A stretch of 64,000 nt of DNA from Candidatus Woesearchaeota archaeon (GTDB lineage Archaea > Nanobdellota > Nanobdellia > Woesearchaeales > B29-G15). Where the stretch lies: positions 4,205-68,204 of the forward strand of contig JAFCCU010000005.1 of the NCBI GenBank assembly GCA_017610005.1, written 5' to 3'. The notes beneath the pieces were generated by a model. It was not told the DNA's origin. It saw only the letters and a program-made list of their open reading frames with translations, and ran no database searches. Positions within the stretch are counted from its first letter, which is position 1. Every line of letters begins with the position of its first letter. The position numbers and the translations under genes were made by a program. Positions 1 through 64,000 of the stretch are shown one piece after another.

Positions 1-7
1 AACAAAA

Positions 8-274
8 ATGGGCTTTTTGTCCTTGGGATCATACTTGCAGGTATTTTCATTAAGCTTACTTAGGTATATGACTCATGGAATATTTGAAATCCTAGCTTAT
101 TTTATAGCAGGGCTTGCTGGAGGGATAATCTCTGTTGCAGTTATCAGGCATGACTTTGCAAGCAAGGACTTTAATCACATCATCGCAGATTCACTTGATC
201 TTTTAATAATTGCAATAATTGTACTCTTTGTAGCAGCGCTTGTTGAAGTATATATTACTCCGTTGATGTTTTAG
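8..274 (+). CDS. Stage II sporulation protein M (SpoIIM)-family membrane protein, probably the 3' part of a gene starting before the window
   Basis: Hydrophobic ORF with HGIFEILAYFIAGLAG and LFVAALVEVYITP motifs typical of SpoIIM-family C-termini; lies at the window edge. Confidence 0.7.
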   Translation: MGFLSLGSYLQVFSLSLLRYMTHGIFEILAYFIAGLAGGIISVAVIRHDFASKDFNHIIADSLDLLIIAIIVLFVAALVEVYITPLMF

Positions 275-362
275 TCTGAAGTTAGAAGTCTAAAGTTAAA
301 AACACTTTCTACTATACACTAAACCTTACACCCTATAACAGTCAGAAGTCTAAAGTTCAAGG
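271..362 (+). repeat. Heptamer (GAAGTCT-type) array with GTTAAAAACACT/ACCTTA linker
   Basis: TAGTCT GAAGTTA GAAGTCT AAAGTTA, starting at the upstream stop codon; more units at about 340-362. Confidence 0.8.
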
Positions 363-403
363 CCCAAACCTTAGTAAGTTTTTTATACATCACTTAATTT
401 TTT

Positions 404-862
404 GTGTTTGTGGAACAATTTGTGCTTGTTATTGAACGGGAAGGTAAGAAGCGTTATGTTTTAACATTAGAGAATCCTGGTAAGGGGTTAAAGGATGTTA
501 ATAGAAAGGCGCTTTTTGGGGCATTAAGAGAAGGTAATTCAGTAACTCCAGAAAACTTTATTGCAAGCCCTGATTTTTTGAAACTTTTGCACAAGGTTTG
601 GTCAGAAGATGTATTCCAAAATCCTGAAATGCTTGAAAATGCCAAAAAAGCAAATGATGGTTACGTGCTCGTGATTGATCCAAGAGCAAGAAAAACTAAA
701 GGAGAAGCCCAGAAAGAGGATATTATTGGGGCAATTGAAGTTAAAGGAGGGAAGATTGGCAAGTATTCTGCTAATCCAAAATATAAGCTCTTTACAAAAA
801 CAGGTTTTTTTAGAATGCCCTCTCCTGTTGAAAAAAAGCTTTTTGAAGAAATTAATAAATAA
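404..862 (+). CDS. Conserved hypothetical protein
   Basis: 152-aa ORF with VIDPR...EDIIGAIEVKGGKI...YSANPKYKLFT..GFFRMP; no function recognised. Confidence 0.6.
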   Translation: MFVEQFVLVIEREGKKRYVLTLENPGKGLKDVNRKALFGALREGNSVTPENFIASPDFLKLLHKVWSEDVFQNPEMLENAKKANDGYVLVIDPRARKTKGEAQKEDIIGAIEVKGGKIGKYSANPKYKLFTKTGFFRMPSPVEKKLFEEINK

Positions 863-1376
863 CTGCAACAACAATTCTTTGAATCTGGGAGAATCTTACT
901 CTTATTGGATCTCTTACTGGATTATTATCTCCTTTCATTAAAAAGTATTTTCCTTCATTATCTTCACTAATTCCAATCACTCTGTGAATGACTGTATCTT
1001 CTCCATCTTTGTAAGATACAATATCTCCTAAATGAATATCCTCTGGGCTTTGAGGTACAATTTCAATTGCATGAGAATCTTCATCAATCACGGGGTCCAT
1101 TGAATTTGTGTTTGTAAAATATGCCCATTGAGGGTTAGTTATGTCAATTACAACCTTATCTTGATAAACATGGATTTCCTCTTGTGCTATCCAATCATGA
1201 GGAGAAATTCTCTCAGATGAGGCGCTATTTGTAACAAGTCCCATTAAGCTACTTGATGCAGGTTGATTAGCGCCTTCTACAAGTAATACTTGGTTGGGAT
1301 TGGATAAGAAATTTTCAGTTAAGGCACCTACTAGAAAAGCAATTACAAGTAATATAAAAACACTTATCAACCTCAT
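852..1376 (-). CDS. Signal peptidase I-like protein (S26 family)
   Basis: N-terminal TM; NSMDP (catalytic Ser region), GDIVSY, VIHRV, MKGDNNPVRD motifs. Confidence 0.85.
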   Translation of the reverse strand: MRLISVFILLVIAFLVGALTENFLSNPNQVLLVEGANQPASSSLMGLVTNSASSERISPHDWIAQEEIHVYQDKVVIDITNPQWAYFTNTNSMDPVIDEDSHAIEIVPQSPEDIHLGDIVSYKDGEDTVIHRVIGISEDNEGKYFLMKGDNNPVRDPIRVRFSQIQRIVVAVIY

Positions 1377-1414
1377 TAGTTACTACTTTATAGTAATCCT
1401 TTATAAAGCTATGG

Positions 1415-1531
1415 GAAGTTAGGAGTTAGAAGTCTGAAGTCTGAAGTTAGAAGTTAGAAGTCTGAAGTCTGAAGTTAGAAGTCTGAAGTATATATTTTCT
1501 CTCCAAACTGCAGACTGCGTACTGCAAACTG
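1415..1531 (+). repeat. Heptamer array (11 units) followed by an inverted arm
   Basis: GAAGTCT/GAAGTTA units at 1415-1491; CAAACTG/CAGACTG units at 1503-1531. Confidence 0.95.
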
Positions 1532-1665
1532 TTAAGGGGCTTGAGAGCCAAGATCAATTGAACGAATCTTTTTTAGTGCGCTTGAGGGCACAGCCCGAAA
1601 CCACTTCACGTGGTACCGGAAAATTTATTTTCCGAGTACGCACAGATTGATCAAACGGATCTTTC
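1532..1665. repeat. Dispersed palindromic (REP-like) structured repeat, copy A
   Basis: 1569-1665 matches 44363-44459 at about 88/97 nt and contains nested hairpins. Confidence 0.85.
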
Positions 1666-1713
1666 CGTTTGATTAGAAAGTTTTTTATAGGAATTACTGT
1701 CTCGTTGACTAGA

Positions 1714-3912
1714 ATGGGCTTTGAATTAATTATAACTGAGAAACCAAAGCAGGCTCAGAAAATAGCTTATGCACTAGCAGATGGCAAGCCAAAAGCAATA
1801 AGAGTTGGTTCTGCAACAGCATATGAAGCGATCCATGATGGGAAGAAACTTGTTGTGGCGCCTGCGGTTGGTCATTTATTTGGGTTAAAGGAAAAAGAGA
1901 AAGGTTGGGATTACCCTGTTTTTGATATTGAGTGGGTTCCAACCTTTGAGTATGACAAAAAAGCGTTTTTCTCTAAAAAATATTTCACTCTTTTAACTTC
2001 ACTTGTTAAGGGTGCAACTGAATTTACTGTTTCATGCGATTATGATATTGAGGGAGAGCTTATTGGCTATAATGTTTTAAGATTTATTTTCAAGCAGAAA
2101 AATGCTGCAAGAATGAAGTTCTCAACATTAACTAAGCTTGACTTAATTGAAGCATATAAGAATAAGCAAAAGAAAATTAATATGGGGCAAGCAATTGCTG
2201 GTGAGACAAGGCATATGCTTGATTGGTATTATGGTATTAATGTGTCTCGAGCTTTAACTACTGCATTAAAACATTTTGGAACCTTTAGAATTTTAAGTTC
2301 TGGTCGAGTTCAAGGCCCTGCATTAAAGATTCTTGTCGACAGAGAAAGAGAAATTATTGCATTTAAACCAAAGACCTTTTGGAAAATTAGATATGATGGA
2401 GAACTAAATAAAACTGGAATTTCTGCTTTTCATGAAACTGATAAGTTTTGGGATGAAAAAGATGCAAAAGATGTTATTAAGAAGTGCAAAGGAAAGGATG
2501 GGTTTATTGAGAAATTTGATGAGAAGATCTATGAGCAGTATCCACCAGTTCCTTTTGATTTAACAACATTACAGTTAGAAGCCCACAGGTGGTTTAGGAT
2601 GACTCCACAAACCACTCTTAAGCATGCTCAATCATTATACCTTGGAGGGGCAATTTCTTACCCTAGAACTTCTTCTCAAAAGTTACCTCCTCAAATTGGA
2701 TGGAAAAGATTATTAACTGCATTATCAAAAAATGCAAAGTACACAAAGCTTGCAAAAAGCGTTTTGAAAAAAGAAAAACTTTATCCTAGGCAAGGAAAAA
2801 AGGAAGATCCAGCGCATCCAGCTATTTATCCAACAGGCCATGCTCCAAAAGAAGTTAATCCTCAAACAGCTAAATTATATGATCTAATTGTAAAAAGATT
2901 CTTGGCTGCATTTGGAGATCCTGCAAAAAGAGAACATGTTAAAATTACAATTAATGTTGAAAAGGAATTATTTATTGCAGAGGGGCATTTAACACTTGAA
3001 AAGGGATGGCATAAACTTTATTCTCCTTATGTTAAGTTTAATGAAGTATCACTTCCAAAAGCAGAATTAAATGATCCAGTGAAATACAGAGATATTGAGA
3101 AATCAGAAGATGAAACAAAACCACCAAGAAGATACACCCAAGCAAGTTTAGTTCATGAACTTGCTGAAAGGAATCTTGGAACAAAAGCAACACGAGGAAG
3201 TATCGTGGAGACGCTTTTTAAACGAGGGTATGTGACTGGTGGACCAATTACTGCAACAAAATTAGGGCTAGAAATTATTACAATTCTTGAAAAACGTGTT
3301 CCAGATATTATTGATGAGGAATTGACAAGATCTTTTGAAGAAGAAATGGAAGAGATTCGGGGAGGAGAACTAAAAGAAGGAGAAGTTTTAACGCGGGCTG
3401 AAGCGATTCTTAAAAAGACCCTGGGGTCATTTAAGAGAAATGAAAAATTAATTGGTGAAGAATTAAATAAAGCAAATATTGCGGCAAATCATGAAGCTTC
3501 TTTAGGGATTTGCCCAGTATGTAAAAAAGGTTATTTAATTATTAGACATTCAAAAGCTCACAAACGCTTTTTAGCATGTGACCAGTATCCAAAATGTGAG
3601 ACAACTTTTCCAATTCCTCAAATTGGGAAACTTTACAAAACTGAGGATACCTGTCAAATTTGTGGATATCCAATAATTAATGTCTTTAATCCAGGTATCA
3701 GAAGAACTATCAGGCAATGTATTAATCCAGAATGTAAGAGTAATAAAAGCGAAAATGAAGGTAAAAAATGTCCTAAATGCAAGAAAGGAACAATGGCAGT
3801 TAGAACTTCAAGATATGGAATATTCTTGGCATGCGATCAATATCCCACTTGCAAATATATCGAGAAAATTGAGCATAATTTAAATACAAGTTCTAATAAA
3901 TCTACTAAATGA
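1714..3912 (+). CDS. topA: DNA topoisomerase I (type IA) with C-terminal Zn ribbons
   Basis: ITEKP Toprim start, DYDIEGE, SSGRVQ, AISYPRT (catalytic Tyr), three C4 Zn-finger repeats; ATG at 1714 preferred over TTG at 1669, which lies next to the repeat. Confidence 0.97.
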   Translation: MGFELIITEKPKQAQKIAYALADGKPKAIRVGSATAYEAIHDGKKLVVAPAVGHLFGLKEKEKGWDYPVFDIEWVPTFEYDKKAFFSKKYFTLLTSLVKGATEFTVSCDYDIEGELIGYNVLRFIFKQKNAARMKFSTLTKLDLIEAYKNKQKKINMGQAIAGETRHMLDWYYGINVSRALTTALKHFGTFRILSSGRVQGPALKILVDREREIIAFKPKTFWKIRYDGELNKTGISAFHETDKFWDEKDAKDVIKKCKGKDGFIEKFDEKIYEQYPPVPFDLTTLQLEAHRWFRMTPQTTLKHAQSLYLGGAISYPRTSSQKLPPQIGWKRLLTALSKNAKYTKLAKSVLKKEKLYPRQGKKEDPAHPAIYPTGHAPKEVNPQTAKLYDLIVKRFLAAFGDPAKREHVKITINVEKELFIAEGHLTLEKGWHKLYSPYVKFNEVSLPKAELNDPVKYRDIEKSEDETKPPRRYTQASLVHELAERNLGTKATRGSIVETLFKRGYVTGGPITATKLGLEIITILEKRVPDIIDEELTRSFEEEMEEIRGGELKEGEVLTRAEAILKKTLGSFKRNEKLIGEELNKANIAANHEASLGICPVCKKGYLIIRHSKAHKRFLACDQYPKCETTFPIPQIGKLYKTEDTCQICGYPIINVFNPGIRRTIRQCINPECKSNKSENEGKKCPKCKKGTMAVRTSRYGIFLACDQYPTCKYIEKIEHNLNTSSNKSTK

Positions 3913-5615
3913 GGCCCTTAATATTATTCCTAATTGCGATTATTTTAATTGCACCAGTCTCTGCTTCATCTATGAAACTTTTAGCAGTTACACAAACTAA
4001 TGATGGATTAAAAGGTACAATTGCTTTGTTAGACATGGATGTTAAAGATGGGGCAGGAAGGATATTTATTGATTCATTTCCTTTATCAAAAATTGATACA
4101 CAAATATCTACTAGGTTTGCACAGCAAATGGCTTGCAAACAATTAATGGTGGATTGTTCAAAAATTGATTTTTTTTATGTTATTAGGGCTGGCTCCTCTA
4201 TTATTGGGGGACCCAGTGCTGGTGCTGCTTTGGCTGTTTTAACAACCTCTATTCTTGATAATTTTAAGTTAAGAGAAGATGTCGCAATAACTGGAACAAT
4301 TAATTCTGGAGGGTTTATTGGGCCAGTAGGAGGAGTTATGGAAAAGATTGTTGTGGCAGCTAAAAATAATATCTCTTTAGTTTTAATCCCCTCAACTGTA
4401 GATGTTGTGAATCATTCTAACAAATCTGTGAATATTTATGAATTTGCAGAAGAACTAGGAATCCAAGTAAAAGAGGTTGTGCATTTATCTGAAGCAATTT
4501 CTTACTTTAAGGGAGAAGAACCTGTAAAAATTGATACTGCTATTGAAATTAATCCTGTTTATGGAGATACAATGGCTATGCTTGCTGGTTCATTATGTAA
4601 TCGAACTAATTTTTTATTAAATAAATTTAGTTTAAATGAGAGTGAAAAAGAAAGAGTAAATAATCTTACAATAAAAGCAGATCAAGCGTTAGCAAACCAG
4701 CAAGTTTATTCTGCAGCTTCTTATTGCTTTGGGGCAAATACTTTGATTAGCCAATATTATGCTAAACGAACATATGGGAAAAAGGAATTAGCTGTAGTGT
4801 TATTTAAACTGCAGCTTGAAATTCGGGCTTTTTGGGATTCTCTTCCTAAATATAAAACCTTAACTGATCTAGAGAGTTATACAATTGTTGTTGAAAGGTT
4901 ACATGAGGCATTAGAACTTGTAAAGGAGGGGAGTGATAATTTAAAAGATAATAAAACATTAATTGCAGCAGGAAATTATGGTTTTGCTGTTGAAAGATTT
5001 CATTCAGCAGAGTCTTGGTCTCAATTTTATGGAAAATCAGATGAGGAGTCTGAGTTTAATTTGACTGCCCTTAAATCTCCTTGTTTAAGAAAAATTTTGG
5101 AGGCAAAAGAAAGGGTAGATTATTTGGAAGTTTACATCCCTCTTTCTCTCTTAGAAGATATTTCAGATGAATTGAAAACTGCTGTTAAGTATTCTGAAGA
5201 AGAATCATATGAATTGTGCTTATTTAAGGCATCAAAAGCTAAAGCCCAGGCAGATGCTATATTAAGTTCAATGGGGGCTGGAGAGGAAGGGCTTAAGCCT
5301 CTTTTAAAAGATATGCTCGTTTTTATCAAACAAAATATTTTTGAGCAAACACAAAAAGGCCATTTTCCAATTGTGGGTTATAGTTATTATGAATATTCAA
5401 ATTCATTAAAAGAAGATTCAGTTGTTTCTGCATATATTTACGCAATGTATGCTCTAGAACTGAGTAATCTTGATATGTATTTCCCTGAAAAAAATTTAAG
5501 GCAATTAAGAATAATCAACTGGCCATTAATTCAACTTATGATCTTGTCTGGATTAATAGGGATATTAATTGGGATAATGATCAGCAAAAAGCCAAAGGCA
5601 TTTTTGGGATCCTAA
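3909..5615 (+). CDS. Secreted, membrane-anchored S16 (Lon C-terminal-like) serine protease
   Basis: Signal peptide, GPSAGAA (catalytic Ser), TGTINSGGFIGPVGGVMEK (catalytic Lys), C-terminal TM; ATGA overlap with topA. Confidence 0.85.
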   Translation: MRPLILFLIAIILIAPVSASSMKLLAVTQTNDGLKGTIALLDMDVKDGAGRIFIDSFPLSKIDTQISTRFAQQMACKQLMVDCSKIDFFYVIRAGSSIIGGPSAGAALAVLTTSILDNFKLREDVAITGTINSGGFIGPVGGVMEKIVVAAKNNISLVLIPSTVDVVNHSNKSVNIYEFAEELGIQVKEVVHLSEAISYFKGEEPVKIDTAIEINPVYGDTMAMLAGSLCNRTNFLLNKFSLNESEKERVNNLTIKADQALANQQVYSAASYCFGANTLISQYYAKRTYGKKELAVVLFKLQLEIRAFWDSLPKYKTLTDLESYTIVVERLHEALELVKEGSDNLKDNKTLIAAGNYGFAVERFHSAESWSQFYGKSDEESEFNLTALKSPCLRKILEAKERVDYLEVYIPLSLLEDISDELKTAVKYSEEESYELCLFKASKAKAQADAILSSMGAGEEGLKPLLKDMLVFIKQNIFEQTQKGHFPIVGYSYYEYSNSLKEDSVVSAYIYAMYALELSNLDMYFPEKNLRQLRIINWPLIQLMILSGLIGILIGIMISKKPKAFLGS

Positions 5616-5687
5616 AAATCTGCTTAAAAATATGAAACCCTCTGGAATATTTGCAGATTTTAATGATATCAAAAAAAAGTATAAAAA

Positions 5688-5718
5688 CCCACTCTGGTCC
5701 GCGAGGACCAGGAGCGGG
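5688..5718. terminator. GC-rich hairpin with GCGA tetraloop, flanked by A-tracts; possible terminator
   Basis: CCC-ACTC-TGGTCC GCGA GGACCA-G-GAGC-GGG. Confidence 0.4.
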
Positions 5719-5827
5719 AAAAAGAGGTGATAGTAAGCAAACACATAGTGATTGCTATTTTGAAGTAAATACAAAATAATATTTAAAGGTTTCGGTGTAT
5801 TGAGCATTGCTAAGTGGTAAAAAAAAC

Positions 5828-6367
5828 ATGGAAAAATGTCCCTCTTGTAAAAGAACATTAGAACTTTATCGTCTAGATTTTATGCCACGACCTTTGTGTG
5901 AAAGTTGTTTATGCAAGAATATTGAGAGGAGAGTTAGGCGAGAGATAAGAACTCAATGCCCATTAACTAAGGGAGATACTGTAGTAATTGTAGATGATGG
6001 AAGTAAAGAAGCAAGGATGCTTGAATATATATTAAAGCGGTTGGAGAAGGATTTCCCAATTAAACTTTCAAAAAGTAAAGTAAAAAATGCAAAATATGCA
6101 TTACCTATTTCTTTAGATGAAGCAGCAGTAAGTTTTCTTGAACATGTAATAAATAAAAAAGGAAAAAAAATAGGATTTGCCCCATTAATGGTAGTTCATT
6201 CTGAAGAAGTAATTTTATTTACAAAATTAAAGAAACTTGGGGGAAAAAAGAAATTGATTAAGGGAAATATTAAAGATCATCTTGATACCCTTGAGAAAAA
6301 ACATGCGCAACTAAAATTTTCAATAATTAGATTTTCTAAAGAGTTAGAAGTAAGAAGTCTGAAGTAA
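5828..6367 (+). CDS. Degenerate TtuA/TtcA-like protein (Zn-binding N-terminus, eroded PP-loop)
   Basis: CPSC...LCESC followed by RRVRREI..., GDTVVIVDDGSKEA where SGGKDS is expected; C-terminus runs into the heptamer array. Confidence 0.5.
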   Translation: MEKCPSCKRTLELYRLDFMPRPLCESCLCKNIERRVRREIRTQCPLTKGDTVVIVDDGSKEARMLEYILKRLEKDFPIKLSKSKVKNAKYALPISLDEAAVSFLEHVINKKGKKIGFAPLMVVHSEEVILFTKLKKLGGKKKLIKGNIKDHLDTLEKKHAQLKFSIIRFSKELEVRSLK

Positions 6368-6637
6368 GAAGTCTGAAGTCTGAAGTAAGAAGTCTGAAGT
6401 CTGAAGTAAGAAGTAAGAAGTCTGAAGTCTGAAGTCTGAAGTAAGAAGTTAGAAGTAAGAAGTCTGAAGTCTGAAGTCTGGAGTGAAAAACAATATCAAC
6501 TATACCTTAAACCTTATACCTTAACGGTCTGGAGTCTGGAGTCTGGAGTGAAAAATATTATTTCTATATACCTTAAACTGTAAACCCTAAACTGTTCTCA
6601 GTATATATTAATACTTTAGACTGCAGACTTTAAACTG
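6340..6637 (+). repeat. Largest heptamer element: 21 tandem units, two linker modules and an inverted arm
   Basis: GAAGTCT/GAAGTAA/GAAGTTA at 6340-6486; GTGAAAAA-ACCTTA modules; GGAGTCT x3; TAGACTG/CAGACTT/TAAACTG arm. Confidence 0.97.
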
Positions 6638-6659
6638 AAATTTTTCCGGAAAAATTTCA
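6636..6659. repeat. Perfect 24-bp palindrome
   Basis: TGAAATTTTTCCGGAAAAATTTCA. Confidence 0.85.
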
Positions 6660-6695
6660 ATTAGACTATTTAATAAGCGAAGTTTGTTAAGATGA

Positions 6696-7538
6696 ATGAA
6701 GTATGTTATTTTGTTGTTGGTTCTTTGTTCTTGTTCTACGACAATTGAAGCACATTATTGTGATACAAATCATTGTAATGATTTATTTGCAGATTTTATT
6801 GGGAAGGATACTGATTGTGCTTTTTATTCTCTTAATTCTCCAAGTGTTATAAATGCTCTTGATAATTCTAATGCAAGAGTTATTATGGAAAAAGCAATTG
6901 ACAGAAAATATGTTAAGGCAAATAAATCAAGTGGGCTTATGCATAACAAATTTTGTGTGAATGAAGATATGGTTATTACTGGTTCATTTAATCCAGGAGA
7001 AAGAACTAATCGGATGGATAATGTAGTAATTATTAAAGACCGGTTGGTTGCTCAACTTTACAAAAAGGAATTTGAGGAACTTTGGGGGGATAAAACTGAT
7101 TTAAAAAATTTTTTTCAATTAAATAAACATAAAGTTTATTTTTGTCCTGAAGATGATTGTGCGAAAAAAATTATTAATGAGATTAATAAGGCTAAAAGGA
7201 AGATTAATTTTATGTATTATTCATTTACTTCTGGTGAGATTGCTTTAGCATTAATCCAAGCAAAAGCAAGAGGAGTTAGTGTAAAAGGCAGTTTAGAAGG
7301 GTCACAATTATCTGAGTATTCTCAATATGATTTATTAAATTATCAGGAAATTCCAGTTACAATAGAGAACACATCTATGCTCCTTCATCATAAGTTTATT
7401 GTAATTGATAATGCAACTGTAATTACTGGTTCATTTAATCCTACTAAAAATGGCCAATTAAGAAATGATGAGAATATTATAATCATTAGAAATGAAAAAA
7501 TTGCTCAATATTTTAATCCCTTCCAGGGGTTTGTATGA
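6696..7538 (+). CDS. Secreted phospholipase D/nuclease-superfamily protein with two HKD-type motifs
   Basis: HNKFCVNE...ITGSFN and HHKFIVID...ITGSFN; signal/lipobox-like N-terminus. Confidence 0.9.
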   Translation: MKYVILLLVLCSCSTTIEAHYCDTNHCNDLFADFIGKDTDCAFYSLNSPSVINALDNSNARVIMEKAIDRKYVKANKSSGLMHNKFCVNEDMVITGSFNPGERTNRMDNVVIIKDRLVAQLYKKEFEELWGDKTDLKNFFQLNKHKVYFCPEDDCAKKIINEINKAKRKINFMYYSFTSGEIALALIQAKARGVSVKGSLEGSQLSEYSQYDLLNYQEIPVTIENTSMLLHHKFIVIDNATVITGSFNPTKNGQLRNDENIIIIRNEKIAQYFNPFQGFV

Positions 7539-8484
7539 TCTTAACTGATCTTGATACAGAACTTCTATAGCCATAAGACATTTCAATTGATAAGGGGGCC
7601 ATGTAAGCTCCTGTGCCTTCTGGAATATTTTGTACAGAACACATGTAAACTGCTTTCCCATCAACTAATCTTAATTCTTGACCAGAGGGTTTACAACTGC
7701 TAGTAATTGAATTTCCCATTCCGCCAATTGTGACAGAATCAATATGTATTTTATTTATATCTTCGGGTCTAATGCCTTGAGGATGAGAGGGATTACAGTT
7801 TTCAACTTTTGCAGGATCATAAACAATTCCTCCTCCTCCATTTCGAATATGGAATGTGAATCTAGCAGAATTTTTTGAAGGGTCTACATCAACTGAAGTT
7901 ACTTCAATTGGGCCGCCTTGCCCTCCTGAAAGTGAAACATCATTTGATCTACAAGCCTTATTTTGGGCAGTGGAGTAAGGATCAGGATCAAGGCATATTT
8001 CTGTTGTGGCAAGTGTTGAATAAGAATAACAAGCAGTTACAAGTATTGTTGGGTTGTATGAAGTAACTTTTAAATTGTTTATATTCTCTGCAAATGAAAA
8101 AACATTATAGCCACCTTCGGGAGAATAAAAACTTTTTCCTTCTAATTTGAATGCATGAGGTTTATTTGAAAAACCAATTTGGCTACTTGGTGGGCCTGAG
8201 AAAATTTGGGTATCAAACCCAGAAAAGTAAAATGTTCCCGCAATATCTTGTGCTCCCAGGTTTTTTGCTTCAATCCCAATGTAAAGTTGATCTTCATCAA
8301 AGAGTTCAGAGGGTGGTGAAGAGGCCATGAAACTTAAAACAAGTGCAGAATTTCCTTTTCTATAGTCTTCATTTGAAGAACTGGAAGAGCCAATTCCTCC
8401 AAGATCTGAACATGCAGTTAGGAGCACTAAAAGAACTAAAATTGTAAATAGTCTCTTCATTGAATAATCGTGAGGGTGTTTCAT
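7513..8484 (-). CDS. Putative surface lipoprotein of unknown function (paralogue of the neighbour)
   Basis: LTAC lipobox-like signal; ACYSY...EICLD and SGGQGGPIEV motifs shared with 8498-9442. Confidence 0.75.
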   Translation of the reverse strand: MKHPHDYSMKRLFTILVLLVLLTACSDLGGIGSSSSSNEDYRKGNSALVLSFMASSPPSELFDEDQLYIGIEAKNLGAQDIAGTFYFSGFDTQIFSGPPSSQIGFSNKPHAFKLEGKSFYSPEGGYNVFSFAENINNLKVTSYNPTILVTACYSYSTLATTEICLDPDPYSTAQNKACRSNDVSLSGGQGGPIEVTSVDVDPSKNSARFTFHIRNGGGGIVYDPAKVENCNPSHPQGIRPEDINKIHIDSVTIGGMGNSITSSCKPSGQELRLVDGKAVYMCSVQNIPEGTGAYMAPLSIEMSYGYRSSVSRSVKIIQTPGRD

Positions 8485-8497
8485 TTATATCTTTTTC

Positions 8498-9442
8498 CTA
8501 AATTAGCCTCTTTATTGTAACCATGCTTGATAGTGATTCAGTATAAGCATAGGTAACATTTACTAGTAACCAAGTTAGATAAGGGGCGCTACCTTCTTCA
8601 ATTGGCTCTTCTAAGTAACATTTGACAAAGTCTTCTCCTTTTTTTAGTCTCAATTTCCCAATTCCTGCATCGCCAGGCATACAAAGCATCTTTTTATCTC
8701 CTAGACTCGCTGTTACAAATGCAGTGTTTAAGTCTTCTGTTGAAAGGGCATTTGGGCCGCAGACTTCTTGGATTTTATTTTCATTAATAACAGTTCCAGT
8801 TCCCATATTTTTTATATGGATTAAATATTGGGGTATTACCTTTGAATCTCTTGTAGTGAACTTTGGTTCAATTTTTGTAACTTGTAATGGTGCACCTTGT
8901 GAACTTGGGCTTTGAGCTCTTACAAAACATGCTTTTTCTTTATTAGCATTATTAATATTAAAATAATCATTATCCATGCAGACTTCTGTACGTAGTTCAG
9001 TTGAATATTTATAACAGCTTGTTAAGATAATTTCTGATTCAACTTGAGTGGACATGTTCTGAGGGATTGGCTTTGCTTTAAGAATAAATGAAGGCATTTG
9101 AGAGTCCCCTTTTGGATTGTAAATAGTTTTACCTTCAAGAGAAAATGTACCTTCAACAGATTCATCGGATTCAATATAATCTTTATCAAAAATTAGTTTT
9201 ATTATTCCCTCAGTTATTTCTGATGCACCTTTATTGTGAATATCTGCTACAAATGAAAAAGCTTGGTCTTCGTATAATTCACTTGGCGGTGCGCCTGGAA
9301 TTCTAGTTATTACCAGTCCTTGTGTTCCTGAATGGATTTTATCATAATCAATGCTTATATCATTATCTCCTCTCCAGGGTATTGTATCGCATGCACTAAG
9401 AAATAACATACAGGCAATTAATAAGATAGTTAGTTTTTTCAT
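8498..9442 (-). CDS. Putative surface lipoprotein of unknown function
   Basis: LSAC lipobox-like signal; SCYKY...EVCMD and SSQGAPLQV motifs. Confidence 0.75.
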   Translation of the reverse strand: MKKLTILLIACMLFLSACDTIPWRGDNDISIDYDKIHSGTQGLVITRIPGAPPSELYEDQAFSFVADIHNKGASEITEGIIKLIFDKDYIESDESVEGTFSLEGKTIYNPKGDSQMPSFILKAKPIPQNMSTQVESEIILTSCYKYSTELRTEVCMDNDYFNINNANKEKACFVRAQSPSSQGAPLQVTKIEPKFTTRDSKVIPQYLIHIKNMGTGTVINENKIQEVCGPNALSTEDLNTAFVTASLGDKKMLCMPGDAGIGKLRLKKGEDFVKCYLEEPIEEGSAPYLTWLLVNVTYAYTESLSSMVTIKRLI

Positions 9443-11304
9443 GTCATTATTATTACTGGGCCAGAGTTTTCAGTTCCATCAGTACTCCCTCCCTCAATTG
9501 AAGTTGTGGTAGACTCTTCATCTGTTAATGGTTCTTCTACTATTGTTGTTTCTGTTGTTTCACCTTCTGGTAAATCCTCTTTAGGAACATCAAAAATATC
9601 TAGGTAAATTGAAGAGGTCATTGTGTAGTCATAGTCTGCGGTTAGTCTTAAATATTGAATACTTACTGGATTGGTTCCTAAAATAGTATCTGCGTCAGAA
9701 ATATTTAATCTACATTTAAAGATCCTTCCTTCTTCTACATGGTCATCTATTGCTTTTGGTAAACGAAAATCAGTTCTTCCTTCATCAGTTTTTGTTCCAC
9801 TTGAGAAATATTTACAATCTCTATCAAAACCTTCGGGCAAATTGAGAGTTAGATCTGTGATATTTAGGATTTTCCCATCCCAATTTTTTGCAATCATCAT
9901 TGATAAAACAACTGAATTGCTCTTGTCACTTTCTGATCCCCAAATTCCATTTAAGTTTTGTGTTAAGGCCATTGAAAGTAGCACTGGTCCGTTGGTATAT
10001 ACTGCTACTGGTTCTCGATCTTGAATTTTGAGGTAATCAAAAGGATCAATCCCTTCTCTAATTAATGCCCTTCTTCTGCTCTCTTCAATAAAGTAAGTTT
10101 TTAGATAGGACATTGTGGTAAAAGGATATTCAACTGCAACTGTTACTAAGCGATATCCTTTTTTTAGTTCTCCTGGTTCAAATATACATTCAAAGTCTCT
10201 AATATCTTCAATTGTTATTTCAGTCCTATTAGGAATAACCCTTCCATAAACACGGCCTCTTCCTTCCCCAGACCAACATTTTAAGGTGACATTTATTGGA
10301 TCAAGTACAGTTCTACCATGAATTGTCCCCCAAACAGATACGCTTTCATCTACAAAAAAAACAGGATTAGCTAAAATCACCTCTTCAATAGTAACTCCAA
10401 GCGGTTCATGTTCCCCTTCTTCTACACGTGCTTCATACAATCCTCCAGTGGCATAGTTAAGCTCATCAACCATCCAGTTTTGGCCACCTCTAAAAACTCC
10501 AACAACCCCTTTAAGAATATTTCCTGAAAGTTCAGCAAATCCCCCCCAAATAGTTCTTGGTTTAAATTCTCCCCCTTCATTAACAAAAGGCATTGCTATC
10601 CATTGATACTCAATAATTCCGGCAATAAAGATTATTGCAATGATTCCCATCCAAATGGATAATGCCCTTTTCGCTGGAGCGCTTTTAAATTTCTTTAGCC
10701 CCATAATCACCCATGGTGGCCAAACTGCTGGAAGAGTTAAGAAGTATAGCGCCATTTGAGTAATCTCTGAAGGAGATGTTCTTAGCCTTCCTGCAAGCCA
10801 TGATTGGACAAAAGGCATTCCCCAGGGTAAGATGAATGCACTGAATAAAAAGCATCCCAAAAGCATCTCTTTTCCAACACCTGTTAATAGGAATAAAAAT
10901 AATGCTAATCCAAAGTTAAAAAGATACCAAGAAGGACTTGTAAGCCTGGATGTTCCCCATTGATAAAAGGAGATTTGGACAATCCAAAGGATTAGGCCTC
11001 CAAGGACCATCAAGCCATAGCCAGAAGAATCTCTTCTCCTATGATACCAACGATTTTTTACATGTTCTTTAGTTTTTTTCCATATTTTTCCAGTTTTAGT
11101 TTTTTCAAACTCTTCTTTTCTTTCTGCTTTATCCTTCCTTTTATCATCCTTTCTTTCATATTTGGATTTCCGATTATCTTTTCTTTTTTCATACCTTTTA
11201 TCACGTTTATCTTTAGAGAAATATTCTTGGGTTTTAGCCCACGCATACCAAGCTCCAAATTTTGCCTTACCTGCAGCATCTTTAATCTTATCTTTAAAAC
11301 CCAT
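9439..11304 (-). CDS. Multi-TM membrane protein with a large extracellular beta domain
   Basis: Charged K/D/R/E-rich N-terminus, about five TM helices, YPF...YLKTY and YTNGPV motifs related to the two lipoproteins, acidic S/T tail. Confidence 0.75.
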   Translation of the reverse strand: MGFKDKIKDAAGKAKFGAWYAWAKTQEYFSKDKRDKRYEKRKDNRKSKYERKDDKRKDKAERKEEFEKTKTGKIWKKTKEHVKNRWYHRRRDSSGYGLMVLGGLILWIVQISFYQWGTSRLTSPSWYLFNFGLALFLFLLTGVGKEMLLGCFLFSAFILPWGMPFVQSWLAGRLRTSPSEITQMALYFLTLPAVWPPWVIMGLKKFKSAPAKRALSIWMGIIAIIFIAGIIEYQWIAMPFVNEGGEFKPRTIWGGFAELSGNILKGVVGVFRGGQNWMVDELNYATGGLYEARVEEGEHEPLGVTIEEVILANPVFFVDESVSVWGTIHGRTVLDPINVTLKCWSGEGRGRVYGRVIPNRTEITIEDIRDFECIFEPGELKKGYRLVTVAVEYPFTTMSYLKTYFIEESRRRALIREGIDPFDYLKIQDREPVAVYTNGPVLLSMALTQNLNGIWGSESDKSNSVVLSMMIAKNWDGKILNITDLTLNLPEGFDRDCKYFSSGTKTDEGRTDFRLPKAIDDHVEEGRIFKCRLNISDADTILGTNPVSIQYLRLTADYDYTMTSSIYLDIFDVPKEDLPEGETTETTIVEEPLTDEESTTTSIEGGSTDGTENSGPVIIMT

Positions 11305-11312
11305 TTTAGGAA

Positions 11313-12506
11313 CTATTCATCCTCTTCAATAAAGACACGAAGTTGTGCAATATTTAGTTCAGTTTTTGGTATAAGTGTGATATAATTTGAACCTTGCCTT
11401 AAGTAACTTTTAATGTCTTTTGAAAAGGAAAGTTCATCAGTGTCCATGTAGAACTTTCTTCTGTTTATTTCAAATTCAGCTTCTTTATCTTCGTATTCTC
11501 TGATAAAATCTAAGTCTAGATAAACTTCTAAATCATCTTCAACAATTCTTTCCCAAGTTGTATCATTTAATTCAAAATAATAAATTGGGTATCTTGCCTC
11601 TTTTAATTCAAGTTTGATTTCAATATTTGTTAGATAAAGAGTTCCTTCACTTAGATCAAACAAAACTTCATTTTTCCCAGCAACAATATCTTCTGCGGCA
11701 ATGTCAATTTTTTCATAACCATAACAGTCAGTAATAGATGAACTGATTAATCCTCCATTTAAGTATACTTTTAAGATTCCTTCTTGTCTGCCTTTACATT
11801 CTTCTGTGAATCTTAAATAGCCATGGTCATATTCATCTACTTCTACTTGAGAGAGTCTAAAGGTTGATAATGCTTCCATTGCTTCTAAGTTTCTTGTTGA
11901 TGCAATTAACTTCACATCACGAATTTCATATTGGTTTCTTCCCCAAAATCTATACCATGGCACTTTTGGTACTGAAAATTCAAGATAATTAGTATCTTCA
12001 ATTAAAATAGTATCTATTCTAAGAGGCCCATTAACCCCCCGATTTAGTTCTCCATAAAATATTTCTTGACCATTAAATGTAATAATGATTTTACCACTTG
12101 AATCTTGCACATAAAATGATAAAATTAAGGCTTCATATTCTATTCCTTCAGTCGTTTCAAATCTAATTGTCGCATCTTTTTTATCTAATTTTGAACTCAT
12201 TACATAAACAGAGGATTTTTCTGCAACCACCCGATCTTCAGATTGGGAAGATAGAACTATTTGGCTTAAGGGATGTTCAAAACTTTTTTGTTCTTGTGCA
12301 AATAGTGAGCCTGGAGATTCAATAACCAATTCAGTTATATTATCTGCATCAACAATTCCTCCATTTGCCTCAGTTTCATTTATTCCAAGAATTGCATTTC
12401 TGTCATCTGGTCTTAAAACAAACAGGTAAACAATTAGAATCATTCCTATGAAAATTACAAGCCCCGCTGCATTGCCTGCCATCTCCTGCCCCTTTTTACG
12501 TGCCAT
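11313..12506 (-). CDS. Membrane-anchored acidic extracellular protein
   Basis: KKGQ followed by a hydrophobic helix (class III/pilin-like signal), then a beta-rich acidic domain. Confidence 0.7.
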   Translation of the reverse strand: MARKKGQEMAGNAAGLVIFIGMILIVYLFVLRPDDRNAILGINETEANGGIVDADNITELVIESPGSLFAQEQKSFEHPLSQIVLSSQSEDRVVAEKSSVYVMSSKLDKKDATIRFETTEGIEYEALILSFYVQDSSGKIIITFNGQEIFYGELNRGVNGPLRIDTILIEDTNYLEFSVPKVPWYRFWGRNQYEIRDVKLIASTRNLEAMEALSTFRLSQVEVDEYDHGYLRFTEECKGRQEGILKVYLNGGLISSSITDCYGYEKIDIAAEDIVAGKNEVLFDLSEGTLYLTNIEIKLELKEARYPIYYFELNDTTWERIVEDDLEVYLDLDFIREYEDKEAEFEINRRKFYMDTDELSFSKDIKSYLRQGSNYITLIPKTELNIAQLRVFIEEDE

Positions 12507-12560
12507 AACTATACTAATACACTATTTTATATATAAAAGTTATGATAAATCAAGGATTTA

Positions 12561-12595
12561 TGTCTGAAGTTAGAAGTCCGAAGTGAAAAATACTA
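12561..12595 (+). repeat. Short heptamer array with GTGAAAAATACT linker
   Basis: TGTCT GAAGTTA GAAGTCC GAAGTGAAAAATACT. Confidence 0.8.
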
Positions 12596-12606
12596 TTTTT
12601 TAAAGC

Positions 12607-13872
12607 TCAAAAGGGTTTTACTTTGGTGAAATAATCATTAATGCTTTTTAAATGGGTTTTTTCGTTTTTTATTTGTTTATTTTTCATAATTACCTTGCCG
12701 TTAATTATGCTTAATTCTACATCTGATCCATTGGATGAGTAGATAATATGGGAAATAATGGTTTCTTTTTTAGCTGGGAAGAATTTTGGTTGATTTATTG
12801 GGATACCTATAATATCTGCTAAAAAATTTTTTTCAATTCTTCCAGTTTTTAAACGTAAGATTTCTGCTGCATTTCTAGTTGCCATATCTAGAATGGCCTG
12901 AGTGGGCATTACAGTTGAATCATTTAAAGAATATTTGTGTAGCAAGCCAGTTGCCTTCATCTCTTCAAAGATATCTTGATTGTTGTTACTTGCATTGCTG
13001 TCTGTTCCTAAACTCACGTTTGTTTTAAATTTTAATAGCTCTGGTACTGGAAGTCTGGCGCCAGATGCAAGTTTAAGATTGCTAACTGGACAATGAACGG
13101 CGCTTGCGCCTGTTTTTGCATAATCTTTGGTTTCATTTAGCCAACAAAGGTGAATCCCAATTGTGTTTTTATTTAGGAAATTTATACTGTTTAGATAATC
13201 AATTACTCCTTTACCTGTTTTCTTTTTAATAAATTCTGCTTCGGGTTTTGTTTCAAGAATGTGAATAAAATTAAGCATGTTAAGTTCATTTGCAAGGCTT
13301 GCACCTGCTTTTAGTAAATCTTCTGAACAAGTATTTGGGGCGTGAATCCCAATAGCTTGGGTGATTAATTCTCGATTTTTTAATTTTGGAATCAGATCTT
13401 TTGTTATCTTCAATTCTTCTTTTATTTTGTTTTTATCAAATAAATCAAGCATGCAATAACTTAAAAATGCCCTGATCCCAATTGTTTCTGCAGCTTCTGC
13501 CACGCGTTCAATCCCAAAAGAGTGATCACAAAACGTGGTTGTGCCTGCTTTTACACTTTCAAGCGCAGTGAGTAGTGATCCATAATAAACATCTTTGATT
13601 TTTCTTTCGGCGGGCCAAACTTTCTTTTCAAGCCAATCTTTTAGTGGGAGATCATCTGAAATTCCTCTTAGAAGGTTTGTGCAAGTGTGAGTATGAAGAT
13701 TGATTAGGCCAGGCATAATCAACATGTCAGAGCAGTCAATTGCTGGACATTTCTCATCGGCCTTTCCAATTTTAACAATCTGATTATCTTGGATCAATAT
13801 GTCCTGGTGCTCCAGCACCTCGCGTTTATCATTTTGCGTTACAATGAAGCGGCAGTTTTTAAGTAATAACAT
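12607..13872 (-). CDS. mtaD: Amidohydrolase, MTA/SAH deaminase-like
   Basis: PGLINLHTH, IHILET, VHCPVSNLKLASG, LGTDSNASNN motifs. Confidence 0.85.
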   Translation of the reverse strand: MLLLKNCRFIVTQNDKREVLEHQDILIQDNQIVKIGKADEKCPAIDCSDMLIMPGLINLHTHTCTNLLRGISDDLPLKDWLEKKVWPAERKIKDVYYGSLLTALESVKAGTTTFCDHSFGIERVAEAAETIGIRAFLSYCMLDLFDKNKIKEELKITKDLIPKLKNRELITQAIGIHAPNTCSEDLLKAGASLANELNMLNFIHILETKPEAEFIKKKTGKGVIDYLNSINFLNKNTIGIHLCWLNETKDYAKTGASAVHCPVSNLKLASGARLPVPELLKFKTNVSLGTDSNASNNNQDIFEEMKATGLLHKYSLNDSTVMPTQAILDMATRNAAEILRLKTGRIEKNFLADIIGIPINQPKFFPAKKETIISHIIYSSNGSDVELSIINGKVIMKNKQIKNEKTHLKSINDYFTKVKPF

Positions 13873-13905
13873 AAAAGAAAAAGAAAGGAAGAAGTATATA
13901 AATTT

Positions 13906-13982
13906 TTACTTGTTCCCAGCATAAAAAATCTTTTCTATTGAGACATCTTCTGGGGTGAAGCCACCGGTTCTTTGGTGGAAGT
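13906..13982. repeat. 77-bp exact duplicate of the 3' end of ORF 15665-15934
   Basis: Identical base for base to 15665-15741. Confidence 0.97.
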
Positions 13983-14051
13983 GATAATGTGCTGAAGATC
14001 TTCCGATTTTTCTTCAAGAACTCATTTATATAGCCTTGAGCGGACTTTGTT

Positions 14052-15215
14052 ATGTTGCTTTCAACTCAGGATATTGAACGATTATCTCCAGGATATAAGC
14101 GATTTTATTATGGAGAAAGTGAATTGTTAGATGCGCCCATAGATCTTTATCAGAGAGGAAGGCTCCGAGATCTCTATAATCGAACAGATAATCTTGGAAG
14201 ATTGATTGGAACAGATTTAGAAAGTCTAAAAACAAGTAAAAGCAGATATAAAAATATCTTTTTTTGGAGAGGGATTTCTTATTATATGGGGCTAAGATTA
14301 AGCCCATTAGATAAATTGAGTTACTTGGCAAAAGATGAGCGGGAAGTAAAATCTGATTTATTAGAATCCATAATTCAAATAGATGATTTATTAGAAAATG
14401 AAATGGAGGAGACTGGAGATTTGACTTATTCTCTTTTAGATCATCAAAGAAATAATTTCCTGGTTATTTTTAAGTCCTATTTTTCTCAATTATTTAGTGA
14501 TCCTGGGTTAATTGAATATTTCCAACCAATGGTTGAAATGTTAAGTGAGGCAGTTTCAAACTTGTATTACTTTTGTTTATCCAAACCACCTATTTTTAAT
14601 CATCTTAATAATAAATTGTTAAGTGATCTCCTCCCATGGATAAAATTAGATCACTCAAGTTGGTGGAGAGAGTTAGATGATCCATTGAAAATATTATTTT
14701 ATTCGGCTAACGTGATTGAAGAAAGAAGAAAACCCTTTGAAGTAGTTATTAATCCTTTTTCTGGTGCTTTAGAGCTTGGATTTGCATTAAAAACTGTTAG
14801 TGAAATTCTTAATAACCCTGTAGTGAATGATATTGTCTTTTTTGATTATTCGGTTTATGATAGGGGGAAAATAATTGATATTTCTGAATCTGCAGATGAG
14901 ATTCTTTCAGATATAATCCAAGGGAGCTTTCCAAAACCTTTAGCAGATTCAAGTATGTCTAGAATGTGGGGAAAAGAATCATTTATTCTTGATGATAATC
15001 TAACGACGGGGAAAACTCTTTTTGGCATGAAGAGAAGCTTATTAAAATCAGGCATAAGTCCAAGAGTTTTTACTGGGGCAATTGAACTCGGGAGAGAGGA
15101 TAGGGCAGGCAGGTTTAGTGTGGGTGTTCTGGAAAATTTAGATTTCATGCCCATAGGGGATCGCATGAGTGCGGGAAAAAAGGCTAGAAAAATACTGGAG
15201 CCATTTATAAAATGA
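14052..15215 (+). CDS. Orphan protein with a C-terminal phosphoribosyltransferase-like motif (cassette cargo)
   Basis: FILDDNLTTGKTL resembles the type I PRTase PRPP-binding loop; lies between the 77-bp direct repeats. Confidence 0.6.
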   Translation: MLLSTQDIERLSPGYKRFYYGESELLDAPIDLYQRGRLRDLYNRTDNLGRLIGTDLESLKTSKSRYKNIFFWRGISYYMGLRLSPLDKLSYLAKDEREVKSDLLESIIQIDDLLENEMEETGDLTYSLLDHQRNNFLVIFKSYFSQLFSDPGLIEYFQPMVEMLSEAVSNLYYFCLSKPPIFNHLNNKLLSDLLPWIKLDHSSWWRELDDPLKILFYSANVIEERRKPFEVVINPFSGALELGFALKTVSEILNNPVVNDIVFFDYSVYDRGKIIDISESADEILSDIIQGSFPKPLADSSMSRMWGKESFILDDNLTTGKTLFGMKRSLLKSGISPRVFTGAIELGREDRAGRFSVGVLENLDFMPIGDRMSAGKKARKILEPFIK

Positions 15216-15664
15216 TAATGTTTATTAATATTAAGCACTTAAGGAAAATTAGAATGGGATCTCCAATATTCTCTCCTGAGGTAGGTACTTGGGTTAGAAT
15301 CAATACTAGGCCACCCCTAGTTGTAAGCCCTCTGAAATGCTCGTCTCAATATGATGTTGCTAGAGATTTGGTTGATATTGTGATGGATAGGATAATAACA
15401 AGTCATTACTTGAATAATGGTGAAATGAGTGATCCTGATTGGGATTCTACACTTGTGAAAATGGGAGATTTTATTAGTAGGAGATATCAAGGTGATTTAA
15501 GAGAAGATTTAATAGATTATGTTGGTGGCAGAATCTCTGTTTTAGAGGGTTTGATGGTACATTTGGGGCCCAGTGAGAAAGTTGAGCAATTTGCAATAGA
15601 AAATAGAAGAATCCCTTGGGAATGGGTATCCCTAAGTGGCTCTAGAATAAGGCTTTATGAGTAG
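15212..15664 (+). CDS. Hypothetical protein (cassette cargo)
   Basis: 150-aa ORF overlapping the previous stop by 4 nt; its stop codon abuts the direct repeat at 15665. Confidence 0.55.
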   Translation: MIMFINIKHLRKIRMGSPIFSPEVGTWVRINTRPPLVVSPLKCSSQYDVARDLVDIVMDRIITSHYLNNGEMSDPDWDSTLVKMGDFISRRYQGDLREDLIDYVGGRISVLEGLMVHLGPSEKVEQFAIENRRIPWEWVSLSGSRIRLYE

Positions 15665-15934
15665 TTACTTGTTCCCAGCATAAAAAATCTTTTCTATTGA
15701 GACATCTTCTGGGGTGAAGCCACCGGTTCTTTGGTGGAAGTTTGGTTTAGCTTCAACTTGCTTCTCAATTGGTCTTTGAATTTCAATTGGTCTTTCCATT
15801 TGTTTTTCCACTTGTCTTTGAACCATACTTGGATTGGAATCTCCCTTAAGATGGGCAATTTCTCGTCTTAACTCTGATAACTCAGAAAACACCTTTGAAA
15901 AATTAGATTCTAGCATACTTGTTATTTGTTCCAT
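15665..15934 (-). CDS. Small coiled-coil protein downstream of ftsZ
   Basis: 89-aa ORF 10 nt after ftsZ; coiled-coil N-terminus and TGGFTPEDVSIEKIFYAGNK tail. Confidence 0.7.
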   Translation of the reverse strand: MEQITSMLESNFSKVFSELSELRREIAHLKGDSNPSMVQRQVEKQMERPIEIQRPIEKQVEAKPNFHQRTGGFTPEDVSIEKIFYAGNK

Positions 15935-15944
15935 TAAATATCAC

Positions 15945-16982
15945 CTATATTAAGTTGTTAATATCGTTGACCATTTCTTTTCTTGGGCCCTCTTCTTGGA
16001 ACTTGCCTAGAATCCAAGGGGATTTTACTCCAGTTATAATTGTCATGACAGTAATCTTCCCAACCATATTCTCATCGATGCGTGCCCCCCAAATGACATT
16101 TGCATCTGGATCAAGTTCTTGAGTTATTTGTTCACCAACTTGAGTAATATCATCAAGAGTCAAGTCTGGCCCCCCTTCAATGTGAATTAGGGCCCCCCTT
16201 GCTCCTTTGTAATCAATTTCAAGCAAGGGATTTTTTAGTGCTAAATCCACTGCTTGTTGTACGTGTTTATCACCTGCGCTAGACCCTACGCCAATGGCAG
16301 CAACTCCTCCATTAGTCATAATGGCTTTAACGTCTGCATAATCAAGATTAACTAAGGAAGGCACTGAGATTGTTTCTACAATTCCTTTAATCATTGTTGC
16401 AATTAATTCATTTGCAATTGCAAATGCTTGTTGCACTGGTAAATTCCCTGCGATTTGCACAAGTCTATTATTATCAACCACAATAACTGTATCGCAGTGT
16501 GCCCTCATTTGTGAGAGCCCAAATTCTGCTTTATCCATTCTAGCTCTTTCTATTGAAAATGGCATTGTAACTGTTCCAATAGTTATTGCTTTCATTTCAG
16601 AAGTTAATTTTCCAATGACTGGAGCAGCACCTGTTCCAGTGCCTCCGCCCATGCCTGCGCATAAAAATACCATATCAACGCCTTGCATTAATTCCCTCAT
16701 TTCATATAAAGATTCTTCTGCAGCACTACTTCCTTGTTTTGGATAGCCACCAGCTCCAAGGCCCTTTGTGACATTTTTTCCAATTAGCAGTTTTTTATCT
16801 GCTTCACTGATATTCAAATGTTGTTGATCAGTGTTACATGCAATAATTTCAGCTCCTTTGATCCCTTTTTTATATAACCAAGAAACCATATTACAACCTG
16901 CTCCACCAATCCCAAGAACTTTAATATTAGCTTGACCTATATCAAGATTTCCAGAATGTTCCTCAACTTCTAAAATAGACAT
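15945..16982 (-). CDS. ftsZ: Cell division protein FtsZ (paralogue A)
   Basis: IKVLGIGGAG, NTD, GMGGGTGTG signature, NLDYAD T7 loop; ATG at 16982 follows a GAGG SD-like site (ORF track starts at 17018). Confidence 0.97.
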   Translation of the reverse strand: MSILEVEEHSGNLDIGQANIKVLGIGGAGCNMVSWLYKKGIKGAEIIACNTDQQHLNISEADKKLLIGKNVTKGLGAGGYPKQGSSAAEESLYEMRELMQGVDMVFLCAGMGGGTGTGAAPVIGKLTSEMKAITIGTVTMPFSIERARMDKAEFGLSQMRAHCDTVIVVDNNRLVQIAGNLPVQQAFAIANELIATMIKGIVETISVPSLVNLDYADVKAIMTNGGVAAIGVGSSAGDKHVQQAVDLALKNPLLEIDYKGARGALIHIEGGPDLTLDDITQVGEQITQELDPDANVIWGARIDENMVGKITVMTIITGVKSPWILGKFQEEGPRKEMVNDINNLI

Positions 16983-17061
16983 TTTAAACCTCGTTAATCT
17001 CTTTTTATTTGCATACACATAACTTATTAATAAATGTTACGTTTTTGTATACTAGTATATC

Positions 17062-17117
17062 TCAGTCTGAAGTCTGAAGTCTGAAGTCTGAAGTCTGAAG
17101 TCTAAAGTTTGAAGTGT
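17062..17117 (+). repeat. Heptamer array (8 units) in the ftsZ/trmI divergent promoter region
   Basis: TCAGTCT, GAAGTCT x5, AAAGTTT, GAAGTGT. Confidence 0.95.
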
Positions 17118-17170
17118 GACTGGCTTCAAGGTATCTGGGGAGGGTTTTTTGGAAAGGTTTTTAATAAGGT

Positions 17171-17926
17171 GTGGTTTTTAAATTATTAATGACGAAAATC
17201 AAGAAAGGCGAATGGGTGCTTTTACTATCTAAAGAACATTCTTATCTTCTTAAGGCAGATGGTAAGATGCATACAAGTGATGGTATTGTGGAGTTAAAGG
17301 ATTGTAAAGAATTTGGAACTTATGTAAAAACTCACAAGGATTTTGAATTTGCAGTTGTAAAACCTAATATTAATGATTTATTAAATAAGAAAATGAAGCG
17401 AATGCCCGCTTCAATTCATAAAAAAGATTTGGGGTTTATTATTGGTGTAACCGGGCTTCAGAAAGACTGGAAAGTACTGGAAGCTGGAACTGGGTCTGGG
17501 CATGCAACATTATTTTTTGCTGAGCATTGCACAAAAGTTATTTCTTATGAAGTAAGAGAAGATTTTCATAAGCATGTTAAGGATAATTTAGAGCTTTTAA
17601 ATATAAAAAATGTGGAGCTTAGAAATAAGGATATTAAAGAAGGAATTAAAGAAAAAGACTTTGATTTAATTTTACTTGATATGAAAGGGTCTGAAGAAAT
17701 AATTGAAATAGCAACAAAAGCTCTAAAACCTGGTGGTTTTATAGTTATTTACTCTCCTTATATTGAGCAAAGTAAACTTGCTGTTGAGAAATTAACTGAA
17801 CTTGACTTTAATGGGATAGAAACAAGTGAAACAATTTTGCGTACTTGGGATGTTAGAGATCATACACTGCCAAAGCGAGCCGGCATGATGCACACGGCAT
17901 TTATCACGATTGCCCGGAAGGTTTAG
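17171..17926 (+). CDS. trmI: tRNA (adenine-N1)-methyltransferase, TrmI/Gcd14 family
   Basis: VLEAGTGSG SAM motif, ISYEVREDF, ILLDM, YSPYIEQ, HTAFITIARK. Confidence 0.9.
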   Translation: MVFKLLMTKIKKGEWVLLLSKEHSYLLKADGKMHTSDGIVELKDCKEFGTYVKTHKDFEFAVVKPNINDLLNKKMKRMPASIHKKDLGFIIGVTGLQKDWKVLEAGTGSGHATLFFAEHCTKVISYEVREDFHKHVKDNLELLNIKNVELRNKDIKEGIKEKDFDLILLDMKGSEEIIEIATKALKPGGFIVIYSPYIEQSKLAVEKLTELDFNGIETSETILRTWDVRDHTLPKRAGMMHTAFITIARKV

Positions 17927-18788
17927 CCTTTCTTTTCCTTATTATATATGTTGTAATTGGGTATCCTGCGTCAAGAATAATACCTACTCCCAATAGTATT
18001 GCTAATGCTTTGGTAAGGCCTCGAAAAAACAAGTAATCTCTTTGAGCTTCCACTGCAGTATCATACAATTCATCTGAAACTTTTTGCCTTGGATTTAATC
18101 TTGATGCTTCCCCTACAATCAAAGCAGCAGACTCAAGGGATGCAATTGCTGGTTGAAAGGTTTCAACTGTAACTGGCATTCCATAAACTCTCTTTAAATC
18201 ATTTCCTTTAGGGAGATCACGAGCAATTTTCTCAAGGGCTGGTTTTAATGCCTTTATTCTTTCTAAGATATTTGCATATAAATTTATACTATTTGTAGCG
18301 AGACGTATGGCAACTTTAGCATCGCCGGGGTCAGGAAAATCATAAGAGCTGGAAAGGTATTCTTGGGCATTTCCAATCGAATTGATTGCTCCAGAAATCT
18401 TTTCTACATTTCCTTCTTTTGGGAGCTCTTGAAGTGAAGAAATAACTATATCAAGACTTGCCCTTACATCGGCAAATTGGTGCTCAATAATCCCATTTTC
18501 ATCAGTAACCCTGTAATCATTTTCTTCTGGAAGCCCCACCCTTATAATCAATAGGCTGTTTTTAATCATCTCCACTCTTTTTTCTAAAGAGGGCCCTAGG
18601 GTATGACCCTTATAGCTTAATGATTGTGCAATTCTTGCAGCTTCTTGAAGGCTATCTCTTGCGTTTAAGGGATCTGGGTCATCAGAATTCATTTGAAGAT
18701 GGATAATTGAGGCCAGCAAATTTTCATGTACATCATCATAGATCTGGCTTGGGCGAACCTCTCTACTTTCTACCTTATTTGCTCCCAT
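17904..18788 (-). CDS. Helical orphan protein with a C-terminal TM (cassette cargo; possibly frameshifted at its 5' end)
   Basis: Two DPxxA-containing helical halves and a C-terminal hydrophobic helix; the stop lies inside the trmI 3' end. Confidence 0.6.
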   Translation of the reverse strand: MGANKVESREVRPSQIYDDVHENLLASIIHLQMNSDDPDPLNARDSLQEAARIAQSLSYKGHTLGPSLEKRVEMIKNSLLIIRVGLPEENDYRVTDENGIIEHQFADVRASLDIVISSLQELPKEGNVEKISGAINSIGNAQEYLSSSYDFPDPGDAKVAIRLATNSINLYANILERIKALKPALEKIARDLPKGNDLKRVYGMPVTVETFQPAIASLESAALIVGEASRLNPRQKVSDELYDTAVEAQRDYLFFRGLTKALAILLGVGIILDAGYPITTYIIRKRKAKPSGQS

Positions 18789-18898
18789 ACTGCATCATAT
18801 TTAGTCTTATTAAGGTCATAAAAACCCCACAGGGTTCCAATCACTGCAATAATGACCGGGTAAACAATTGCTCTCACAATAGTTTCTTTTTTCCACAT
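18770..18898 (-). CDS. 42-aa TM peptide, probably the separated N-terminus of 17904-18788
   Basis: MWKKETIVRAIVYPVIIAVIGTLWGFYDLNKTKYDAVWEQIR*, overlapping the next ORF by 19 nt in another frame. Confidence 0.4.
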   Translation of the reverse strand: MWKKETIVRAIVYPVIIAVIGTLWGFYDLNKTKYDAVWEQIR

Positions 18899-18970
18899 GA
18901 AAAGGGAGAAGAGAGTATTATTTAAAAAAGTAGTTATTGTAGTAAGTTCATATTTCTATTAAGGGGTTAT

Positions 18971-19033
18971 ACCTTGCCCAAGCGAGCAGGCATAATGCGC
19001 CTCGCATTTATCACTGTGGCAAGAAAGGTTTAG
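18971..19033 (+). pseudogene. Diverged duplicate of the trmI 3' end (21 codons including the stop)
   Basis: Encodes TLPKRAGIMRLAFITVARKV* versus TLPKRAGMMHTAFITIARKV* at 17864-17926; 48/63 nt identical. Confidence 0.9.
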
Positions 19034-19082
19034 ACGTATACAACAAACCTTTAAAAAGCTCCTTTCATCCCCAATTAATACA

Positions 19083-19547
19083 ATGGATGTAAATTTAGTC
19101 TCAACAATAACTGCAGAGCATCCTGCTTTTGAAGCAACAAAAGATAATTTAGAAGAATTTGTTGTTGGCTTAGGGAAAGCTGTTGAGGGATTTGTCCATA
19201 ATTTTCGTTTAGCGCGGTCGCTTCATGAGCTTGATGATTTAATAAAAGAATATCATGTATCGAGCGCATGGTATAATGGTGACAGATTGTCCATTGAGAT
19301 TGATATAGCATATAAGTCACTAGAAAAAGGATCAATGTATGTAAAATTACGTTTAGGATCTGAAGATACGGGGGCAATAAGTAAGAGGGGGAGATTTACT
19401 ATGGCCCTTATTGATTATTTCAAAGAAAATGGAATGATCCAAAAAACTTGGACTTATGGAGAGGAGAGCTGGTTCAATTTAACTCCCGGAGCACCCGACA
19501 TGTATGGGGACCCTCCAATAAGACCAGATGAAGTAACACCTACATAA
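19083..19547 (+). CDS. Hypothetical orphan protein
   Basis: 154-aa ORF with an upstream TTTAAA promoter-like box. Confidence 0.55.
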   Translation: MDVNLVSTITAEHPAFEATKDNLEEFVVGLGKAVEGFVHNFRLARSLHELDDLIKEYHVSSAWYNGDRLSIEIDIAYKSLEKGSMYVKLRLGSEDTGAISKRGRFTMALIDYFKENGMIQKTWTYGEESWFNLTPGAPDMYGDPPIRPDEVTPT

Positions 19548-19579
19548 TCTTTAAATAGATCTCCTCGTAAAACTTTCTT

Positions 19580-20632
19580 ATGAAAATAATTAAGAGTAAT
19601 TATAAGCATGGTGAGCTTGTAATTAAAATTGAGAATTTGAATGATTTATGGTATTTGTCACAGGTTTTAGAGCCAAGAGATATTGTTAAGGGTAAAACTG
19701 AAAGGAAAATTAGTATTGGTGGTAAGGAAGAAAAAAGGCAAATAAAACGAGTTTGGATTACTCTTTCTTTAGAAGTTGAAAAAATTGAATTTCATAAGTA
19801 TTCAGATGTTTTAAGAGTTTCAGGAAAAATTACTGAGGGCACAGATGATATACCCCATGGTCAATATCACACAATTAATGTTGAACCAGGAATTATTTTG
19901 ACAATTACAAAAGTTGAATGGCTTGATTATCAAAAAAAATACATTAAAGAGTCTTTAGAAAATGCTCCGGAATTTTTACTTTGTGTGCTTGATCGCGATG
20001 AAGCTTGCTTTGCACTTTTAACGGGGCAAGGATATAGGATTTTGAGTTCTTTTAAGGGAGAAGTTGAAAATAAGCGGGTTAAAGATAAAAAACCAACTCA
20101 CTTCTATGGAGATGTAATAAAATTAATTGAAGATTACAATAAACGGCATAAAGTAAAATCCATAATTATTGCGTCTCCTTCTTTTTGGAAAGAGGATTTA
20201 TTAAAGGAAATTAAAAGTCCAGAATTAAAACAAAAAATTATTCAAGCAACTTGTAATCACACTGGGCAGCAAGGGATTAATGAAGTGTTAAAACGAGATG
20301 AACTACAAACTGCATTAAAAGAAGATAGAATTAGTCATGAAATGGTAATTGTTGAGCAATTATTAAAAGAAATTTCTTTAGATAAAAATGCGGCTTATGG
20401 TATGAAAGAAACAATTAAAGCAACAAATGCTGGGGCGGTATTAACTTTGCTTGTGACAGATGAACTAATAAGAGAAACAAGGCAAAAAGAAACATATGCT
20501 GGCCTTGCAAATATCATGAAAGCAGCACAACATAGCGGTGCCAAAATTGAAATTATTGAATCTGAGAACCCTGGCGGGAAAAAGCTTGATGGTCTTGGAG
20601 GCATTGGCGCAATTCTGAGGTACAAGTTATGA
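19580..20632 (+). CDS. pelA: mRNA surveillance protein Pelota
   Basis: NLNDLWYLSQVL, LRVSGKI, HTINVE, LDGLGGIGAILRY. Confidence 0.96.
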   Translation: MKIIKSNYKHGELVIKIENLNDLWYLSQVLEPRDIVKGKTERKISIGGKEEKRQIKRVWITLSLEVEKIEFHKYSDVLRVSGKITEGTDDIPHGQYHTINVEPGIILTITKVEWLDYQKKYIKESLENAPEFLLCVLDRDEACFALLTGQGYRILSSFKGEVENKRVKDKKPTHFYGDVIKLIEDYNKRHKVKSIIIASPSFWKEDLLKEIKSPELKQKIIQATCNHTGQQGINEVLKRDELQTALKEDRISHEMVIVEQLLKEISLDKNAAYGMKETIKATNAGAVLTLLVTDELIRETRQKETYAGLANIMKAAQHSGAKIEIIESENPGGKKLDGLGGIGAILRYKL

Positions 20633-20723
20633 GTCTAAAGTTTAAAGTTCAAAGTCCAAAGTCCCTTCTTACTTCAAACTTCTTACTTCAAACTTCTTAC
20701 TTCAGACTTCTTACTTCAAACTG
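20630..20723. repeat. Heptamer array with an inverted 14-bp-period arm
   Basis: TGAGTCT AAAGTTT AAAGTTC AAAGTCC AAAGTCC, then repeated ACTTCTT ACTTCAA units; begins at the pelota stop. Confidence 0.92.
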
Positions 20724-20733
20724 TAGGTGACGT

Positions 20734-21615
20734 ATGAGTTGGGTTTTGTTTTCAATAATTGCAGCTGTTGTTTGGGCAATTTGTAATATTATTGATAAAT
20801 ATTTGATTGATAGATGGTTTACTGATCCAGAACCGGCATCATTAACATTTACTATTTTTGCAATACTTTCAGGTATTGGCGCTCTAATTGTTGTAGGATT
20901 TCCAATAATCCCTTTCATGGATATTTTTTGGAGTGTACTTGCAGGATCCTTTTTGCTATTTATGGTTATTTTTTACTTTAAGGCGTTGCAAACTGGCGAA
21001 GCAAGCCGAGTTATGGCTTTATTTTGGGCAGCCCCAGTTTTTGTTGCATTTTTTGGAGCTGTGTTTTTAGGAGAGATTTTCTTGCCATTAACTTACCTGG
21101 GGATATTTTTAATGGTGGCAGGAGCTGTGGCAATTTCCTATCATGGGGGCAAATTCAAATTTAATAAGGCTTTTTGGTGGATAATGGCTTCAGGTATTGT
21201 GCATGGATTTCAGGTAATAATCACAAAATATCTGCTTAATAAATATGATTTTTGGACAGTTGTGGGATATACAAGAATTGGAGTATTGCCTCTGGCAATT
21301 CCAGTTATCATCTGGTTAATTCCAGGCTATAAAAAAGTTGTAAAAAAACATGGATTAAAGGTAGTATACACTCAAGTTTTTAATGATTCGATTAATTTAA
21401 TTGCAATTATTTTTAATTATGCTGCAATGGCAATTGGCACAGCTACTTTAGTTAATGCTTTATCTTCTTTAACACCTTTCTTTGTTTTGCTTTTTGCAGC
21501 AATATTAAGCATTTGGTTTCCTAAGATTATAAGTGAAGAAATTAAAGGTAGCACAGTAATACTCAAGATATTTGCAATCACAATGATAATTGCGGGAGCA
21601 ATTTTAATTACTTAG
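20734..21615 (+). CDS. EamA/DMT family transporter
   Basis: About ten TM helices in two repeats; YFKALQTGEASRV and FLGE motifs. Confidence 0.9.
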   Translation: MSWVLFSIIAAVVWAICNIIDKYLIDRWFTDPEPASLTFTIFAILSGIGALIVVGFPIIPFMDIFWSVLAGSFLLFMVIFYFKALQTGEASRVMALFWAAPVFVAFFGAVFLGEIFLPLTYLGIFLMVAGAVAISYHGGKFKFNKAFWWIMASGIVHGFQVIITKYLLNKYDFWTVVGYTRIGVLPLAIPVIIWLIPGYKKVVKKHGLKVVYTQVFNDSINLIAIIFNYAAMAIGTATLVNALSSLTPFFVLLFAAILSIWFPKIISEEIKGSTVILKIFAITMIIAGAILIT

Positions 21616-22251
21616 AACTTCAGTAAAGGTTCCTAGCTCTAAGATATCTTCTTCACAAAGAATGTGGACTTGATGTTGAATTGCTTGGTATACTGTGGGC
21701 ACTTCATACGTTGGTTTCCCATTTTGACCTAAATGGTTCCAAATTTGCTGAATTAGATAAGTCCCAGCCCCATCTGTTAAAATTGTTGTGCCCTTGAATC
21801 TCTCAGTATCTGATTTTAAGAGTTGATAAGCTTTCCCAAGTGGTTTAACAAGCTGTTCAAGCTCTCCTTCTTTTCCTTCTTTAGGATGAACTAAGGATAT
21901 TGAATAAAGTAGATTTTCAGGAGCTCCAATAACATGGCTCCAACTTGATTGGGGGAGACTGAACCATCCTAATTCTTGACTCTTTTCAGTTACTTGCCGA
22001 TTTGCATAACATAATCTTTTGAACTCTTCTTCAAAAAGTGGATTTTCAATAAATGCCTCAAACATGTTCTTTTCGTCCCAACTATTAAATGAAAGTTGGT
22101 TTAATCCTATTTCATCTCTTAAAAGTTGAATTCCTAAAAATCCTGCTCCCTGCCTAAAGAATGCTTCTTGTTCGCCCCCTGGGTCATTAAGAGCTTCAAA
22201 TTCAGGGACCTTCCCAGGTGTTACGGTTTGATTCCATACATATAATACCAT
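21604..22251 (-). CDS. Tandem ABM-like (dimeric alpha+beta barrel) domain protein
   Basis: Two repeats of V.PGK..EFE / HPKEGKEGELE followed by GFLG/RFKG and W.. motifs. Confidence 0.5.
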   Translation of the reverse strand: MVLYVWNQTVTPGKVPEFEALNDPGGEQEAFFRQGAGFLGIQLLRDEIGLNQLSFNSWDEKNMFEAFIENPLFEEEFKRLCYANRQVTEKSQELGWFSLPQSSWSHVIGAPENLLYSISLVHPKEGKEGELEQLVKPLGKAYQLLKSDTERFKGTTILTDGAGTYLIQQIWNHLGQNGKPTYEVPTVYQAIQHQVHILCEEDILELGTFTEVLSN

Positions 22252-22323
22252 TGTGATAACTAATGAGGATTAATTTATTAAGCTTTAGAAACCTTTATTA
22301 GAAACCTAATTAAAAGTTGATTT

Positions 22324-23433
22324 ATGCACTGGGGCCATGTTGTAAAGAATAAAGAACTTGGTGAACTTTATGCAAGCGTTGTTATTAGATTTTTTGCAGT
22401 TTCTATGATCATGATTTTTACCCCATTATATCTTTATAACCTTAATTTTTCTATTGTGCAAATATTCATGTTTTATGGATGTATGGCATTATCTCATGCA
22501 TTTGGGGTTTTTTTAGGGGGACAATTTTCTTCAAAATATGGGCTTAAACATTCAATGTTAATTAGTATTCCAATTATGATTGCATATTATTTATTGCTGA
22601 TATCTTTGGGAAAAATTCCAAATCTTTATTGGTTGGCAGCGATATTGTTTGGGATATCTAATTCAATATTTTATATAGGGTACCATACTGATTTTTCAAA
22701 ATCAAGTGAAGTTAAAAAAAGAGGGGAACAAATTGGCTTTTCAATGATTCTAACTTCTATTTCAAGAGCATTAGGCCCATTAATCGGTGGTGTGATTGTA
22801 GTATTATTTGGATTTCCAACACTTCTTTTAATCGTGTGTTTTTTACTTCTTGCATCAGTGGTGCCATTGTTTTTCTCAAATGAGATTCATGAACAAATTG
22901 ATTTTTCGTATAAAAAAATTTTCAAACATAAAAGTTGGAGAGATTATTTAGCTTACCTCGGCTGGGGAATTGAAGGATACTCTAGGTCTATTGTGTGGCC
23001 TTTGTTTGTATTTATTTTTATAGTTTCTTCGTACACGGTTATTGGAAGCGTAACAACTTTAAGCTTGATTGCATGCACTTTATTTATTTTTATTGTGGGG
23101 AGAGTTTCTGATATTAATAGAAGAACACTTTTAACAACTGGAGTATACCTTAATTTTGGAATTTGGATTATTAGATCTTTAGTAAATGCACCTATTCAGG
23201 TATTTGTAATTGACACCGCCGGCGGGGTAAATAGACCCTTAATCACAGTGCCAAGTGACGCATTAAGCTATGATAAGTCTGATGGGAAATCTCACTTAGA
23301 ATATATTATGTTTAGGGAATATTCAATTCACTTAGGAGGATTATTATTATGTATGTTTATGATTATTTTTAATTCTCTTCCTTTTGGTATTTATATTGCA
23401 GCAGGAGCTTCACTGTTATACCTCCTTTTTTAG
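22324..23433 (+). CDS. MFS transporter
   Basis: Multi-pass TM; KRGEQIG, GPLIGG and GRVSDINRR motifs. Confidence 0.88.
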   Translation: MHWGHVVKNKELGELYASVVIRFFAVSMIMIFTPLYLYNLNFSIVQIFMFYGCMALSHAFGVFLGGQFSSKYGLKHSMLISIPIMIAYYLLLISLGKIPNLYWLAAILFGISNSIFYIGYHTDFSKSSEVKKRGEQIGFSMILTSISRALGPLIGGVIVVLFGFPTLLLIVCFLLLASVVPLFFSNEIHEQIDFSYKKIFKHKSWRDYLAYLGWGIEGYSRSIVWPLFVFIFIVSSYTVIGSVTTLSLIACTLFIFIVGRVSDINRRTLLTTGVYLNFGIWIIRSLVNAPIQVFVIDTAGGVNRPLITVPSDALSYDKSDGKSHLEYIMFREYSIHLGGLLLCMFMIIFNSLPFGIYIAAGASLLYLLF

Positions 23434-23468
23434 AAAATTTTAAATAAATTAAATAGGGAATAAGAAAT

Positions 23469-23714
23469 ATGACAAAATACTGGTTTAGAAGAAGAAAAGG
23501 ACTTTTTACAAAAGATTTAGGGTGGGGTTGGACTCCAATAAGTTTAGAAGGTTGGGCGGTTGTGACAATCACTTTAATTTTAATCTTTTTATCATATTCC
23601 TTTTGGGACATTAAAAGTGCAGAGTATGGGAGAGGAATTGGGTTTTTAGTCACTTTAATTATTCTAATTGTTGTGTCTGGGGCGATTTCTGAGTGGAAGA
23701 CACAGAAAGATTAA
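23469..23714 (+). CDS. Small two-TM membrane protein
   Basis: YWFRRR..GWGWTPISLEGW followed by two hydrophobic helices. Confidence 0.7.
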   Translation: MTKYWFRRRKGLFTKDLGWGWTPISLEGWAVVTITLILIFLSYSFWDIKSAEYGRGIGFLVTLIILIVVSGAISEWKTQKD

Positions 23715-23740
23715 TAAAAAACTAAACGAATGGCAATAAT

Positions 23741-24466
23741 ATGTCTGAACTAAATGCTAGAATGAATATGCATTATAAGTTTACTGGGCAGGAGTTCTTG
23801 CACATATTAGTTGTTGCATTAGTAATGGGCTTTATGCTTGGACTTGATGATGGGTTGGTAGACTTTGAACCAATGCATTGGTTTGTTAACCTTTTAATTG
23901 CAATTGTTATTTCTTTAGTTACTATCCTTATTTCAATTACTGCTCAAAAGGCAATGGCACTCATGAAAGGCTATTTAATGGAGCTAAAACTATTTTTATG
24001 GGGGGCTGTTGGAGGAGTAGTTATTGGGCTTGGATCCGTTGGGAATGTGCTCATATTCCCAGCATTTGAATTTATTTTTGTTCATGATGAAGGGTTACGA
24101 CTTGGAAGATTTAGATATGGCTTAAATTATTTTGAAATGGCAACTTGTGTTATGATGGGGCCAATTATTAATTTTGGAATTGCAGTATTAGTAGCAGGGC
24201 TTGCAGGGCCTGAGCCTAGTCTTATTGCGTTAAACATTATGAAAGCAAATGTTTTTTTTGCAATCTCTTCAATGCTTCCAATTCCAAAGACTCCTGGAAG
24301 TTACTTATTTTTTGGAAGCCCATCACTTTTCTTTTGGGTTTTTGCCCCAATCACACTGGGAGGAATACTATTATTTTTCATGCCATTTTGGACTGCCCTA
24401 TTAGTAGGTTTAGTTGGAGGGGCAGCAATTGCAATAACTTACTTTTTTAAGGTTGAATACAGATGA
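23741..24466 (+). CDS. Membrane protein, degenerate M50 peptidase-like
   Basis: GPIINF and MLPIPKTPG resemble M50 regions, but no HExxH motif is present. Confidence 0.5.
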   Translation: MSELNARMNMHYKFTGQEFLHILVVALVMGFMLGLDDGLVDFEPMHWFVNLLIAIVISLVTILISITAQKAMALMKGYLMELKLFLWGAVGGVVIGLGSVGNVLIFPAFEFIFVHDEGLRLGRFRYGLNYFEMATCVMMGPIINFGIAVLVAGLAGPEPSLIALNIMKANVFFAISSMLPIPKTPGSYLFFGSPSLFFWVFAPITLGGILLFFMPFWTALLVGLVGGAAIAITYFFKVEYR

Positions 24467-24780
24467 ATAAAAAAGGATATATTCACTGGTTAATCCCCGT
24501 AACTTTACTAGTTTTAATTACTGGGGCATTAGCTTCAATGATTCTAGATACTAAATTTCTTGGAGTGATTAGTCTTTTAATGGTAGGTGGATGTTGTGGG
24601 CATATAATACATATAAGGAAAAAAATATCATTATTTTCACTTCATATAATCATCCTTGCATTTGTGGTAGGTTTTGCAACTTCTCAAGAATTATTAAGGA
24701 ATATTTGGATATTTATTCTATTTTATGGTTCCCTTGCGTTAGTTTATTATGGGGAGGATTACATTGGGAAAAATAAGTAA
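24463..24780 (+). CDS. Small membrane protein
   Basis: Four short hydrophobic helices; overlaps both neighbours in an operon. Confidence 0.6.
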   Translation: MNKKGYIHWLIPVTLLVLITGALASMILDTKFLGVISLLMVGGCCGHIIHIRKKISLFSLHIIILAFVVGFATSQELLRNIWIFILFYGSLALVYYGEDYIGKNK

Positions 24781-25564
24781 TTTCTCTTTAAAACACACAG
24801 TTGAGTCTGGCCAATTCTTCCAATATGAGAAATTAGGGGAGGGGTATATTATTTGGTTGGATGAGGATATATTCTATGTAGAACAAAAAGAAGATGGACT
24901 TAATTATTCTGGTATCTTGCCTGGGCCCTTAAAATATTATTTGGGAATTGATGATTGTTATGAAAAAATTATTTCAGCAATTTCAAAAGACAAACATATT
25001 AGGCAGGCAATTAAAAATCATCTAGGTATGAGAAACATGCAGCAAAGCTTTTATGAGTGTTTAATTGGTTATGTTTGTTCAGCAAACTCTAATATCCCCA
25101 AGATTAGAAAGAATGTAAAATTATTAGCTGAATTTTTTGGTGAAGAAGTTGAGTTTTTAGGAAAGAAGTATCATTTGTTTCCAAAACCAGGGAAACTAAA
25201 TGATCTTGATAAAATCCTTGAAGCAAAAACAGGATTTAGAGCGAAATATATTTACAAGATAAATAAAATTGTAGATGAGGATTGGATTAGAGAGATTAGA
25301 AGAAAAGATTACAAAGAAGCTAAAGAGATGTTAATGGCACTTCCTGGCGTAGGCCCCAAAATTGCTGATTGTGTGTGTTTATTCTCATTGCATCACGCCC
25401 AAGCAGTGCCAGTTGATGTGTGGATAAGAAGGGTTGTGACTGAATTATACTTTGATAACAAACCTGTTAAAGATGAAGAGATAATTAAATTTATGCAGGA
25501 ATATTTTGGCAAATATGCTGGCTACGCAGCGCAGTTTTTATTTTATTTTAAGAGAAAGCAGTAG
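24749..25564 (+). CDS. ogg: 8-oxoguanine DNA glycosylase (OGG1-like, HhH-GPD)
   Basis: SGQFF, SANSNIPKI, GFRAKYI, LPGVGPKIADC, VPVDVW. Confidence 0.9.
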   Translation: MGRITLGKISNFSLKHTVESGQFFQYEKLGEGYIIWLDEDIFYVEQKEDGLNYSGILPGPLKYYLGIDDCYEKIISAISKDKHIRQAIKNHLGMRNMQQSFYECLIGYVCSANSNIPKIRKNVKLLAEFFGEEVEFLGKKYHLFPKPGKLNDLDKILEAKTGFRAKYIYKINKIVDEDWIREIRRKDYKEAKEMLMALPGVGPKIADCVCLFSLHHAQAVPVDVWIRRVVTELYFDNKPVKDEEIIKFMQEYFGKYAGYAAQFLFYFKRKQ

Positions 25565-25597
25565 ATTTATAAAATAGAAGCATAATTCTCCCTAACA

Positions 25598-26536
25598 ATG
25601 GCAAACTTCATGTTCACTTCAGTCTTAGGCGTATTTGTATGTAATGAGACTGGGAAAATTGTAAAGAAAAGGCTTTTTTCTGATAGTGAACAGATTAAAT
25701 ATCAACCAATGTTAAAAGAGAATAAATGGATTTCACCTGAACTTGAGATGATAAAGGGCGTTGAATTGTTTTTAGGTTTTAAAACTGAAAAGAAAGAAGG
25801 AATTAAGTTTTCTCAAGATGTAAGAAAACTTGATAGAATTGAACTTGATTTTGAAAAACTTAGACTTGCAAACACTGCTATAAGCAAACAGGAAATTTCA
25901 GATGACTTTTCTGAAGATAGTGTGATTATGCATGCAATAAGGACTTACGATGAAACAGAGCGTGTTGTAAATGCCCTTGTTATGAGGCTTCGTGACTTTA
26001 CAAAACAATACGCCCCTATTGAAACAGATAAGGCAGAAACACCTGAGCAGATATTAAAATTATTACGAACTCCTCCTAATAATCTCGCAGTCCCTATTAA
26101 GGGAGGCCATATAAAAGCATTTTTGGAATTTTCAAAGTGCATTACTGAACTTGAAACTCAAAAAGAAACCTTAGAAAAACACCTTGAATTAACAATGAAG
26201 CGTGTTGCTCCAAATCTTTTAGGAGTTGGAGGGGCATTAATTAGTGCAAGACTAATATCTCTTGCAGGATCTTTAAAGAATCTTGCTAAAATGACTTATA
26301 GTAAACTTCAAGTTTTAGGAGCAGAAAAAGCAATGTTTAGGCATGTGAAGAAGGGTTCAAAAACACCAAAACATGGAATTATCATAAATCATGAAATTGT
26401 TGCAAGTGCAAAATTAAAAGGAAGAGCTGCAAGAGGGCTTGCAGAAAAACTTTCTCACGCAGCAAGATTAGATTATTTTAAAGGAGAAAATATGGCAGAA
26501 AAACTATTAGCAGACTTAATTGAGAAACTAAAATGA
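25598..26536 (+). CDS. nop5: Box C/D sRNP protein Nop5 (Nop56/58)
   Basis: APNLLGVGG..ISARLISLAGSLKNLA, LQVLGAEKAMF, TPKHGII, AARLDYF. Confidence 0.92.
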   Translation: MANFMFTSVLGVFVCNETGKIVKKRLFSDSEQIKYQPMLKENKWISPELEMIKGVELFLGFKTEKKEGIKFSQDVRKLDRIELDFEKLRLANTAISKQEISDDFSEDSVIMHAIRTYDETERVVNALVMRLRDFTKQYAPIETDKAETPEQILKLLRTPPNNLAVPIKGGHIKAFLEFSKCITELETQKETLEKHLELTMKRVAPNLLGVGGALISARLISLAGSLKNLAKMTYSKLQVLGAEKAMFRHVKKGSKTPKHGIIINHEIVASAKLKGRAARGLAEKLSHAARLDYFKGENMAEKLLADLIEKLK

Positions 26537-27180
26537 GAGAAATACAAACCGGAGTATTTGAAGGAAATAGGAAACTGTATACTTTAAACAAGATTAAGGG
26601 CAACCCGGTTTATGGTGAGCCTTTTGTAAATCAAAACGGAAAAGAGTTTAGAGAATGGAATCCAAGCAGAAGCAAACTTGCAGCAGCAATATTAAAGGGT
26701 ATGGAAGGAATTAAAATTGACGAAAAAACAACTGTGCTTTATTTGGGGGCTGCTTCAGGCACAACAGTTTCTCATGTTGCTGATATCTGTAAATGGGTTT
26801 TCGCATTAGAGTTTTCAGTTGAGACATTTTCAGATTTATTACTTGTTGCAGAAAAAAGAAAAAATATAATTCCTTTGCTTGCGGATGCAACAATGCCAGA
26901 AGAATATTTCCATAGAGTAAAGGCAGTTGACTTTTTATACCAAGATATTGCACAAAAACAACAAGTAGAGATATTTGAGAGAAATTGTAGATTATTCTTA
27001 AAACCTGGTGGACTTGGATTTTTATGTGTTAAAGCAAGAAGTATTGATGTTTCAAAACACCCAAAGAAAATTTTTGGAGAAGTTAAAGAGCAATTAAAAA
27101 ATTCTTTTAGAGTTCTTGATAATAGAACAATGCAACCTTTTCAGCGAGATCATGCAGCTTTTCTAGTACAAAGACGTTAG
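26533..27180 (+). CDS. flpA: Fibrillarin (rRNA/tRNA 2'-O-methyltransferase)
   Basis: REWNPSRSKLAAA, VLYLGAASGTTVSHVAD, YQDIAQ, VKARSID. Confidence 0.96.
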   Translation: MREIQTGVFEGNRKLYTLNKIKGNPVYGEPFVNQNGKEFREWNPSRSKLAAAILKGMEGIKIDEKTTVLYLGAASGTTVSHVADICKWVFALEFSVETFSDLLLVAEKRKNIIPLLADATMPEEYFHRVKAVDFLYQDIAQKQQVEIFERNCRLFLKPGGLGFLCVKARSIDVSKHPKKIFGEVKEQLKNSFRVLDNRTMQPFQRDHAAFLVQRR

Positions 27181-27266
27181 AAGTCTGAAGTAAGAAGTTT
27201 GAAGTAAGAAGTTTGAAGTAAGAAGTTTGAAGTAAGAAGTGAAAAACACTTATTTACCTTAACAGT
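27180..27266 (+). repeat. Heptamer array (9 units, 14-bp higher-order period) with GTGAAAAACACT/ACCTTAAC linker
   Basis: GAAGTCT, alternating GAAGTAA/GAAGTTT, GAAGTGA; begins at the fibrillarin stop. Confidence 0.95.
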
Positions 27267-27325
27267 TTGTAGAATTGTTAACAGTGTTTCTAGGAACAAA
27301 TTGAAGGATTCTTGAATTCTCTAAA

Positions 27326-28975
27326 TCATTCAAAATAAGCGTTAAGTATGTATTGTTGGACCATTCTGTGGGTGTTGAAAAAAGAACCATTAATTGCTAT
27401 TGCATGCTTCATTAAGTCAATCCATTTCTCTCTTTCTTTATAAAAAAGAGGGAGGATAACATAATCTAACTTCGAATACATATCATTTACATCATTAGAA
27501 TGTATATTTTCTTCTGATTCATTGGGATGTGGGCCTATACTCCATCCTGTTATCCCTTCAATATGTCCTTCTAACCACCATCCATCTAAAATTGAGAAAT
27601 GTAAAACTCCATTGTGGGCAGCTTTCATCCCAGATGTGCCTGATGCTTCTTTAGGTCTAATTGGTGTGTTAAGCCAAATATCTACACCTGCAATTAAGGT
27701 TTTTGCAATTTCAATATTATAATTTTCAATATAAACACATTTAATTTCAGAAGCAAGTTCATTCATCTTGCCGATGATTTTTTTGATAAGGTCTTTTCCT
27801 CCTTCATCTTTGGGATGTGATTTTCCTGCATAAATAATTTGGATTCCTTTGTGGTCCTTGGCAATTTTCTTTAAACGATTCAGATCAGAAAATAGCATAT
27901 CTCCTCGCTTATAAGTCGCAGATCTTCTTGCAAACCCTATTGTAAATGTATCTAAATTCATGTTTTTATTGTATCTTTTATTTACCAAAGAAATTAATTT
28001 TTCTTTGGCTTTTTGATGGGCATTCCAGATCTCATTTAATGGGATGCCAAAAGCATATCTAAGTGAAAAGGGATCTGTTTCCCATCCCTTAAAATATTTA
28101 TTGAAGAGTTTTTTAAAAGAGTCACAAGTCCAAAATTCAGAATGCACTCCATTTGTGATAGACTCAATTGAATAACCTGGAAACATCCCCCTGGATACTT
28201 CTCCATGTTTTTTTGCAACCCCGTTAATATATTGGCTAAATCTTAAACCAAGATAGGTCATATTAAGTTTTCCTTTATAGAATATTTCTGTTTTCAAATC
28301 CTCTGGAATTTCGAGCATTGATTCAACAAGTTGTTTAGAGAATTGATCATGACCTGCAGGAACAGGGGTATGTGTTGTAAAGACGCACTTTTCTCTTACC
28401 TTTGGAATTGATTTATGCTTTTCATGTAATTCTAATGTTAAAAGAGCAGAATGTCCTTCATTCATGTGAAATGTTTCAATATTTGAATATCCTTGGGCAT
28501 CAAGCATTCGTATGCCACCAATTCCAAGTACAATCTCTTGAGCTAATCTATATCTATGATCTCCGCCGTAAAGTTTTTGTGTAATAGTTTTGTCAAAATC
28601 TGAATTTCCTTCAATGTCTGTGTCTAAGAAGATTATGTGATTGGTATGGTTTTTCCCATGGATATTATAAAGCCAAGCCTGTACTTTTACATTCCTTCCT
28701 TCTATTTTAACATTAATAACTTTTGATAGAAGTTGTAAGTTCTTACTTGGGTCCCATAGGTCATCTTCATGAAGTTGGTTGCCATGCTCATCGATTTTCT
28801 GATTAAAGTATCCCCGTTTATATAGTAGGGAAATTCCAATTACAGGAACTTTTAAGTCTGCGCAACTGCGCAAGGTATCTCCTGCTAATACCCCCAAACC
28901 GCCAGCATATGTTGGCATTTTTGGGTCAATTCCAATTTCCATAGAAAAATATGCAACCTTGTAATTTTTTCTCAT
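27326..28975 (-). CDS. glgP: Alpha-glucan (glycogen/starch) phosphorylase
   Basis: YFSMEIG, YAGGLGVLAGD, HMNEGH, FTTHTPVPAGHD, GFARR...YKR, EASGTSGMKA. Confidence 0.96.
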   Translation of the reverse strand: MRKNYKVAYFSMEIGIDPKMPTYAGGLGVLAGDTLRSCADLKVPVIGISLLYKRGYFNQKIDEHGNQLHEDDLWDPSKNLQLLSKVINVKIEGRNVKVQAWLYNIHGKNHTNHIIFLDTDIEGNSDFDKTITQKLYGGDHRYRLAQEIVLGIGGIRMLDAQGYSNIETFHMNEGHSALLTLELHEKHKSIPKVREKCVFTTHTPVPAGHDQFSKQLVESMLEIPEDLKTEIFYKGKLNMTYLGLRFSQYINGVAKKHGEVSRGMFPGYSIESITNGVHSEFWTCDSFKKLFNKYFKGWETDPFSLRYAFGIPLNEIWNAHQKAKEKLISLVNKRYNKNMNLDTFTIGFARRSATYKRGDMLFSDLNRLKKIAKDHKGIQIIYAGKSHPKDEGGKDLIKKIIGKMNELASEIKCVYIENYNIEIAKTLIAGVDIWLNTPIRPKEASGTSGMKAAHNGVLHFSILDGWWLEGHIEGITGWSIGPHPNESEENIHSNDVNDMYSKLDYVILPLFYKEREKWIDLMKHAIAINGSFFNTHRMVQQYILNAYFE

Positions 28976-29014
28976 GTTATTGTTCTTTTGGTTTACAACT
29001 TAAATATATTGTGA

Positions 29015-30403
29015 TTAAATTAGATTTTTAACCTTATTTATCTCTATAAATGATGCCCTCTTACTTGGCCCAGAGCTCCCAGCCAATATAAGGATAAGCT
29101 CACTTTCCTTAATTTTGTTATCTTTAATTAATTGTTTTAAGGTTTCTTTAATAAACTGATCAGTTTTGCTTTTAGTATATCTTGCATAAATGCCAAAAGA
29201 TAATCCTAGCTCTCTCATAACTCTTTTTTCATAACATTGGGAATAAACTGGATTTTTGCCTCTGCACGCCGAAAGATACATCGCAGTTCTTCCAGTGATT
29301 GTGTCTGTAATAATTGCTTTTACGGGAAGAGAAAATGAAGCTTTTACTGCTGCCCTTGACAAAAATGCAGAGATTTCATCATCAATTGGCTCAACATCAA
29401 CTTCACTTTTTGTATTGCCTTCAACTTCTAATGCAATATTGGTAATAGTTTTTATAGATTCAATGGGGTATGCCCCATAAGCTGTTTCTCCACTGAGCAT
29501 AACTGCATCAGTTCCATCATAAATTGCATTTGCAACATCACTCACTTCTGCTCTTGTTGGCCTTGGATTTACTATCATTGAATGTAATAACTGTGTTGCA
29601 ACAATGACTGTTTTTTTCTTTTCAATACATTTTTTTATGATTTTCTTTTGAATGCCTGGAATCTTTTCTTTAGCTATTTCTAAACTTAAGTCTCCTCTTG
29701 CAATCATTATTCCATGGACATGATCTAATATCTCATCAAGATTTTCAACACCCTCTTGGTTTTCTATTTTTGCAATAATTTTAATCTTGCTTTTCTTTTT
29801 ATCCAGGATTCTTTGAATTATTAAAATATCATTTTTGTTTCTCACAAATGAATGCGCTATAAAATCAATATCCTGATCTATTGCAAAATTTATGTAATCT
29901 TTATCTCTCTGACTTAGGGAAGGAAGGTTCCTACGAATCCCTGGAACATTTACTCCTTTGTTCTTTTTGATAATTCCGCTATTTTTAACCTTACAAATTA
30001 ATTTTCTTTCTTTTTTCTTTACTACTTCAAATTCAACTTGGCCATCATCAATTAAAATCATGCTTCCAACTTTTAAGTCATGTGCAAATTTTTTGTATGT
30101 AACACAAATACATTCTTTTGAGGAGATCCCTCTTGGATCTCCAACAATTAGTATTTGTTGCCCCTTTTTTACAAAAAAATCTTCTGAATGAGTTGTTCTA
30201 ATCTCTGGGCCTTTTGTATCAATGATTATTGGGATTTTATCAGAAACTTTTCTTACATTGTTAATAATTTTTTTTGCACCAGGATATTCTTGATGAGCAG
30301 TATTGATGCGTATAGCATCCATTCCTGCTTGATAAGCTTGTTTTAAAAAAGAGACTTCACAATTAAGATCCGAGATTGTAGCAATGAGCTTGGTTTGCTT
30401 CAT
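29015..30403 (-). CDS. pyk: Pyruvate kinase
   Basis: RINTAH, DTKGPEIRT, IAKIEN, MIARGDL, ATQLLHSM, DAVMLSGETA. Confidence 0.97.
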   Translation of the reverse strand: MKQTKLIATISDLNCEVSFLKQAYQAGMDAIRINTAHQEYPGAKKIINNVRKVSDKIPIIIDTKGPEIRTTHSEDFFVKKGQQILIVGDPRGISSKECICVTYKKFAHDLKVGSMILIDDGQVEFEVVKKKERKLICKVKNSGIIKKNKGVNVPGIRRNLPSLSQRDKDYINFAIDQDIDFIAHSFVRNKNDILIIQRILDKKKSKIKIIAKIENQEGVENLDEILDHVHGIMIARGDLSLEIAKEKIPGIQKKIIKKCIEKKKTVIVATQLLHSMIVNPRPTRAEVSDVANAIYDGTDAVMLSGETAYGAYPIESIKTITNIALEVEGNTKSEVDVEPIDDEISAFLSRAAVKASFSLPVKAIITDTITGRTAMYLSACRGKNPVYSQCYEKRVMRELGLSFGIYARYTKSKTDQFIKETLKQLIKDNKIKESELILILAGSSGPSKRASFIEINKVKNLI

Positions 30404-30477
30404 AGTAAGTATTTGGAGTGACTTCTATAAATATTTATTTATTTTCAAAATGCATTAGAATTGATTATTTTTAATAT

Positions 30478-30575
30478 ATTTACTGCAAATCGTTAAGGTG
30501 GAGGGTGAGAGGTATGGAGTTGAAGGCATAGTATTTTTCACTACAGACTCCGAACTGCAAACTCCAGACTGCTAA
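30478..30575 (-). repeat. Heptamer/linker element immediately 3' of tRNA-Ser
   Basis: Minus strand reads GCAGTCT GGAGTTT GCAGTTC GGAGTCT GTAGTGAAAAATACT ... ACCTTAACG. Confidence 0.85.
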
Positions 30576-30658
30576 CGCCGAGGATGGGACTCGAACCCAT
30601 GTGTCCGCGAAGACAGAGAATTAGCAATCCTCCGCAATAGCCACTATGCGACCCCGGC
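30576..30658 (-). tRNA. tRNA-Ser(GCT), long variable arm, CCA not encoded
   Basis: Folds as GCCGGGG/CCTCGGC acceptor stem, GAGGA-TTGCTAA-TTCTC anticodon arm, TTCGAGT T-loop, discriminator G. Confidence 0.96.
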
Positions 30659-30803
30659 ATGAAAATCTAATGTTGTGGGACCTTTTTTATAGTTTTCTGT
30701 TAAGTTTTCTTAAAATTGAAGCTAAAAGGGAGATTGTGGTTTTTTGCGTTAAAAAATATCTTTTGACGTAACTTTTTTATACTTCTTAGTTAAAGATTGA
30801 TAA

Positions 30804-32789
30804 ATGAAAAGAGGTATGTTATTATTATTGCTACTGTGCATGCCTTTAGTTACGGCTAATACTGACTGGATGTTTCAGGCATCTTCTGTTGAATTCACTC
30901 AGGATATCACTCAATTAATTATTATTGATCGATTTTCGGATTTTTCTAGGGTTGCATCATTATCTATGAATACAACTTTATTTCCAAGGGAAACAACAAG
31001 ACAAGAAATTGGTTATCAGTATTCAATCCCAAATATGTCAAAAATAGATGAGGTGTATACTAAAAAATGGCTTTTGCCACAAGATATTATTAATTTCTCA
31101 GTATATTCTAAAATTATAAATAAACATGTGATCAAAGAGGTAAAAAGAGAAGTTGCATATCCCATAACAAGAGTTACAAAAGAAACTTTGGAGTACACAG
31201 GCCCAACAGAAAAAATAAATTCAGAAGATTCTTCAATTAAGCAATTAGCTTCAAAATTAGCTGGAGGGGAATCTGATTTATTTAGAATTGCAAGTAAAAT
31301 TGGGTTTTGGATTCATGACAATATAACGTATTCTTCTGAGGGAGAAACAAGGGATGCAACTTTTGATGCTGTTTGGACATTAAAAAATAAAGTTGGCGCT
31401 TGTGATGAACTTTCTGGATTATACATTTCATTACTCAGATCATTAAAAATCCCAGCAAGATATGTTGTGGGGCAAGCTTATTCAGGTCAAGAAGACTTAC
31501 CTTACCAGAGTCATGGTTGGGTTGAAGTATTCTTTTTAGGTCATGGGTGGGTTCCATTCGACTCGGCTTATGGGGAATTTGGATATGTAGATAATTCCCA
31601 TATCGAATATTATGATTCAGTTAATCTTGTGACTAGTCCAATTGTAGTACTTTATGATGGGAGTGGCATTAATATATCAATTCTACAACCAATTTCTAAA
31701 ACAACATTAATTAATAAGGGAAAGGAAGTACTCCCCCCCTATAATCTTAAAATTACACCCTACAAGACAACTGTTGGTTTTGGTTCATATAATTATGTAG
31801 AGGTAATAATCAACAACACTGAACCATATTATGTTGCAGAAATTTTAACAATGTCACAAACTGAAGGGCTTAATTTTGTAGGTGATAGAAATCGATATGT
31901 TCTTCTTGGGCCTAATGAGATTGTTAAAGAATATTTTGTATTCCAAACACCAGATAATGTGTCAGATAGATACTTTTATACATACCCCCTGGTTGCAAAG
32001 ACTTTGCGGAATTATGAAGTTTCTACTCAGTTTCAAGGCAGAGATTCATTTGAAGTTATATCTAAGGAGAGGGTTGATGAAATATTATCAATAATTCCCA
32101 AAAACATAATTAAAAAAAGCATTAGTAAAAATGTGATTTTAGAATGCATTCATGAGGGCGGTGCAGTTTATCTTGATGAGGAGACAGTTTATAATTGCTC
32201 TGTTGAAAATCGGGGGAATACCCCCTTGAAGAATCTTAAATTGTGTTTAAATAAAAATTGTAAACCTCTTAATCTTGAAATGGGAGAATTAAATTTATTT
32301 GAGTTTACTCATAATTTTAAAAATCCCGGCCCTCAAGATGCTATTTTTATATTAGAAGGAGAAGGTATTGGGGAGTCTTACATACTTTCAGCAGATGTTT
32401 TGGTGGCCCCAGAATTATCTATTACAATCTTTTTTGCTCCAAGTATAGTTTCTTATAAAGACAAATTTGAAATTGAATTCCAACTGAATAATACGTTGCG
32501 TTCACCTGTAAAAGAGGTGTTTGTAAATATTTCTCATGAATATTTCTCAGATGGATTTTCTGTGCCTTCTTTTAAGAATGCCAGGATAATTACTGTGGGG
32601 GCAAGGGCTAGAGACTTAAAAGTTGGAGAGAATATCCTATTAATTAAGGTTAATTATACAGATATGCTTGAAAGAGATTATCTCCTTGAAAAAGAAGTAT
32701 CAATTACCCTTGGAAAGTTATCTGTTGTTCAAAGAATTGCGCAGTGGATTAAGGGCGTTTTTAAAGGGTTAGATTCTCTGTTTGAATGA
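30804..32789 (+). CDS. Secreted transglutaminase-like domain protein with Ig/CARDB-like C-terminal domains
   Basis: Signal peptide; GACDE, HGWVEV, WVPFD (Cys-His-Asp triad). Confidence 0.85.
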   Translation: MKRGMLLLLLLCMPLVTANTDWMFQASSVEFTQDITQLIIIDRFSDFSRVASLSMNTTLFPRETTRQEIGYQYSIPNMSKIDEVYTKKWLLPQDIINFSVYSKIINKHVIKEVKREVAYPITRVTKETLEYTGPTEKINSEDSSIKQLASKLAGGESDLFRIASKIGFWIHDNITYSSEGETRDATFDAVWTLKNKVGACDELSGLYISLLRSLKIPARYVVGQAYSGQEDLPYQSHGWVEVFFLGHGWVPFDSAYGEFGYVDNSHIEYYDSVNLVTSPIVVLYDGSGINISILQPISKTTLINKGKEVLPPYNLKITPYKTTVGFGSYNYVEVIINNTEPYYVAEILTMSQTEGLNFVGDRNRYVLLGPNEIVKEYFVFQTPDNVSDRYFYTYPLVAKTLRNYEVSTQFQGRDSFEVISKERVDEILSIIPKNIIKKSISKNVILECIHEGGAVYLDEETVYNCSVENRGNTPLKNLKLCLNKNCKPLNLEMGELNLFEFTHNFKNPGPQDAIFILEGEGIGESYILSADVLVAPELSITIFFAPSIVSYKDKFEIEFQLNNTLRSPVKEVFVNISHEYFSDGFSVPSFKNARIITVGARARDLKVGENILLIKVNYTDMLERDYLLEKEVSITLGKLSVVQRIAQWIKGVFKGLDSLFE

Positions 32790-34194
32790 TCCCAGTAACA
32801 CTTCTTAACATATGGCCTGTGACTTTTATATTATAAAATTTCCTTAGTTCAATTCTTTCATTTAGTCCAACAATTAGCGGGTAACTGCCAAATTGTCTTC
32901 CAAAGGTATGGTTGCCATCGTGAACTTCCATAAATACATCTTTTAGAATTGTTCCAATTGGGACAATTTTTTTTAACATTTCATGATCAATTTGCTCCCT
33001 TACTGCTTTTCTAAATGAAAAATAATGTTTTCTGTTCTTACGCCAATATTTTAATCCCCCATTTTCTGCTAAGAAGGTGCCTGGAAAAACATTAATTTGA
33101 CGAATATTTATTCTTCTAAAAAGCATTCCAGAATCAAGAATTTCTTTTAAGAATTTCAAATTAAGTTCAAGGCTTTTTTTATTTTCACCAAGAAGCCCAA
33201 GAATTAAATTTATTCCGGGTAGAAACTTTGGCAGGCCATTTTCCCCCCTAACTGCTCCAAATTTGTTAATAGTCATTATTGCATCTAACACTTGCTTTGG
33301 GCTTGAGTTGATATTATTGGCTTTGATTACTGCTTCATCAAAACTTTCAACCCCTAGTGCAGCCACATTCCCAGAAGTGCAATACTTGGCAATTGCTTCA
33401 GATATTTCTGGCCTTTTAGCTGCAATTGCAGGATCAACATTGTCAATATGGAGAGTTTTAAGTTTTAAGTTATGAAGCTTTTCTAAAATTTCAATCTCTG
33501 GGTATGAGAAAAAATCCGATTGTTTTCCAAGCCTGAAATGCTCTACTCCCTTGGCTTTTAAAGCAATAACTTCTTTTATAACTTCCTTGCTTTTCCTCCA
33601 TTCATGCTTATTTTTTAAAGGTTCAGTGCAAAAAGAACAACCTGTTTTCCGAGCGCACCCCTTGCCCAATTCAATTTCAGCGATAATTGGTAATTTTATT
33701 TGATCAACAATGCTTACACCAAGTGGTGCAAATTTGTTAATTTCTTTATAATCATTTGGGATTAGGTAAGTGCCATCAAGATAATCTAATTCACTTTTTA
33801 CTTTCTTGCCTCCAAATTGCTGCCCCCCAAGTCCTGCACTTGGACCAGCGAGCAGTTTTTTTGCATTGTATGGGGCAAGTAATCTTGCAGCTTCTTTAAC
33901 TGTGCCAGGGATTGCTGATAAATATTTGCCAGGGGTTTGTATACCTGCAATAACAATAATTAAATCTGCTTCTTTTATAACTTCTTTAGTGTTCTTAGTT
34001 CTATTAAATGTTAAGATGTCTGTTTTTTGTCCGGGTTTTCTAGCTTCCCTTAAATCATCAATCCGCAGGTAAAAAGGTTCATCTTTATTGGCTAATGCTT
34101 CTCCAAATAAATACCTTGGATAGACTCCAAGGTAAGGTGGGACTCCAAGCCCCGCAGGTTCATCTGTGTAACAGTCAACAATTACTATTTTCAT
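32761..34194 (-). CDS. Archaeal radical SAM protein (COG1031-like)
   Basis: DCYTDEPAGLGVPPY N-terminus; GCARKTGCSFC cluster motif; PGINLILGL; C-terminal FGRQFGSYP. Start moved to MKIVIVD. Confidence 0.85.
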   Translation of the reverse strand: MKIVIVDCYTDEPAGLGVPPYLGVYPRYLFGEALANKDEPFYLRIDDLREARKPGQKTDILTFNRTKNTKEVIKEADLIIVIAGIQTPGKYLSAIPGTVKEAARLLAPYNAKKLLAGPSAGLGGQQFGGKKVKSELDYLDGTYLIPNDYKEINKFAPLGVSIVDQIKLPIIAEIELGKGCARKTGCSFCTEPLKNKHEWRKSKEVIKEVIALKAKGVEHFRLGKQSDFFSYPEIEILEKLHNLKLKTLHIDNVDPAIAAKRPEISEAIAKYCTSGNVAALGVESFDEAVIKANNINSSPKQVLDAIMTINKFGAVRGENGLPKFLPGINLILGLLGENKKSLELNLKFLKEILDSGMLFRRINIRQINVFPGTFLAENGGLKYWRKNRKHYFSFRKAVREQIDHEMLKKIVPIGTILKDVFMEVHDGNHTFGRQFGSYPLIVGLNERIELRKFYNIKVTGHMLRSVTGIIQTENLTL

Positions 34195-35338
34195 AAGTTT
34201 CCTCAATTGCATTTGCAACTACATCAACAACCTCTTTGTTTAATGGAGAAGGGATAATGTTCTCTTCATTAAGCGCTTCACCTGGAATCATTGATGCGAT
34301 AGCATTTGCTGCAGCTAATTTCATCTCTGTTGTAATCTGCGGGGCCTTACACTTAAAAACTCCCTTGAATATCCCTGGAAATGCAAGTAAATTATTAACT
34401 TGGTTTGGAAAATCAGAGCGGCCGGTTGCAATAACTCTGGCGCCTCCTGCTTTTGCAATATCTGGCATTATTTCTGGAGTGGGGTTTGCCATTGCAAGAA
34501 TAATTGCATCTTTGTTCATAGCCACTACCATCTCCTGTGAGACAAGATTTCCTTTTGAAACTCCAATAAATACATCTGCTCCCATAATTATTTGAGATAA
34601 GGGGCCAGATTCTCTATTTGGGTTTGTCCGGGATGCTAGCTCTTCATGGTGGGTAGCTATAAAACTAGGTTCATCAAGTAAGGCGCCATTTTTGTCACAT
34701 ACAATAATATTCTTTGCGCCTGCATTAATTAATTGGTTTGTTACTGCAGTCCCCGCTGCTCCCCCCCCATTTATTACTATTTTAACCTCTTGTATTTGTT
34801 TACAGACCACTTTTAGTGCATTGATTAGCGCAGCATGCACAACTATTGCAGTTCCATGTTGATCATCATGGAATACTGGAATGTCTAACTTTTCTTTTAA
34901 TTGCCGTTCAATTTCAAAACAGCGTGGGGCCGAAATATCTTCAAGATTTATTCCTCCAAATCCCGGGGAGATTAAGACAGTAGTTTTTACTATATCCTCA
35001 ACTTCTTTTGAATCAATACAAATAGGCATTGCATCAACTCCTCCAAATTCTTTAAATAGCAGGGCTTTTCCTTCCATTACAGGAAGTGAAGCTTCTGGTC
35101 CAATGTCTCCTAAGCCAAGAACCGCCGAACCATCAGTAACAACTGCTACAAGATTGCCCTTGCCAGTGTATTTGTAGACAGCAGATTTATCTTGCGCTAT
35201 AACCTTGCAAGGCTCTGCGACCCCAGGGGTATAAAGTAAAGAGAGATATCTTCTTTCTTTAACTTTAAATTTACTGTTGATGCTTAGTTTCCCTTTAGCT
35301 TTTTCATGTATTTCCAATGCTTCTTCTTTTAAGTCCAT
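34175..35338 (-). CDS. NAD(P)-dependent malic enzyme
   Basis: YTPGVAEPC, VTDGSAVLGLG, PVMEGKA, INLEDI, FHDDQHGTA, ANPTPEI, TGRSDFPNQ. Confidence 0.95.
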   Translation of the reverse strand: MDLKEEALEIHEKAKGKLSINSKFKVKERRYLSLLYTPGVAEPCKVIAQDKSAVYKYTGKGNLVAVVTDGSAVLGLGDIGPEASLPVMEGKALLFKEFGGVDAMPICIDSKEVEDIVKTTVLISPGFGGINLEDISAPRCFEIERQLKEKLDIPVFHDDQHGTAIVVHAALINALKVVCKQIQEVKIVINGGGAAGTAVTNQLINAGAKNIIVCDKNGALLDEPSFIATHHEELASRTNPNRESGPLSQIIMGADVFIGVSKGNLVSQEMVVAMNKDAIILAMANPTPEIMPDIAKAGGARVIATGRSDFPNQVNNLLAFPGIFKGVFKCKAPQITTEMKLAAANAIASMIPGEALNEENIIPSPLNKEVVDVVANAIEETYENSNC

Positions 35339-35344
35339 GTTTAT

Positions 35345-36265
35345 CTATTCCTTAAATTCAGCATCATCTATTATTCCATCAGAATCAAAGTCAATGCCTT
35401 CTACAACTTTTGCCATTATACTTTCATCATATTTATTGCCTTTAGTTACTTCATTAAAATGTTTTAAAATTCCCACGATTGCTGCTTTTGTTCCTGCATG
35501 CCTTTTACCTGCAATTAGAAGCACATTATGGTCCGGGGATAATGGATTTTTAGTACGAACGATTATTCCAAGTTCATCTCCTGTGTAAGTATTGCCAGTA
35601 ATTGTTGATTTAATAGTTAAGGTGTCTCCTTTTTCAAAGTGTACTGGCAGGGAATCATTTATTTGTTCTGTAATTTTATTTACAATTGGGCCTCCAATTA
35701 GAATTAAATTTTGTTTTAGTTCTTCGGGATTTACTTCAGTATCTAGTTTTACATTTGGTTTTTGAACAAAATTTAGGAACGTTCCAATTAAAAGTCCTAG
35801 ATCAATACCATAATAACCATCCCTTGCTCTTGCTTTATCTGGTCCGTGAGGATCTGGAGAGCCTGTAACAATTAAAGCATTTAGGGCCCCATTTTCAATA
35901 AAAGGTGCGAAGAATGACGCTTCTTCTTTTAGTTTTAGTGCATTAGGGCTTCTTTGGAACTCACTAAATGAAAAGAAAAATCCTTTTTTTGAAAGCGTAT
36001 AGTATTTTGCAAAAGAGCCTTTGATTCGTTCTGTTTTTGTGGGGATAACAATCCCTGCTTTTTCTAAATTTCTAATGTGGTAGTAAATCTTTTGCTCGTG
36101 TTCATCTAATACTTGGGCAATTGCCTTAGGGTAGAGCTCATTTCCCTTTAATGCATTAATTATTTTAAAGACTAGGGGGGAATTAAGATGATTTAATTTC
36201 TTAAGAGAAATCTCCTCTGCAGGTAAAGATTTAACACCAGTTTCATCAGTTTTTACAATATACAT
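35345..36265 (-). CDS. ArsR-like HTH transcriptional regulator with an uncharacterised C-terminal domain
   Basis: YPKAIAQ..EQKIYYHIRNLEKAG wHTH; C-terminal GSPDPHGP, LILIGGPIVN, AGKRHAGT. Confidence 0.7.
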   Translation of the reverse strand: MYIVKTDETGVKSLPAEEISLKKLNHLNSPLVFKIINALKGNELYPKAIAQVLDEHEQKIYYHIRNLEKAGIVIPTKTERIKGSFAKYYTLSKKGFFFSFSEFQRSPNALKLKEEASFFAPFIENGALNALIVTGSPDPHGPDKARARDGYYGIDLGLLIGTFLNFVQKPNVKLDTEVNPEELKQNLILIGGPIVNKITEQINDSLPVHFEKGDTLTIKSTITGNTYTGDELGIIVRTKNPLSPDHNVLLIAGKRHAGTKAAIVGILKHFNEVTKGNKYDESIMAKVVEGIDFDSDGIIDDAEFKE

Positions 36266-36330
36266 TTAACCACCCAAAATCATTTTATAGAACAGCTAAA
36301 AATAACTTTATAAAACTTTCGAAAGATAGC

Positions 36331-37251
36331 TTATTTAAAATTCCTTATTTGGTCAATGATCAATCTAAGCATCATAGATACGTATAGCTTAGCATTCCCA
36401 TTATCAGACTCTTCTAATGTTGAGTAGTAATCTTCTCTTTTTTCAAATGGGATAAAAAACATAGGATATTTATTTTTCATTAAAATCCAGTTCATAATAA
36501 CCCTTGCAGTTCTTCCATTTCCATCTTCGAAAGGATGAATCCAAGCAATCTTAGCATGAATTAAAGTTGCGAGTGAAAAAGGGTGGATAGTTTGTTTATT
36601 GGCGCTGTACCATTTATACATATTTAGAAGATGCTTTTTCACTTCCTCATTCTTAGGAGGAGTATGGCTAGCTCCTTCGATTTTAACATCAAAGAATCTA
36701 ATTCTCCCTCCATAAACTACGTCCGTATTCTTTGTTAAAATTCCATTTACTTGCTCAAGCAGTTTGTTGTTTAGCCCTCCATCATATCCCTTTAAAAATT
36801 CAAGGCATTTCCTGCCATTGATCGCTTCATGATAATCAACTGCCCTTACCCCTGAAGGGAGCACTTTATCTTTTAGGATTAGTGCAGTTTGCCTTAATGT
36901 AAGTCGATTGCCTTCAATAGCATTTGTGTTGTAGGTAAATCTTATCACAAAATCATCATAGAGTTTTTCCCTAACACTCTTTGGAGTTTTTTTAATCCAC
37001 TCCTTAAAACCTTCCTTTAGATCTTGAAGTGTCTCCGCATTTTGGTTTTTTAAGAAAGAGTATGTTGGTTTTAAAAATTCCTTGGCTTTTTTCTCTATCT
37101 CTTTAGCATGAGCGTTTATTTCTTCTTTAGTTGGAGTTTTATCTCCTAGATATACTCTTATCTTCTTCCATTTATTTATTTCTAGTCTAACATTCTTTGT
37201 GAGATAGAAATATTCCTTATTCCCCTTCCTCATCCTCTCTAAATAAGTCAC
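36331..37251 (-). CDS. Fic family protein with an N-terminal extension
   Basis: Canonical HPFEDGNGRTAR; TNAIEGN. Confidence 0.93.
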   Translation of the reverse strand: MTYLERMRKGNKEYFYLTKNVRLEINKWKKIRVYLGDKTPTKEEINAHAKEIEKKAKEFLKPTYSFLKNQNAETLQDLKEGFKEWIKKTPKSVREKLYDDFVIRFTYNTNAIEGNRLTLRQTALILKDKVLPSGVRAVDYHEAINGRKCLEFLKGYDGGLNNKLLEQVNGILTKNTDVVYGGRIRFFDVKIEGASHTPPKNEEVKKHLLNMYKWYSANKQTIHPFSLATLIHAKIAWIHPFEDGNGRTARVIMNWILMKNKYPMFFIPFEKREDYYSTLEESDNGNAKLYVSMMLRLIIDQIRNFK

Positions 37252-37257
37252 AGGAAC

Positions 37258-37306
37258 CTTATGTGCACATTAATATTTAAATCTTTCGTTAAAATGTGCA
37301 CATAAG
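37258..37306. promoter_or_regulatory. Pair of inverted operator-like sites around a TATA box between the divergent Fic and CYTH genes
   Basis: CTTATGTGCACATT (37258-37271) and its exact inverse (37293-37306); each contains the palindrome ATGTGCACAT. Confidence 0.65.
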
Positions 37307-37346
37307 TTCTGATCGATTTAAATACGTAAGAAAGTTAAGAATTCTT

Positions 37347-37823
37347 ATGCAAGAGATTGAGAGGAAATTTTTAGTTAAAGTGCTCCCTAGTTTGGACGCT
37401 TTTCCAAGTACTGTTTACGAGAGATATTTTTTAGTCATAAAACCTGATTATGAAGAGAGGATTCAGAAGAAAGGAGAGATATTTGAAAAAGAGATTAAAA
37501 GAAAAACCTCAGAACTCACGCGAATTACTGAAAAGAAGACAATTTCAAGGGAAGAATTTGAAAAATTAAAAGAAACGGCGAGTTATAAGATTTCTAGGAT
37601 AAGTTATTTCCTTGAGCCAAACCTTACCATTAAAGTGTATTTGGGAGATTATGAAGGATTAGTGCGAGCTGAAATTGAATTTGATTCTGAGATTGATGCG
37701 AAGAACTTTATTCCTTTAGACTGGATGGGCCAGGAGATAACAAACACCAAATTAGGAAAAGATTCTAAACTAGTTAAATTAAATCAAAAAGAGTTTTTAT
37801 CTTTAATTAAAGAATATTCGTAA
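37347..37823 (+). CDS. CYTH-domain (adenylate cyclase/triphosphatase-like) protein
   Basis: MQEIERKFLV (ExExK motif), AEIEF, WMGQEIT. Confidence 0.85.
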   Translation: MQEIERKFLVKVLPSLDAFPSTVYERYFLVIKPDYEERIQKKGEIFEKEIKRKTSELTRITEKKTISREEFEKLKETASYKISRISYFLEPNLTIKVYLGDYEGLVRAEIEFDSEIDAKNFIPLDWMGQEITNTKLGKDSKLVKLNQKEFLSLIKEYS

Positions 37824-38082
37824 TCTGATTAATATGCTCAGCAACCTTCTCTCCTCTTTTGGTTAGCTTTAGAAGTTTGATACGGCCTTGCTTAACAAAT
37901 TCAATTAAACCAGAATTGTGCATTTGTTGAAGGATTTTGACAACGTGAGAATATGTGCAATTGATGTCTTTTGCTAAAGAAGATGCGTAAATTTCTGTCT
38001 TTGCATTAAGTAGGCCCAACAACATTAAGGCTGGTTTTTTCCTAAAAAACACATTAAATATTTTCTTTTCTCTTCCTAACAT
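37807..38082 (-). CDS. Winged-helix (MarR-like) DNA-binding protein
   Basis: ASSLAKDINCTYSHVVKIL...GLIEF.KQGR...LTKRG. Confidence 0.8.
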   Translation of the reverse strand: MLGREKKIFNVFFRKKPALMLLGLLNAKTEIYASSLAKDINCTYSHVVKILQQMHNSGLIEFVKQGRIKLLKLTKRGEKVAEHINQITNIL

Positions 38083-38123
38083 TTTAACCCTCGTAAACTA
38101 TCTATTAAGAAGTATGTTTTCAT

Positions 38124-38651
38124 TTATATACTTTTCCATAGTACCTTTTTTGGTTGTGATATCATACCCATAGATAATTGCTGCTCAAACCGCTTGGCTG
38201 TAGACGTGGCATAGCGGACCATAAAGTTAAATTCGATCTTAACATCTTTAATTGCAACTTCAATTTTTTCTGAATCAAGTTTAGTTCCAATTATGAGCAG
38301 ATTTGCTGAAGTTGTTTTTTCTGCATAAAGAAGAACTGATTCTACTCCTTCTACCCCCTTTATTTTTGAAACAAAGCGATCAACAGGATTTTTTGAGATT
38401 AAAGCTGAAAGCTGTGCAACTCGTTCATTATCATTAAGTTGGTAAAACTTAAAACGGTTAATCTGGTTAAGTTTGATTATTTCAAGATCAGTTAATTTTT
38501 TTAAGATTCTAAATGTTGTTGCTACTGGAACTTTTGTTATAACTGAAATTTCTCTTAAGTAAAGATTAGAATTTTTATTTTCTAAAAAGTGTGTGAGGAT
38601 TGAAAGCATTTTTTGATCAAAGAGGGCTCCTAAGAATTTTGAGTTATCCAT
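38124..38651 (-). CDS. HTH plus degenerate minimal nucleotidyltransferase domain protein
   Basis: LYLREIS...VATTFRIL HTH; VLLYA...NLLIIG in place of the usual G-S/DxD motif. Confidence 0.65.
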   Translation of the reverse strand: MDNSKFLGALFDQKMLSILTHFLENKNSNLYLREISVITKVPVATTFRILKKLTDLEIIKLNQINRFKFYQLNDNERVAQLSALISKNPVDRFVSKIKGVEGVESVLLYAEKTTSANLLIIGTKLDSEKIEVAIKDVKIEFNFMVRYATSTAKRFEQQLSMGMISQPKKVLWKSI

Positions 38652-38693
38652 GAAATATTTGTTTTAGAGGTAGTATTTATACTTTTCCATTTA

Positions 38694-38719
38694 TGGAACA
38701 ATGTTCCAGATTTGGAACA
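38694..38719. promoter_or_regulatory. Palindromic operator-like site upstream of the HTH-NTase gene
   Basis: TGGAACA-A-TGTTCCA plus a third half-site TGGAACA at 38713-38719. Confidence 0.55.
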
Positions 38720-38755
38720 TCCTCAATAAAAAAGAGTAATTTACTATTAATTCAT

Positions 38756-39490
38756 TTAAAGTTGGTCTAAGAATTCTTCTTCTAGGAAGTGTAAGTTTCC
38801 GGGGAGAATGATACAGTGAGGAGTATTTCCAAGCCCCTTGATCTCGCTAGGTTTTGAATAAATTATCTTCTGTTCTTTGCTTCCCAATTGTGAACAGGCA
38901 ATTATTTTCTCGTCGGGAGAGATAACTCTTTCATTATATTTTGATTCCATATCCAAAAGGATTTTGCAAGCAGCTTTCGCTGTCATTGCTTCTTTATCCT
39001 CTCGTTTAACATCAAGTAAAAGTAGTGTGTGCAGGCATATCTCTTTATTTTCTTTAATGTATGTATAAGGAGATTTGGCTTTTTCCCAAGGCAAACTAAC
39101 TATCCTTCCAAACTTATATCCTTGTAAACCAGTTTGCAAGATGCCATTAATAATCGATGCATTTTGAAAAACTTCGACGACAACTTTAGCTTTTTTCATT
39201 CTTAGCAGAAGTTCAATGTGGGTTGTTGCAAATAAAGGATCACCTAGGATTAAAAGTCCTACATCAGCTTTCGCTGAGAGCTCCTCAAGCAACTTAGATT
39301 CCTCTAATTCTTGACGAGAGATGATCTTTACATCTTTTTGGAAAAGTGTTTTATACATAGCCATATTCGGTTTAATAGAATTTGTATAAATCTCTAAAAA
39401 AATATGGGTGCAAGTTTTAATAATTTCTAGTGCTTCCACTGTTATACTCCTTGGCGGATTAAGTCCTAGTCCGACGATAAAAAGTCCCAT
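38756..39490 (-). CDS. dph5: Diphthine synthase
   Basis: VGLGL, GDPLFATTH, YKFGRIVS, LHTLLLLD, HCIILPGNLHFLEEE. Confidence 0.93.
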   Translation of the reverse strand: MGLFIVGLGLNPPRSITVEALEIIKTCTHIFLEIYTNSIKPNMAMYKTLFQKDVKIISRQELEESKLLEELSAKADVGLLILGDPLFATTHIELLLRMKKAKVVVEVFQNASIINGILQTGLQGYKFGRIVSLPWEKAKSPYTYIKENKEICLHTLLLLDVKREDKEAMTAKAACKILLDMESKYNERVISPDEKIIACSQLGSKEQKIIYSKPSEIKGLGNTPHCIILPGNLHFLEEEFLDQL

Positions 39491-39843
39491 AGGATATTAC
39501 TATATTAGATAATTTATAAAGATTCTCCTAATAGTTGTCACTCTAGAAAAATTCGAAAAGTTTAAATATAAGCTATGTGTATTAATTTTTTATTAAAGGT
39601 TTTTGGTAAAAACTTTAATCGGCTTTAAATTTGTTCTAACTCATTAAACTACTGAGATAAAGGTTTTTTGGTAAAATTTGGTAAATTGTTAGTTGGTAAA
39701 AGGCTTGTTTGTTCTAAAGGAAAGGATGATAAAAGTAGTATATAACTGTTATGGTTATAGGAAATATACTTTATAGTACATACTTTCCGAGATATTAATT
39801 AGGAAATGATATCCAATAAAAAACCGAAAGGGGGCAGAAAAAA

Positions 39844-40923
39844 ATGGACTTTGTAGTCGAAAACGCAGTTAAAAATGCACAAGAAAATTTTGAAGAGTTA
39901 GATGTAGGGCAAGCCAACATTAAAGTTATTGGTGTTGGCGGTGCTGGTAATAATATGGTTTCTTGGTTATATAAGAAAGGAATCAAGGGAGCGGAAATTA
40001 TTGCATGCAACACTGATCAACAACATTTGAATATCTCTGAAGCTGATAAAAAGTTCTTGCTAGGTAAGGATTGTACCAAGGGACTTGGATGCGGTGGATA
40101 TCCAGACAAAGGCGCTGAAGCAACTAAGGAATCTATCCAAGAAGTAAAAGAATCACTTCGCGGTTCAGATATGGTATTTGTTTGCGCAGGAATGGGTGGA
40201 GGCACTGGAACCGGTGGAGCACCAGTTATTGCAAAACTTTCCAAAGAAAACAATTCAATTGTGATTGGAACAGTTACTATGCCCTTTAAAATTGAAAGAG
40301 CCAGAGTAGATAAAGCAGAGTATGGTTTACAACAATTAAGGCAAGTAGCTGATACTGTTATTGTGATAGATAATAATAGACTTGTGCAAATTGCAGGAAA
40401 CTTGCCCGTGCAGCAGGCTTTTGCAGTAGCAAATGAACTTATTGCAACCATGATTAAAGGCATTGTTGAAACAATTGCAATTCCAAGTTTAGTTAACTTA
40501 GACTTTGCTGATGTTAAGGCAATTATGACAAATGGTGGAGTTGCTGCAATCGGAGTAGGAGCAAGTGACACCAATAACCGAGTTGAAGAGGCAGTTAACA
40601 GTGCATTAAGTAACCCTTTATTGGATATTGACTACAAGGGTGCCTCTGGCGCACTCATTCATGTTGTTGGTGGTCCAGATTTAACCTTGGATGAAATAAG
40701 CCAGATAGGTGAGCTTGTTACAGGTTCACTTGATGAAGATGCAAATGTCATCTGGGGAGCAAGGATTAGAGAAGATATGAAGGGACGTGTTACTGTCATG
40801 ACTATTATGACTGGTGTTAAATCTCCTTGGATCTTAGGGCGAAATCAGACAGAAGAGCGCGTTGTTCAGAGAGTCGAGATGACTGAACTGGATGATGAGC
40901 TAGGCATTGAAGTCTTGAGATAA
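39844..40923 (+). CDS. ftsZ: Cell division protein FtsZ (paralogue B)
   Basis: IKVIGVGGAG, GMGGGTGTG, NLDFAD. Confidence 0.97.
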   Translation: MDFVVENAVKNAQENFEELDVGQANIKVIGVGGAGNNMVSWLYKKGIKGAEIIACNTDQQHLNISEADKKFLLGKDCTKGLGCGGYPDKGAEATKESIQEVKESLRGSDMVFVCAGMGGGTGTGGAPVIAKLSKENNSIVIGTVTMPFKIERARVDKAEYGLQQLRQVADTVIVIDNNRLVQIAGNLPVQQAFAVANELIATMIKGIVETIAIPSLVNLDFADVKAIMTNGGVAAIGVGASDTNNRVEEAVNSALSNPLLDIDYKGASGALIHVVGGPDLTLDEISQIGELVTGSLDEDANVIWGARIREDMKGRVTVMTIMTGVKSPWILGRNQTEERVVQRVEMTELDDELGIEVLR

Positions 40924-41007
40924 ATTTTTTTAATCATTTTTTTTCTCTGCCTTCATTATCAACCACCCCCAACCAAAAGTCCAAAACGTGAAGGCAAACT
41001 CATTTGT

Positions 41008-41052
41008 CTTCATTGCCCTCCAATTGGGCAATGAAGTTTTTTTCTTTTTTTT
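41008..41052 (+). terminator. Hairpin plus T-tract between the convergent ftsZ and rio1
   Basis: CTTCATTGCCC-loop-GGGCAATGAAG followed by a long T run. Confidence 0.65.
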
Positions 41053-41741
41053 TAATTTAATATATAATCTAGAATTTCTTCTTTACTCATTATTTTAAAA
41101 TCATCGGCAATATTCTTACAATCCCTTTCTAAAAGTTCTTTGTAAATCGGATTGTTTGGAGGGGTTGAATGTGAAAAGTCAATTAAGACTGGTTTCTCAT
41201 TATCATTTAAAATGTTATATTTGCTTAAGTCCCCATGGACTAAGCCTGAATTATACATAATTTTCATATTCTTTAATACTTCTTCAAAAAATTTCTTAAC
41301 ATCTTTGGGTGGTGAATCTTTAACCATTGGTGCTGGTTTGCCAATCATCTCCATTAGTAGGATGTTTTGTTGAAATTTGATTGGTTCAGGAACAGGTACA
41401 CCTTCTTTTCGCATAAGAAGCAAGTTTCTATATTCTCTTTGAACCCATGCAAAGATGATCTTTCTCATCTTGTGGTTTAGACCAATGAATCTAGGATCTG
41501 ATTTAATATATCTATACATTTGGTTAAAGTTAGCTGTTTCAAGTCTGTAAATTTTAATGCAAATGTCCTTTCCTTCTTTGGTTTCAGCTGCAAAGACTAC
41601 TGCTTCTTTGCCAATTTTTATTGGAGATAATGAATCTTCTAAGAAAAATCCTTTTCTCATTAAGCTGATGATATTTTTGAGAGTGAAATTATCAAAGACT
41701 GAATCTTTTGTCTTAAACTTTTCTTTTGTGATTTTGGCCAT
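41052..41741 (-). CDS. rio1: RIO1-family serine/threonine kinase
   Basis: GKEAVVF, IKIYR, WVQREYRNL, VHGDLSKYN, LIDFSH; start moved to MAKITK. Confidence 0.92.
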   Translation of the reverse strand: MAKITKEKFKTKDSVFDNFTLKNIISLMRKGFFLEDSLSPIKIGKEAVVFAAETKEGKDICIKIYRLETANFNQMYRYIKSDPRFIGLNHKMRKIIFAWVQREYRNLLLMRKEGVPVPEPIKFQQNILLMEMIGKPAPMVKDSPPKDVKKFFEEVLKNMKIMYNSGLVHGDLSKYNILNDNEKPVLIDFSHSTPPNNPIYKELLERDCKNIADDFKIMSKEEILDYILN

Positions 41742-41773
41742 TGAATCATCGAGCAGAATGTGCTTTATAAAGC

Positions 41774-42298
41774 TTACCAACAATCTTTATGGGTGATGTT
41801 ACTAAGGGGTAAGAGAGATTTACTATCTAAACGTTCTATTGGATTAATATACCCTATTGGAAGAATTGTTATTGGCATGATACCCTCAGGGATGTTAAGT
41901 ATTTCTCTAACTTCCTTAGCAATCTTAGGGTTTGATTGTTTGCACCCCGTAACATAGACTGAACCAAGCCCTAAAGAATGTGCTGCTAATAGGATATTTT
42001 GAGTGGCACAAACACCATCTTCGATAAATCTGCTTGGTGATTTCTCTGTATCAACACAAACAATTATTGTTACAGGGGCAGTTAAGATGTGATTTTGATT
42101 ATCCGCTGATTTAAGTTTTGCAAGTCTTTTTTGCTTTTCTTTATCCTTAACGATAATAAAATGCCAAGGTTGGCAGTCTATTGAAGAAGGGGCGTTAATT
42201 GCGCATTTTAAAATTTGATTTATGATACTGTCTGGAATCTCTTTATTAAGAAATAGCCTTATTGACTGTCTTGAGTTCATACAATTAATTGCATCCAT
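41774..42298 (-). CDS. Nitroreductase family protein
   Basis: RQSIRLF, APSSIDCQPWHF, LAAHSLGLGS. Confidence 0.92.
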   Translation of the reverse strand: MDAINCMNSRQSIRLFLNKEIPDSIINQILKCAINAPSSIDCQPWHFIIVKDKEKQKRLAKLKSADNQNHILTAPVTIIVCVDTEKSPSRFIEDGVCATQNILLAAHSLGLGSVYVTGCKQSNPKIAKEVREILNIPEGIMPITILPIGYINPIERLDSKSLLPLSNITHKDCW

Positions 42299-42381
42299 TT
42301 GTATATGTTGAACTTATTTGTATATAAATCTTAGTATGGACCATAATAAATTTTATATATCTCCTGGAATCATATCAAAAT

Positions 42382-43221
42382 ATGTTAGATTGGTTTTGGT
42401 TGGCTGTTATTGGGAGTTTACTATTTGGTTATCAGTTAGTTCTTTACAAGATTGTTGCAAAAAAGAATGTTGATAAGTTTGCAGTGCTATTTGTGCTTAA
42501 TACTGTCGGAGCAATATTTACTTATATTTACATGCTTATTAAAGGGATTCCAGTTGATTTCACAGGAGTTTTATGGTTAGGTATTCTTATTGGAATCTTT
42601 TTTATTAGCAGGACTGCTGCGATGATTGAAGGATTAAAGGTAATGCCTGTTAATTTGTTCATGCCAATTACCTCTCTTCATCTAATTGGTGTTGTTGCAG
42701 TCTCAATTATTTTCTTAGGAGAACAGCTAAATGCATTCAAATGGATTGGACTTTTGTTAGCATTAATTGCAGTATTGTTATTCAATTCCGAGCGAAATTC
42801 AAAGGTAGGAATTACTAATTTCAAGAAAGGAATAACATTAGCAATATTTTTCATTATTATTGCAATTGCTGCAGGGTTTACTAATCGGGCTGGAGCAATA
42901 TCAAAGAACTTAGAGTCATTTATGCTTTGTGCGTGGATTATGTCTGCAATTGTGGGAGGGGTATGTACCTATTTTTCTAAAGGGCTAAGTTTTCAAGCAA
43001 TTAAGCATGGGGCGTGGATTGCAGTAAGTAATTTCATTGCGTACTTTGCAGTCTTAATGGCGATGGCAAAAGGCCCAATGTCTGAGATATATATAATCGG
43101 CAATCTTAAGCTACTTGTTGCAGTACTCCTCTCATGGTTATGGTGTAAGGAGAGGTTAACCTTGAAAAGGATTATTTTGGTATTACTTTCTATTATTGCT
43201 GTAATCTTACTTAGAGTATAA
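42382..43221 (+). CDS. EamA/DMT family transporter
   Basis: About ten TM helices; FLGEQL and CKERLT repeat ends. Confidence 0.88.
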   Translation: MLDWFWLAVIGSLLFGYQLVLYKIVAKKNVDKFAVLFVLNTVGAIFTYIYMLIKGIPVDFTGVLWLGILIGIFFISRTAAMIEGLKVMPVNLFMPITSLHLIGVVAVSIIFLGEQLNAFKWIGLLLALIAVLLFNSERNSKVGITNFKKGITLAIFFIIIAIAAGFTNRAGAISKNLESFMLCAWIMSAIVGGVCTYFSKGLSFQAIKHGAWIAVSNFIAYFAVLMAMAKGPMSEIYIIGNLKLLVAVLLSWLWCKERLTLKRIILVLLSIIAVILLRV

Positions 43222-43263
43222 ATCTGGCCTAATCTTTTTAAATCTCCTTTAATTTCTTAATAT

Positions 43264-44262
43264 ATGCAAGAGCTTGATCCATTTATTCTTCCACAGGGTT
43301 ATTTGTTAAGGGATTTTGTGACAGATGGAGAATTAACCCATGCGCTAGTTCATTTTCATTCTAAGAAAAAAAAGCCTCATTATCGGCTACTTGATATTAA
43401 ATCTAGTGGAGAGATTGTTGAAGACTTTAATCTGGAAGAAATAATTTCCGCTGATAATATTGAATCTTTAAGTCTTACTTCAAAAGGATTGGGGGTTGGA
43501 GTGATGCACGCTGTTCAAAAGGAAGGTTACCACCCTTTTAGTGTAGGGGTCGTTTACCTTAATGGGAAGAAAGTTGTTGGAACAACCCCCTTTGTTGAAG
43601 ATCCTGATGCAAACAGGGGGCCCAGATTTGTTAAAGCAGTTACACAAAATGATGTAATTTATAGAATTGTTGGCACAAAATTGGTTGGATTTCAAGGTGA
43701 TTCTGCTAAATCAACAATAAGTTTGAATGTTGGAGAAGATCAACTTGCATCAGTACAAGATATTTGTGGAGATGGCGAAAATATGTATGTGCTTAGTAAA
43801 TTTATAAATACATATGAAACTGATTCAGAAGAACCAAAAGAAACTCAAGAGTATCATGCTGTTTTAAAGGTAAATTCTAATGTGAGTATTGAAGCAACAG
43901 GACCAAGACTTTTTAAAAGGGAAATTGGAGTTCAACTTGAATATCATGACCATTTTCATGGAATTGTACATGACGGCAAAAGGATTTTATTGACAGGAGA
44001 TAAGATTGTTGCCATAAAAGATGGAGAAGTAAGGAAAGTCAGTTCATCAAGAGGATATGATCTAATGAGAGATAAAGATTTGGTTTATGCGACAACTGAA
44101 GCAGGCATTTTAGTGATTGGGGAAGGAAGGATTTTAGACAATTTAGCACAAATTAAATTTTCTTCAGCAAAGATGAGGCCTTTTCCTGGAGGGGTTATGG
44201 TAGAGGATTATTCTACTCAGACTGATGAAGGTTTTGGAAGGATTAGACGGTTTTTTATTTAA
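43264..44262 (+). CDS. Hypothetical orphan protein, possibly beta-propeller-like
   Basis: 332-aa ORF rich in short beta strands; no motif recognised. Confidence 0.55.
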   Translation: MQELDPFILPQGYLLRDFVTDGELTHALVHFHSKKKKPHYRLLDIKSSGEIVEDFNLEEIISADNIESLSLTSKGLGVGVMHAVQKEGYHPFSVGVVYLNGKKVVGTTPFVEDPDANRGPRFVKAVTQNDVIYRIVGTKLVGFQGDSAKSTISLNVGEDQLASVQDICGDGENMYVLSKFINTYETDSEEPKETQEYHAVLKVNSNVSIEATGPRLFKREIGVQLEYHDHFHGIVHDGKRILLTGDKIVAIKDGEVRKVSSSRGYDLMRDKDLVYATTEAGILVIGEGRILDNLAQIKFSSAKMRPFPGGVMVEDYSTQTDEGFGRIRRFFI

Positions 44263-44280
44263 TTACTCTATTTGCCTCTC

Positions 44281-44570
44281 TTAGCGAAACCACTTCACTA
44301 CCGGAAAATTTATTTTCCGAATACCCCTAGACTGATTGAACGATTCTTTTAGTATCCTTCCTTTTTTTAGTGTGCTTGAGGGCAAAGCCCGAAACCACTT
44401 CACGTGGTACCAGAAAACTTGTTTTCCGAGTACACACAGATCGCTTAAACGGATCTTTCTAGGAGCAAACGTACGGCCGCAATCCTTTGGATTAGGCCAA
44501 ATTAAGGGGCTTGAGGACCAATGGGCCGAAACCCCTAGACTGATTGAACGAGTCTTTTCGTTCAATACAA
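44281..44570. repeat. Mosaic of palindromic REP-like modules including copy B of the repeat at 1569-1665
   Basis: 44363-44459 matches 1569-1665; modules GAAACCACTTCAC, CCGGAAAATT, CCCCTAGACTGATTGAACG and TTAAGGGGCTTGAG recur. Confidence 0.85.
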
Positions 44571-44602
44571 AACTATATAAATCAACAAACATTTAGTTTT
44601 TT

Positions 44603-44680
44603 AAGCCCGACACAGAGAGTATCCACGGGAGCTTACGGCGTTGTCCAAGCTTTGATCGTGGAGGTTAGTGGTGCGGGCTT
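44603..44680 (+). ncRNA. Putative structured RNA or 5' leader upstream of dnaG
   Basis: Long interrupted hairpin AAGCCCG/CGGGCTT, TCCACG/CGTGGA, AGCTT/AAGCT starting about 22 nt after a TATATAAA box. Confidence 0.4.
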
Positions 44681-44797
44681 CATATTCATTCACGTTCATC
44701 AGGTATAAATCATGTTCATTATTCACAAAAAGAAGAGAAGTATTGTGTAATTAAGAATTATTTCTGTTAGGACGTGTAAACAAGGAGGTAGTTTACA

Positions 44798-46081
44798 ATG
44801 GGAAAAATATCCCCAGTATCAGCAAAATATATTACTCATGCAACAATCGCTATTAGTGGAGTCGTTGACCGACCAGATGTTATTGGAGCCATCTTTGGCC
44901 AAACAGAAGGACTTTTAGGTTCTGAGTTAGAATTAAGAGAGCTTCAAAGATCTGGAAGAATCGGCAGAATTGAAGTTAATGTTGAAACAGCAGGCGGCAA
45001 AACAACAGGGACTATTGATATTCCTTCAAGTCTTGATAAAGCTGAAACCAGTATTGTTGGTGCAGCTTTAGAAGTAATTGATAGAATTGGTCCATGTGAA
45101 GCTAAGATAAAGGTAACATTAATTGAAGATGTAAGAGTTTCAAAAAGAGAATATGTTATCGAAAGAGCAAAAGAATTATTAAGAGAATTAATGGATAAAA
45201 CTCTTCCAGATTCTCAAGAGATTTCTGATGAAGTTGCTCAGTCTGTAAGAGTGATGGAATTAACAACTTGGGGAAGAGAAAGACTTCCAGCTGGCCCAAC
45301 TATTGAAGACAGCGAAGATATTATTGTTGTTGAAGGTAGAGCAGATGTAATTAATTTATTAAAACATGGTTTTAAGAATGTGATTTCTTTAAATGGCACA
45401 AATGTGCCTGAAGCAATTAAAGCTTTGTCAAGAGAAAAAGTTGTTACCGCTTTTGTTGATGGTGATCGAGGAGGAGACTTAATTATCAAGGAGCTTATTG
45501 GAACAAGTGAATTAGATTACATTTCAAAAGCACCAGATGGTAAAGAAGTTGAAGAAATAACTAAAAAGGAAATCCATAAGGCGCTAAGGAGCAGGGTTAA
45601 TTTAGAACAATATAAATTGGAACATGGCATACCCAAAGAGACTGCAGTCAGCAGTCCGGAGTCTGGAGATAAGGGCCCGCAGTCTGGAGAAATTAAAAGT
45701 TTAAAGGTTGAAGAACCTGTGTCTGAAGAAAAGGCAAAGAAGAAGGTCATTGTTAAGAAAAAGGAAGAAAAAGTAGAAATTCCTTTGACTGATGAAGAAA
45801 AAACTTCTTTAAGTGACATGGCTGATGAGCTTATTGGTTCCCGCGGAGCCTATTTGCTTGATGAGAAACTAAATGTGCTGGGCAAAGTTCCTTTATCTGA
45901 ACTTGAGACTAATTTAAAGGATATGGCAAATAAAGTGTATGCAGTTATAATGGATTCATCAGTTGATGAGGCGATTTGTGCTGTTGCAAAGGAAGCAAAT
46001 GTTAAATGCCTTATTGGGAAGGAATTAAATGTTGATCCAGTTAAGGTCGGAATTTCTGTCATGGTTGGGGATGATTTATAA
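44798..46081 (+). CDS. dnaG: Archaeal DnaG-type primase
   Basis: DVIGAIFGQTEGLLG, GRIGRIEV, IVVEGRADV, FVDGDRGG Toprim motifs. Confidence 0.96.
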   Translation: MGKISPVSAKYITHATIAISGVVDRPDVIGAIFGQTEGLLGSELELRELQRSGRIGRIEVNVETAGGKTTGTIDIPSSLDKAETSIVGAALEVIDRIGPCEAKIKVTLIEDVRVSKREYVIERAKELLRELMDKTLPDSQEISDEVAQSVRVMELTTWGRERLPAGPTIEDSEDIIVVEGRADVINLLKHGFKNVISLNGTNVPEAIKALSREKVVTAFVDGDRGGDLIIKELIGTSELDYISKAPDGKEVEEITKKEIHKALRSRVNLEQYKLEHGIPKETAVSSPESGDKGPQSGEIKSLKVEEPVSEEKAKKKVIVKKKEEKVEIPLTDEEKTSLSDMADELIGSRGAYLLDEKLNVLGKVPLSELETNLKDMANKVYAVIMDSSVDEAICAVAKEANVKCLIGKELNVDPVKVGISVMVGDDL

Positions 46082-46105
46082 TCCCTTTAACTTTTTTTTA
46101 ATATA

Positions 46106-46228
46106 TTATTGTTCTATTATGTAAACAATTCCTCGAGTCGTGCCATGAAGACCTATAACTCCGTCTAAATTATAATCAGTAGTCAGATAATCTCTTACAA
46201 ACTCTGCTCTGTCAATTACATAGCTCAT
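46106..46228 (-). CDS. Possible 40-aa leaderless microprotein
   Basis: MSYVIDRAEFVRDYLTTDYNLDGVIGLHGTTRGIVYIIEQ*; TTTAAA about 25 nt upstream; no SD. Confidence 0.3.
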   Translation of the reverse strand: MSYVIDRAEFVRDYLTTDYNLDGVIGLHGTTRGIVYIIEQ

Positions 46229-46262
46229 AAAAAATAAAGAATAAGAAATAATTTAAAAAGGT

Positions 46263-47537
46263 TTATCCGCAAGTTGCGTCTGGTGCGCCTGTAGGAGCAG
46301 TTTCTCCCCATCCAAAGCCTGGAGTAGGGTTTGCTGCATCAAGAGGTACATTACATTCAGCTGGCGGTACTGCAAATGCAGAACAGATTACTTCTTGTAA
46401 TGCTGCTGGACTTCTACCTGCACTAACTTTAATACCATTAATAACTAGGCCAGGGGATCCACCAATCTCATACTTCTCATTTAATTCTTTATCAGAATTA
46501 AATAATGGGAATCTTCCATTTAGCCAGCTTTCTTTATCTTCAAGAAGTGCTGTTGCGGTAAATTCAGTATCAGCTGCCGCGACACAAGTGTCAAGTGCTG
46601 CTTGATTAACCCCAGTACTTGCAATACATTCATCCCTTTTTCCTTCTTCAAGGAAGCATTTTAAGTATGGGATGAACTTGTCATTTTGTTCCTTTTGGAT
46701 GCAGTATTGGTTTAATTGTTCGACAACTTCGGTTTCACCATGCATTGCATAATAAACATATCTAACTGTATAGTCGAATTTGTCCCCAAATGCTTCTACA
46801 ACTGGAATAAATCCTTTTTCAATTTGAGTTCCGTATGGGCAGTGGCTCATGACAAATAATTCAACTTCTGGAGTAGCTCTTTTATTACAAGCTAAAATTG
46901 CTCCCTTGCAATCGTCATCATCACAATCAACCTTTCCATCGCCATTATCATCTTTACCATTATCGCAAATTTCTGCTGCAGGATCAAAAGATGATCCTAG
47001 TCTTAATGATAATAATTCTCCTGTATCGTCAACAAAGTTTTCAATGTTGGCAAAGTTTTCATGAGACTGTACGCTTTTATCAAATAAGACTGCTGGTAAA
47101 AACTCAATATTGTTTTCTTCATATGCTTTTTTACCTGCTTCTGTGTTATAATCTAATTCAGTAACATCTAAGCCAGGGAAAATTTGTTCAAGAGATGTTT
47201 TAAATTGGCTTGTATCACAAGTTTCACATCTTGTATCACTGATAATTGTTAGTTTAACAACTTCTCCACTTGGTGTCACAGTTTCATCTGGTGTCACAGT
47301 TTCATCTGGTGTAACAGTTTCATCTGGTGTAACAGTTTCATCTGGTGTTTCAACAGGAGTTGTTGGTTTTTTTATAGACATAAAAATTACAAAAGCAATA
47401 AGTGCTATAACAACTGCAACAGTTGCAATTGTTCCCCAATCAGTTCTTGGAGCTTTTTTATCCTTAGTTACCTTTTTTGTTTCATGCTTAGTTACCTTTT
47501 TTGTTTCATTTTTTTTTGTAGTTTTTTTCTTTGCCAT
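46263..47537 (-). CDS. Membrane-anchored thioredoxin-fold (DsbA/glutaredoxin-like) protein
   Basis: Basic N-terminus, TM, TPDETV linker, CETC, Cys/Asp-rich repeat, FVMSHCPYG, GSPGLVING. Confidence 0.75.
   Translation of the reverse strand: MAKKKTTKKNETKKVTKHETKKVTKDKKAPRTDWGTIATVAVVIALIAFVIFMSIKKPTTPVETPDETVTPDETVTPDETVTPDETVTPSGEVVKLTIISDTRCETCDTSQFKTSLEQIFPGLDVTELDYNTEAGKKAYEENNIEFLPAVLFDKSVQSHENFANIENFVDDTGELLSLRLGSSFDPAAEICDNGKDDNGDGKVDCDDDDCKGAILACNKRATPEVELFVMSHCPYGTQIEKGFIPVVEAFGDKFDYTVRYVYYAMHGETEVVEQLNQYCIQKEQNDKFIPYLKCFLEEGKRDECIASTGVNQAALDTCVAAADTEFTATALLEDKESWLNGRFPLFNSDKELNEKYEIGGSPGLVINGIKVSAGRSPAALQEVICSAFAVPPAECNVPLDAANPTPGFGWGETAPTGAPDATCG
47271..47348 (-). repeat. 18-bp in-frame tandem repeat (TPDETV, about 4 copies)
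   Basis: TCTGGTGT(C/A)ACAGTTTCA period visible on the + strand. Confidence 0.95.
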
Positions 47538-47543
47538 TTTCTA

Positions 47544-48899
47544 TCATCCTCGCAAAACTTCGTCAATAATTGCTCTGAAGTCAGATTCTTCTGCTGCAAT
47601 GTCATTTTTAGCTTCATGGACTGCTCCAACTCTTACATACTTACAACCAAATACCATTGTTGGTACGGTTCGTTGTGGATTTGAGTCCAAGAAAATTTGC
47701 ATTGCTTCTTCTGGAACACTTTCCTCAATTTCTGGGGTTAGTGCATCATCGCCAGTATCAAGTATCCACAAGTGGGCATTTATTTTTCCCTGTTCAATAT
47801 AGTCTGTTGTTACCCTTTCAAACCCTGGTTTAACCCAGTGGCAATGTGGACAAGAAGAGGTTGAAAACATATGAATTACTGGTAAGCCATCTTCATAGCA
47901 AATCTCCTTATTAGTATCTGTATAATTTGGAGTGATTACAGGGGCTTCACTAATTTTAATGTCCGCTTCCTTATTTAATTCTTCAATTCTTTCCAAAAGT
48001 AATTTATTCTGTTCTTCAATTTCTAGCATAGCTGTAATTTGGGGTTTTGCTTCATCCCAAGGTACAATTCTAGCAGGATTCTTATCAGTTACTTTAATTA
48101 TATGCCATCCAAATTGAGTTTGGACAACTTCTGAAATATCACCTACATCAAGAGCAAATGCTGCTTGAGAAAAGCTTGGAACCATATCTTCAGCTGTAAA
48201 CCATCCAAGTTCTCCGCCATTCAATGCGCTTGAATCAATTGAGTTTTCTTTTGCTAAAGTTGCAAAGTCCTCTCCTGATTTCAGCTTTGTTAAAAGTTCT
48301 TGTGCAAGCTCTTTATCTTCAACTAGAATGTGAGATGCAAAGATTGTTGCAGGTTCTGAGAACAGTTCAGGGTTTGAGTCATATTGTTCCTTAATAATCT
48401 CTTCATCAATATTAATTAATGGATTGATTGTATCATTCATATACTGGGCAATCATTAGTCTTTCAAGCATATCTGCCTTGAAATCTTCATATTCAATCCC
48501 TTGAGTCTCAAGAATTGAATTAAATTGCTCTTTATCAGTACCAGTAATTGAGAAGTAAGTTTCCATAGTGGTTGCAAAGTATTCTTCAGTTACTTCAATC
48601 CCCTCAGCTTTTGCAGCTTGTACTAGTAGCTTTTTGTTGATTAATTGTTTTAGAAGTTCTTCATCGCTAATCTGTGGAGCAGATGATGGATCTTGAATAA
48701 TTAATGTTTTAATTTCTTCTAATTCTGATAAATAAATTGGTTCTCCATTTACCATCGCAGCGATATCGCTATCAATTGTTTCACTGGAGTAAGTTTTTAC
48801 TAAGATAAAAACAACTGCTAAAATAGCTAAAATAGCTACAATTAAAAGGCCTTGGTTTAAAGTCTTATCTTCTTTCTTATTTACTTTTTTTTTAACCAT
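47544..48899 (-). CDS. SurA/PrsA-like parvulin PPIase fused to a C-terminal thioredoxin-like domain
   Basis: AMVNGEPI, ASHILV, FATLAKENSID, GGELGWF, FGWHIIKV; C-terminal CPHC and TVPTMVFG. Confidence 0.88.
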   Translation of the reverse strand: MVKKKVNKKEDKTLNQGLLIVAILAILAVVFILVKTYSSETIDSDIAAMVNGEPIYLSELEEIKTLIIQDPSSAPQISDEELLKQLINKKLLVQAAKAEGIEVTEEYFATTMETYFSITGTDKEQFNSILETQGIEYEDFKADMLERLMIAQYMNDTINPLINIDEEIIKEQYDSNPELFSEPATIFASHILVEDKELAQELLTKLKSGEDFATLAKENSIDSSALNGGELGWFTAEDMVPSFSQAAFALDVGDISEVVQTQFGWHIIKVTDKNPARIVPWDEAKPQITAMLEIEEQNKLLLERIEELNKEADIKISEAPVITPNYTDTNKEICYEDGLPVIHMFSTSSCPHCHWVKPGFERVTTDYIEQGKINAHLWILDTGDDALTPEIEESVPEEAMQIFLDSNPQRTVPTMVFGCKYVRVGAVHEAKNDIAAEESDFRAIIDEVLRG

Positions 48900-48992
48900 A
48901 AAAATCCCCCCATAGGAATACTCCTGGAAGAATAACTGGCCATATTTATATCTTTTGGTAACTTTGGCGTGATACTATTATGTTAATCGAAC

Positions 48993-50075
48993 TTAATCCT
49001 TCAAGAAGTTCCAATATCTCAGGTAAACGCTTCTATGCAATATATTGCCACTTTGCCAAGGAGTGTATTTGTAAAGTGAGTAGGTTGCCATGTTGCTAGG
49101 AATAACTGGAGGGATATCATAAATTTCCATTGTTGGCAATGGTGACCCAAGGGTGCTTGCATAACTGTACCAATGTTTTAATCTTTCTGCAGCACATTCA
49201 ATTTGTCCATCTGGATTTCTTCTAGAATCATCCCATAATTGACATCCAGTGAGATTATTTAATGCATCTTGCTTAGTTGGTCTTTGTTGTATTGCAGATT
49301 GTTCTGTTTGGATTCTTGCTAAAATTAAAAGTGGATTGATTTGCTGTTTTTGGGCTTCAGAAAAAATTTTTTTACTAATTAAAACACCGCTTGGAAGTCT
49401 ATAATTTCTCACCCACCACTTATTAGTTTCAAAGAGGGTTTGAATTTCTTGTTCTGTTACTGAATTTACATCTAAAAATTCTTGATTGCTCATAAGTGTA
49501 TTAGCATTAAATCCAGTATCTAAAGTTCCAGAGTAAATTCTTTTAAGACCATTAAAGATTTCAAGGGAATAAACTCCTCCATCTAACTGGGGAGTTAACG
49601 CATATGAAAATTTTTCCATTGCCCTAAATGGGATTTCAAATGTATTTATTCCATTTCTTAAAAATACAACCATCTGTCCTCCTGTTGCCCAAATTGTTAT
49701 TTGGTAGCTGTTTCCTCTTGCCAGTCTTGTTTCAACTTTAGGGTGTAGGTCAGAATGCTCAGTGCATGAATCTATTTGATAACAGCTTCTAGCTTCGGGA
49801 GAATGGAACCATCCGCATCCTCCTTCAACACTTTTAATACAACTTGCTACAGGGATGATTGTGCTCCTTAGACAACAGCCTGCATAGCGTTCGTTAAAAC
49901 AGGTTGCATATCCTATGGAATCATCGCACCCTTCACAGTTTTTATGCTCTACCCAAAAACCCTTAAAGCATAAATCTAATTTACCATTGTTACATTTTGT
50001 TTCCCCGGTTGTACAGGTTGCATTAACAAGAGGAATTAAGAAAATAGCCAAAAGAATTATTGAGAGTAGTTTCAT
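48993..50075 (-). CDS. Secreted protein: Cys-rich N-terminus plus a possible lysozyme-like cell-wall hydrolase domain
   Basis: Signal peptide; INPLLILARIQTEQS, GQIECAA, NMATYSLYKYTPW...GN motifs. Confidence 0.55.
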   Translation of the reverse strand: MKLLSIILLAIFLIPLVNATCTTGETKCNNGKLDLCFKGFWVEHKNCEGCDDSIGYATCFNERYAGCCLRSTIIPVASCIKSVEGGCGWFHSPEARSCYQIDSCTEHSDLHPKVETRLARGNSYQITIWATGGQMVVFLRNGINTFEIPFRAMEKFSYALTPQLDGGVYSLEIFNGLKRIYSGTLDTGFNANTLMSNQEFLDVNSVTEQEIQTLFETNKWWVRNYRLPSGVLISKKIFSEAQKQQINPLLILARIQTEQSAIQQRPTKQDALNNLTGCQLWDDSRRNPDGQIECAAERLKHWYSYASTLGSPLPTMEIYDIPPVIPSNMATYSLYKYTPWQSGNILHRSVYLRYWNFLKD

Positions 50076-51739
50076 CCTATAACCTCTGCTATTTTGTTTA
50101 CTTCAGCTATAAAGCTTGCAGGGCACATTGCAAGAGAGTCAACTATTGAAGAACAGTCAGTATTTTTAATATTTAATTCATCCATATACTTTTCAAGGTT
50201 TTGATTCATTGCAAAGAATTGCGCTTGAGTTTCTGGATCAGGAGAATTACAAAGTTCTCTGCATTGATTAAGGGCAGTTTGTCTTGTATTACGGGCATTT
50301 TCACTTGCTTCTTTATTTACAGTTTCCGTAGCTTCAAAAGGGCAGTTCCAAACGCACAGCCCATCTCTGCAAGAGTAAAAACCTCCTTCACATTCACTTT
50401 CTGGCTCTTTATCAAAACAGTCTCCTGTGTTAAAACACTCTACATCATTTTTTATTAGATTTTGGTCACTGGTTGATGCCCCAGAATTATCTGTGCATTG
50501 ATATTCAATTCTATAATCTTTTGGAACCAAGTAATGGTGATTTACTTTATTAAATCTTATTGGGTCAAATGCTTCAGTATTTCCATCTCCCCAGTTCATA
50601 GTACATTCTCTTATTTCATTGTTTGATCCAACCCCGGCCAATACATCAACAAACCCACTCCCTAAATTATTCGTTTCAATATCTGTACCTATGTTTGGGC
50701 CATAAAAGATTGAAAATCCTAAGTCAATTGATGCAGTGCTTCTGCAAAGGAAAAATAAACATGTTTTACCTCTTGCTTCAGCAAAAATATGGTCTCCTGC
50801 ATTAACTGCTAATTCAATTACTTTTGATCCACTTTTTATCTTCTCAAACTCTTTGCCATTAATACTAATGCTTGAAAATTGTTTATTTGTAAAATATTTC
50901 TTATCTGCTTTTAATCCGGCCCATAATGTTCCTCTTTCCGGAATAAAAAAAGATAGTCCTTTACTCCCAAGTTCAGAATATCTATTTAGGTAAACAAGTT
51001 CGTAGGTGGAATCAGAATTATATTCTGATTTAATATCTATCATTCCAATTTGGCAGCATTTTCTAAATATTCCACAATCAGACTCTTCAATAAGTTCTTC
51101 TCTTGAGTTACAAGGATTTGCACCTAATGGGGAAAATAAAGAATATCTACAAACCCCTCCATATGTAGAACATTCAGATCCATCTGGAACATTCATTATA
51201 GGATTTTCAAAGTTTAAATGTTCTTCTTCAATTATCTCTTCGACATTAACAGTTGTAGTTGTTTGTTCGAAAGGTTCGTAACAATGAAATTCTCCATTGG
51301 AGTCTTCCCAGCAAACTGGTCCATCTCCTGGTTGCCACCAATCTGGGGCAGATTCACTTTGTGGAGAAATAGATGTAAATGCCCCTCTGCAAAAAGAATC
51401 ACAGTTATCTCTTGACGCAGTCCATCTTTTAGTTTCTCCTTGGCAAGCAGTTTGTGAAAGGAGATTACTAGTAATCCCTCCTGCATTTCTCTCACAGCAA
51501 CATCCAGTTTCGCAAGCGGTTGCGTAAATGCCAGTAAGGGTAGCGCAAGCTTCAGAATTACCTTCTACAAACATTTGGTTTTCACATTCTTCTGTTTCAC
51601 AACAAATGGCAATATCTGTTACATATTCACAGGCATAATCTCCTGGATTTAAACAGCATCCTCCGCCTAAAACCATATTTAATGACAAAAAAAAAATTAA
51701 GGTAAAAAGGAGTTGTTTTATCATCATTTTAAATAACAT
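50072..51739 (-). CDS. Secreted Cys-rich protein with a PKD-like domain
   Basis: Signal peptide, CC-rich repeats, MNWGDG...HHY...Y.IEYQCTDNSG PKD pattern. Confidence 0.65.
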   Translation of the reverse strand: MLFKMMIKQLLFTLIFFLSLNMVLGGGCCLNPGDYACEYVTDIAICCETEECENQMFVEGNSEACATLTGIYATACETGCCCERNAGGITSNLLSQTACQGETKRWTASRDNCDSFCRGAFTSISPQSESAPDWWQPGDGPVCWEDSNGEFHCYEPFEQTTTTVNVEEIIEEEHLNFENPIMNVPDGSECSTYGGVCRYSLFSPLGANPCNSREELIEESDCGIFRKCCQIGMIDIKSEYNSDSTYELVYLNRYSELGSKGLSFFIPERGTLWAGLKADKKYFTNKQFSSISINGKEFEKIKSGSKVIELAVNAGDHIFAEARGKTCLFFLCRSTASIDLGFSIFYGPNIGTDIETNNLGSGFVDVLAGVGSNNEIRECTMNWGDGNTEAFDPIRFNKVNHHYLVPKDYRIEYQCTDNSGASTSDQNLIKNDVECFNTGDCFDKEPESECEGGFYSCRDGLCVWNCPFEATETVNKEASENARNTRQTALNQCRELCNSPDPETQAQFFAMNQNLEKYMDELNIKNTDCSSIVDSLAMCPASFIAEVNKIAEVIG

Positions 51740-51813
51740 AAAATATGATATATATACTTTTCTAGAGAAAACTATTTTAAGGGGGAATCAAAGAAGGTTA
51801 ATAGGTGATTTTT

Positions 51814-52089
51814 ATGAAGATAATTATTGATACAAAGGAAGATTCCAAAGAACATATAAGAAAAGCAGTTTTATTTTTGCAGACTATTGTAGACAGCAAC
51901 AATGTTGAGCCTATAACACCTGATTTTAACCCAGAACCTGCTGAAGGAGCCTTTGGGATGTTTGATACGCCACAGCAGTCTGGAGATAGCAGTCAGGAGT
52001 CTGGAGATAGTAGTATGGAGTCTGGAGATAGTAGTCTGGAGTCTGGAGAGAAAGAACCGTTTAATATGAATGATTTAATAGAATACTGA
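51814..52089 (+). CDS. Small acidic protein with SGDSSxE repeats
   Basis: MKIIIDTKEDS...; 21-bp repeats at 51975-52051; coupled to archease. Confidence 0.7.
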   Translation: MKIIIDTKEDSKEHIRKAVLFLQTIVDSNNVEPITPDFNPEPAEGAFGMFDTPQQSGDSSQESGDSSMESGDSSLESGEKEPFNMNDLIEY

Positions 52090-52493
52090 TGAAAGAATAT
52101 GAATTTGTGGATGATTTAACATCTGATGTGCTATTTGTTGCTTATGGAAAAGATGTTAATGAATTGTTTGTTAATTCAGCAAAAGCTATGTTTGATATAA
52201 TATGTGAGATTGTTCCAGCAACTGAGGAAGTTAGCTTTGAAATTGAAGCGAAAGATTTGGAGAATTTACTCTATTTGTATCTCTCAAGACTTTTAGCGGA
52301 GTATGAAATCAATGAACTTTTCTTTTCTGAGTTTCAGGTTGAAATTAGTGGAAATAAATTAAATGCTAAAGCTTTAGGAAGTGAAGCTGATCCTAAACAA
52401 GGAAAAACTCAAGTAAAGGCAGTTACAATGTATAAATTTGGAATAAAAAAAACAGATGAGGGGTATGAAGCAACTGTAAGCTGCGATATTTAA
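52089..52493 (+). CDS. Archease
   Basis: YEFVDDLTSDV, A..MFD, VKAVTMY, TVSCDI; directly upstream of rtcB. Confidence 0.93.
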   Translation: MKEYEFVDDLTSDVLFVAYGKDVNELFVNSAKAMFDIICEIVPATEEVSFEIEAKDLENLLYLYLSRLLAEYEINELFFSEFQVEISGNKLNAKALGSEADPKQGKTQVKAVTMYKFGIKKTDEGYEATVSCDI

Positions 52494-52494
52494 A

Positions 52495-53901
52495 ATGAAA
52501 TCAAAATTACAAAAGATTAATGAGAATATGTGGCGATTACCTAAATCAGTTAGACCTGGTATGCGAGTAGATGCAATGATTCTTGCAAATGCGCAAGCCT
52601 TGGATATGATTGAAAATGAGGCAATAGAGCAATTAACTAATGTTGCAATGTTGCCAGGGGTTGTGGAGCCTGTTATGGCTATGCCTGATGCTCATTGGGG
52701 ATATGGGCTGCCAATGGGGGCAGTTGGGGCATTTGATCCTGAAAATGAGGGGGTAATAAGCTCTGGAATGACTGGATTTGATATTAATTGTGGAATTAAT
52801 CTTGTTAGAACTAATTTAACTCCAAAAGAAGTCCAAGCAAAATTAAGAGAGCTTGTTGATGAATCATTTAAAACAATTCCTTGTGGCGTGGGCGCTAAAG
52901 GAAAACTTCATTTAGAAAAGGATGATCTTAATAATTGTTTAAAAGATGGCATGAAATGGGCTTTATCGAAGGGTTTTGGAGTACAGGAGGATCTTGATAA
53001 CACTGAAGAAGGGGGATCGATGGCTGGTGGCGATCCTAGTAAGGTTTCTGAACTTGCATTAAAAAGAGCAAAAAAACAACTTGGAACTTTAGGTTCTGGC
53101 AACCATTTTTTAGAATTTCAAGAAGTAGCTGAAGTTTATGATCAAGAAATGGCAAAAAAATGGGGTATAGAAAAAGGTAAAGTTTGTTTTATGGTTCATT
53201 GTGGTTCTCGTGGGCTTGGCCATCAAATTGCAACTGATTATCTCAAAATTCATGAAGAAGCTGCAAAAAGGTATAATATCATTTTGCCAGATAGACAACT
53301 TGCGTGCGCCCCTATTAACTCTCAGGAGGGCCAAGATTATTATAAAGCGATGGTTTGTGCAGTTAATTATTCTTTTACAAATAGATTAGTTATTACACAT
53401 TGGATGAGAGAAGTTTTTGAAAGAATTTTTAATAAAAGGTGGCAAGAATTAGGACTGCAAACAGTTTATGGGCTTGCACATAACATTTGTAAGAAAGAAA
53501 TGCATATAATTAACGGACAAGAAAAAGAAGTTTATGTGCATAGAAAGGGGGCAACGAGGTCTTTTCCAGATATTCCTGTTTTAATCGCTGGGTCAATGGG
53601 AACAAGTTCATGGCTTCTTAAGGGAACAAAAGAAGCAATGACAACAACATTTGGAAGCACGGCGCATGGTGCAGGCAGAGTATTATCAAGAAAAGCTGCC
53701 ACTCAGAAATATGCGGGTGGAGCAGTTGAAAGGGAAATGATTGCTAAAGGAAGAATTGTAAAAGCAGCTAATATGAGGGTGCTCGCTGAAGAAGCCCCTG
53801 GCGCATACAAAGATGTTGACGCCATAATTGAAACAGTTGACTCAGCAAATGTTTCTAAGAAGGTTGCAAAGTTAATTCCAATGGGAGTTATTAAAGGGTA
53901 G
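52495..53901 (+). CDS. rtcB: RNA ligase RtcB
   Basis: MPDAHWGYGLPMG, GFDINCG, LGSGNHFLE, HCGSRGLG, HRKGAT, HGAGR, EEAPGAYKD. Confidence 0.97.
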   Translation: MKSKLQKINENMWRLPKSVRPGMRVDAMILANAQALDMIENEAIEQLTNVAMLPGVVEPVMAMPDAHWGYGLPMGAVGAFDPENEGVISSGMTGFDINCGINLVRTNLTPKEVQAKLRELVDESFKTIPCGVGAKGKLHLEKDDLNNCLKDGMKWALSKGFGVQEDLDNTEEGGSMAGGDPSKVSELALKRAKKQLGTLGSGNHFLEFQEVAEVYDQEMAKKWGIEKGKVCFMVHCGSRGLGHQIATDYLKIHEEAAKRYNIILPDRQLACAPINSQEGQDYYKAMVCAVNYSFTNRLVITHWMREVFERIFNKRWQELGLQTVYGLAHNICKKEMHIINGQEKEVYVHRKGATRSFPDIPVLIAGSMGTSSWLLKGTKEAMTTTFGSTAHGAGRVLSRKAATQKYAGGAVEREMIAKGRIVKAANMRVLAEEAPGAYKDVDAIIETVDSANVSKKVAKLIPMGVIKG

Positions 53902-55177
53902 AGGCAGCTTTTAAAACATGAGGCCAGGCAATAAAAACCTTTTCTGCTTTTAGTAGTTCATTATCAACATAACTTGTGATTTCTTTTATTCTTTCATTAG
54001 ATTCATTAAACCCTGAACTATTAAGTACAATTTCTACTAACAGTTCAAGTCCAGATTTAAAATGTTCTTGTCCAGTTCTTTTTTTTAAAATAGGTTTTGC
54101 AAATTCAAAATTTTCAGCGCCTTCTCTAAAAAGCGCTACAGTTGCAGCCACAAGTGATTCGTAAGGGGATGAGGTTACACAACATGTTAAAAAAGTTCCA
54201 ATAACATCTGATACTGCATCTATTGTAGCAATAGTTTCATCAGTTAAATCCCTTCTTGCAGGGTCATGAGTAATTGATGCCCCAATAAATGCTGAAACCC
54301 CTTGCCTTTGTGCAAAACTGCTATGAACAATATCTTCATATCTAAAATTAGGACTATCTTTCTGTGCCCCAGCGATTTCATTAGGTACAAAAGGGGCCTT
54401 CACTAAACTTAAGTCTATTGCATAACAACCATACCCTCTGGATTGATAAGTGATTGCTGGTTCTAAAAATACAAATTGCCTACTAAGTAATCCTGTTTTA
54501 ACTAACGAGGATAATCTTAAATCAGGAATTCCTTCAACAAGTGGATAACTTGAAACAATTTTTTGGTTGTCTTTTATTTCATAAGGTGAACTTAATTCTT
54601 CAAGCAAGGTTATTTCTTGCCACAATTCCCTTGGTGCAATTGGGATATCAATGGTAAATCCCCTTGGCCATCCAACTTCTCCAACTGTTTTTCCTAAGGG
54701 TTCTAGTAAAAGCTCACTAAGATTAATAGATAAGGGATATCTTTTTTTATTTGTTGAATATTTTACAAAACCTTGTTCATCTCCTTTACTTCTTGGTATC
54801 CTTCCAGGGTCATAGCTTTCTAAAACCATATCATCATCTAGAAATATTACTTGTCTTTCTCTTAGATATAATTGCATAAAATTTCTTATTCCCCCAATTC
54901 CGGCTCCGAGAAGAGAAGGTATAAAAGATTCCACGATTCTTCCTCTTCTTGCAATTTTGTGGGCAAAATTAACTTGCTTAAGTGGTCCAACATAATGAAT
55001 TGGAAGTTTTTTTCCAAAGCTTTTTACTAATCTTCTTGTTGCTCCACAAGCTGTGTGATTAAAAATATAGATATCTGGCAATGGTCCAAAACTTTCTTCT
55101 TGATCTAAAAGCCCATTAAGCAACTTAGATAAATATTTGGGTCTTCCCAATGTGGGAATTGCAATTGCAGGGTTCAT
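53891..55177 (-). CDS. Orphan GT-A fold glycosyltransferase-like protein
   Basis: IAIPTLGRP, GIGGIRN, VIFLDDD, RYED motifs. Confidence 0.6.
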   Translation of the reverse strand: MNPAIAIPTLGRPKYLSKLLNGLLDQEESFGPLPDIYIFNHTACGATRRLVKSFGKKLPIHYVGPLKQVNFAHKIARRGRIVESFIPSLLGAGIGGIRNFMQLYLRERQVIFLDDDMVLESYDPGRIPRSKGDEQGFVKYSTNKKRYPLSINLSELLLEPLGKTVGEVGWPRGFTIDIPIAPRELWQEITLLEELSSPYEIKDNQKIVSSYPLVEGIPDLRLSSLVKTGLLSRQFVFLEPAITYQSRGYGCYAIDLSLVKAPFVPNEIAGAQKDSPNFRYEDIVHSSFAQRQGVSAFIGASITHDPARRDLTDETIATIDAVSDVIGTFLTCCVTSSPYESLVAATVALFREGAENFEFAKPILKKRTGQEHFKSGLELLVEIVLNSSGFNESNERIKEITSYVDNELLKAEKVFIAWPHVLKAASTL

Positions 55178-55250
55178 GGATCTTGGAAGCGTCCATGATT
55201 TAAAACCTTAAGGGAGAATAATTATTTTTATGCTGTGTTCATTAGAATTT

Positions 55251-55853
55251 TTAAATTTCAATAATCTTCCCTTTTCGCCCAACATTAATTAATCTTGTTT
55301 TACCTATTTTCTCTTCTATTCCTTCTGCTTCATGGACATGTGAACAAAGCGCAATGTCTGGCTTAAATTTTTTAATTGCTTTTGTAACACCAGTTGAGCC
55401 TGGAAATATATCAGTGAATTTGGCCATCTTTGTAGAATCAGGGTGAACATGGGTCACCATTATTTTTTTCTTTAAATATTCAATTTTTTTAAAGCCTTTT
55501 TCTAGCTTGTCATAAATTTCTTTTTCACCTAATTGAAAAAGACCAATGTTGGCTCCACCACAACCAAAGAATCCAACGTCCCCATATTTAACAGATGTGC
55601 CATGAATGTTTTTAACGCCGTAAAATTCTGCGAAAAAATTAGCAGTAGCATTGGTTTCATGATTCCCTGGGATAAGAATTACTTTTTTCTTTTTTGCAAC
55701 AAATGGCCCAATAATATTATCAAGAGATTGTTCAGCGTAGGTTAGGTCGCCACAAAGAATAACTAAATCAACATTTTCTTTCTCAGCTTGCTCTGCTAGT
55801 TTTTTAGCTAGCTTTGTATCCCCGTGAATGTCTCCAGAAGCAAGAATTTTCAT
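55251..55853 (-). CDS. Calcineurin-like metallophosphoesterase
   Basis: GDIHG, LCGDL, PGNHE, THVHP, SHVHE. Confidence 0.92.
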   Translation of the reverse strand: MKILASGDIHGDTKLAKKLAEQAEKENVDLVILCGDLTYAEQSLDNIIGPFVAKKKKVILIPGNHETNATANFFAEFYGVKNIHGTSVKYGDVGFFGCGGANIGLFQLGEKEIYDKLEKGFKKIEYLKKKIMVTHVHPDSTKMAKFTDIFPGSTGVTKAIKKFKPDIALCSHVHEAEGIEEKIGKTRLINVGRKGKIIEI

Positions 55854-56422
55854 CTTCGTGTAATTATCTCGGCTTTGTCTCCTGTTAAATCAATAACTTC
55901 AGAAGGTTTGCCTTTTTCATAAGCTTCGTAAATCATGAAGTTTGTATTGTTGGAAATATCATCATGTACTTCATCAATGTCATGAGAATACTCTTCTCCT
56001 GAAACATTTGCAATAGTTGAGATAATTGGTTCGCCAATATGCTCAACAAATTCACTTATCCAGTGTTTTGGGATTCTAACTCCGATTGTATCATTTTTAG
56101 GATTTACGTGCTTTGAAACTGCATTTTTATTTTTTAGATTTAAAACAAGCGTATAAGGCCCTGGAAGTTTAGCTAGCCATTCTTCAGCATGAATTGGCAC
56201 TTCACAATTTTCTCTTATCCAAGCTTTTGAAGGGACAATAATAGATAGTGGTGCATGGGGATTCTTCTTAATCCTTCGTAGTTTTTTAACTGCTTCATCA
56301 TGAGTTGCAGCAGCACCTAGGCCGTTTATTGTATCAGTGGGGTGTAAAAAAACAGCACCTTTGGCAATCTCTCTAGCATACCTTTCCTTCTCTTCAAAAA
56401 GCTCGGTTTTAGTGATAATCAT
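55850..56422 (-). CDS. Threonylcarbamoyl-AMP synthase (Sua5/YrdC/TsaC)
   Basis: HPTDTINGLG, KLPGPYTLVL, TIGVRIP, STIANVSG, KPSEVIDL. Confidence 0.9.
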   Translation of the reverse strand: MIITKTELFEEKERYAREIAKGAVFLHPTDTINGLGAAATHDEAVKKLRRIKKNPHAPLSIIVPSKAWIRENCEVPIHAEEWLAKLPGPYTLVLNLKNKNAVSKHVNPKNDTIGVRIPKHWISEFVEHIGEPIISTIANVSGEEYSHDIDEVHDDISNNTNFMIYEAYEKGKPSEVIDLTGDKAEIITRR

Positions 56423-56517
56423 AAGGTTAAGAGAACTAACGTATGTTTATAAATTTGTTTATTGAAAATCTTCGATTTGTAAATTTTTGTTATTTAAAAT
56501 TTCTTCCGAAATTTTAC

Positions 56518-56737
56518 CGGGGTTTAATACCCTGGACTTCAGTCCGAAATTTTTAATCCCAAAAATCCATCTTTTTTCGAGGGCCACAATACTTAGAAAT
56601 GCCTTTGGCATTTCTTGTACATGAAATCTTTTTGGATTTCAAAGTACCCCAACTTTTAAGTTGGGGATATCACAGAGTGATACCAGTGAGTTGTGCTCAC
56701 TTGTGCTCACTGAGTAGGTCCGAGTGATGGATTTTTG
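56518..56737. other. Multi-hairpin intergenic element with terminal inverted repeats
   Basis: CAAAAATCCATC (56560-56571) / GATGGATTTTTG (56726-56737) enclose five hairpins; two more hairpins lie at 56518-56545. Confidence 0.75.
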
Positions 56738-56747
56738 TTATTGTGAA

Positions 56748-57695
56748 TCAAGACAACAGAGAAAAAATTGCTTCTGGTTTGGCAAATGGGGACTGTTCAA
56801 TGAGTTTTAAATTTACACCCACGGCATTTCTTGCCAATTGAATTGCTTCTTCTTCAGTTCCATCTGAGACAGATAATTCTTTTAAAAGAAGTTCTGTCAA
56901 GTTTCCAAGTGCTTCCTTAGTTGTTGTTTCCTCTGAAAAGATTCGGGCAGGAGCATTATATTCTCCCACTAATGTGTTTGGAGTGAAGATTTCACGATCA
57001 AGCAAAAAGAGTTTGAAAATTTCATTAATGAATGGAGAATTTAAAAATTCTGTATTCCCCATTAGATCCAGCTCCAGTCCGGAGTGCATAGGATCTTGCA
57101 TGTATGCCAACATAAATACTTCATCAGGTTTTATGTTATCTGTAATATGTCCTAAACCACTTTGAAGATTAAGACCCATAGAGAGCCCGTACCAAGTATC
57201 ACTTACAAGAGCATTTCTTATAGTCTTATCTCCAGCTAATTCTAAGATTGTATCAATATCATTTTGTTGGTACCACCAAGCTACCTTCATCAATGCTGCA
57301 AGTCTAACTCTTTTTTCTTGTGAAAGCCTTGCTTCAATAGCTTGGTAATCACTCCTTCTTGCTTTTCCTAAAATGCTTAGATCTCCATGCCTGGGGGAGT
57401 GAGTTAGGCCTTCATGTACATATTTAGGGATTCCAGCTTTTTCAATTAATTTTTTGTAGTTAGTTTCTGTAGAAAAAGTAAGAGTTTGCAACCGCCTTAC
57501 GGTTCTTCGCGCTGGTTCAATTAATCTTGTGTGCGACTCAGGGAAAGTCTCAGGATTAGCAGCCACATAAGCTGCAATTTCAGTTAAAGTGTGTGCAGCA
57601 TCAAAACTAGCTGGAACTTTTCCTAATTTATTTGGGCTGTAGCTATGCATAGAAGGAGCATCAATATTTAGGTATTTATAAAGGTTACTACTCAT
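56748..57695 (-). CDS. Hypothetical orphan protein
   Basis: 315-aa helical ORF; no motif recognised. Confidence 0.55.
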   Translation of the reverse strand: MSSNLYKYLNIDAPSMHSYSPNKLGKVPASFDAAHTLTEIAAYVAANPETFPESHTRLIEPARRTVRRLQTLTFSTETNYKKLIEKAGIPKYVHEGLTHSPRHGDLSILGKARRSDYQAIEARLSQEKRVRLAALMKVAWWYQQNDIDTILELAGDKTIRNALVSDTWYGLSMGLNLQSGLGHITDNIKPDEVFMLAYMQDPMHSGLELDLMGNTEFLNSPFINEIFKLFLLDREIFTPNTLVGEYNAPARIFSEETTTKEALGNLTELLLKELSVSDGTEEEAIQLARNAVGVNLKLIEQSPFAKPEAIFSLLS

Positions 57696-57725
57696 TGAGG
57701 ATTAAAAAGGCTCGAAAAAGATAAT

Positions 57726-57839
57726 TTATGCCTCAATATTGGCTCTCCTCACACCTTGTTGCCAGTAGAATTGATCTACAAAATCGATTTTGGCTTTGTA
57801 TTCATCCCATTCAATATAATTGATTTTTCTAAAAAACAT
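57726..57839 (-). CDS. 37-aa microprotein
   Basis: MFFRKINYIEWDEYKAKIDFVDQFYWQQGVRRANIEA*; GGGGTG SD; starts right after the upstream stop. Confidence 0.5.
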   Translation of the reverse strand: MFFRKINYIEWDEYKAKIDFVDQFYWQQGVRRANIEA

Positions 57840-57956
57840 TTAAGCCACCCCCAGATCTTCTAAATATCCCATCATAAATCCCTCTTCTCCTGCTGAAATT
57901 TCATCATCCTCTAAAAAATTTGTTAAGTGATGCATGGAGTAGATATCTTCTTCCAT
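57840..57956 (-). CDS. 38-aa acidic microprotein
   Basis: MEEDIYSMHHLTNFLEDDEISAGEEGFMMGYLEDLGVA*; GAGGTG SD. Confidence 0.7.
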   Translation of the reverse strand: MEEDIYSMHHLTNFLEDDEISAGEEGFMMGYLEDLGVA

Positions 57957-58033
57957 TAGATAACACCTCTTCTTGTTTGCTCTCTTATGCAATCAAAAAA
58001 TAAACTTTCTATTGTCCCAACCGTTGTATCCAT
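57956..58033 (-). CDS. 25-aa microprotein
   Basis: MDTTVGTIESLFFDCIREQTRRGVI*; GAGGTG SD; TAATG stop/start overlap with the next ORF. Confidence 0.5.
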   Translation of the reverse strand: MDTTVGTIESLFFDCIREQTRRGVI

Positions 58034-58220
58034 TTGATTCACCTCAAATATCTTAATGGCGGGAACTGTTTATAAAGAGTCTTCACCAAGATGTCTTGTG
58101 TCCAGTGGATTTGTCGTCTATGCTAATTAACTGTTTAAGAAAATCTTAGAACTTATTGGTCTTGTTTGTAATCAACATGCGATTGCACAACCTTTATAAG
58201 CGCCCCATTATAATTTCTAT

Positions 58221-58295
58221 ATGGGTAGTAATGATGAGGTGAACACCCTCTGACGCGAGAATGATGAGCGGAAGTAACTACTGAGCTACCCCCAT
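58221..58295 (+). ncRNA. Box C/D methylation-guide sRNA
   Basis: C box ATGATGA 58231-37, D' CTGA 58250-53, C' ATGATGA 58261-67, D CTGA 58281-84, 12- and 13-nt guides, GGGTAG/CTACCC terminal stem, TTTATAA box about 25 nt upstream. Confidence 0.9.
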
Positions 58296-58372
58296 TTTTA
58301 AGTCTGAAGTATAAAGTTAGAAGTACGAAGTTTGCAGTAAATATTTCTCCTGACTCCAAACTCCAGACTATT
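58296..58372. repeat. Two facing heptamer arms between the sRNA and the pan stop
   Basis: TAAGTCT GAAGTAT AAAGTTA GAAGTAC GAAGTTT GCAGTAA, then TGACTCC AAACTCC AGACTA. Confidence 0.85.
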
Positions 58373-59512
58373 CTATCCAAACATTCTCAGATAATCGCTG
58401 CCTTCTCGTTCTTCAGATTCTTGGACTTTCTCAATGGCCTTAACCATATCAGAATGAGTGATGTAGTTTCGTTTTTTTCTTATTGCAAAATAACCTGCTT
58501 CTGTTGCAGTTGCCCTTATTTCTGCCCCTGAGAAGTTTTCCATTTTAGCGACTATTACTTCTTCATCAATGTCTTTAAGGGTCATATTTTTGGTATGGAT
58601 TTTGAAGATTTCCTTTCTCCCTTCTATTTCGGGAAGAGGCACTTCAATTAATCGGTCAAGTCGGCCAGGTCTTAATACTGCTGGATCTAGAATATCGCGT
58701 CTGTTTGTACAACCAATGACTTTTACATCTCCAAGATTTTTAAAGCCGTCAATTTCTGCTAAAAGTTGCATAAATGTTCTTTGTACTTCTCGTTCTCCAC
58801 TTGTACCAATCTCAATCCTTCTGGATGCCAGAGCATCAATTTCATCAATAAAGATTATTGATGGAGCTTTTGCTTTAGCAAGTTCAAAAATTTCTCTAAC
58901 AAGTTTTGCACCTTCGCCGATGAATTTCTGTACAAGTTCTGAAGCTACAATCTCAATAAACGTTGCATGTGTTGAATGCGCTACTGCTTTAGCAAGAAGA
59001 GTTTTCCCAGTTCCCGGTTCACCATATAATAAGATTCCTTTTGGAGGAATAATCCCAATTTTTTCAAAGAGTTTAGGATTTTTCAAGGGAAGCTCAATTA
59101 CTTCTTTTACTTCTCTAATTTGATCCTTTAAACCACCAATCTCTTTGAAAGTTAAAGTAGGTTTTTCAATTATTACAAATTTCTCAACATTAAATTCATG
59201 GTTGCTTTCAATTTTTTTAATAATAGTTAGATTTTTTTGTTCAACTAACACTGATTCTCCTGGCACAAGAGCTAATTCTGGCATTTTATTAACACAGAAT
59301 TGGTTGCCATTTGGAATTTTAATTACAATGCCATCTTTGATAACATTTTTAACTTCACAAACCATTAATGGTTTAGCAGAAAATCTATTAATTTGCTCCC
59401 TCATATGATTAACTGTTTCTCTAAGTATTCTATTTTCCTCTTCTAATTGGGAGTAGGAATAAGCATAACTGTATCCTGCTTTTTCTGTTTCATCTGTTTT
59501 TTCTTCTGACAT
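58373..59512 (-). CDS. pan: Proteasome-activating nucleotidase
   Basis: Coiled coil and OB N-terminus; GEPGTGKT Walker A, IIFIDEID Walker B, EREVQRT, DPAVLRPGRLDR. Confidence 0.96.
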   Translation of the reverse strand: MSEEKTDETEKAGYSYAYSYSQLEEENRILRETVNHMREQINRFSAKPLMVCEVKNVIKDGIVIKIPNGNQFCVNKMPELALVPGESVLVEQKNLTIIKKIESNHEFNVEKFVIIEKPTLTFKEIGGLKDQIREVKEVIELPLKNPKLFEKIGIIPPKGILLYGEPGTGKTLLAKAVAHSTHATFIEIVASELVQKFIGEGAKLVREIFELAKAKAPSIIFIDEIDALASRRIEIGTSGEREVQRTFMQLLAEIDGFKNLGDVKVIGCTNRRDILDPAVLRPGRLDRLIEVPLPEIEGRKEIFKIHTKNMTLKDIDEEVIVAKMENFSGAEIRATATEAGYFAIRKKRNYITHSDMVKAIEKVQESEEREGSDYLRMFG

Positions 59513-59559
59513 TTTTTAAAGGAAGACCCAATGGGTTTAAAAAGGTTATCCAAAAGGTA

Positions 59560-61308
59560 TTAAAAAAGAAGTTTACCTTCTTTCATTAGAATTACCCTCT
59601 TTTTCTTATTTATTGCAGTTATGTTGAGCTTTTGTCTTTTTGCATTAATCACAATATCTGTATGATAGACTGAAGCGCGATCAGCTTCAAAGCCAGACCC
59701 GAGAGCAATATGAATCATGCCTGCAATTTTTTCATTTACAATTAAATAATCACATAAACTTGCTTTTGGATTTGTGTTAATTGCAAATTCTCCAATATTA
59801 TTGAAGTTTCTTTTCTTCATGTTAATTATCTTCTTTGGAGTTGATTTATGCTTTTCTTGTTCTTTAAGCAGTTTCATCCCTTCATCTTTCTTTTTCTTTA
59901 ATTGCTCTAGAATTTTCTTTTCTCCACTAATAACCTTATAATCTCCATTAACTTCAACTACAAGAGGCTTATTTTCATTTAACATATAGCTTTGATCAAG
60001 AGCAATAACTACATCTCCAACAAATTTCCCAATCATTTTTTCAGGAGTAATAAACATCTCTCCTGCAGGGATATTTGCCATTCTACCAAACTTCTTTTTG
60101 GTTATTTTTAATGCCTCAGGATCAATAATGTTTCTTGAATCTCCATCCGACCGCATTGGCTTTCTGCCTTTAGTTATTACTTTAAGTTTTGTTTGACCGC
60201 CTTTTACTTTGATTCCTTCTACTTCTAAATAATCTGCTTCACCTGTTAATTTTTGCAGTTTTTTATTCTTATTTCTCATGCTTAACCAGTCAATGTTATT
60301 TGATTCAATAAAAGAGTCAATGGGCAGAGTTTCAGTAAACCCTATTCGTGTCAATGGGTCTCTTTGTTCCTCGTGAGATTGAGGAGTAAATTCAAGTTTT
60401 AATGCCATCCTAGTTGGGCTTTGCCACCTTGATTTTCTGTTCTTTGTAGGGTATCCGATTCTTTCCCCAAATAGATGCCTTCCACCATATCCCTTGCCAG
60501 AAATGCCAAATATTGCATTAGCAATTTTTATTCTATTAAGCTTCAATGCACTTGATAATTTTTTGAAGGCCATAAATACTGGCTCTTTGATGTTTTTGTC
60601 AAGTTCGCATCCCTTAAGGACTGCAAGTAGATCACTTGTTGGAAATGGTGATGATAATTGTGAGGGTTTTGCACTGCCTCCAGACATACTAGGTTTTCCA
60701 GGACAAGAGTTTATCATTGAACTTGCTATAGCAAAATTATCTAGGTAATCTTCTAAAGGTAATTCAAGAAGCTTTTTTCCAGGAACTAACTCAAAACCAC
60801 AAGCAACAGTTTCGGATTTTTTTAATGCAAAAACACGCTTCCAAACAAGCTTACATGTTTTTGTTAATAGTGCTGCTTTGTATGGTTTAAACCAGGAATA
60901 CTTGTAATCAACAATTTCTTTATTAATTTTGAATCCTTTTTTGGTTGCATAGATCAATTGTGGCTTTTTGAAGTTCTTTTCGAAGTTTGGCACCTTCTTA
61001 GCAACAATTTTGATAAATGAAGCTAATGCAGTGGTTGCTTTATTTTTTACACCTTTTTTAAAGTCAGCATAGCAAGCCCAGATATCATCTAAGATCTCAA
61101 TAACATGTGAATTACCGTTTGGAATCATTACAAGCATTTCCTTGCCCTCTTCATGTGCTGCTTTAGAAAATGGGGCTAAAGAGAAAAATGCCTTTTTATT
61201 AAATCTTGGCATAATAATTATCAATTGTTTTGCCCTTGGTAAGACTTTCTGATAGAATTTAACTTCTGATTCAAACACCTTTTTTTCGTATTTCATTTGA
61301 TTTTTCAT
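59560..61308 (-). CDS. M29-family (thermophilic metallo-) aminopeptidase-like protein
   Basis: NIPAGEMFITP, IGEFAINTNP, EKIAGMIHIALG, HTDIV. Confidence 0.75.
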   Translation of the reverse strand: MKNQMKYEKKVFESEVKFYQKVLPRAKQLIIIMPRFNKKAFFSLAPFSKAAHEEGKEMLVMIPNGNSHVIEILDDIWACYADFKKGVKNKATTALASFIKIVAKKVPNFEKNFKKPQLIYATKKGFKINKEIVDYKYSWFKPYKAALLTKTCKLVWKRVFALKKSETVACGFELVPGKKLLELPLEDYLDNFAIASSMINSCPGKPSMSGGSAKPSQLSSPFPTSDLLAVLKGCELDKNIKEPVFMAFKKLSSALKLNRIKIANAIFGISGKGYGGRHLFGERIGYPTKNRKSRWQSPTRMALKLEFTPQSHEEQRDPLTRIGFTETLPIDSFIESNNIDWLSMRNKNKKLQKLTGEADYLEVEGIKVKGGQTKLKVITKGRKPMRSDGDSRNIIDPEALKITKKKFGRMANIPAGEMFITPEKMIGKFVGDVVIALDQSYMLNENKPLVVEVNGDYKVISGEKKILEQLKKKKDEGMKLLKEQEKHKSTPKKIINMKKRNFNNIGEFAINTNPKASLCDYLIVNEKIAGMIHIALGSGFEADRASVYHTDIVINAKRQKLNITAINKKKRVILMKEGKLLF

Positions 61309-61603
61309 TAACTAAGTGTTTATTAATTTTGCTAAGATTGTAGTATTTTGATTGGCCAATGATTAATACGGTTGCAAACATGACAGTTCCAAAGATATGA
61401 CTAAATTCTGTGAAGAAGTACCCTATGTCAATTAATTTTGTAATGTTTGACAATCTAAGCAAGAAACCTAGAGAGAAGATAGACAGGATTGCAATTAATG
61501 GGATTATTAGTTGTTTGTTTATTTTAAATTGATTTACAAAAAAGTAGAGAAGTATAATAGTTAATATTAATGTGCAAGATATTAGTATTATATTAATAAT
61601 CAT
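61271..61603 (-). CDS. Small three-TM membrane protein
   Basis: Three hydrophobic segments. Confidence 0.55.
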   Translation of the reverse strand: MIINIILISCTLILTIILLYFFVNQFKINKQLIIPLIAILSIFSLGFLLRLSNITKLIDIGYFFTEFSHIFGTVMFATVLIIGQSKYYNLSKINKHLVNEKSNEIRKKGV

Positions 61604-61671
61604 TTTTATATATTATTTAATATACATTTTATAATATAGATAAAGAAGAATACAAATAAAAAGGTTTCGGT

Positions 61672-62109
61672 TCATTCATGATATGGGTAAAAGTTTCCAT
61701 CAATCATTATGTAATGGGCTTCGATGACGCCTTTTGACGCATCAAATTCCCCAACAACCTGAATTGGATCGTTATCTTGGTCTCTAATTTCTTCATTAAT
61801 TGCTTCAACTGTGGTTCGATAGTCTCCTACAGTATATATGCTTCCATAGATACCTCTTGTGACTGGAAGAGAGTAAGATCCACTTTGAATTATAAATACT
61901 GGGCTTAGATCTTTGGTTCCAGGAGAACCTATTGGCTGACCTGTAACAACTACATTCCCATTATTAAAAGATCCTGGATTATTTGCAATTTCCTCTAGGG
62001 TTGTTGCCATATAGGAGGAGGTTTGTGTGCATCCAGATAATGCTAAGATTCCTAATCCTATTGCTGCGATATTTCTGATTTTTCTTGCTAGTCTTTTCAT
62101 TTTAACCAC
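61672..62109 (-). CDS. Putative lipoprotein, OB-fold-like
   Basis: LSGC lipobox-like; TLEEIANNPGSFNNGNVVVTG...VVGEF. Confidence 0.6.
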   Translation of the reverse strand: MVKMKRLARKIRNIAAIGLGILALSGCTQTSSYMATTLEEIANNPGSFNNGNVVVTGQPIGSPGTKDLSPVFIIQSGSYSLPVTRGIYGSIYTVGDYRTTVEAINEEIRDQDNDPIQVVGEFDASKGVIEAHYIMIDGNFYPYHE

Positions 62110-62179
62110 CTAATTTATGTAAGTAAATGATGCTTTTAAATGTAAAAGTAAGAAAAATGCGACTTTGCTGAGAATTTTA

Positions 62180-63682
62180 TTATTTAATTAATGATTTGCC
62201 AGTCATATCGTCAGGAATTGGAATACCCATTATTTCAAGAATTGTTGGGGCAACATCTTTTTGACCACCAGATTTTAAGTCTGAAGTCTGAAGTTTAAAG
62301 TCTGAAGTGACTAGGATGAAATTGATTGGGTTGCTTGAGTGGGCGGGTTTTGGGGTGCCATCTTTGTAGAGTTTTTCTTCGGCTGAGCCGTGGTCTGCTG
62401 TAACTAATAATGTATAGTTGTTATCCAGCGCTGATTTTACAATTCTGCCAGTGCATTCATCTACAACTCCAACACATTTAATTATTGCTTCTTTTACTGC
62501 GCTATGGCCAACTAAATCACAATTTGCTAAGTTGATTAAGATGAAATCATACTTCTGAGATTTGATTTGTTTTTCAGCTTCAACTGTTATTTCATATGCA
62601 CTCATTTCAGGTTTTTCATCATAAGATGGCACTTTTGCAGAAGGAATCATTATTCGTTCTTCTCCTTTATTAGGGTCTTCAATTTGAGAATTGAAAAAAT
62701 AAGTAACGTGGCCATACTTCTCTGTTTCAGCCATCCTTAGTTGTTTTAAACCATGTTCTGCGAGTACATGTCCTAAATTGTTTTTTACAAATTCTTCTTT
62801 GAATGCAACTGGGCACATAAACGTTCTGTCGTAAGAAGTCATTGCCAAATAATTGACTTTTAAGACTTTTCTTTCAAACATATGGAATCCATGAGAGATA
62901 AATGCCCGTGTTAATTGCCTTGGTCTATCTGTTCTGAAGTTGAAGAAGATTACAGAATCTTTATCTTTAATTGGTTGAAAACCGTCAAGGATTGTTGGTT
63001 GTATATAGTAGTCGGTTTTGTCTCCTCTTTTGTAAGCTAAATCAATTGCTTCGTTTGCAGTTTTTGCTTTAAAACCAGTTCCTTCTGTTAACATTTCATA
63101 GGCTTTTTTTGTTCTGTCCCAGTTTTGATCTCGATCCATTGAATAATATCTGCCAATAATAGAAATAATCTTGCCACAATTAAGTTCTTTACATTTATCT
63201 TCAATTATTTTTATATATTTTTTAGCTGATTTTTCAGGCACATCTCTGCCATCAGCAAAGAAATGAATAAAGACTTTCTTTTTTTTCTTGGCAGCTATTT
63301 CAAGCAGAGCTAGCAAGTGATTTGTGTGGGCATGCACGCCTTCATCAGAACAAAGCCCCATTAAATGGAGAGTATCTGACTTATCCATTACCTTTAAAAT
63401 TTGTTCATTTCTAAAAAAAGAGCCATCCTCCATAGCTTTGTTAATTTTCTCATACATCTGCCAAACAATTCTACCTGCCCCTAAATGTAAATGCCCTACT
63501 TCAGAATTGCCTTGAGTGCCTTTTGGCAGACCAACTGCATTTCCAGAAGCTTTATTTTGACAGTGAGGATATTTTGTTAATAGAGAATCAAATACAGGAG
63601 TATTTGCCATATCAATGTAATTTCCTGGCCCTGGAGGTGCAATACCCCACCCATCCTGAACAAGTAAAATTACTTTTTGCAT
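62180..63682 (-). CDS. gpmI: 2,3-bisphosphoglycerate-independent phosphoglycerate mutase (bacterial type)
   Basis: DGWG, VGLP..GNSEVGH, GRYYSMDRD, NFRTDR, AETEKYGHVT, DLVGH, TADHG, DVAPTIL. Confidence 0.97.
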   Translation of the reverse strand: MQKVILLVQDGWGIAPPGPGNYIDMANTPVFDSLLTKYPHCQNKASGNAVGLPKGTQGNSEVGHLHLGAGRIVWQMYEKINKAMEDGSFFRNEQILKVMDKSDTLHLMGLCSDEGVHAHTNHLLALLEIAAKKKKKVFIHFFADGRDVPEKSAKKYIKIIEDKCKELNCGKIISIIGRYYSMDRDQNWDRTKKAYEMLTEGTGFKAKTANEAIDLAYKRGDKTDYYIQPTILDGFQPIKDKDSVIFFNFRTDRPRQLTRAFISHGFHMFERKVLKVNYLAMTSYDRTFMCPVAFKEEFVKNNLGHVLAEHGLKQLRMAETEKYGHVTYFFNSQIEDPNKGEERIMIPSAKVPSYDEKPEMSAYEITVEAEKQIKSQKYDFILINLANCDLVGHSAVKEAIIKCVGVVDECTGRIVKSALDNNYTLLVTADHGSAEEKLYKDGTPKPAHSSNPINFILVTSDFKLQTSDLKSGGQKDVAPTILEIMGIPIPDDMTGKSLIK

Positions 63683-63756
63683 AGGCTTTTGAAAATGTTA
63701 TTGATACTTAAAGGTTTCTAGGAAAGCTTTTATTATCATTTGGATTCTTTGATGAA

Positions 63757-64000
63757 ATGGGGGATAAGTATGAGATCACACCAGAAGTAATAGCAAGAGC
63801 AGAAGCTATGTGGGAACAAGAAAGAATTAAAGATTTAACTCTGGGGGGACTTTTTTCTGGCGGACTTTATTCTTTAATGTCAGCATATGAAGATCATAAA
63901 ACACATATTGAAAGGTACAGGTATTTGGTAACTCAAGACTTAGATACTCCTGAGGCAATTACTGTAAGACAAAATGAAGTTAAAGGAGTGATATGTGGAA
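63757..64000 (+). CDS. Hypothetical protein, truncated by the window end
   Basis: Open frame MGDKYEITPEVIARAEAMW... runs to the edge; not in the ORF track. Confidence 0.5.
   Translation, partial: MGDKYEITPEVIARAEAMWEQERIKDLTLGGLFSGGLYSLMSAYEDHKTHIERYRYLVTQDLDTPEAITVRQNEVKGVICG

What the first reader, a model, noticed from the sequence alone, without database searches (positions are those of the whole stretch)
271..62310. Window-wide family of 7-bp tandem arrays with a conserved linker and facing arms
Seen: at least nine intergenic arrays of (G/A)(A/G/C)AGT(CT/TA/AA/TT) at 271, 1415, 6340 (21 units), 12561, 17062, 20630, 27180, 30478 and 58296. They are not simple microsatellites. Units vary in an ordered way (14-bp higher-order periods), several end in the same GTGAAAAA(C/T)A linker followed by ACCTTA-type units (6484, 6547, 12583, 27239, 30530 minus; variant near 295), and several face an inverted arm that could form a stem-loop. 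Five begin at or within 2 nt of a stop codon (SpoIIM-like, TtuA-like, pelota, fibrillarin, pan) and one directly follows tRNA-Ser. Known: heptamer STRR repeats exist in heterocystous cyanobacteria. Inference: this is a composite dispersed element spread by an unknown mechanism, or a protein-binding or 3'-UTR signal.
Basis: partly seen in the sequence, partly recalled or inferred. Interest (0 to 1): 0.65.

Follow-up and report, generated by a model that had tools for sequence, protein, structure and literature searches.

The report
Dispersed heptamer repeat family in a DPANN archaeon
A small uncultured archaeon (Woesearchaeota-like) carries a lineage-specific family of 7-base tandem arrays with shared linker, junction and hairpin modules; it resembles the heptamer repeats known from cyanobacteria and other bacteria and is most likely a self-spreading satellite with no dedicated job, though its invariant AGT core leaves protein binding possible.

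Summary
Chains of AGT at 7-nt spacing with at least 3 units occur 19 times against 0.28 expected, and only period 7 is enriched. The linker AGTGAAAAAYA occurs exactly 5 times, each at an array's 3' end. A junction (CCTTAACRGTYTG), a hairpin loop and a 61-nt higher-order block (58/61 identical, opposite strands) recur between loci, so this is a dispersed composite family and not independent slippage.

The host is a Woesearchaeota-like DPANN archaeon. Five related lineages (about 74 kb, one syntenic) have no arrays.

Sense arrays carry stop codons in all three frames, which explains why they abut stop codons. The antisense strand is open, and one array lies inside the iPGM gene. Arrays stop at conserved promoter blocks. 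The linker is not a promoter, and sense arrays lack the oligo-T terminators that other genes here have.

The same (GAAGTCT)n arrays occur in more than 118 bacterial loci, with no orientation bias to genes.

Best reading: an STRR-like selfish or neutral satellite spread as convergent inverted modules plus local slippage. Two things remain unexplained: the AGT core is invariant while positions 6-7 vary freely (variation is even in bacteria), and inverted pairs are always convergent (14:0). No reads or transcriptomes were available.

The parts
271..298 (+). Array A, 4 units (TTAGTCT GAAGTTA GAAGTCT AAAGTTA). The first unit overlaps the SpoIIM-like stop TAG at 272-274.
294..337 (+). Linker variant AGTTAAAAACA, then module B (CTATACACTAAACCTTACACCCTATAAC) ending in the TAAC junction.
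338..358 (+). Second array A', 3 units. It is followed by T6 and the TATA box of the next gene at about 378-388.
1415..1491 (+). Array of 11 units with a 28-bp higher-order period. It starts right after the TATA box of the divergent gene 852-1376 (-).
1492..1532 (-). Loop ATATATTTTCTCTCC plus a facing arm of 4 units (GCAGTNN), preceded on its own strand by the CCCTTAAC junction.
6340..6486 (+). Array of 21 units (GAAGTCT / GAAGTAA / GAAGTTA, 21-bp higher-order period). It supplies the last 9 codons and the TAA stop of ORF 5807-6367 and ends in GGAGTGA.
6482..6526 (+). Linker AGTGAAAAACA, module B (TATACCTTAAACCTTATACCTTAAC) and junction.
6527..6557 (+). Second array (GGAGTCT x2, GGAGTGA) and a second exact linker AGTGAAAAATA.
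6558..6638 (.). Second module B (ATATACCTTAAACTGTAAACCCTAAACTG), loop AGTATATATTAATAC and a facing arm at 6611-6638 (-). The hairpin with 6527-6551 has z = -5.2. It is followed by a palindromic T5/A5 terminator at about 6636-6660.
12561..12592 (+). Short array (3 units) plus exact linker, antisense to both flanking genes. The linker complement TTTTTCAC is the first T5 tract, 17 nt after the stop of gene 12607-13872 (-).
17062..17119 (+). Array of 8 units ending GAAGTGTGA. It starts exactly where the FtsZ promoter block conserved with relative L301 ends (GTATATC).
20623..20724 (.). Convergent inverted pair. The + arm is 6 units and its TGAGTCT unit overlaps the pelota stop. The - arm is 8 units with a 14-bp higher-order period. 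The pair ends 10 nt before the EamA ATG, with an SD-like GGTGA and no TATA box between.
27180..27275 (+). Array of 9 units (14-bp period, 58/61 identical to the - arm at 20669-20724), linker AGTGAAAAACA, and short module B plus junction ACCTTAACAGTTTGTAG. It starts at the last base of the fibrillarin stop.
30470..30572 (-). Composite in minus orientation: a 5-unit array starting 3 nt after tRNA-Ser, linker AGTGAAAAATA, CCT-type heptamers, then junction CCTTAACGATTTGCAG.
58299..58371 (.). Convergent inverted pair: + arm of 6 units (after the C/D sRNA and its T5), loop AATATTTCTCC, and a - arm of 3 units starting 2 nt after the stop of the PAN-like gene. Hairpin z is -2.2 on the + strand and -3.9 on the - strand.
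62276..62310 (+). Array of 5 units ending GAAGTGA, lying antisense inside the iPGM coding region. It encodes TSDFKLQTSDL, and the query has 4 extra residues here relative to PDB homologues.
51973..52049 (+). In-frame 21-nt coding repeat made of three heptamers (GGAGTCT GGAGATA GTAGTNT). It encodes (E)SGDSS repeats in the tail of a 94-aa ORF.

Best explanation
The arrays form a lineage-specific, non-coding heptanucleotide satellite family of the kind known as STRR or long simple-sequence repeats in bacteria. Here it sits in a Woesearchaeota-like DPANN archaeon.

**Basic module.**
- The module is a polar array, 5'-AGTCT(GAAGTNN)nGAAGTGA-3'.
- It is followed either by an A5 mini-loop plus a diverged inverted arm (the 'linker' plus ACCTTA-type units, then TAAC and a new array), or by an ATATTTCTCC-type loop plus a well-matched inverted arm.

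**Dispersal.** Copies of such modules were pasted into at least 10 sites. This is shown by shared linker, junction and loop sequences and by one 61-nt block that is 95% identical on opposite strands. The pasting mechanism itself is inferred. I favour hairpin or template-switch copying, or REPIN/MITE-like mobilisation in trans, because no target-site duplications are seen.

**Local growth.** Each copy then grows and shrinks by replication slippage or unequal exchange in steps of 7, 14, 21 or 28 nt. This is inferred from the higher-order periods.

**Placement.** Where copies survive is set by purifying selection.
- The sense strand has stop codons in all three frames. An array can therefore abut or even supply a stop codon but cannot enter a gene.
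- The antisense strand is open in all frames and is tolerated in frame inside iPGM.
- Arrays end where promoter blocks begin.

**Function.** The family probably has no dedicated cellular function. Side effects are likely: long structured 3' UTRs, hairpins between convergent genes, and a T5 terminator tract supplied by the linker's complement.
For: **The family is real.** Only period 7 is enriched, and chains occur 19 times against 0.28 expected.

**The loci share a common origin.**
- The exact linker occurs 5 times, always at array 3' ends.
- The composite alignment and the junction recur.
- The arrays at 27180 (+) and 20669-20724 (-) are 58/61 identical, including their 14-bp higher-order period.
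- Array ends are conserved (AGTCT at the 5' end, AGTGA at the 3' end), and loops are shared.

**The family is lineage specific.**
- About 74 kb from five related lineages has no period-7 run. This includes syntenic L301/L302.
- The FtsZ promoter block is conserved with L301 up to the base where the array begins.
- The fibrillarin stop is at the same position as in L301, and the pelota stop one residue earlier.

**Placement fits constraint, not function.**
- One array lies antisense inside iPGM, with a 4-aa insertion relative to PDB homologues.
- An in-frame 21-nt coding version exists.
- Arrays occur at divergent promoters, inside the pelota-EamA unit and antisense to genes.

**The same kind exists in bacteria.**
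- (GAAGTCT)3+ occurs in more than 118 loci across many phyla, often as inverted pairs.
- 21 of 118 lie inside antisense ORFs and none inside sense ORFs.
- There is no orientation bias at gene ends: 26:20 at 3' ends and 32:33 at 5' ends.

**Literature.** Heptamer SSRs are the commonest long SSR class in prokaryotes, and the stop-codon argument was made for TAACTGA repeats (PMC4679880). Inverted heptamer arrays were noted in Xanthomonas (PMC4692102).
Against: - Positions 3-5 (AGT) are invariant in 66-67 of 67 TRF-defined units, while positions 6-7 are nearly saturated. The same walk in bacterial arrays gives even variation at all seven positions. A purely neutral satellite should not show this.
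- Six of seven sense arrays start 0-5 nt from the functional 3' end of the upstream gene, including a tRNA. Those genes lack the T5 tract that most other genes here have 2-29 nt after the stop.
- Ten of eleven loci with a clear primary orientation have the AGT strand on the window's + strand.
- No transposase, target-site duplication or empty site at close evolutionary distance was found, so the pasting step is not demonstrated.
- A strongly reduced genome would be expected to purge about 1 kb of useless DNA in 64 kb.
Confidence: 0.55

Rival explanations
1. The arrays are selected binding platforms for an oligomeric nucleic-acid-binding protein that reads an (A)AGT/(A)AGU core every 7 nt with free spacers. 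At the RNA level this follows the logic of HutP (XAG-N4, three per surface) or TRAP. At the DNA level it follows the logic of contiguous 7-bp heptad operators bound by ribbon-helix-helix proteins. Binding would mark or regulate gene 3' ends or local chromatin.
For: - The AGT core is invariant with hypervariable positions 6-7. Bacterial arrays vary evenly at all positions.
- Arrays start at stop codons, at a tRNA 3' end and just after a C/D sRNA. Orientation is sense for 7 of 8 abutted 3' ends.
- HutP recognises XAG repeated three times with 4-nt spacers, that is a 7-nt period (PMC2425495).
Against: - No HutP, TRAP or RHH-like protein is encoded in the window.
- Arrays are absent from all relatives, including the syntenic one, so any function is very young.
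- Unit number ranges from 3 to 21.
- Arrays also occur antisense, in coding sequence and at divergent promoters.
- Units within the window are not independent, because higher-order blocks were amplified. The core-invariance statistic rests on about 12 distinct states.
Confidence: 0.2
2. The arrays, especially the convergent inverted pairs, act in RNA as 3'-end elements. They would replace the canonical oligo-T terminator, or protect 3' ends from exonucleases as stable hairpins.
For: - Genes abutted by sense arrays have no T5 within 100 nt, whereas about 13 other genes have one 2-29 nt after the stop.
- Three hairpins are significantly stable.
- The pair at 58299-58371 gives each of two convergent genes a sense arm.
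Against: - The sense strand has no oligo-T.
- For the SpoIIM-like ORF and ORF 5807-6367, a normal T5/T6 tract sits immediately after the composite, as expected for an insertion between stop and terminator.
- The pelota-EamA array lies inside an apparent operon, 10 nt before an SD-led ATG with no promoter.
- Linker-type composites do not fold better than shuffles.
- Six of ten loci lack a facing arm.
Confidence: 0.1
3. The arrays are independent microsatellites that arose in place by slippage at each locus, with no dispersal.
For: - Heptamer SSRs are generally over-represented in prokaryotes (PMC4679880).
- Higher-order periods show that local slippage does occur.
Against: - Shared non-repeat modules: linker, junction and loop.
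- Conserved array termini.
- A 58/61-identical higher-order block at two loci on opposite strands.
- All arrays use the same core.
Confidence: 0.07
4. The arrays are contingency (phase-variation) loci that switch neighbouring genes by changes in copy number.
For: - Arrays touch coding ends (ORF 5807-6367, iPGM, the 94-aa ORF).
- Arrays lie next to promoters (FtsZ, gene 852-1376).
Against: - The neighbours are housekeeping genes: fibrillarin, pelota, a PAN-like ATPase, FtsZ, tRNA-Ser and topoisomerase.
- No array lies in a 5' coding region.
- A change of one 7-nt unit inside iPGM would destroy a glycolytic enzyme rather than switch a surface trait.
Confidence: 0.05
5. The arrays are an assembly or sequencing artefact.
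For: - The contig comes from a metagenome.
- Copy number in the 147-nt array could be mis-estimated by short reads.
Against: - Arrays sit at precise gene boundaries within conserved synteny.
- They have structured, locus-specific unit orders.
- One maintains the iPGM reading frame.
Confidence: 0.03

Closest known systems
STRR (short tandemly repeated repetitive) heptamers of heterocystous cyanobacteria, and heptanucleotide long SSRs of prokaryotes (Mazel 1990 and Mrazek 2007 from my own knowledge; reviewed in PMC4679880 and PMC4692102)
   Same: - Tandem 7-nt units.
- Many arrays per genome, mostly intergenic.
- Related unit variants, with inverted pairs occurring.
- No established function.
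- The identical unit GAAGTCT occurs as arrays in Nostoc, Calothrix and many other phyla.
   Different: - The host is a DPANN archaeon.
- Arrays have conserved termini and recurring non-repeat modules.
- The AGT core is invariant with free positions 6-7, unlike the even variation in the bacterial arrays sampled.
TAACTGA direct repeats of marine Beggiatoaceae, Cyanobacteria and Bacteroidetes (MacGregor 2015, PMC4679880)
   Same: - A heptamer whose complement TCAGTTA shares the AGT core.
- Intergenic location.
- One orientation has stops in all frames and can overlap gene ends only briefly. The other is translatable and is found inside ORFs.
- Patchy phylogenetic distribution.
   Different: - The Beggiatoaceae repeats have 2-6 copies and sit mostly just upstream of start codons in one orientation.
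- Here arrays reach 21 units, sit mostly at gene 3' ends and come with linker and hairpin modules.
REPINs / REP elements and MITEs (Bertels and Rainey 2011, PMC3116915; its details here are from my own knowledge)
   Same: - Short extragenic elements.
- The mobile form is an inverted doublet that makes a hairpin, and singlets look like decayed remnants.
- Lineage specific.
- The orientation of the two halves is fixed (here 14:0 convergent; and the window).
   Different: - REPs are not tandem heptamers.
- No RAYT or other transposase was seen in the window.
- No target-site duplications were seen.
HutP and TRAP RNA sites; 7-bp heptad operators of ribbon-helix-helix proteins such as omega of pSM19035 (HutP: PMC2425495; the others from my own knowledge)
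   Same: - A short conserved core at a fixed period with non-conserved spacers.
- A 7-nt period for HutP (XAG-N4) and for omega heptads.
- Direct and convergent inverted arrangements.
   Different: - Those sites are single regulatory loci with 3-11 units and a known cognate protein.
- Here there are at least 10 dispersed loci with 3-21 units, mostly at 3' ends, and no cognate protein has been identified.

Membership tests
Heptanucleotide long SSR / STRR-like repeat family | Head-to-tail copies of a 7-nt unit, in excess over chance and specific to period 7 | tested here: met
   TRF rows. Period scan: 11 runs at period 7, 0-1 at other periods. AGT chains: 19 found against 0.28 expected.
Heptanucleotide long SSR / STRR-like repeat family | Many arrays dispersed through the genome, mainly intergenic | tested here: met
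   Arrays lie in 9 of the 21 intergenic regions of at least 88 nt. Two arrays lie in coding sequence. Only 64 kb of the genome could be examined.
Heptanucleotide long SSR / STRR-like repeat family | Copy-number polymorphism between strains or reads | not testable with these tools
   No sequencing run holds the window, and no close relative is in the collections.
STRR in the strict sense | Host is a heterocystous cyanobacterium, with units STRR1-3 | tested here: not met
   The host is archaeal: fibrillarin, Nop, pelota, a C/D sRNA, and best named hits to Candidatus Woesearchaeota. The unit is GAAGTNN.
REPIN / MITE-like mobile element | Inverted terminal arms forming a hairpin, in a fixed arrangement | tested here: met
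   Four convergent pairs, of which three fold better than shuffles. In bacterial loci convergent versus divergent pairs are 10:0.
REPIN / MITE-like mobile element | Several near-identical copies at unrelated sites | tested here: met
   A 58/61-identical block, 5 exact linkers, and a recurring junction and loop.
REPIN / MITE-like mobile element | Target-site duplication and/or a cognate transposase (RAYT, IS200/IS605 or other) | tested here: not met
   Reading the flanks of the four hairpin elements shows no consistent flanking duplication. No transposase domain is found in any window ORF. The rest of the genome is unavailable.
Archaeal transcription terminator | Oligo-T tract on the sense strand close to the gene end | tested here: not met
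   Sense arrays contain no T5. Other genes have T5-T8 tracts 2-29 nt after the stop. Only the linker's complement gives a T5, and that serves antisense genes.
Archaeal promoter (BRE/TATA) | TTTATAWA-type box about 25-33 nt upstream of a start | tested here: not met
   This genome's promoters show TTTATAWA. The linker GTGAAAAAYAYTWT does not match it and is not positioned before starts.
HutP/TRAP-type RNA site or heptad operator | Conserved core at a fixed period with free spacers | tested here: met
   AGT is invariant in 66-67 of 67 units. Entropy is 1.63 and 1.26 bits at positions 6 and 7.
HutP/TRAP-type RNA site or heptad operator | Cognate oligomeric binding protein encoded in the genome | tested here: inconclusive
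   None is found among the window ORFs (and the earlier Pfam scans).
Contingency (phase-variation) SSR locus | SSR in the 5' coding region or promoter spacer of variable surface or host-interaction genes | tested here: not met
   The neighbours are housekeeping genes, and no array lies in a 5' coding region.

The most novel reading that the evidence does not exclude
The arrays are the RNA (or DNA) platform of an as-yet unknown oligomeric protein in this DPANN lineage. The protein would read AGU/AGT every 7 nt and mark gene 3' ends, including those of tRNA and sRNA genes. It would replace or precede oligo-T termination. That would be a new post-transcriptional or termination device built from a domesticated heptamer satellite. 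The same logic might explain why inverted heptamer arrays are always convergent across bacteria and archaea.
Probability: 0.12. Interest if true: 0.75.

Novelty: new member of a known kind. Interest (0 to 1): 0.45.

Why it matters
- **New host.** Heptamer satellites are a long-noted but unexplained feature of some bacterial genomes. Finding a structured family in a genome-reduced DPANN archaeon shows the phenomenon crosses domains and persists under strong genome streamlining. The family has conserved termini, linker, junction and loop, and it fills roughly a fifth of the intergenic DNA in this window.
- **Two concrete handles on mechanism.** The AGT core is invariant with free spacers, and inverted pairs are strictly convergent (14:0 across window and bacteria).
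- **Practical consequences.**
  - The arrays supply or abut stop codons and can sit in frame inside enzymes, which matters for gene calling in such MAGs.
  - The 21-nt exact repeats are likely sources of mis-assembly.
- **If neutral.** In that case it is an ordinary, though tidy, example of a selfish satellite.

Tried and rejected
**Searches that led nowhere**
- Rfam at gathering and at permissive thresholds found only tRNA-Ser and a weak C/D sRNA match. No RNA family covers the arrays.
- Exact-protein look-ups of window proteins found nothing on record.
- Two searches for sequencing runs found none, so no length-polymorphism or RNA 3'-end test was possible.
- Viral-contig scans for array plus linker and for module B gave only chance matches without arrays.
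- Literature searches found no report of heptamer arrays in DPANN or Woesearchaeota. Mrazek 2007 and Elhai 2008 are not held in the library.

**Scans that were too loose**
  - About 12 of 120 hits are true arrays ending in GTGAAAAAYA, in unrelated organisms with GC 0.30-0.65. One (L146) is bacterial.
  - Because the pattern demanded the linker, this cannot show that the linker is general. In the 118 bacterial GAAGTCT loci it is not.

**Hypotheses rejected**
- Linker as promoter: rejected against this genome's own TTTATAWA boxes.
- Replication-strand polarity: the window shows 10:1 in favour of the + strand, but bacterial arrays split 49:49 against local GC skew.
- Arrays as synteny breakpoints versus L301: all four arrays in the comparable stretch lie at non-conserved junctions. 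However, 18 of 26 junctions are non-conserved (my own hand count), giving p about 0.23, which is not informative.
- Linker-type composites as stable hairpins: z is about 0.
- ACCTTA as a stand-alone enriched hexamer: not enriched.

Full report

Yes. Tandem Repeats Finder lists period-7, -14, -21 and -28 arrays at all the named places, and the sequence shows them directly.

Chaining AGT triplets at exactly 7-nt spacing finds 19 chains of at least 3 units on the two strands. One hundred dinucleotide shuffles give 0.28. At periods 4-12, AGT chains of at least 4 units occur only at period 7 (12 against 0). A composition-free period scan gives 11 runs at period 7 and 0-1 at every other period.

The arrays are:
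- On the + strand: 271, 338, 1415 (11 units), 6340 (21 units), 6531, 12566, 17062 (8), 20623, 27180 (9), 58299 and 62276.
- On the - strand: 1505, 6611, 20669 (8), 30538 and 58351.
- A 21-nt coding repeat at 51973-52049 is built from the same heptamers.

**2. Linker and composite structure**

AGTGAAAAAYA occurs exactly five times, each time as the 3' end of an array. A one-mismatch copy ends the array at 271.

After the linker comes YTWT, then heptamers of the type TA(A/T)ACCT, then a junction CCTTAAC(R)GTYTG that leads into a new AGT array. The junction recurs at 332, 6520, 27260, 30490 (-) and 1532 (-). The bare hexamer ACCTTA is not enriched; it is the longer module that recurs.

Arrays have polar, conserved ends:
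- Seven start with AGTCT, and three more with close variants (AAGTCT, TGTCT, GGTCT), even where the interior uses other units.
- Seven end in AGTG(A/T).

The bases after the A5 run are the complement of the last unit (AAGTG-AAAAA-CACTT at 27238). I therefore read the 'linker plus ACCTTA units' as a small loop followed by an old, diverged inverted arm. This reading is inference.

A second architecture has a well-matched inverted arm. It occurs at 1415/1505, 6531/6611, 20623/20669 and 58299/58351. The loops at 1492 and 58341 share ATATTT(T)CTC(TC)C. Three of the four fold significantly better than shuffles.

**3. Dispersal rather than independent slippage**

The array at 27180 (+) and the arm at 20669-20724 (-) are 58/61 identical, including the 14-bp higher-order unit GAAGTAAGAAGTTT and the terminal GAAG(T/G)GA. 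Together with the shared linker, junction, loop and termini, this shows that multi-unit modules were copied between loci in either orientation.

The higher-order periods (14, 21 and 28 bp) show that local expansion also occurs.

I found no target-site duplication and no transposase in the window. The copying mechanism is therefore not shown.

**4. Who carries it**

The window encodes:
- fibrillarin, Nop56/58, pelota and a PAN-like AAA ATPase;
- two FtsZ paralogues, archease and RtcB;
- a DnaG-like Toprim protein;
- a canonical C/D box sRNA.

The best named fibrillarin relatives are Candidatus Woesearchaeota, at no more than 64% identity. No close relative and no sequencing run could be found.

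Seven loci from five related lineages, about 74 kb in all, contain no period-7 run at all. One of them (L301/L302) is syntenic over FtsZ, the GCD14-like methyltransferase, pelota, Nop, fibrillarin, a transglutaminase-like gene and a radical SAM gene. There:
- The FtsZ promoter block is conserved base for base up to GTATATC, and the window's array begins at the next base.
- The fibrillarin stop is at the same position, and the pelota stop one residue earlier.

The arrays are therefore recent, lineage-specific additions. They fill unconstrained spacer up to the edges of functional elements.

**5. Why they sit at stop codons**

In the sense orientation, (GAAGTCT)n, GAAGTAA and GAAGTTA give TGA, TAA or TAG in all three frames within 21 nt. 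This can be read directly from the sequence. An array can therefore abut or supply a stop but cannot extend into a gene.
- In ORF 5807-6367 the last nine codons and the stop are array sequence.
- The complement (AGACTTC)n is open in all frames. The array at 62276-62310 lies antisense inside iPGM and encodes TSDFKLQTSDL, in a loop where the protein has four extra residues relative to solved homologues.
- The same argument was made for TAACTGA repeats (PMC4679880).

A rough ORF-based look at 118 bacterial loci agrees. Twenty-one arrays lie inside antisense ORFs and none inside sense ORFs. Co-oriented upstream genes end within 22 nt of the array start in 31 of 45 cases.

**6. Tests of function**

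- *Promoters.* This genome's promoters are clear TTTATAWA boxes 25-33 nt before starts, including those of the tRNA and the sRNA. The linker does not resemble them.
- *Terminators.* Most genes with a free 3' flank have T5-T8 tracts 2-29 nt after the stop. Genes abutted by sense arrays have none within 100 nt.
  - In two cases (the SpoIIM-like ORF and ORF 5807-6367) a normal T6 or palindromic T5 tract sits immediately after the composite. That is what an insertion between stop and terminator would give.
  - The complement of the linker (TTTTTCAC) is the first T5 behind two antisense genes, at 12607 and 27326.
- *Operon position.* The pelota-EamA array ends 10 nt before an SD-led ATG with no TATA box. 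It must therefore be transcribed through.
- *Placement by region type.* Arrays lie in 7 of 13 intergenic regions of about 90 nt or more that contain a 3' end, and in 2 of 8 purely divergent ones. This is not a significant difference.

None of this requires a function.

**7. What does not fit a neutral satellite**

(a) *Core invariance.* In 67 units from TRF-defined, non-coding arrays, positions 3-5 (AGT) are invariant in 66-67 units. Positions 6 and 7 carry 1.63 and 1.26 bits of entropy.
- The same phase walk from GAAGTCT seeds gives 2% mismatches at each core position in the window.
- It gives 26-35% at those positions in the bacterial loci, where all seven positions vary about equally.
- The window's units are not independent. 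Even so, counted as distinct states, 11 of 12 possible non-core states occur against 1-3 of 9 core states, and those core states appear only at array edges.

(b) *Convergent-only pairs.* Inverted pairs are always convergent, (GAAGTCT)n-loop-(AGACTTC)n. The count is 4 of 4 in the window and 10 of 10 in the bacterial loci, with no divergent pair.

(c) *Strand bias.* Ten of eleven loci with a clear orientation have the AGT strand on the window's + strand. In bacteria, orientation is unrelated to local GC skew (49:49). This may simply reflect local copying.

These points keep a protein-recognition model alive. The pattern of a conserved core at a 7-nt period with free spacers is that of HutP sites (XAG three times with 4-nt spacers; PMC2425495). 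From my own knowledge it is also that of TRAP sites and of contiguous 7-bp heptads bound by ribbon-helix-helix proteins. No such protein is encoded in the window.

**8. Relation to what is known**

The hosts include Acidobacteriota, Planctomycetota, Nostoc, Calothrix, Dialister, Bacteroidota, Myxococcota and others. These loci often have neighbouring arrays of one-mismatch units and often form inverted pairs.

At bacterial gene ends the nearest arm is sense or antisense about equally (26:20 at 3' ends, 32:33 at 5' ends). This argues against a general sense-strand RNA role.

From the literature:
- Heptamer repeats are the commonest long SSR class in prokaryotes (Mrazek 2007, as summarised in PMC4679880).
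- STRR heptamers are classical in heterocystous cyanobacteria.
- Inverted heptamer arrays were noted in Xanthomonas (PMC4692102).
- I found no report for DPANN archaea.

I therefore file this as a new member of a known kind. It has unusually clear modular structure and core constraint.

**9. Verdict**

The most likely explanation (0.55) is a selfish or neutral composite heptamer satellite. It is copied as convergent palindromic modules, expanded by slippage, and positioned by selection.

The main rival (0.2) is a selected protein-binding platform. A 3'-end or hairpin role (0.1), independent slippage (0.07), phase variation (0.05) and artefact (0.03) are less likely.

The decisive data are the rest of the genome, reads from the source sample, and transcript 3' ends. 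None was reachable here.

**Limits of this work**
- Only 64 kb of the organism was seen.
- The bacterial gene-context statistics rest on crude ORF calls.

Noticed in passing
window 58222-58297 (+): A canonical archaeal C/D box sRNA. Its layout is ATGATGA, a 12-nt guide, CTGA, 7 nt, ATGATGA, a 13-nt guide, CTGA. It has a GGGTAG/CTACCC terminal stem, a TTTATAAG box about 30 nt upstream and a T5 tract right after it. Rfam gives only a weak full-length match to sR1 (E = 0.58).
   Followed up: partly
window 27181-30574, compared with L301 9543-9793: Relative to the syntenic relative, a two-gene block has been inserted between fibrillarin and tRNA-Ser/transglutaminase. The block holds a glycogen-phosphorylase-like gene and pyruvate kinase, both on the - strand. 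It is flanked by composites in inverted orientation (27180-27275 + and 30572-30470 -). The tRNA gene is also on the opposite strand compared with the relative.
   Followed up: partly
window 17035-17061 and L301 about 2605-2632: A near-palindromic motif TTTTGTATACT(A/G)GTATATC upstream of FtsZ is conserved between two lineages whose proteins are only about 55-70% identical. It may be an operator of the cell-division gene.
   Followed up: no
bacterial loci L001-L118 and the window: Adjacent inverted heptamer arms are always convergent, (GAAGTCT)n-loop-(AGACTTC)n. The count is 10:0 in bacterial loci and 4:0 in the window. No explanation was found. Hairpin stability alone would not distinguish the two arrangements.
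   Followed up: partly
L157 2454-2560, L190 3987-4160: Two cyanobacterium-like metagenome contigs also carry CCCCAGT arrays. In both, (AGGAGTC)n arrays end in GTGAAAAATA and are followed by the same flank and an inverted arm. This is the same array-linker-arm layout as in the window. It may be coincidence, because the search pattern demanded the linker.
   Followed up: partly
window 47271-47348 and 47456-47514 (inside ORF 46263-47537, -): An 18-nt repeat (4.3 copies, 98% matches) and a 24-nt repeat lie within a 424-aa ORF that has no Pfam hit. Both are in-frame coding repeats unrelated to the heptamer family.
   Followed up: no
window 37252-37295: The divergent region between the Fic-domain gene and ORF 37296-37823 holds two inverted copies of CTTATGTGCACAT around TTTAAATATT. 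It looks like an operator overlapping both promoters.
   Followed up: no
window 1533-1668: A 135-nt stretch lies between the 1505-1532 arm and the annotated topoisomerase start. It has a duplicated GCTTGAG(A/G)GC, a T6 tract and no Rfam match. A TATA-like box at about 1680 suggests the real topA start is downstream of the TTG at 1669. It may hold a small RNA.
   Followed up: no
window 30470-30575 (-): tRNA-Ser(GCT) has no oligo-T tract within 110 nt of its 3' end, only the composite. Its precursor would therefore carry a long trailer unless termination here uses another signal.
   Followed up: no
window 15945-17018 (-) and 39844-40923 (+): Two FtsZ paralogues lie within 23 kb of each other.
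   Followed up: no

Follow-up and report, generated by a model that had tools for sequence, protein, structure and literature searches.

Integration at gene ends in described systems

Streptococcal ICE and IME families insert, by the action of a tyrosine or serine recombinase, into the 3′-distal part of protein-coding genes, and the gene is restored in the process. CIMEs and satellites are non-autonomous, att-flanked elements that are mobilised in trans, while IMEX elements (e.g., the CTX phage) are integrated by the host Xer recombinase at dif, a single site with a conserved 28-bp sequence. Thaumarchaeal iMGEs are known to integrate into the 3′-distal parts of protein genes, to form tandem arrays, and to include derivatives that lack an integrase (PMC6563490; 14 of 68 elements). 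The tycheposon islands of Prochlorococcus contain remnants of degenerated elements and scattered partial tRNAs (10.1101/2020.12.28.424599), and CALINs, that is, attC clusters without an integrase, have been reported in Archaea, including Nanoarchaeota (PMC9668308).

Here, we describe two loci in a 64,000-nucleotide stretch of DNA from Candidatus Woesearchaeota archaeon (DPANN; GCA_017610005.1 JAFCCU010000005.1:4205-68204; hereafter, the window), both of which are probably scars of small cassettes that, as circles, were integrated in trans at homologous gene ends. As in iMGEs, direct repeats flank each insert, with one copy lying in the 3′ end of the intact gene (77/77 and 54/72 nt); the replacement end has its own stop codon, and relatives provide empty sites (behind map, the MetAP gene), a hybrid repeat (in L072; L-numbers denote related loci), and tandem accretion. 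Unlike iMGEs, the cassettes lack an integrase, the inserts measure 1.0–1.7 kb with one or two genes, and the targets are many unrelated gene ends, with two in one genome, the repeats being coding copies of up to 123 nt with no shared core. The att-like repeats around cargo devoid of a recombination gene also recall CIMEs and tycheposon remnants and, as in tycheposon islands, new arrivals displace older cargo from the target and the modules are small and adaptive or defence-like. Those systems, however, have identifiable helpers with the same att and use tRNA genes as targets, whereas the cassettes use the ends of protein genes.

The best reading of the integrase-free cassettes is that they are a variant of att-site accretion and integron-like capture, which would make them an integron-like route of gene gain. 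An initial reading made from the sequence alone (the sequence-only reading) had suggested that this route could be undescribed. The word is apt for the integrase-free, many-target form but not for the general principle (PMC6563490; tycheposons): because 3′-gene integration, arrays, and integrase-less derivatives have already been described, what is new is confined to the integrase-free, one-to-two-gene, many-target form.

Two loci with displaced gene ends

Locus 1 lies behind a small gene that follows ftsZ, and its features are as follows.

12607–13872, minus strand: amidohydrolase gene, the next gene past the displaced copy (Pfam Amidohydro_1, E 2.6e-57)
13906–13982, minus strand: displaced copy of the last 24 codons and stop of the 89-aa gene; the outer, attR-like repeat of cassette 1 (77/77 identical to 15665–15741)
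13983–14051, plus strand: inner end of cassette 1, lying upstream of c387 and including TTTATATA (direct sequence reading)
14052–15215, plus strand: cargo gene c387, with a helical N-terminal domain and a C-terminal half of predicted type I phosphoribosyltransferase (PRTase) fold
15212–15664, plus strand: cargo gene c150, small conserved partner of c387, whose stop codon abuts that of the host gene
15665–15741, minus strand: attL-like repeat of cassette 1, forming part of the intact 89-aa gene (self-comparison)
15665–15934, minus strand: host gene 1, for a lineage-specific 89-aa coiled-coil protein, downstream of ftsZ (ORF list)
15945–17018, minus strand: ftsZ, the conserved anchor used to fetch relatives (Pfam Tubulin and FtsZ_C)

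Read along the host gene, one encounters the gene itself, antisense c150, c387, a 69-nt upstream region, the copy, and the amidohydrolase gene, so the 1.7-kb insert places antisense ORFs between the two gene-end copies. The repeats (13906–13982 and 15665–15741) agree at 77 of 77 nt (self-BLAST E 1.5e-28), and this identity breaks off exactly at the stop codon, with no similarity to the host gene from 13983 onward in the self-comparison. The displaced copy translates as FHQRTGGFTPEDVSIEKIFYAGNK followed by a stop, and it is a fragment rather than a gene because stop codons sit immediately upstream. For the 89-aa product, Pfam gave only a weak, sub-threshold match, and the databases hold no other record of it; ftsZ has 557 related stretches among GTDB genomes (best 76%).

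Locus 2 lies behind trmI, homologues of which carry the name tRNA (adenine57/58-N1)-methyltransferase.

17171–17926, plus strand: host gene 2, trmI, for the tRNA m1A57/58 methyltransferase of the GCD14 family (Pfam GCD14, E 1.8e-16)
17855–17926, plus strand: attL-like repeat of cassette 2, the last 23 codons and stop, inside intact trmI (self-comparison)
17904–18788, minus strand: cargo gene c294, whose product is an ORFan with a hydrophobic C-terminus; the gene's last seven codons and stop run into the trmI 3′ end
18770–18898, minus strand: cargo ORF c42, upstream of c294, for a small hydrophobic protein; it may or may not be a real gene (ORF list)
18962–19033, plus strand: displaced, diverged copy of the last 23 codons and stop of trmI; the attR-like repeat of cassette 2 (54/72 identical, in frame, TAG end)
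19083–19547, plus strand: 154-aa gene, the next gene past the displaced copy (ORF list)
19580–20632: pelota, after the 154-aa gene (eRF1 domains, Pfam)

The order is trmI, antisense c294, c42, the copy, and the 154-aa gene at 19083, with 1.0 kb of insert carrying antisense ORFs between the two trmI ends. The repeats (17855–17926 and 18962–19033) align without gaps at 54 of 72 positions, or 75% (self-BLAST E 1.2e-8), and the displaced copy is also recovered by tblastn (E 2.6e-8). Both copies end in TAG and the displaced one is in frame, so that RDHTLPKRAGMMHTAFITIARKV can be compared with RGYTLPKRAGIMRLAFITVARKV; eight codon differences are synonymous and six non-synonymous, and the longest identical run is 11 nt. 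The sequence-only reading had placed this copy at 63 bp and 76% identity; the copy is real, and its extent has to be corrected to an alignable stretch of 72 bp at 75%. The rest of its description stands, namely the common order of host gene, antisense cargo, upstream region, copy, and next gene; the identical 77-bp copy at locus 1 (77/77 nt); and cargo stops that abut the host 3′ end (c150) or lie within it (c294, which overlaps trmI by 23 nt).

The cargo resembles little that is known. Neither c387 nor c42 has a match in Pfam or PADLOC, and c150 and c294 have none in Pfam, PADLOC, or PHROGs; c294 matched only itself among 5.8e9 proteins, while c387 has 30 relatives among 1.84e9 representatives. 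It carries a DDN..TG.TL motif, and its AF2 model (pLDDT 86) returned HGPRT, PyrR, and APRT as the top Foldseek matches, which suggests a PRTase fold at modest scores (best E 1.2e-3, none ≤0.001, TM 0.2–0.5). We rejected c387 as a candidate recombinase on these structural matches and the lack of a Pfam or PADLOC family match.

The sequence-only reading had also claimed that the inserts are small and integrase-free, and indeed neither the cargo nor the scanned window ORFs hold a recombinase, at insert sizes of 1.7 and 1.0 kb. Pfam searches of 50 of the 57 largest window ORFs found no tyrosine or serine recombinase or transposase, and seven ORFs without a Pfam match were also negative in PHROGs. 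No integrase was found among some 20 cargo ORFs in relatives, in the surroundings of the map arrays, or among the window ORFs scanned. A search for a helper element in the window (the 64 kb of this genome that the analysis covered), 1.24 Mb of related loci, and IMG/VR was likewise negative.

Gene-end copies in related genomes

The sequence-only reading had proposed that gene ends be compared with controls, for which we used the window and 83 related loci (1349 ORFs; 1.24 Mb of Woesearchaeota DNA) and a threshold of ≥50 bits. Copies of gene 3′ ends on the same strand downstream gave 17 matches, against 0–5 in the controls (3′ ends upstream, 1; 5′ ends, 3 and 3; opposite strand, 0; mid-gene segments, 5 and 3; shuffled ends, 0). 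Of the 17, approximately five reflect paralogy of whole genes or segmental duplication, and in approximately 12 the gene end alone is copied. The repeats reproduce coding sequence in frame, have diverged, and measure 28 to 123 nt; at least seven unrelated gene ends serve as targets, and two different target genes occur within one genome in the window and in L038. Partial segmental duplications are present too (451 nt in L058; a 37-nt tandem copy in L043).

Empty sites, which the sequence-only reading had suggested looking for in relatives, were seen behind map in L049, L011, L036, and L052. In L049, map is followed directly by a 76-aa gene, and the same gene follows the remnant in L072, where the intergenic DNA past the remnant, and not that past the intact copy, is orthologous to that of L049. 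In L011, L036, and L052, a 133-aa gene comes directly after map; in L053, that gene is 6.6 kb away. When the 87-nt repeat of L072 is compared with L049, the five left-hand informative sites match the intact copy and the three right-hand sites match the remnant, with one exception, on either side of a 35-nt identical core. Such a left/right hybrid is what one reciprocal crossover predicts if the circle brings a gene-end copy of its own and, with L081 as the outgroup, locus 2 (W2) shows the same polarity, weakly. The map-bearing duplication is found in two samples, L072 and L085, and in at least this case it is therefore not an assembly join, a possibility that the sequence-only reading had raised for the duplications and that is ruled out here for the L072/L085 pair.

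The map site also accumulates cassettes, two or three to an array, with the order map-A-B-C in L053 and map-B-A in L086. The sites that flank cassette A are shared by both genomes, a right half-site to the left and a truncated 52-nt repeat to the right, and cassettes A and B keep their own half-sites despite the change of order. In three species, the map repeat has almost one and the same left boundary (−87 to −92), which a defined attP segment would predict and which counts against the explanation favoured below. Orientation is not fixed: the antisense cargo noted by the sequence-only reading is found at both window loci, but as a rule it fails, since cassette A of L053 and the inserts of L038 are in host sense.

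These arrays resemble integrons and CALINs in having small discrete cassettes with a repeated site between them, no recombinase of their own, toxin–antitoxin-like cargo (in relatives, an HTH-nucleotidyltransferase with an unannotated 140-aa partner), and an order and content that differ between related genomes (A-B-C in L053 versus B-A in L086; relatives, not the window). Unlike in integrons, the repeated site is the coding 3′ end of the host gene and not a hairpin attC: when folded as DNA, six of seven copies gave z-scores of −0.98 to +0.17, and the intact L072 copy gave −2.6. Neither intI nor attI was found, and the cassettes often hold two genes, in either orientation and with their own upstream regions.

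The locus 1 cargo pair recurs at a different host gene, as c387 and c150 homologues in L082/L083 are bracketed by a perfect 28-nt repeat, the second copy of which belongs to the 3′ end of a RIO-kinase gene in convergent orientation; at the protein level, the similarity continues leftward, and a separate stop terminates each copy. Homologues of c150 adjoin those of c387 in L081 and L082, and an ORF of 121–145 aa, a candidate c150 counterpart, follows the c387 homologue in L084, L089, and L090. Taken together, the related genomes show that such cassettes enter, pile up, and change order as whole units, none carrying a recombinase gene. The single-crossover capture at conserved gene ends that the sequence-only reading had put forward is thus supported by the enrichment, the empty sites, the hybrid repeat, the reshuffling, and the c387–c150 pair at another host.

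Proposed mechanism and its rivals

We infer a circular intermediate, of approximately 1.76 kb for locus 1 and 1.11 kb for locus 2, each circle carrying one or two cargo genes and its own copy of the host gene 3′ end up to the stop codon. A single reciprocal crossover within the last ~25 codons of the conserved gene would leave the host gene complete, with its own left repeat half and the right half from the cassette, and would displace the original end past the cargo as a dead fragment made of the cassette's left half and the native right half. Repeated events at one gene end would build an array, and recombination between two repeats would return a cassette to its circular state. At the window loci themselves, this circular origin is argued by analogy with relatives, because the TrmI closest to that of the window in the databases is only 60% identical.

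Since the cassettes encode no recombinase, the crossover would be made in trans. We lean, at about an even chance, toward the host homologous-recombination machinery acting on short gene-end homology; the main alternative, an unlinked site-specific recombinase, we place somewhat below even. Homology is favoured over a dedicated site by comparison of the repeats, as the seven gene ends share no 6–8-mer above shuffled expectation, vary from 28 to 123 nt, show no folding in six of the seven copies examined, and include two targets per genome. At locus 2, on the other hand, an 11-nt run at 75% identity is too short for homologous recombination unless the event is old, and is easier to reconcile with a short site-specific core. 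Integration by a host enzyme, as proposed here, together with tandem arrays, would resemble IMEX elements; the difference is one of target number, at least seven unrelated gene ends versus the single dif site, and several unrelated targets argue against Xer/dif-dependent integration. A transposon with target-site duplication does not fit the variable, diverged repeats of 28–123 nt, and no transposase was detected in the ORFs scanned; no inverted repeats were found at the insert ends among the longest 25 of the 54 inverted pairs listed.

One might instead regard the cassettes as decayed proviruses or plasmids that once encoded an ordinary integrase, entered protein-gene 3′ ends, and later lost the integrase and most genes. 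The repeat anatomy is identical to that of integrated elements, and archaea and bacteria are known to harbour degenerate elements, tandem arrays, and integration at 3′-distal regions of protein genes (PMC6563490; tycheposons), yet no integrase, whole or fragmentary, lies within any of the ~12 end-only pairs in 1.24 Mb, and the related loci yielded no element above 6 kb flanked by repeats. Random decay would not leave exactly c387 and c150, tightly bracketed, in two genomes and at two host genes, nor cassettes A and B as discrete, order-swapping units; we consider this origin unlikely.

Local rearrangement without a mobile intermediate, either tandem duplication with internal deletion or homology-facilitated illegitimate recombination of a relative's linear DNA, would explain the repeat as a side effect of a single illegitimate joint. 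In L081, the closest relative, the c150/c387 module sits directly after trmI, on the other side of ftsZ–trmI, so local rearrangement could have contributed at locus 1; the module has moved only ~3 kb between the two lineages, and partial segmental duplications do occur (L058, 451 nt; L043, 37-nt tandem copy). Locus 1 would nevertheless require at least three steps, and the 75% copy at locus 2, the L072 hybrid, the arrays with cassette-specific half-sites, and the bias toward 3′ ends over 5′ ends and mid-gene segments would be left unexplained, which makes a purely local origin very unlikely.

It is highly improbable that locus 1 is an assembly artefact, in which a free 1.76-kb circle or a strain variant sharing 77 nt was threaded into the contig, since this cannot produce locus 2 at 75% identity and the same architecture is found in many independent assemblies from different assemblers, including two samples for L072/L085. 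The idea draws on a perfect repeat of exactly 77 nt, a standard de Bruijn k-mer size; on our reasoning that the integrated form and an empty site plus circle give an identical k-mer graph; and on a locus known from one assembly, with no independent assembly of the organism on record and the exact 77-mer absent from the metagenome collection. Even if the idea were correct, the circle with its cargo and its 77-nt copy of the gene end would represent this cassette in excised form.

Repeats and cargo at the two window loci

The window (G+C 34.5%) belongs to a woesearchaeotal (DPANN) genome, and its FtsZ is at most 76% identical to those of GTDB Woesearchaeota and Nanoarchaeota metagenome-assembled genomes. 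Within 13.9-19.0 kb, ftsZ and trmI diverge from a common intergenic region, and the layout that the sequence-only reading described downstream of trmI and of the gene on the ftsZ side is present: an intact host gene, cargo and a displaced copy of the gene's 3' end, here called the remnant.

Features of the two loci (window coordinates; cargo ORFs are named by length in amino acids)
13906-13982 and 15665-15741: locus 1 repeat, last 24 codons and stop of the 89-aa gene, 77/77 nt identical, E 1.5e-28
14052..15215, plus strand: c387, between the locus 1 repeats, convergent on the host gene
15212..15664, plus strand: c150, between the locus 1 repeats, convergent on the host gene
15665..15934, minus strand: 89-aa host gene after ftsZ, intact
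15945..17018, minus strand: ftsZ
17171..17926, plus strand: trmI
17855-17926 and 18962-19033: locus 2 repeat, last 23 codons and stop of trmI, 54/72 nt identical, E 1.2e-8
17904..18788, minus strand: c294, between the locus 2 repeats, its final codons extending into the trmI end
between the locus 2 repeats: c42, a 42-aa ORF

At both loci, the similarity between copies ends exactly at the host stop codon. The stop codon of c150 abuts that of the 89-aa gene, and the locus 1 remnant is a fragment, with in-frame stop codons immediately upstream and an amidohydrolase gene after it. The locus 2 copies align in frame and without gaps, end in TAG and differ by 8 synonymous and 6 non-synonymous codon changes. 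The antisense orientation of the cargo, which had been stressed, is not general among the cassettes that we found.

The locus 1 repeat measures exactly 77 nt, a common assembler k-mer, and here an integrated cassette and an empty site accompanied by a free circle give an identical k-mer graph. The exact 77-mer had no match in metagenome contigs, an exact look-up returned no record of the 89-aa protein, and PADLOC, PHROGs and Rfam gave nothing for the repeats and cargo. None of the 80 GTDB Woesearchaeota loci fetched with FtsZ was syntenic with the window beyond ftsZ. The case for the window's own loci as cassette insertions rests on analogy and on shared cargo, and we consider it probable that they arose by single crossovers.

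The shared cargo is found in L082 and, from another sample, L083, where homologues of c387 and c150 lie between perfect 28-nt direct repeats (9855-9882 and 11789-11816), the second copy forming part of the 3' end of a RIO-kinase gene that runs convergently. At the protein level this repeat reaches further left (ETLKRLETVELRGRNKGK vs ETQNLDKIELRGRNKGK), and each copy has its own short tail and its own stop. The c387-c150 module is thus tightly bracketed by two different host-gene ends in two genomes, and random decay of larger elements does not readily account for this. In the closest relative, L081 (FtsZ 75%, TrmI 60% identical), the module comes directly after trmI, so that the trmI end holds different cargo there and in the window; the contig ends before any repeat could show. 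The position of the module in L081 also raises the option that locus 1 arose by tandem duplication and deletion, which is less parsimonious than cassette insertion.

Distant c387 homologues (L084, L089 and L090) have no gene-end repeat or lie on contigs too short to tell. In L084, several small ORFs downstream of c387 and its partner are followed by an 81-aa ORF (9252-9497) whose match covers only part of the diphthamide-synthase family, possibly a further displaced gene end; in Thaumarchaeota, genes for diphthamide synthesis are known to serve as integration targets. A conserved motif of about 40 nt, CACCACT..AGTGG..AAACGAAAC.TTTAAATA, precedes c387 homologues and a neighbouring GGDEF gene (L089, 1237-1278 and 2637-2678; L082, 9935-9980; L090, 3109-3148). 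It consists of a small inverted repeat and then a BRE/TATA-like promoter, and may mark cassette heads or simply be a local promoter consensus.

Gene-end copies, empty sites and arrays in related genomes

The last 120 nt of 1349 ORFs from the window and 83 related loci (1.24 Mb) were searched against 6 kb either side of each query end, together with control segments.

Matches of at least 50 bits by query segment and direction
3' end, downstream, same strand: 17
3' end, upstream: 1
5' end, downstream: 3
5' end, upstream: 3
mid-gene segment, downstream: 5
mid-gene segment, upstream: 3
opposite strand, all classes: 0
shuffled 3' ends: 0 (none at 40 bits or more)

The anticipated enrichment of 3'-end duplications over a shuffled control was therefore borne out (17 vs 0). 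On inspection, about 5 of the 17 are whole-gene paralogues or segmental duplications, leaving about 12 end-only copies: two in the window, RIO kinase in L082/L083, map (methionine aminopeptidase, MetAP) in L072 (one) and L053 (three), cbf5 and a 150-aa gene in L038, a Zn-ribbon protein in L064 and weaker cases. The inserts that they flank are all about 1-4 kb, and no repeat-flanked element above 6 kb was seen in the examined loci.

Matches in L033, L016, L058 and at 402..908 of L038 were left uncounted as spurious ORFs, paralogues or segmental duplications. The duplication in L058 (16549-17433 and about 17419-18753), 78% identical, takes in the final 350 nt of a gene and 100 nt or more beyond it; it exceeds the end-only copies in size and looks more like a segmental duplication. 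In L043, a perfect 37-nt copy (17345-17381) of the end of a second FtsZ-like gene (16113-17279) lies 66 nt past its stop. With no cargo in between, this may represent either a site that has been emptied or a short tandem duplication.

Relatives with empty sites, on which the proposal of cassette capture depended, were found for map in L049, L011, L036 and L052. The L049 gene (93% identical to that of L072 in protein, 86% in DNA) is directly followed by the 76-aa gene that in L072 follows the remnant; DNA past the L072 remnant is orthologous to that past L049 map, whereas DNA past the intact copy is not. A convergent 133-aa gene comes directly after map in L011, L036 and L052, and is 6.6-6.8 kb away in L053 and L072.

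The 87-nt L072 repeat has five informative sites in its left part, at which L049 agrees with the intact copy, and three in its right part, at which (with one exception) L049 agrees with the remnant; a 35-nt identical stretch lies between. This composition is what is predicted for one reciprocal crossover between the chromosomal gene end and a circle, which would have carried its own copy of the gene end, about 10% diverged. An assembly join, the artefact feared at the outset, is refuted for L072 since the same occupied structure recurs in a strain from a different sample (L085, 93% identical). With L081 as outgroup, nine left sites of locus 2 are intact-like and three right sites remnant-like, a weak indication of the same polarity given that the sites are synonymous and the outgroup distant.

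Cassettes can also be stacked. The L053 array reads map-A-repeat-B-repeat-C-repeat-tail (A, B and C being cassettes), and that of L086, an independent genome with flanks about 90-95% identical, reads map-B-repeat-A-repeat and then directly the 133-aa gene; L087/L088 were dropped as an independent case, being the same genome as L053. Cassette A has equal end sequences in both arrays. Its left end is a right half-site ending ...ACAACATTTAAATAG, which forms the MetAP C-terminus (LTKNTTFK*) in L053 and lies within a remnant in L086, and its right end is a truncated 52-nt repeat starting AGGCAGA directly past the stop of a 140-aa ORF. The last repeats of the two arrays have a 43-nt central stretch in common, and the last repeat is consistent with being the native gene end. 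Together, the preserved ends of cassette A and this common stretch mark the cassettes as discrete, circularly permutable units that would recombine within the gene-end repeat, the newest standing next to the gene.

Cargo and the search for a recombinase

The cargo ORFs of the window have no match in Pfam or PADLOC, nor do c150 and c294 in PHROGs; c294 is an ORFan, with no relative among 5.8 billion proteins. For c387, only 30 relatives were found among 1.84 billion representatives, with conserved motifs that include the PRPP loop IxDDNxxxGxTL. Its AlphaFold model is confident (pLDDT 86, pTM 0.90), and the C-terminal half matches type I phosphoribosyltransferases (PRTases; HGPRT, PyrR, APRT). 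This fold and the PRPP-loop motif rule out c387 as a novel recombinase; as modelled, the protein is an enzyme or effector rather than an integrase. Every c387 homologue examined adjoins an ORF of 121-150 aa, with homology to c150 where tested (L081, L082). One family member, P0125 (655 aa), has a long extra N-terminal region, visible only as unaligned residues in the alignment, which may resemble phosphoribosylanthranilate isomerase (TrpF) and which, if real, would hint that the family acts on a phosphoribosyl compound.

Pfam showed no tyrosine or serine recombinase or transposase in 50 of the 57 largest window ORFs, and 7 of those without a Pfam match were also negative in PHROGs. All of the roughly 20 ORFs enclosed by end-only repeats, in the window and related loci, likewise lack a recombinase. 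The enclosed cargo includes pairs, namely HTH-nucleotidyltransferase and unannotated 140-aa partner, SpoIIE/PP2C phosphatase and 117-aa partner, and DUF6036 nucleotidyltransferase and HTH protein, as well as a TPR protein and ORFans. No helper element for the gene-end cassettes was found in the 1.24 Mb of loci examined, nor on viral contigs when the map repeat, c387 and cassette B's 285-aa protein were looked for there.

Proposed crossover, significance and other window features

Seven gene-end repeats, in a range of 28 to 123 nt, have no common core motif and no shared k-mer above chance, and attC-like hairpins were ruled out (fold z about 0 for 6/7). Two unrelated target genes occur within single genomes, namely the window's and L038. 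Such varied, unfolded and motif-free repeats, with two targets within single genomes, favour a sequence-independent process, that is, homologous recombination on short homology, or several recombinases. We give host recombination an even chance of making the crossover. An unlinked site-specific recombinase, to which we give slightly less than an even chance, is a serious candidate in view of three points: the longest identical run at locus 2 is only 11 nt, the map repeat varies little in its left boundary from species to species, and the genome is visible over 64 kb only.

If host homologous recombination acts, a cassette would move as a small circle with a copy of the 3' end of the last housekeeping gene that it occupied, would be inserted into the same gene end in the next cell, and could be looped out again; integron-like arrays and shuffling would result behind core genes such as map, trmI, cbf5 and RIO kinase. 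The broadest version, that Woesearchaeota swap cassettes of one or two genes by these steps, with no dedicated recombinase or site, and draw on them as a main source of their flexible genome, is one that we put forward tentatively and think somewhat doubtful.

Little is understood of how DPANN archaea, which are host-dependent and have very small genomes, gain and swap accessory genes, and to our knowledge few mobile elements have been described for them. One- or two-gene cassettes that dock behind essential genes, leaving these undamaged, would offer a simple, recurrent route, with arrays, reshuffling between related genomes and no integrase of their own. Their cargo includes many ORFans as well as toxin-antitoxin-like pairs, the PRTase-fold enzyme and its partner, and a SpoIIE-type phosphatase. 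Host homologous recombination would make this gene capture needing neither dedicated enzyme nor site, and the broadest version, if true, a homology-addressed capture system that is a main flexible-genome source in tiny-genome symbionts; an unlinked recombinase would have to cope with many unrelated targets. Displaced gene ends allow flexible islands to be mapped cheaply, from sequence, in metagenome-assembled DPANN genomes, and shared cassettes could trace gene flow between populations.

Integration at the distal 3' end of protein genes with the gene restored, tandem arrays and integrase-less derivatives are established (PMC6563490; tycheposons), and archaeal integrons and CALINs have been described, Nanoarchaeota included (PMC9668308). 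The gene-end cassettes function like integrative elements or integrons, yet they have no element-encoded integrase, attC, intI or fixed core, and they belong to neither integrative elements nor integrons/CALINs. A limited literature search found no description of integrase-free gene-end cassettes in DPANN.

The window holds several further features. Arrays of 7-nt units (GAAGTCT / GAAGTTA and variants, in many cases with a super-period of 14 or 21 nt) occur in many intergenic regions on either strand (1415-1490, 6337-6590, 12557-12594, 17064-17119, 20632-20722, 27171-27245, 58271-58340 and 62277-62332); one lies in the divergent ftsZ-trmI promoter region and none at cassette boundaries. A second ftsZ paralogue (39844-40923) has 72% DNA identity over 956 nt to the cassette-adjoining ftsZ (15945-17018). 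A protein with a Fic/DOC domain (36331-37251) adjoins one with HTH and S-layer-like domains (35345-36265), a pair that may be another accessory or toxin-like module. Finally, a 97-nt repeat, G+C-rich in an AT-rich genome and without an Rfam match, is present at 1569-1665 and 44363-44459 (91% identical), and in part at 44285-44349. Of the two full copies, one immediately precedes a topoisomerase gene and the other falls within a dubious 103-aa ORF; the repeat may be either a miniature mobile element or a small structured RNA.

What the first reader, a model, noticed from the sequence alone, without database searches (positions are those of the whole stretch)
13906..15741. 1.68-kb two-gene cassette bounded by a perfect 77-bp direct repeat
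Seen: 13906-13982 equals 15665-15741 exactly, and the repeat begins at the stop codon of ORF 15665-15934. The insert holds a TTTATATA box and two coupled ORFs, the second ending with no gap at the repeat. Deleting the insert plus one copy restores a compact ftsZ - 89aa - mtaD arrangement. Identity implies a recent event. Caveat (established): 77 is one of the default SPAdes k-mer sizes, so an assembly artefact must be excluded.
Basis: partly seen in the sequence, partly recalled or inferred. Interest (0 to 1): 0.65.

Follow-up and report, generated by a model that had tools for sequence, protein, structure and literature searches.

The report
Small repeat-flanked gene cassette, archaeal chromosome
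A 1.7-kb two-gene cassette sits between cell-division gene ftsZ and a deaminase gene of a small archaeon, bracketed by two identical 77-base copies of the end of a neighbouring gene; related cassettes in other archaea are bracketed the same way, so it looks like a tiny mobile element of an undescribed type, not an assembly error.

Summary
13906-13982 equals 15665-15741 exactly (77 bp), and it is the only long exact repeat in the window. The repeat is the last 77 nt, stop codon included, of an 89-aa gene downstream of ftsZ. A related archaeon has the compact ftsZ / small gene / deaminase order with nothing in between.

The insert (13983-15664) has its own TATA box and two genes: ORF1 (387 aa, helical N-terminal part plus a phosphoribosyltransferase-fold C-terminal domain) and ORF2 (about 136 aa, helical).

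The closest relatives of this gene pair are also flanked by perfect direct repeats made of the 3' end of a host gene. One is 28 bp in a RIO kinase gene; the other is 41 bp at the end of a giant protein gene. Both are seen in several independent assemblies and neither length is an assembler k-mer size. No integrase or transposase is present.

I read it as a real, recent insertion of a small mobile cassette (about 0.85). The most likely route is a single crossover of a circular form at a short stretch of homology. No reads were available, so the k=77 artefact is not formally excluded and the mechanism is inferred.

The parts
13906..13982 (-). Left copy of the 77-bp direct repeat. It is an orphan copy of the last 24 codons plus stop of the 89-aa gene, and lies 3 nt from the TATA box (13895-13902, minus strand) of the MtaD-like gene. 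There is no start codon in frame; a TGA lies 11 codons upstream.
13983..14051 (+). Cassette leader and promoter (69 nt). It holds the motif TGAAGATCTTCCGATTTTTCT (13993-14013), which contains the perfect palindrome GAAGATCTTC, and a TTTATATA box at 14025-14032. The motif is conserved 19/21 upstream of the homologous cassette in L003 and 12/12 (ATCTTCCGATTT) in L015.
14052..15215 (+). ORF1, 387 aa. The N-terminal part is helical and of unknown function. The C-terminal domain (about 225-387) has a type I phosphoribosyltransferase fold with a PRPP-loop-like motif, FILDDNLTTGKT. It belongs to a rare family: 46 representatives among 1.84 billion proteins.
15254..15664 (+). ORF2, about 136 aa (an alternative upstream ATG at 15212 would give 150 aa). 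It is predicted as a helical bundle with no match to known folds or families. It is the conserved partner of ORF1 in all homologous loci. Its stop codon abuts the right repeat copy.
15665..15741 (-). Right copy of the 77-bp direct repeat. It is the 3' end in use of the intact 89-aa gene.
15665..15934 (-). Target gene: an 89-aa protein downstream of ftsZ with no confident family assignment. Its only homologue (P0005, 60% identity) lies between ftsZ and the amidohydrolase gene in L004.
12607..13872 (-). Left flanking gene: an amidohydrolase of the MtaD/DadD/TRZ-ATZ kind. Scores are below the equivalog cut-offs, so the exact substrate is not assigned.
15945..17018 (-). Right flanking gene: FtsZ.

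Best explanation
The segment 13983-15664 is a genuine, recent insertion of a small mobile two-gene cassette into the chromosome of a DPANN-type (Woesearchaeota-like) archaeon. It lies at the 3' end of the 89-aa gene between ftsZ and the MtaD-like gene. The mobile unit is 1,759 bp: the 1,682-bp insert plus one repeat copy. The two 77-bp copies are the junction repeats left by integration. The copy at 15665-15741 completes the 89-aa gene. The copy at 13906-13982 is the displaced original gene end, still next to the MtaD-like promoter. Both host genes therefore stay intact.

Shown: the repeat, the anatomy, the empty arrangement in a relative, and the recurrence of the same architecture around homologous cassettes.

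Inferred, mechanism: the most likely route is Campbell-type integration of a circular form, by one crossover within a short stretch identical to the host gene's end. The enzyme would not be encoded in the cassette; it could be host homologous recombination or an integrase acting in trans. The reverse crossover between the repeats would excise the circle.

Inferred, cargo: ORF1 is a phosphoribosyltransferase-fold enzyme and ORF2 its obligate small partner. They are transcribed from the cassette's own TATA promoter, which lies behind a conserved palindromic operator-like motif. This layout is compatible with a selfish toxin-antitoxin-like or defence-like module, but that is not demonstrated.
For: (1) The repeat is exact and has sharp ends.
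(2) The empty-site reconstruction leaves the 89-aa protein unchanged. Relative L004 has ftsZ / 67-aa homologue / 76 bp with a TATA box / amidohydrolase.
(3) In L001/L002 the ORF1 homologue (31% identity) and ORF2 homologue are flanked by a perfect 28-bp repeat. Its right copy lies in the 3' end of a convergent RIO kinase gene. The contig is a MEGAHIT k141 assembly. Both junctions are covered by Logan contigs of two further runs.
(4) In L006/L007/L008 the PRAI-fused ORF1 homologue plus a 121-aa gene are flanked by a repeat of 41 exact bases (46 near-exact). This repeat is the last 13 codons of the upstream 2143-aa gene. Three assemblies from three samples show it.
(5) In both cases the orphan copy keeps an in-frame stop at or just after the repeat...NKGKS* in L001, and TGA in place of TAG in L006. 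That is what a displaced original gene end should look like.
(6) These repeats are the only exact direct repeats of 20 bp or more, 200-6000 bp apart, in about 118 kb of examined sequence, apart from satellite arrays and two 20-21-bp pairs in the window.
(7) Close homologues sit in five different neighbourhoods: 89-aa gene/ftsZ, GCD14, RIO kinase, ParE and a giant protein gene.
(8) The insert is the most deviant 1.68-kb stretch of the window by tetranucleotide use (z about 2.8). Its codon scores are 1.1 and 1.8 sd below the host mean, while GC is the same.
(9) The leader motif is conserved with L003 (19/21, no shuffle out of 2000 reached the score). The insert's left end is therefore a complete native promoter region rather than an arbitrary contig break.
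Against: No reads or independent assembly of this organism could be found. Neither junction is directly verified, and 77 equals a default SPAdes k-mer size. No integrase, transposase or terminal inverted repeats lie in the cassette, and none was found among window ORFs of 150 aa or more. The recombination enzyme is therefore unidentified. The three repeats share no common core sequence, which is unusual for related site-specific elements. No circular or empty-site form was seen for L001, though only low-depth contigs were available. More distant homologues of the gene pair (L009, L010, L011, L015, L016) have no flanking repeats, so the pair is not always visibly mobile.
Confidence: 0.6

Rival explanations
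1. The insertion is real, but the repeats are a target-site duplication made de novo at each insertion. Staggered cuts 28-77 nt apart would be filled in, by machinery that may be encoded by ORF1/ORF2 themselves. The link with gene 3' ends would then reflect selection: in these compact genomes only insertions that duplicate a gene end leave both neighbours intact.
For: Repeat lengths (28, 41, 77) and sequences differ at every site. Five different targets are used by close relatives. There is no integrase and no shared att core. The same two genes are the only content in all three complete cases. In the window, only 3 nt separate the 89-aa stop codon from the MtaD-like TATA box, so selection alone would force the left junction to where it is.
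Against: To my knowledge, no prokaryotic transposition system makes such long and variable duplications. There are no terminal inverted repeats. ORF1 shows only a phosphoribosyltransferase fold and ORF2 no nuclease or integrase fold. In L006 both copies are followed by an in-frame stop (TAG and TGA), which fits a pre-existing gene-end mimic slightly better.
Confidence: 0.15
2. Assembly artefact tied to k = 77. Two co-occurring strains fork at the 77-mer at 15665-15741, or graph edges were joined without proper handling. The cassette would then be falsely placed between a duplicated k-mer.
For: The repeat is exactly 77 bp with sharp ends, which is a default SPAdes k value (the k value is from established knowledge). 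No reads were available to check.
Against: A de Bruijn path through a shared 77-mer still needs real 78-mers for all four junctions. Only an unusual gapless concatenation of a dead-end edge would create the duplication. The falsely inserted piece would also have to be precisely a complete promoter plus two-gene unit, from a family that is repeat-flanked in the same way at non-k lengths in MEGAHIT and other assemblies. No other k-length repeat occurs in the window.
Confidence: 0.1
3. The cassette exists mainly as a free 1,759-bp circle that carries the 77-bp segment, and most cells have the empty chromosomal site. The assembler threaded the loop into the chromosome.
For: A circle sharing a 77-mer with the chromosome forms a loop in a k=77 graph. 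This is compatible with an element that excises (inference only).
Against: It needs the same coincidence of a 77-bp shared segment as the integrated state. There is no replication gene in the cassette. The homologous cassettes in L001 and L006 are integrated, with both junctions assembled independently.
Confidence: 0.05
4. A one-off local rearrangement, such as a replication template switch or illegitimate recombination. It would have moved a resident gene pair next to the 89-aa gene and duplicated 77 bp, with no mobile element involved.
For: In relative L003 the homologous genes lie in the same neighbourhood, after GCD14 and next to ftsZ. The pair therefore belongs to this lineage's gene pool.
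Against: The same architecture recurs around homologous cassettes in two unrelated genomic contexts, which a one-off accident does not explain.
Confidence: 0.05

Closest known systems
Integrative elements bounded by attL/attR that insert into the 3' end of a gene and restore it (prophages, ICEs/IMEs, archaeal integrated plasmids and viruses, tycheposons)
   Same: Direct repeats bracket the element. The repeat is the 3' end of a host gene. The gene stays intact and the displaced end lies on the far side. Relatives have an empty site.
   Different: There is no integrase in the element or nearby. The element is only about 1.8 kb with two genes. The targets are protein-coding genes that differ between close relatives, and no shared core sequence is evident.
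CIMEs (cis-mobilizable elements): decayed integrative elements that keep attL and attR but have lost integration and transfer genes (PMC5704250)
   Same: The cassette is repeat-flanked and carries no recombination or transfer genes.
   Different: A CIME is a random remnant of a larger element. Here three independent cases contain the same two genes and nothing else, which suggests the pair itself is the unit. No cognate autonomous element was found.
ShosTA-type toxin-antitoxin / defence pairs with a phosphoribosyltransferase toxin (PMC11961720, PMC12961424)
   Same: It is a two-gene module with a phosphoribosyltransferase-fold protein plus a small partner. It has its own promoter with a palindromic operator-like motif and a patchy, mobile distribution.
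   Different: The window's ORF1 gives no PADLOC hit. Only the distant homologue P0008 matches ShosT, and only over the PRPP loop. ORF2 is not DprA-like. One homologue is fused to a TrpF-like isomerase, which hints at a metabolic role.
Transposons, insertion sequences and casposons
   Same: The insertion is flanked by a duplication of target sequence.
   Different: The duplication is 28-77 bp and variable, against 2-15 bp and fixed. There are no terminal inverted repeats and no transposase or Cas1.

Membership tests
att-flanked site-specific integrative element | Element bracketed by direct repeats (attL/attR) that include the 3' end of the target gene, which remains intact | tested here: met
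att-flanked site-specific integrative element | Integrase (tyrosine or serine recombinase) encoded in the element | tested here: not met
   ORF1 and ORF2 have no Pfam, NCBIfam, PHROGs or PADLOC recombinase hit. The folds are a phosphoribosyltransferase and a helical bundle.
att-flanked site-specific integrative element | Empty target site in related genomes | tested here: met
   L004 has ftsZ / 67-aa homologue / amidohydrolase without the cassette. It is a different species, so this is not a same-population polymorphism.
att-flanked site-specific integrative element | Excision to a circular form and regenerated attB | not testable with these tools
   No runs hold the window. Only low-depth contigs were available for L001, and no joints were seen.
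CIME (cis-mobilizable element) | Retains flanking att repeats and lacks integration and transfer genes | tested here: met
CIME (cis-mobilizable element) | Derived from, and mobilised by, a cognate autonomous element with the same att specificity | tested here: inconclusive
   No integrase was found among window ORFs of 150 aa or more, but only 64 kb of the genome is visible. An identical two-gene content in three cases argues against random decay.
DDE transposon / IS / casposon | Terminal inverted repeats, a short duplication of fixed length, and a transposase or Cas1 | tested here: not met
Type I phosphoribosyltransferase fold (ORF1 C-terminal domain) | PRPP-binding loop motif and a Rossmann-like PRT core | tested here: met
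   The motif FILDDNLTTGKT is invariant in its D-D-N, T-T and T positions. The profile hits APRT over the loop at E 0.09. Foldseek matches HGPRT, PyrR and APRT at probability 1.0 but weak E (5e-3), with TM 0.44-0.54 on the target. The model has mean pLDDT 65, so this is fold level only and activity is untested.
ShosTA defence / toxin-antitoxin system | ShosT-family toxin and a DprA-like ShosA partner | tested here: not met
   There is no PADLOC hit for the window's ORF1 or ORF2. P0008 hits ShosT only over 52 residues. ORF2 has no structural match.
k-mer assembly artefact | Repeat length equals the assembler's k | tested here: met
   The repeat is exactly 77 bp. The assembler used for this contig is unknown.
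k-mer assembly artefact | Junctions not supported by reads that reach unique sequence on both sides | not testable with these tools
k-mer assembly artefact | The architecture has no counterpart in independent data | tested here: not met
   Homologous cassettes carry the same architecture with 28-bp and 41-bp repeats in independent assemblies.

The most novel reading that the evidence does not exclude
The ORF1/ORF2 pair with its short leader is a complete, autonomous mobile element of a new kind, about 1.8-2.6 kb. It would insert at the ends of genes in DPANN archaea with long, variable target duplications (28-77 bp). The machinery would be unrelated to known integrases and transposases, possibly built on the phosphoribosyltransferase-fold protein.
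Probability: 0.12. Interest if true: 0.9.

Novelty: new variant of a known kind. Interest (0 to 1): 0.6.

Why it matters
How DPANN archaea, with tiny and tightly packed genomes, gain and lose genes is poorly understood, and few mobile elements are known in them. This work points to a recurrent family of very small cassettes: the same two uncharacterised genes, no recombinase, always bracketed by a duplicated host gene end. If real, it is either a minimal hitch-hiking element that uses host or trans-acting recombination, or a new insertion mechanism. It gives concrete junction sequences for testing excision and integration. It also flags a rare phosphoribosyltransferase-fold protein family, 46 representatives in 1.84 billion proteins, as mobile cargo worth a functional test. 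For genome curation, it is a case where an exact k-length repeat should not be dismissed as an artefact without looking at relatives.

Tried and rejected
Reads:
- Two searches for public runs holding the window (13000-16800 and 16000-25900) found none.
- Laying Logan contigs of three runs on L001 confirmed both junctions but showed no excision or empty-site joints.

Independent assemblies of the same organism:
- Exact look-ups of ORF1 and the 89-aa protein found nothing.
- Homologue searches show only the window's own contig at high identity.
- A degenerate DNA pattern for the 89-aa C-terminus found nothing in metagenome or genome collections.
- Profile-based locus searches found nothing new in metagenome or viral contigs, and only the L001 contig in genomes.

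Function:
- Pfam, NCBIfam, PADLOC and PHROGs give nothing for the window's ORF1 or ORF2.
- ORF2's model has no structural neighbour.
- The N-terminal half of ORF1 has no match.

Mobility signatures:
- There are no terminal inverted repeats.
- The leader and the repeats show no significant secondary structure.
- I saw no shared core between the three repeats. An 8-nt CTTGTTCC shared by the window and L001 repeats is within chance by my estimate.
- No tRNA lies nearby; the only tRNA is at 30575-30659.

Other points:
- Integron, casposon and IS readings were rejected for lack of their defining genes and ends.
- More distant homologues (L009, L010, L011, L015, L016) showed no flanking repeats.
- The L001 and L006 leaders do not significantly share the window's leader motif.
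Full report
**The observation**

The window carries an exact 77-bp direct repeat at 13906-13982 and 15665-15741. The bases immediately outside differ on both sides, and start-to-start spacing is 1759 bp. Apart from 7-nt satellite arrays, it is the only exact direct repeat of 25 bp or more in the 64-kb window. Chance cannot produce it; by my arithmetic the expectation is about 1e-37.

The repeat is the last 77 nt, stop codon included, of the minus-strand ORF 15665-15934 (89 aa). The 1682-bp insert holds three things:
- a TTTATATA box at 14025-14032, 19 nt before the ATG of ORF1 (14052-15215, 387 aa);
- ORF1 itself;
- ORF2, whose stop codon (15662-15664) touches the right repeat copy.

Homologues of ORF2 align from the ATG at 15254, not from the overlapping ATG at 15212. 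The 'coupled' start is therefore probably not the real one.

**Surroundings and host**

The left neighbour (12607-13872, minus strand) is an amidohydrolase of the MtaD/DadD/TRZ-ATZ kind. Its TATA box (13895-13902, minus strand) lies only 3 nt from the left repeat copy. The right neighbours are FtsZ (15945-17018, minus strand) and a GCD14-like methyltransferase.

The window is an archaeal chromosome. It encodes fibrillarin, Nop5, Pelota, RtcB and two FtsZ paralogues, and has 34.5% GC. The nearest relatives of its proteins are annotated as Woesearchaeota, so I infer a DPANN-type host.

**Is it an insertion?**

Removing the insert and one repeat copy leaves the 89-aa protein unchanged and restores a compact ftsZ / 89-aa / amidohydrolase operon-like row.

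The only homologue of the 89-aa protein among 5.8 billion clusters (P0005, 60% identity) lies on L004. There the order is ftsZ, small gene, a 76-bp spacer with a TATA box, then the amidohydrolase gene, with nothing in between. FtsZ is 79% and the amidohydrolase 63% identical to the window's. The compact arrangement is therefore ancestral and the cassette is an addition.

**What the cassette encodes**

ORF1 has only two homologues by word-indexed search (31-33% identity). A full profile search of 1.84 billion representatives finds 46.
- The C-terminal domain is a type I phosphoribosyltransferase fold. It has a PRPP-loop-like motif, FILDDNLTTGKT, a weak profile match to APRT over that loop, and consistent Foldseek matches to HGPRT, PyrR and APRT at probability 1.0 but with weak E-values.
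- The helical N-terminal half matches nothing.
- One homologue (P0006) is fused to a TrpF-like phosphoribosylanthranilate isomerase domain.

ORF2 is a predicted helical bundle with no structural or family match. A small ORF2-like gene follows the ORF1-like gene in every locus examined, so the two form a conserved pair.

None of Pfam, NCBIfam, PADLOC or PHROGs identifies a recombinase, transposase, replication or viral function in either protein.

**The same architecture recurs in the family**

This is the key result.

- L001/L002 (a Woesearchaeota MAG contig, MEGAHIT k141, plus an independent sample). The homologous pair is bracketed by a perfect 28-bp direct repeat (L001 7855-7882 and 9789-9816). 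The right copy lies inside the 3' end of a convergent RIO kinase gene. The left copy is an orphan in an intergenic region. Logan contigs from two further runs cover each junction with unique sequence on both sides.
- L006/L007/L008 (three assemblies from three samples). The PRAI-fused homologue plus its 121-aa partner are bracketed by a repeat of 41 exact bases (46 near-exact; L006 5780-5820 and 8427-8467). The left copy is the last 13 codons of the upstream 2143-aa gene.

In both cases, joining the gene body to the orphan copy gives an open reading frame that ends at once...NKGKS* in L001, and the same ...KRKS* with TGA in place of TAG in L006. That is what a displaced original gene end should look like.

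Across about 118 kb of window and loci, the only exact direct repeats of 20 bp or more at 200-6000 bp spacing, apart from satellite arrays and two 20-21-bp pairs in the window, are these three, and each brackets the cassette.

Close homologues sit in five different neighbourhoods:
- 89-aa gene/ftsZ (window);
- directly after GCD14, next to ftsZ (L003);
- RIO kinase (L001);
- ParE (L013);
- a giant surface-type protein gene (L006).

More distant homologues of the pair show no flanking repeats.

**Real or artefact?**

No public run or second assembly of this organism could be found.

The indirect case against an artefact is strong.
- A de Bruijn graph path through a shared 77-mer requires real 78-mers at all four junctions. 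A loop or a free circle would therefore need the same coincidence of a 77-bp shared stretch as a true integrated element. Only an unusual gapless concatenation of a dead-end edge would manufacture an exact k-length duplication (reasoning, not a tool result).
- That accident would have to involve exactly a complete promoter plus two-gene unit, from the one family that is repeat-flanked in the same manner, at non-k lengths, in independent assemblies.
- The insert's left end is not arbitrary. Its 69-nt leader carries TGAAGATCTTCCGATTTTTCT (13993-14013, containing the palindrome GAAGATCTTC). This is conserved 19/21 upstream of the L003 cassette, and none of 2000 shuffles reached that score. Twelve of twelve bases (ATCTTCCGATTT) recur upstream of the distant homologue in L015.
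- Composition fits an accessory gene of the same gene pool. GC is identical, but the insert is the most deviant 1.68-kb stretch by tetranucleotides (z about 2.8) and has below-average codon scores.

I put the probability that the integrated structure is real at about 0.85.

**Mechanism**

Shown: exact repeats made of a host gene's end; both neighbouring genes intact; no terminal inverted repeats; no recombinase in the cassette or among the window's larger ORFs.

Inferred: the best-established way to obtain long, exact repeats of variable length that consist of the target's 3' end is a single crossover. It would occur between a circular element carrying a copy of that end and the chromosome (Campbell-type integration). 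It could be catalysed by a trans-acting integrase or by host homologous recombination. Recombination between the repeats would release the circle again. The 100% identity of the 77-bp copies, one of which is non-functional, points to a recent event or ongoing conversion.

The main rival among 'real' readings is a de novo long target duplication made by unknown machinery. The diversity of targets and the lack of a shared core keep that reading alive.

The cargo's function is untested. A phosphoribosyltransferase-fold protein with a small partner behind a palindromic motif resembles toxin-antitoxin or defence pairs such as ShosTA (PMC11961720). Membership in that family was tested and not met, and the TrpF fusion hints at metabolism.

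**Comparison with known systems**

The cassette works like an att-flanked integrative element, and most closely like an integrase-less CIME (PMC5704250). It differs in three ways: it consists of the same two genes in three independent cases, it uses different protein-gene targets, and it has no recognisable cognate integrase. It is not a transposon, IS or casposon.

I class it as a new variant of a known kind. There is a modest chance (about 0.12) that it is an autonomous element with a new mechanism.

Noticed in passing
window 1394-1510, 6312-6561, 12553-12599, 17049-17123, 20603-20722, 27152-27268, 51969-52063, 58300-58346, 62263-62323: Arrays of a 7-nt unit (AGTCTGA / AGTAAGA / AGTTAGA, up to about 19 copies) recur in many intergenic regions on either strand. 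Several end in a shared tail, GTGAAAAAYAYTAT. They look like a genome-wide intergenic repeat family of unknown role. None lies inside the cassette.
   Followed up: partly
window 1569-1665 and 44363-44459 (partial copies at 44299-44349 and 44531-44561): A 97-nt non-coding repeat is 91% identical at two sites 43 kb apart, with partial copies next to the second. It has no Rfam match at gathering score. It could be a small RNA gene family or a miniature repeat element.
   Followed up: no
L003 2111-4038: In a relative (FtsZ 75% identical) the cassette family lies 4-20 nt after the GCD14 stop codon, next to ftsZ. The order there is ORF2-like, ORF1-like, then a second diverged ORF2-like gene. The contig ends before a second repeat copy could be seen.
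   Followed up: partly
L006 6001-7968 (P0006): One ORF1 homologue is fused to an N-terminal TrpF-like phosphoribosylanthranilate isomerase domain. This hints that the family acts on a phosphoribosyl-amine type substrate.
   Followed up: partly
L009 1237-1278 and 2637-2678: A 42-nt promoter-like segment with a TTTAAATA box is duplicated at 88% identity. One copy lies upstream of a GGDEF gene and the other upstream of the ORF1-like gene, so together they bracket a GGDEF gene plus a 117-aa gene.
   Followed up: no
window 13993-14013; L003 2047-2067; L015 about 748-759: An operator-like motif, ATCTTCCGRTTTTT, lies upstream of the ORF1-type operon in three loci whose proteins are only about 30% identical. 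In the window it is part of the palindrome GAAGATCTTC. This non-coding conservation exceeds that of the proteins.
   Followed up: partly
window 15945-17018 and 39844-40923: Two FtsZ paralogues, about 72-76% identical at DNA level over most of their length, lie 23 kb apart in opposite orientation.
   Followed up: no
window 47271-47348 and 15765-15819: There are in-frame coding tandem repeats. An 18-nt unit occurs 4.3 times inside ORF 46263-47537. Units of 12 and 18 nt occur inside the 89-aa target gene, giving the ERPIEIQRPIEKQ stretch.
   Followed up: no
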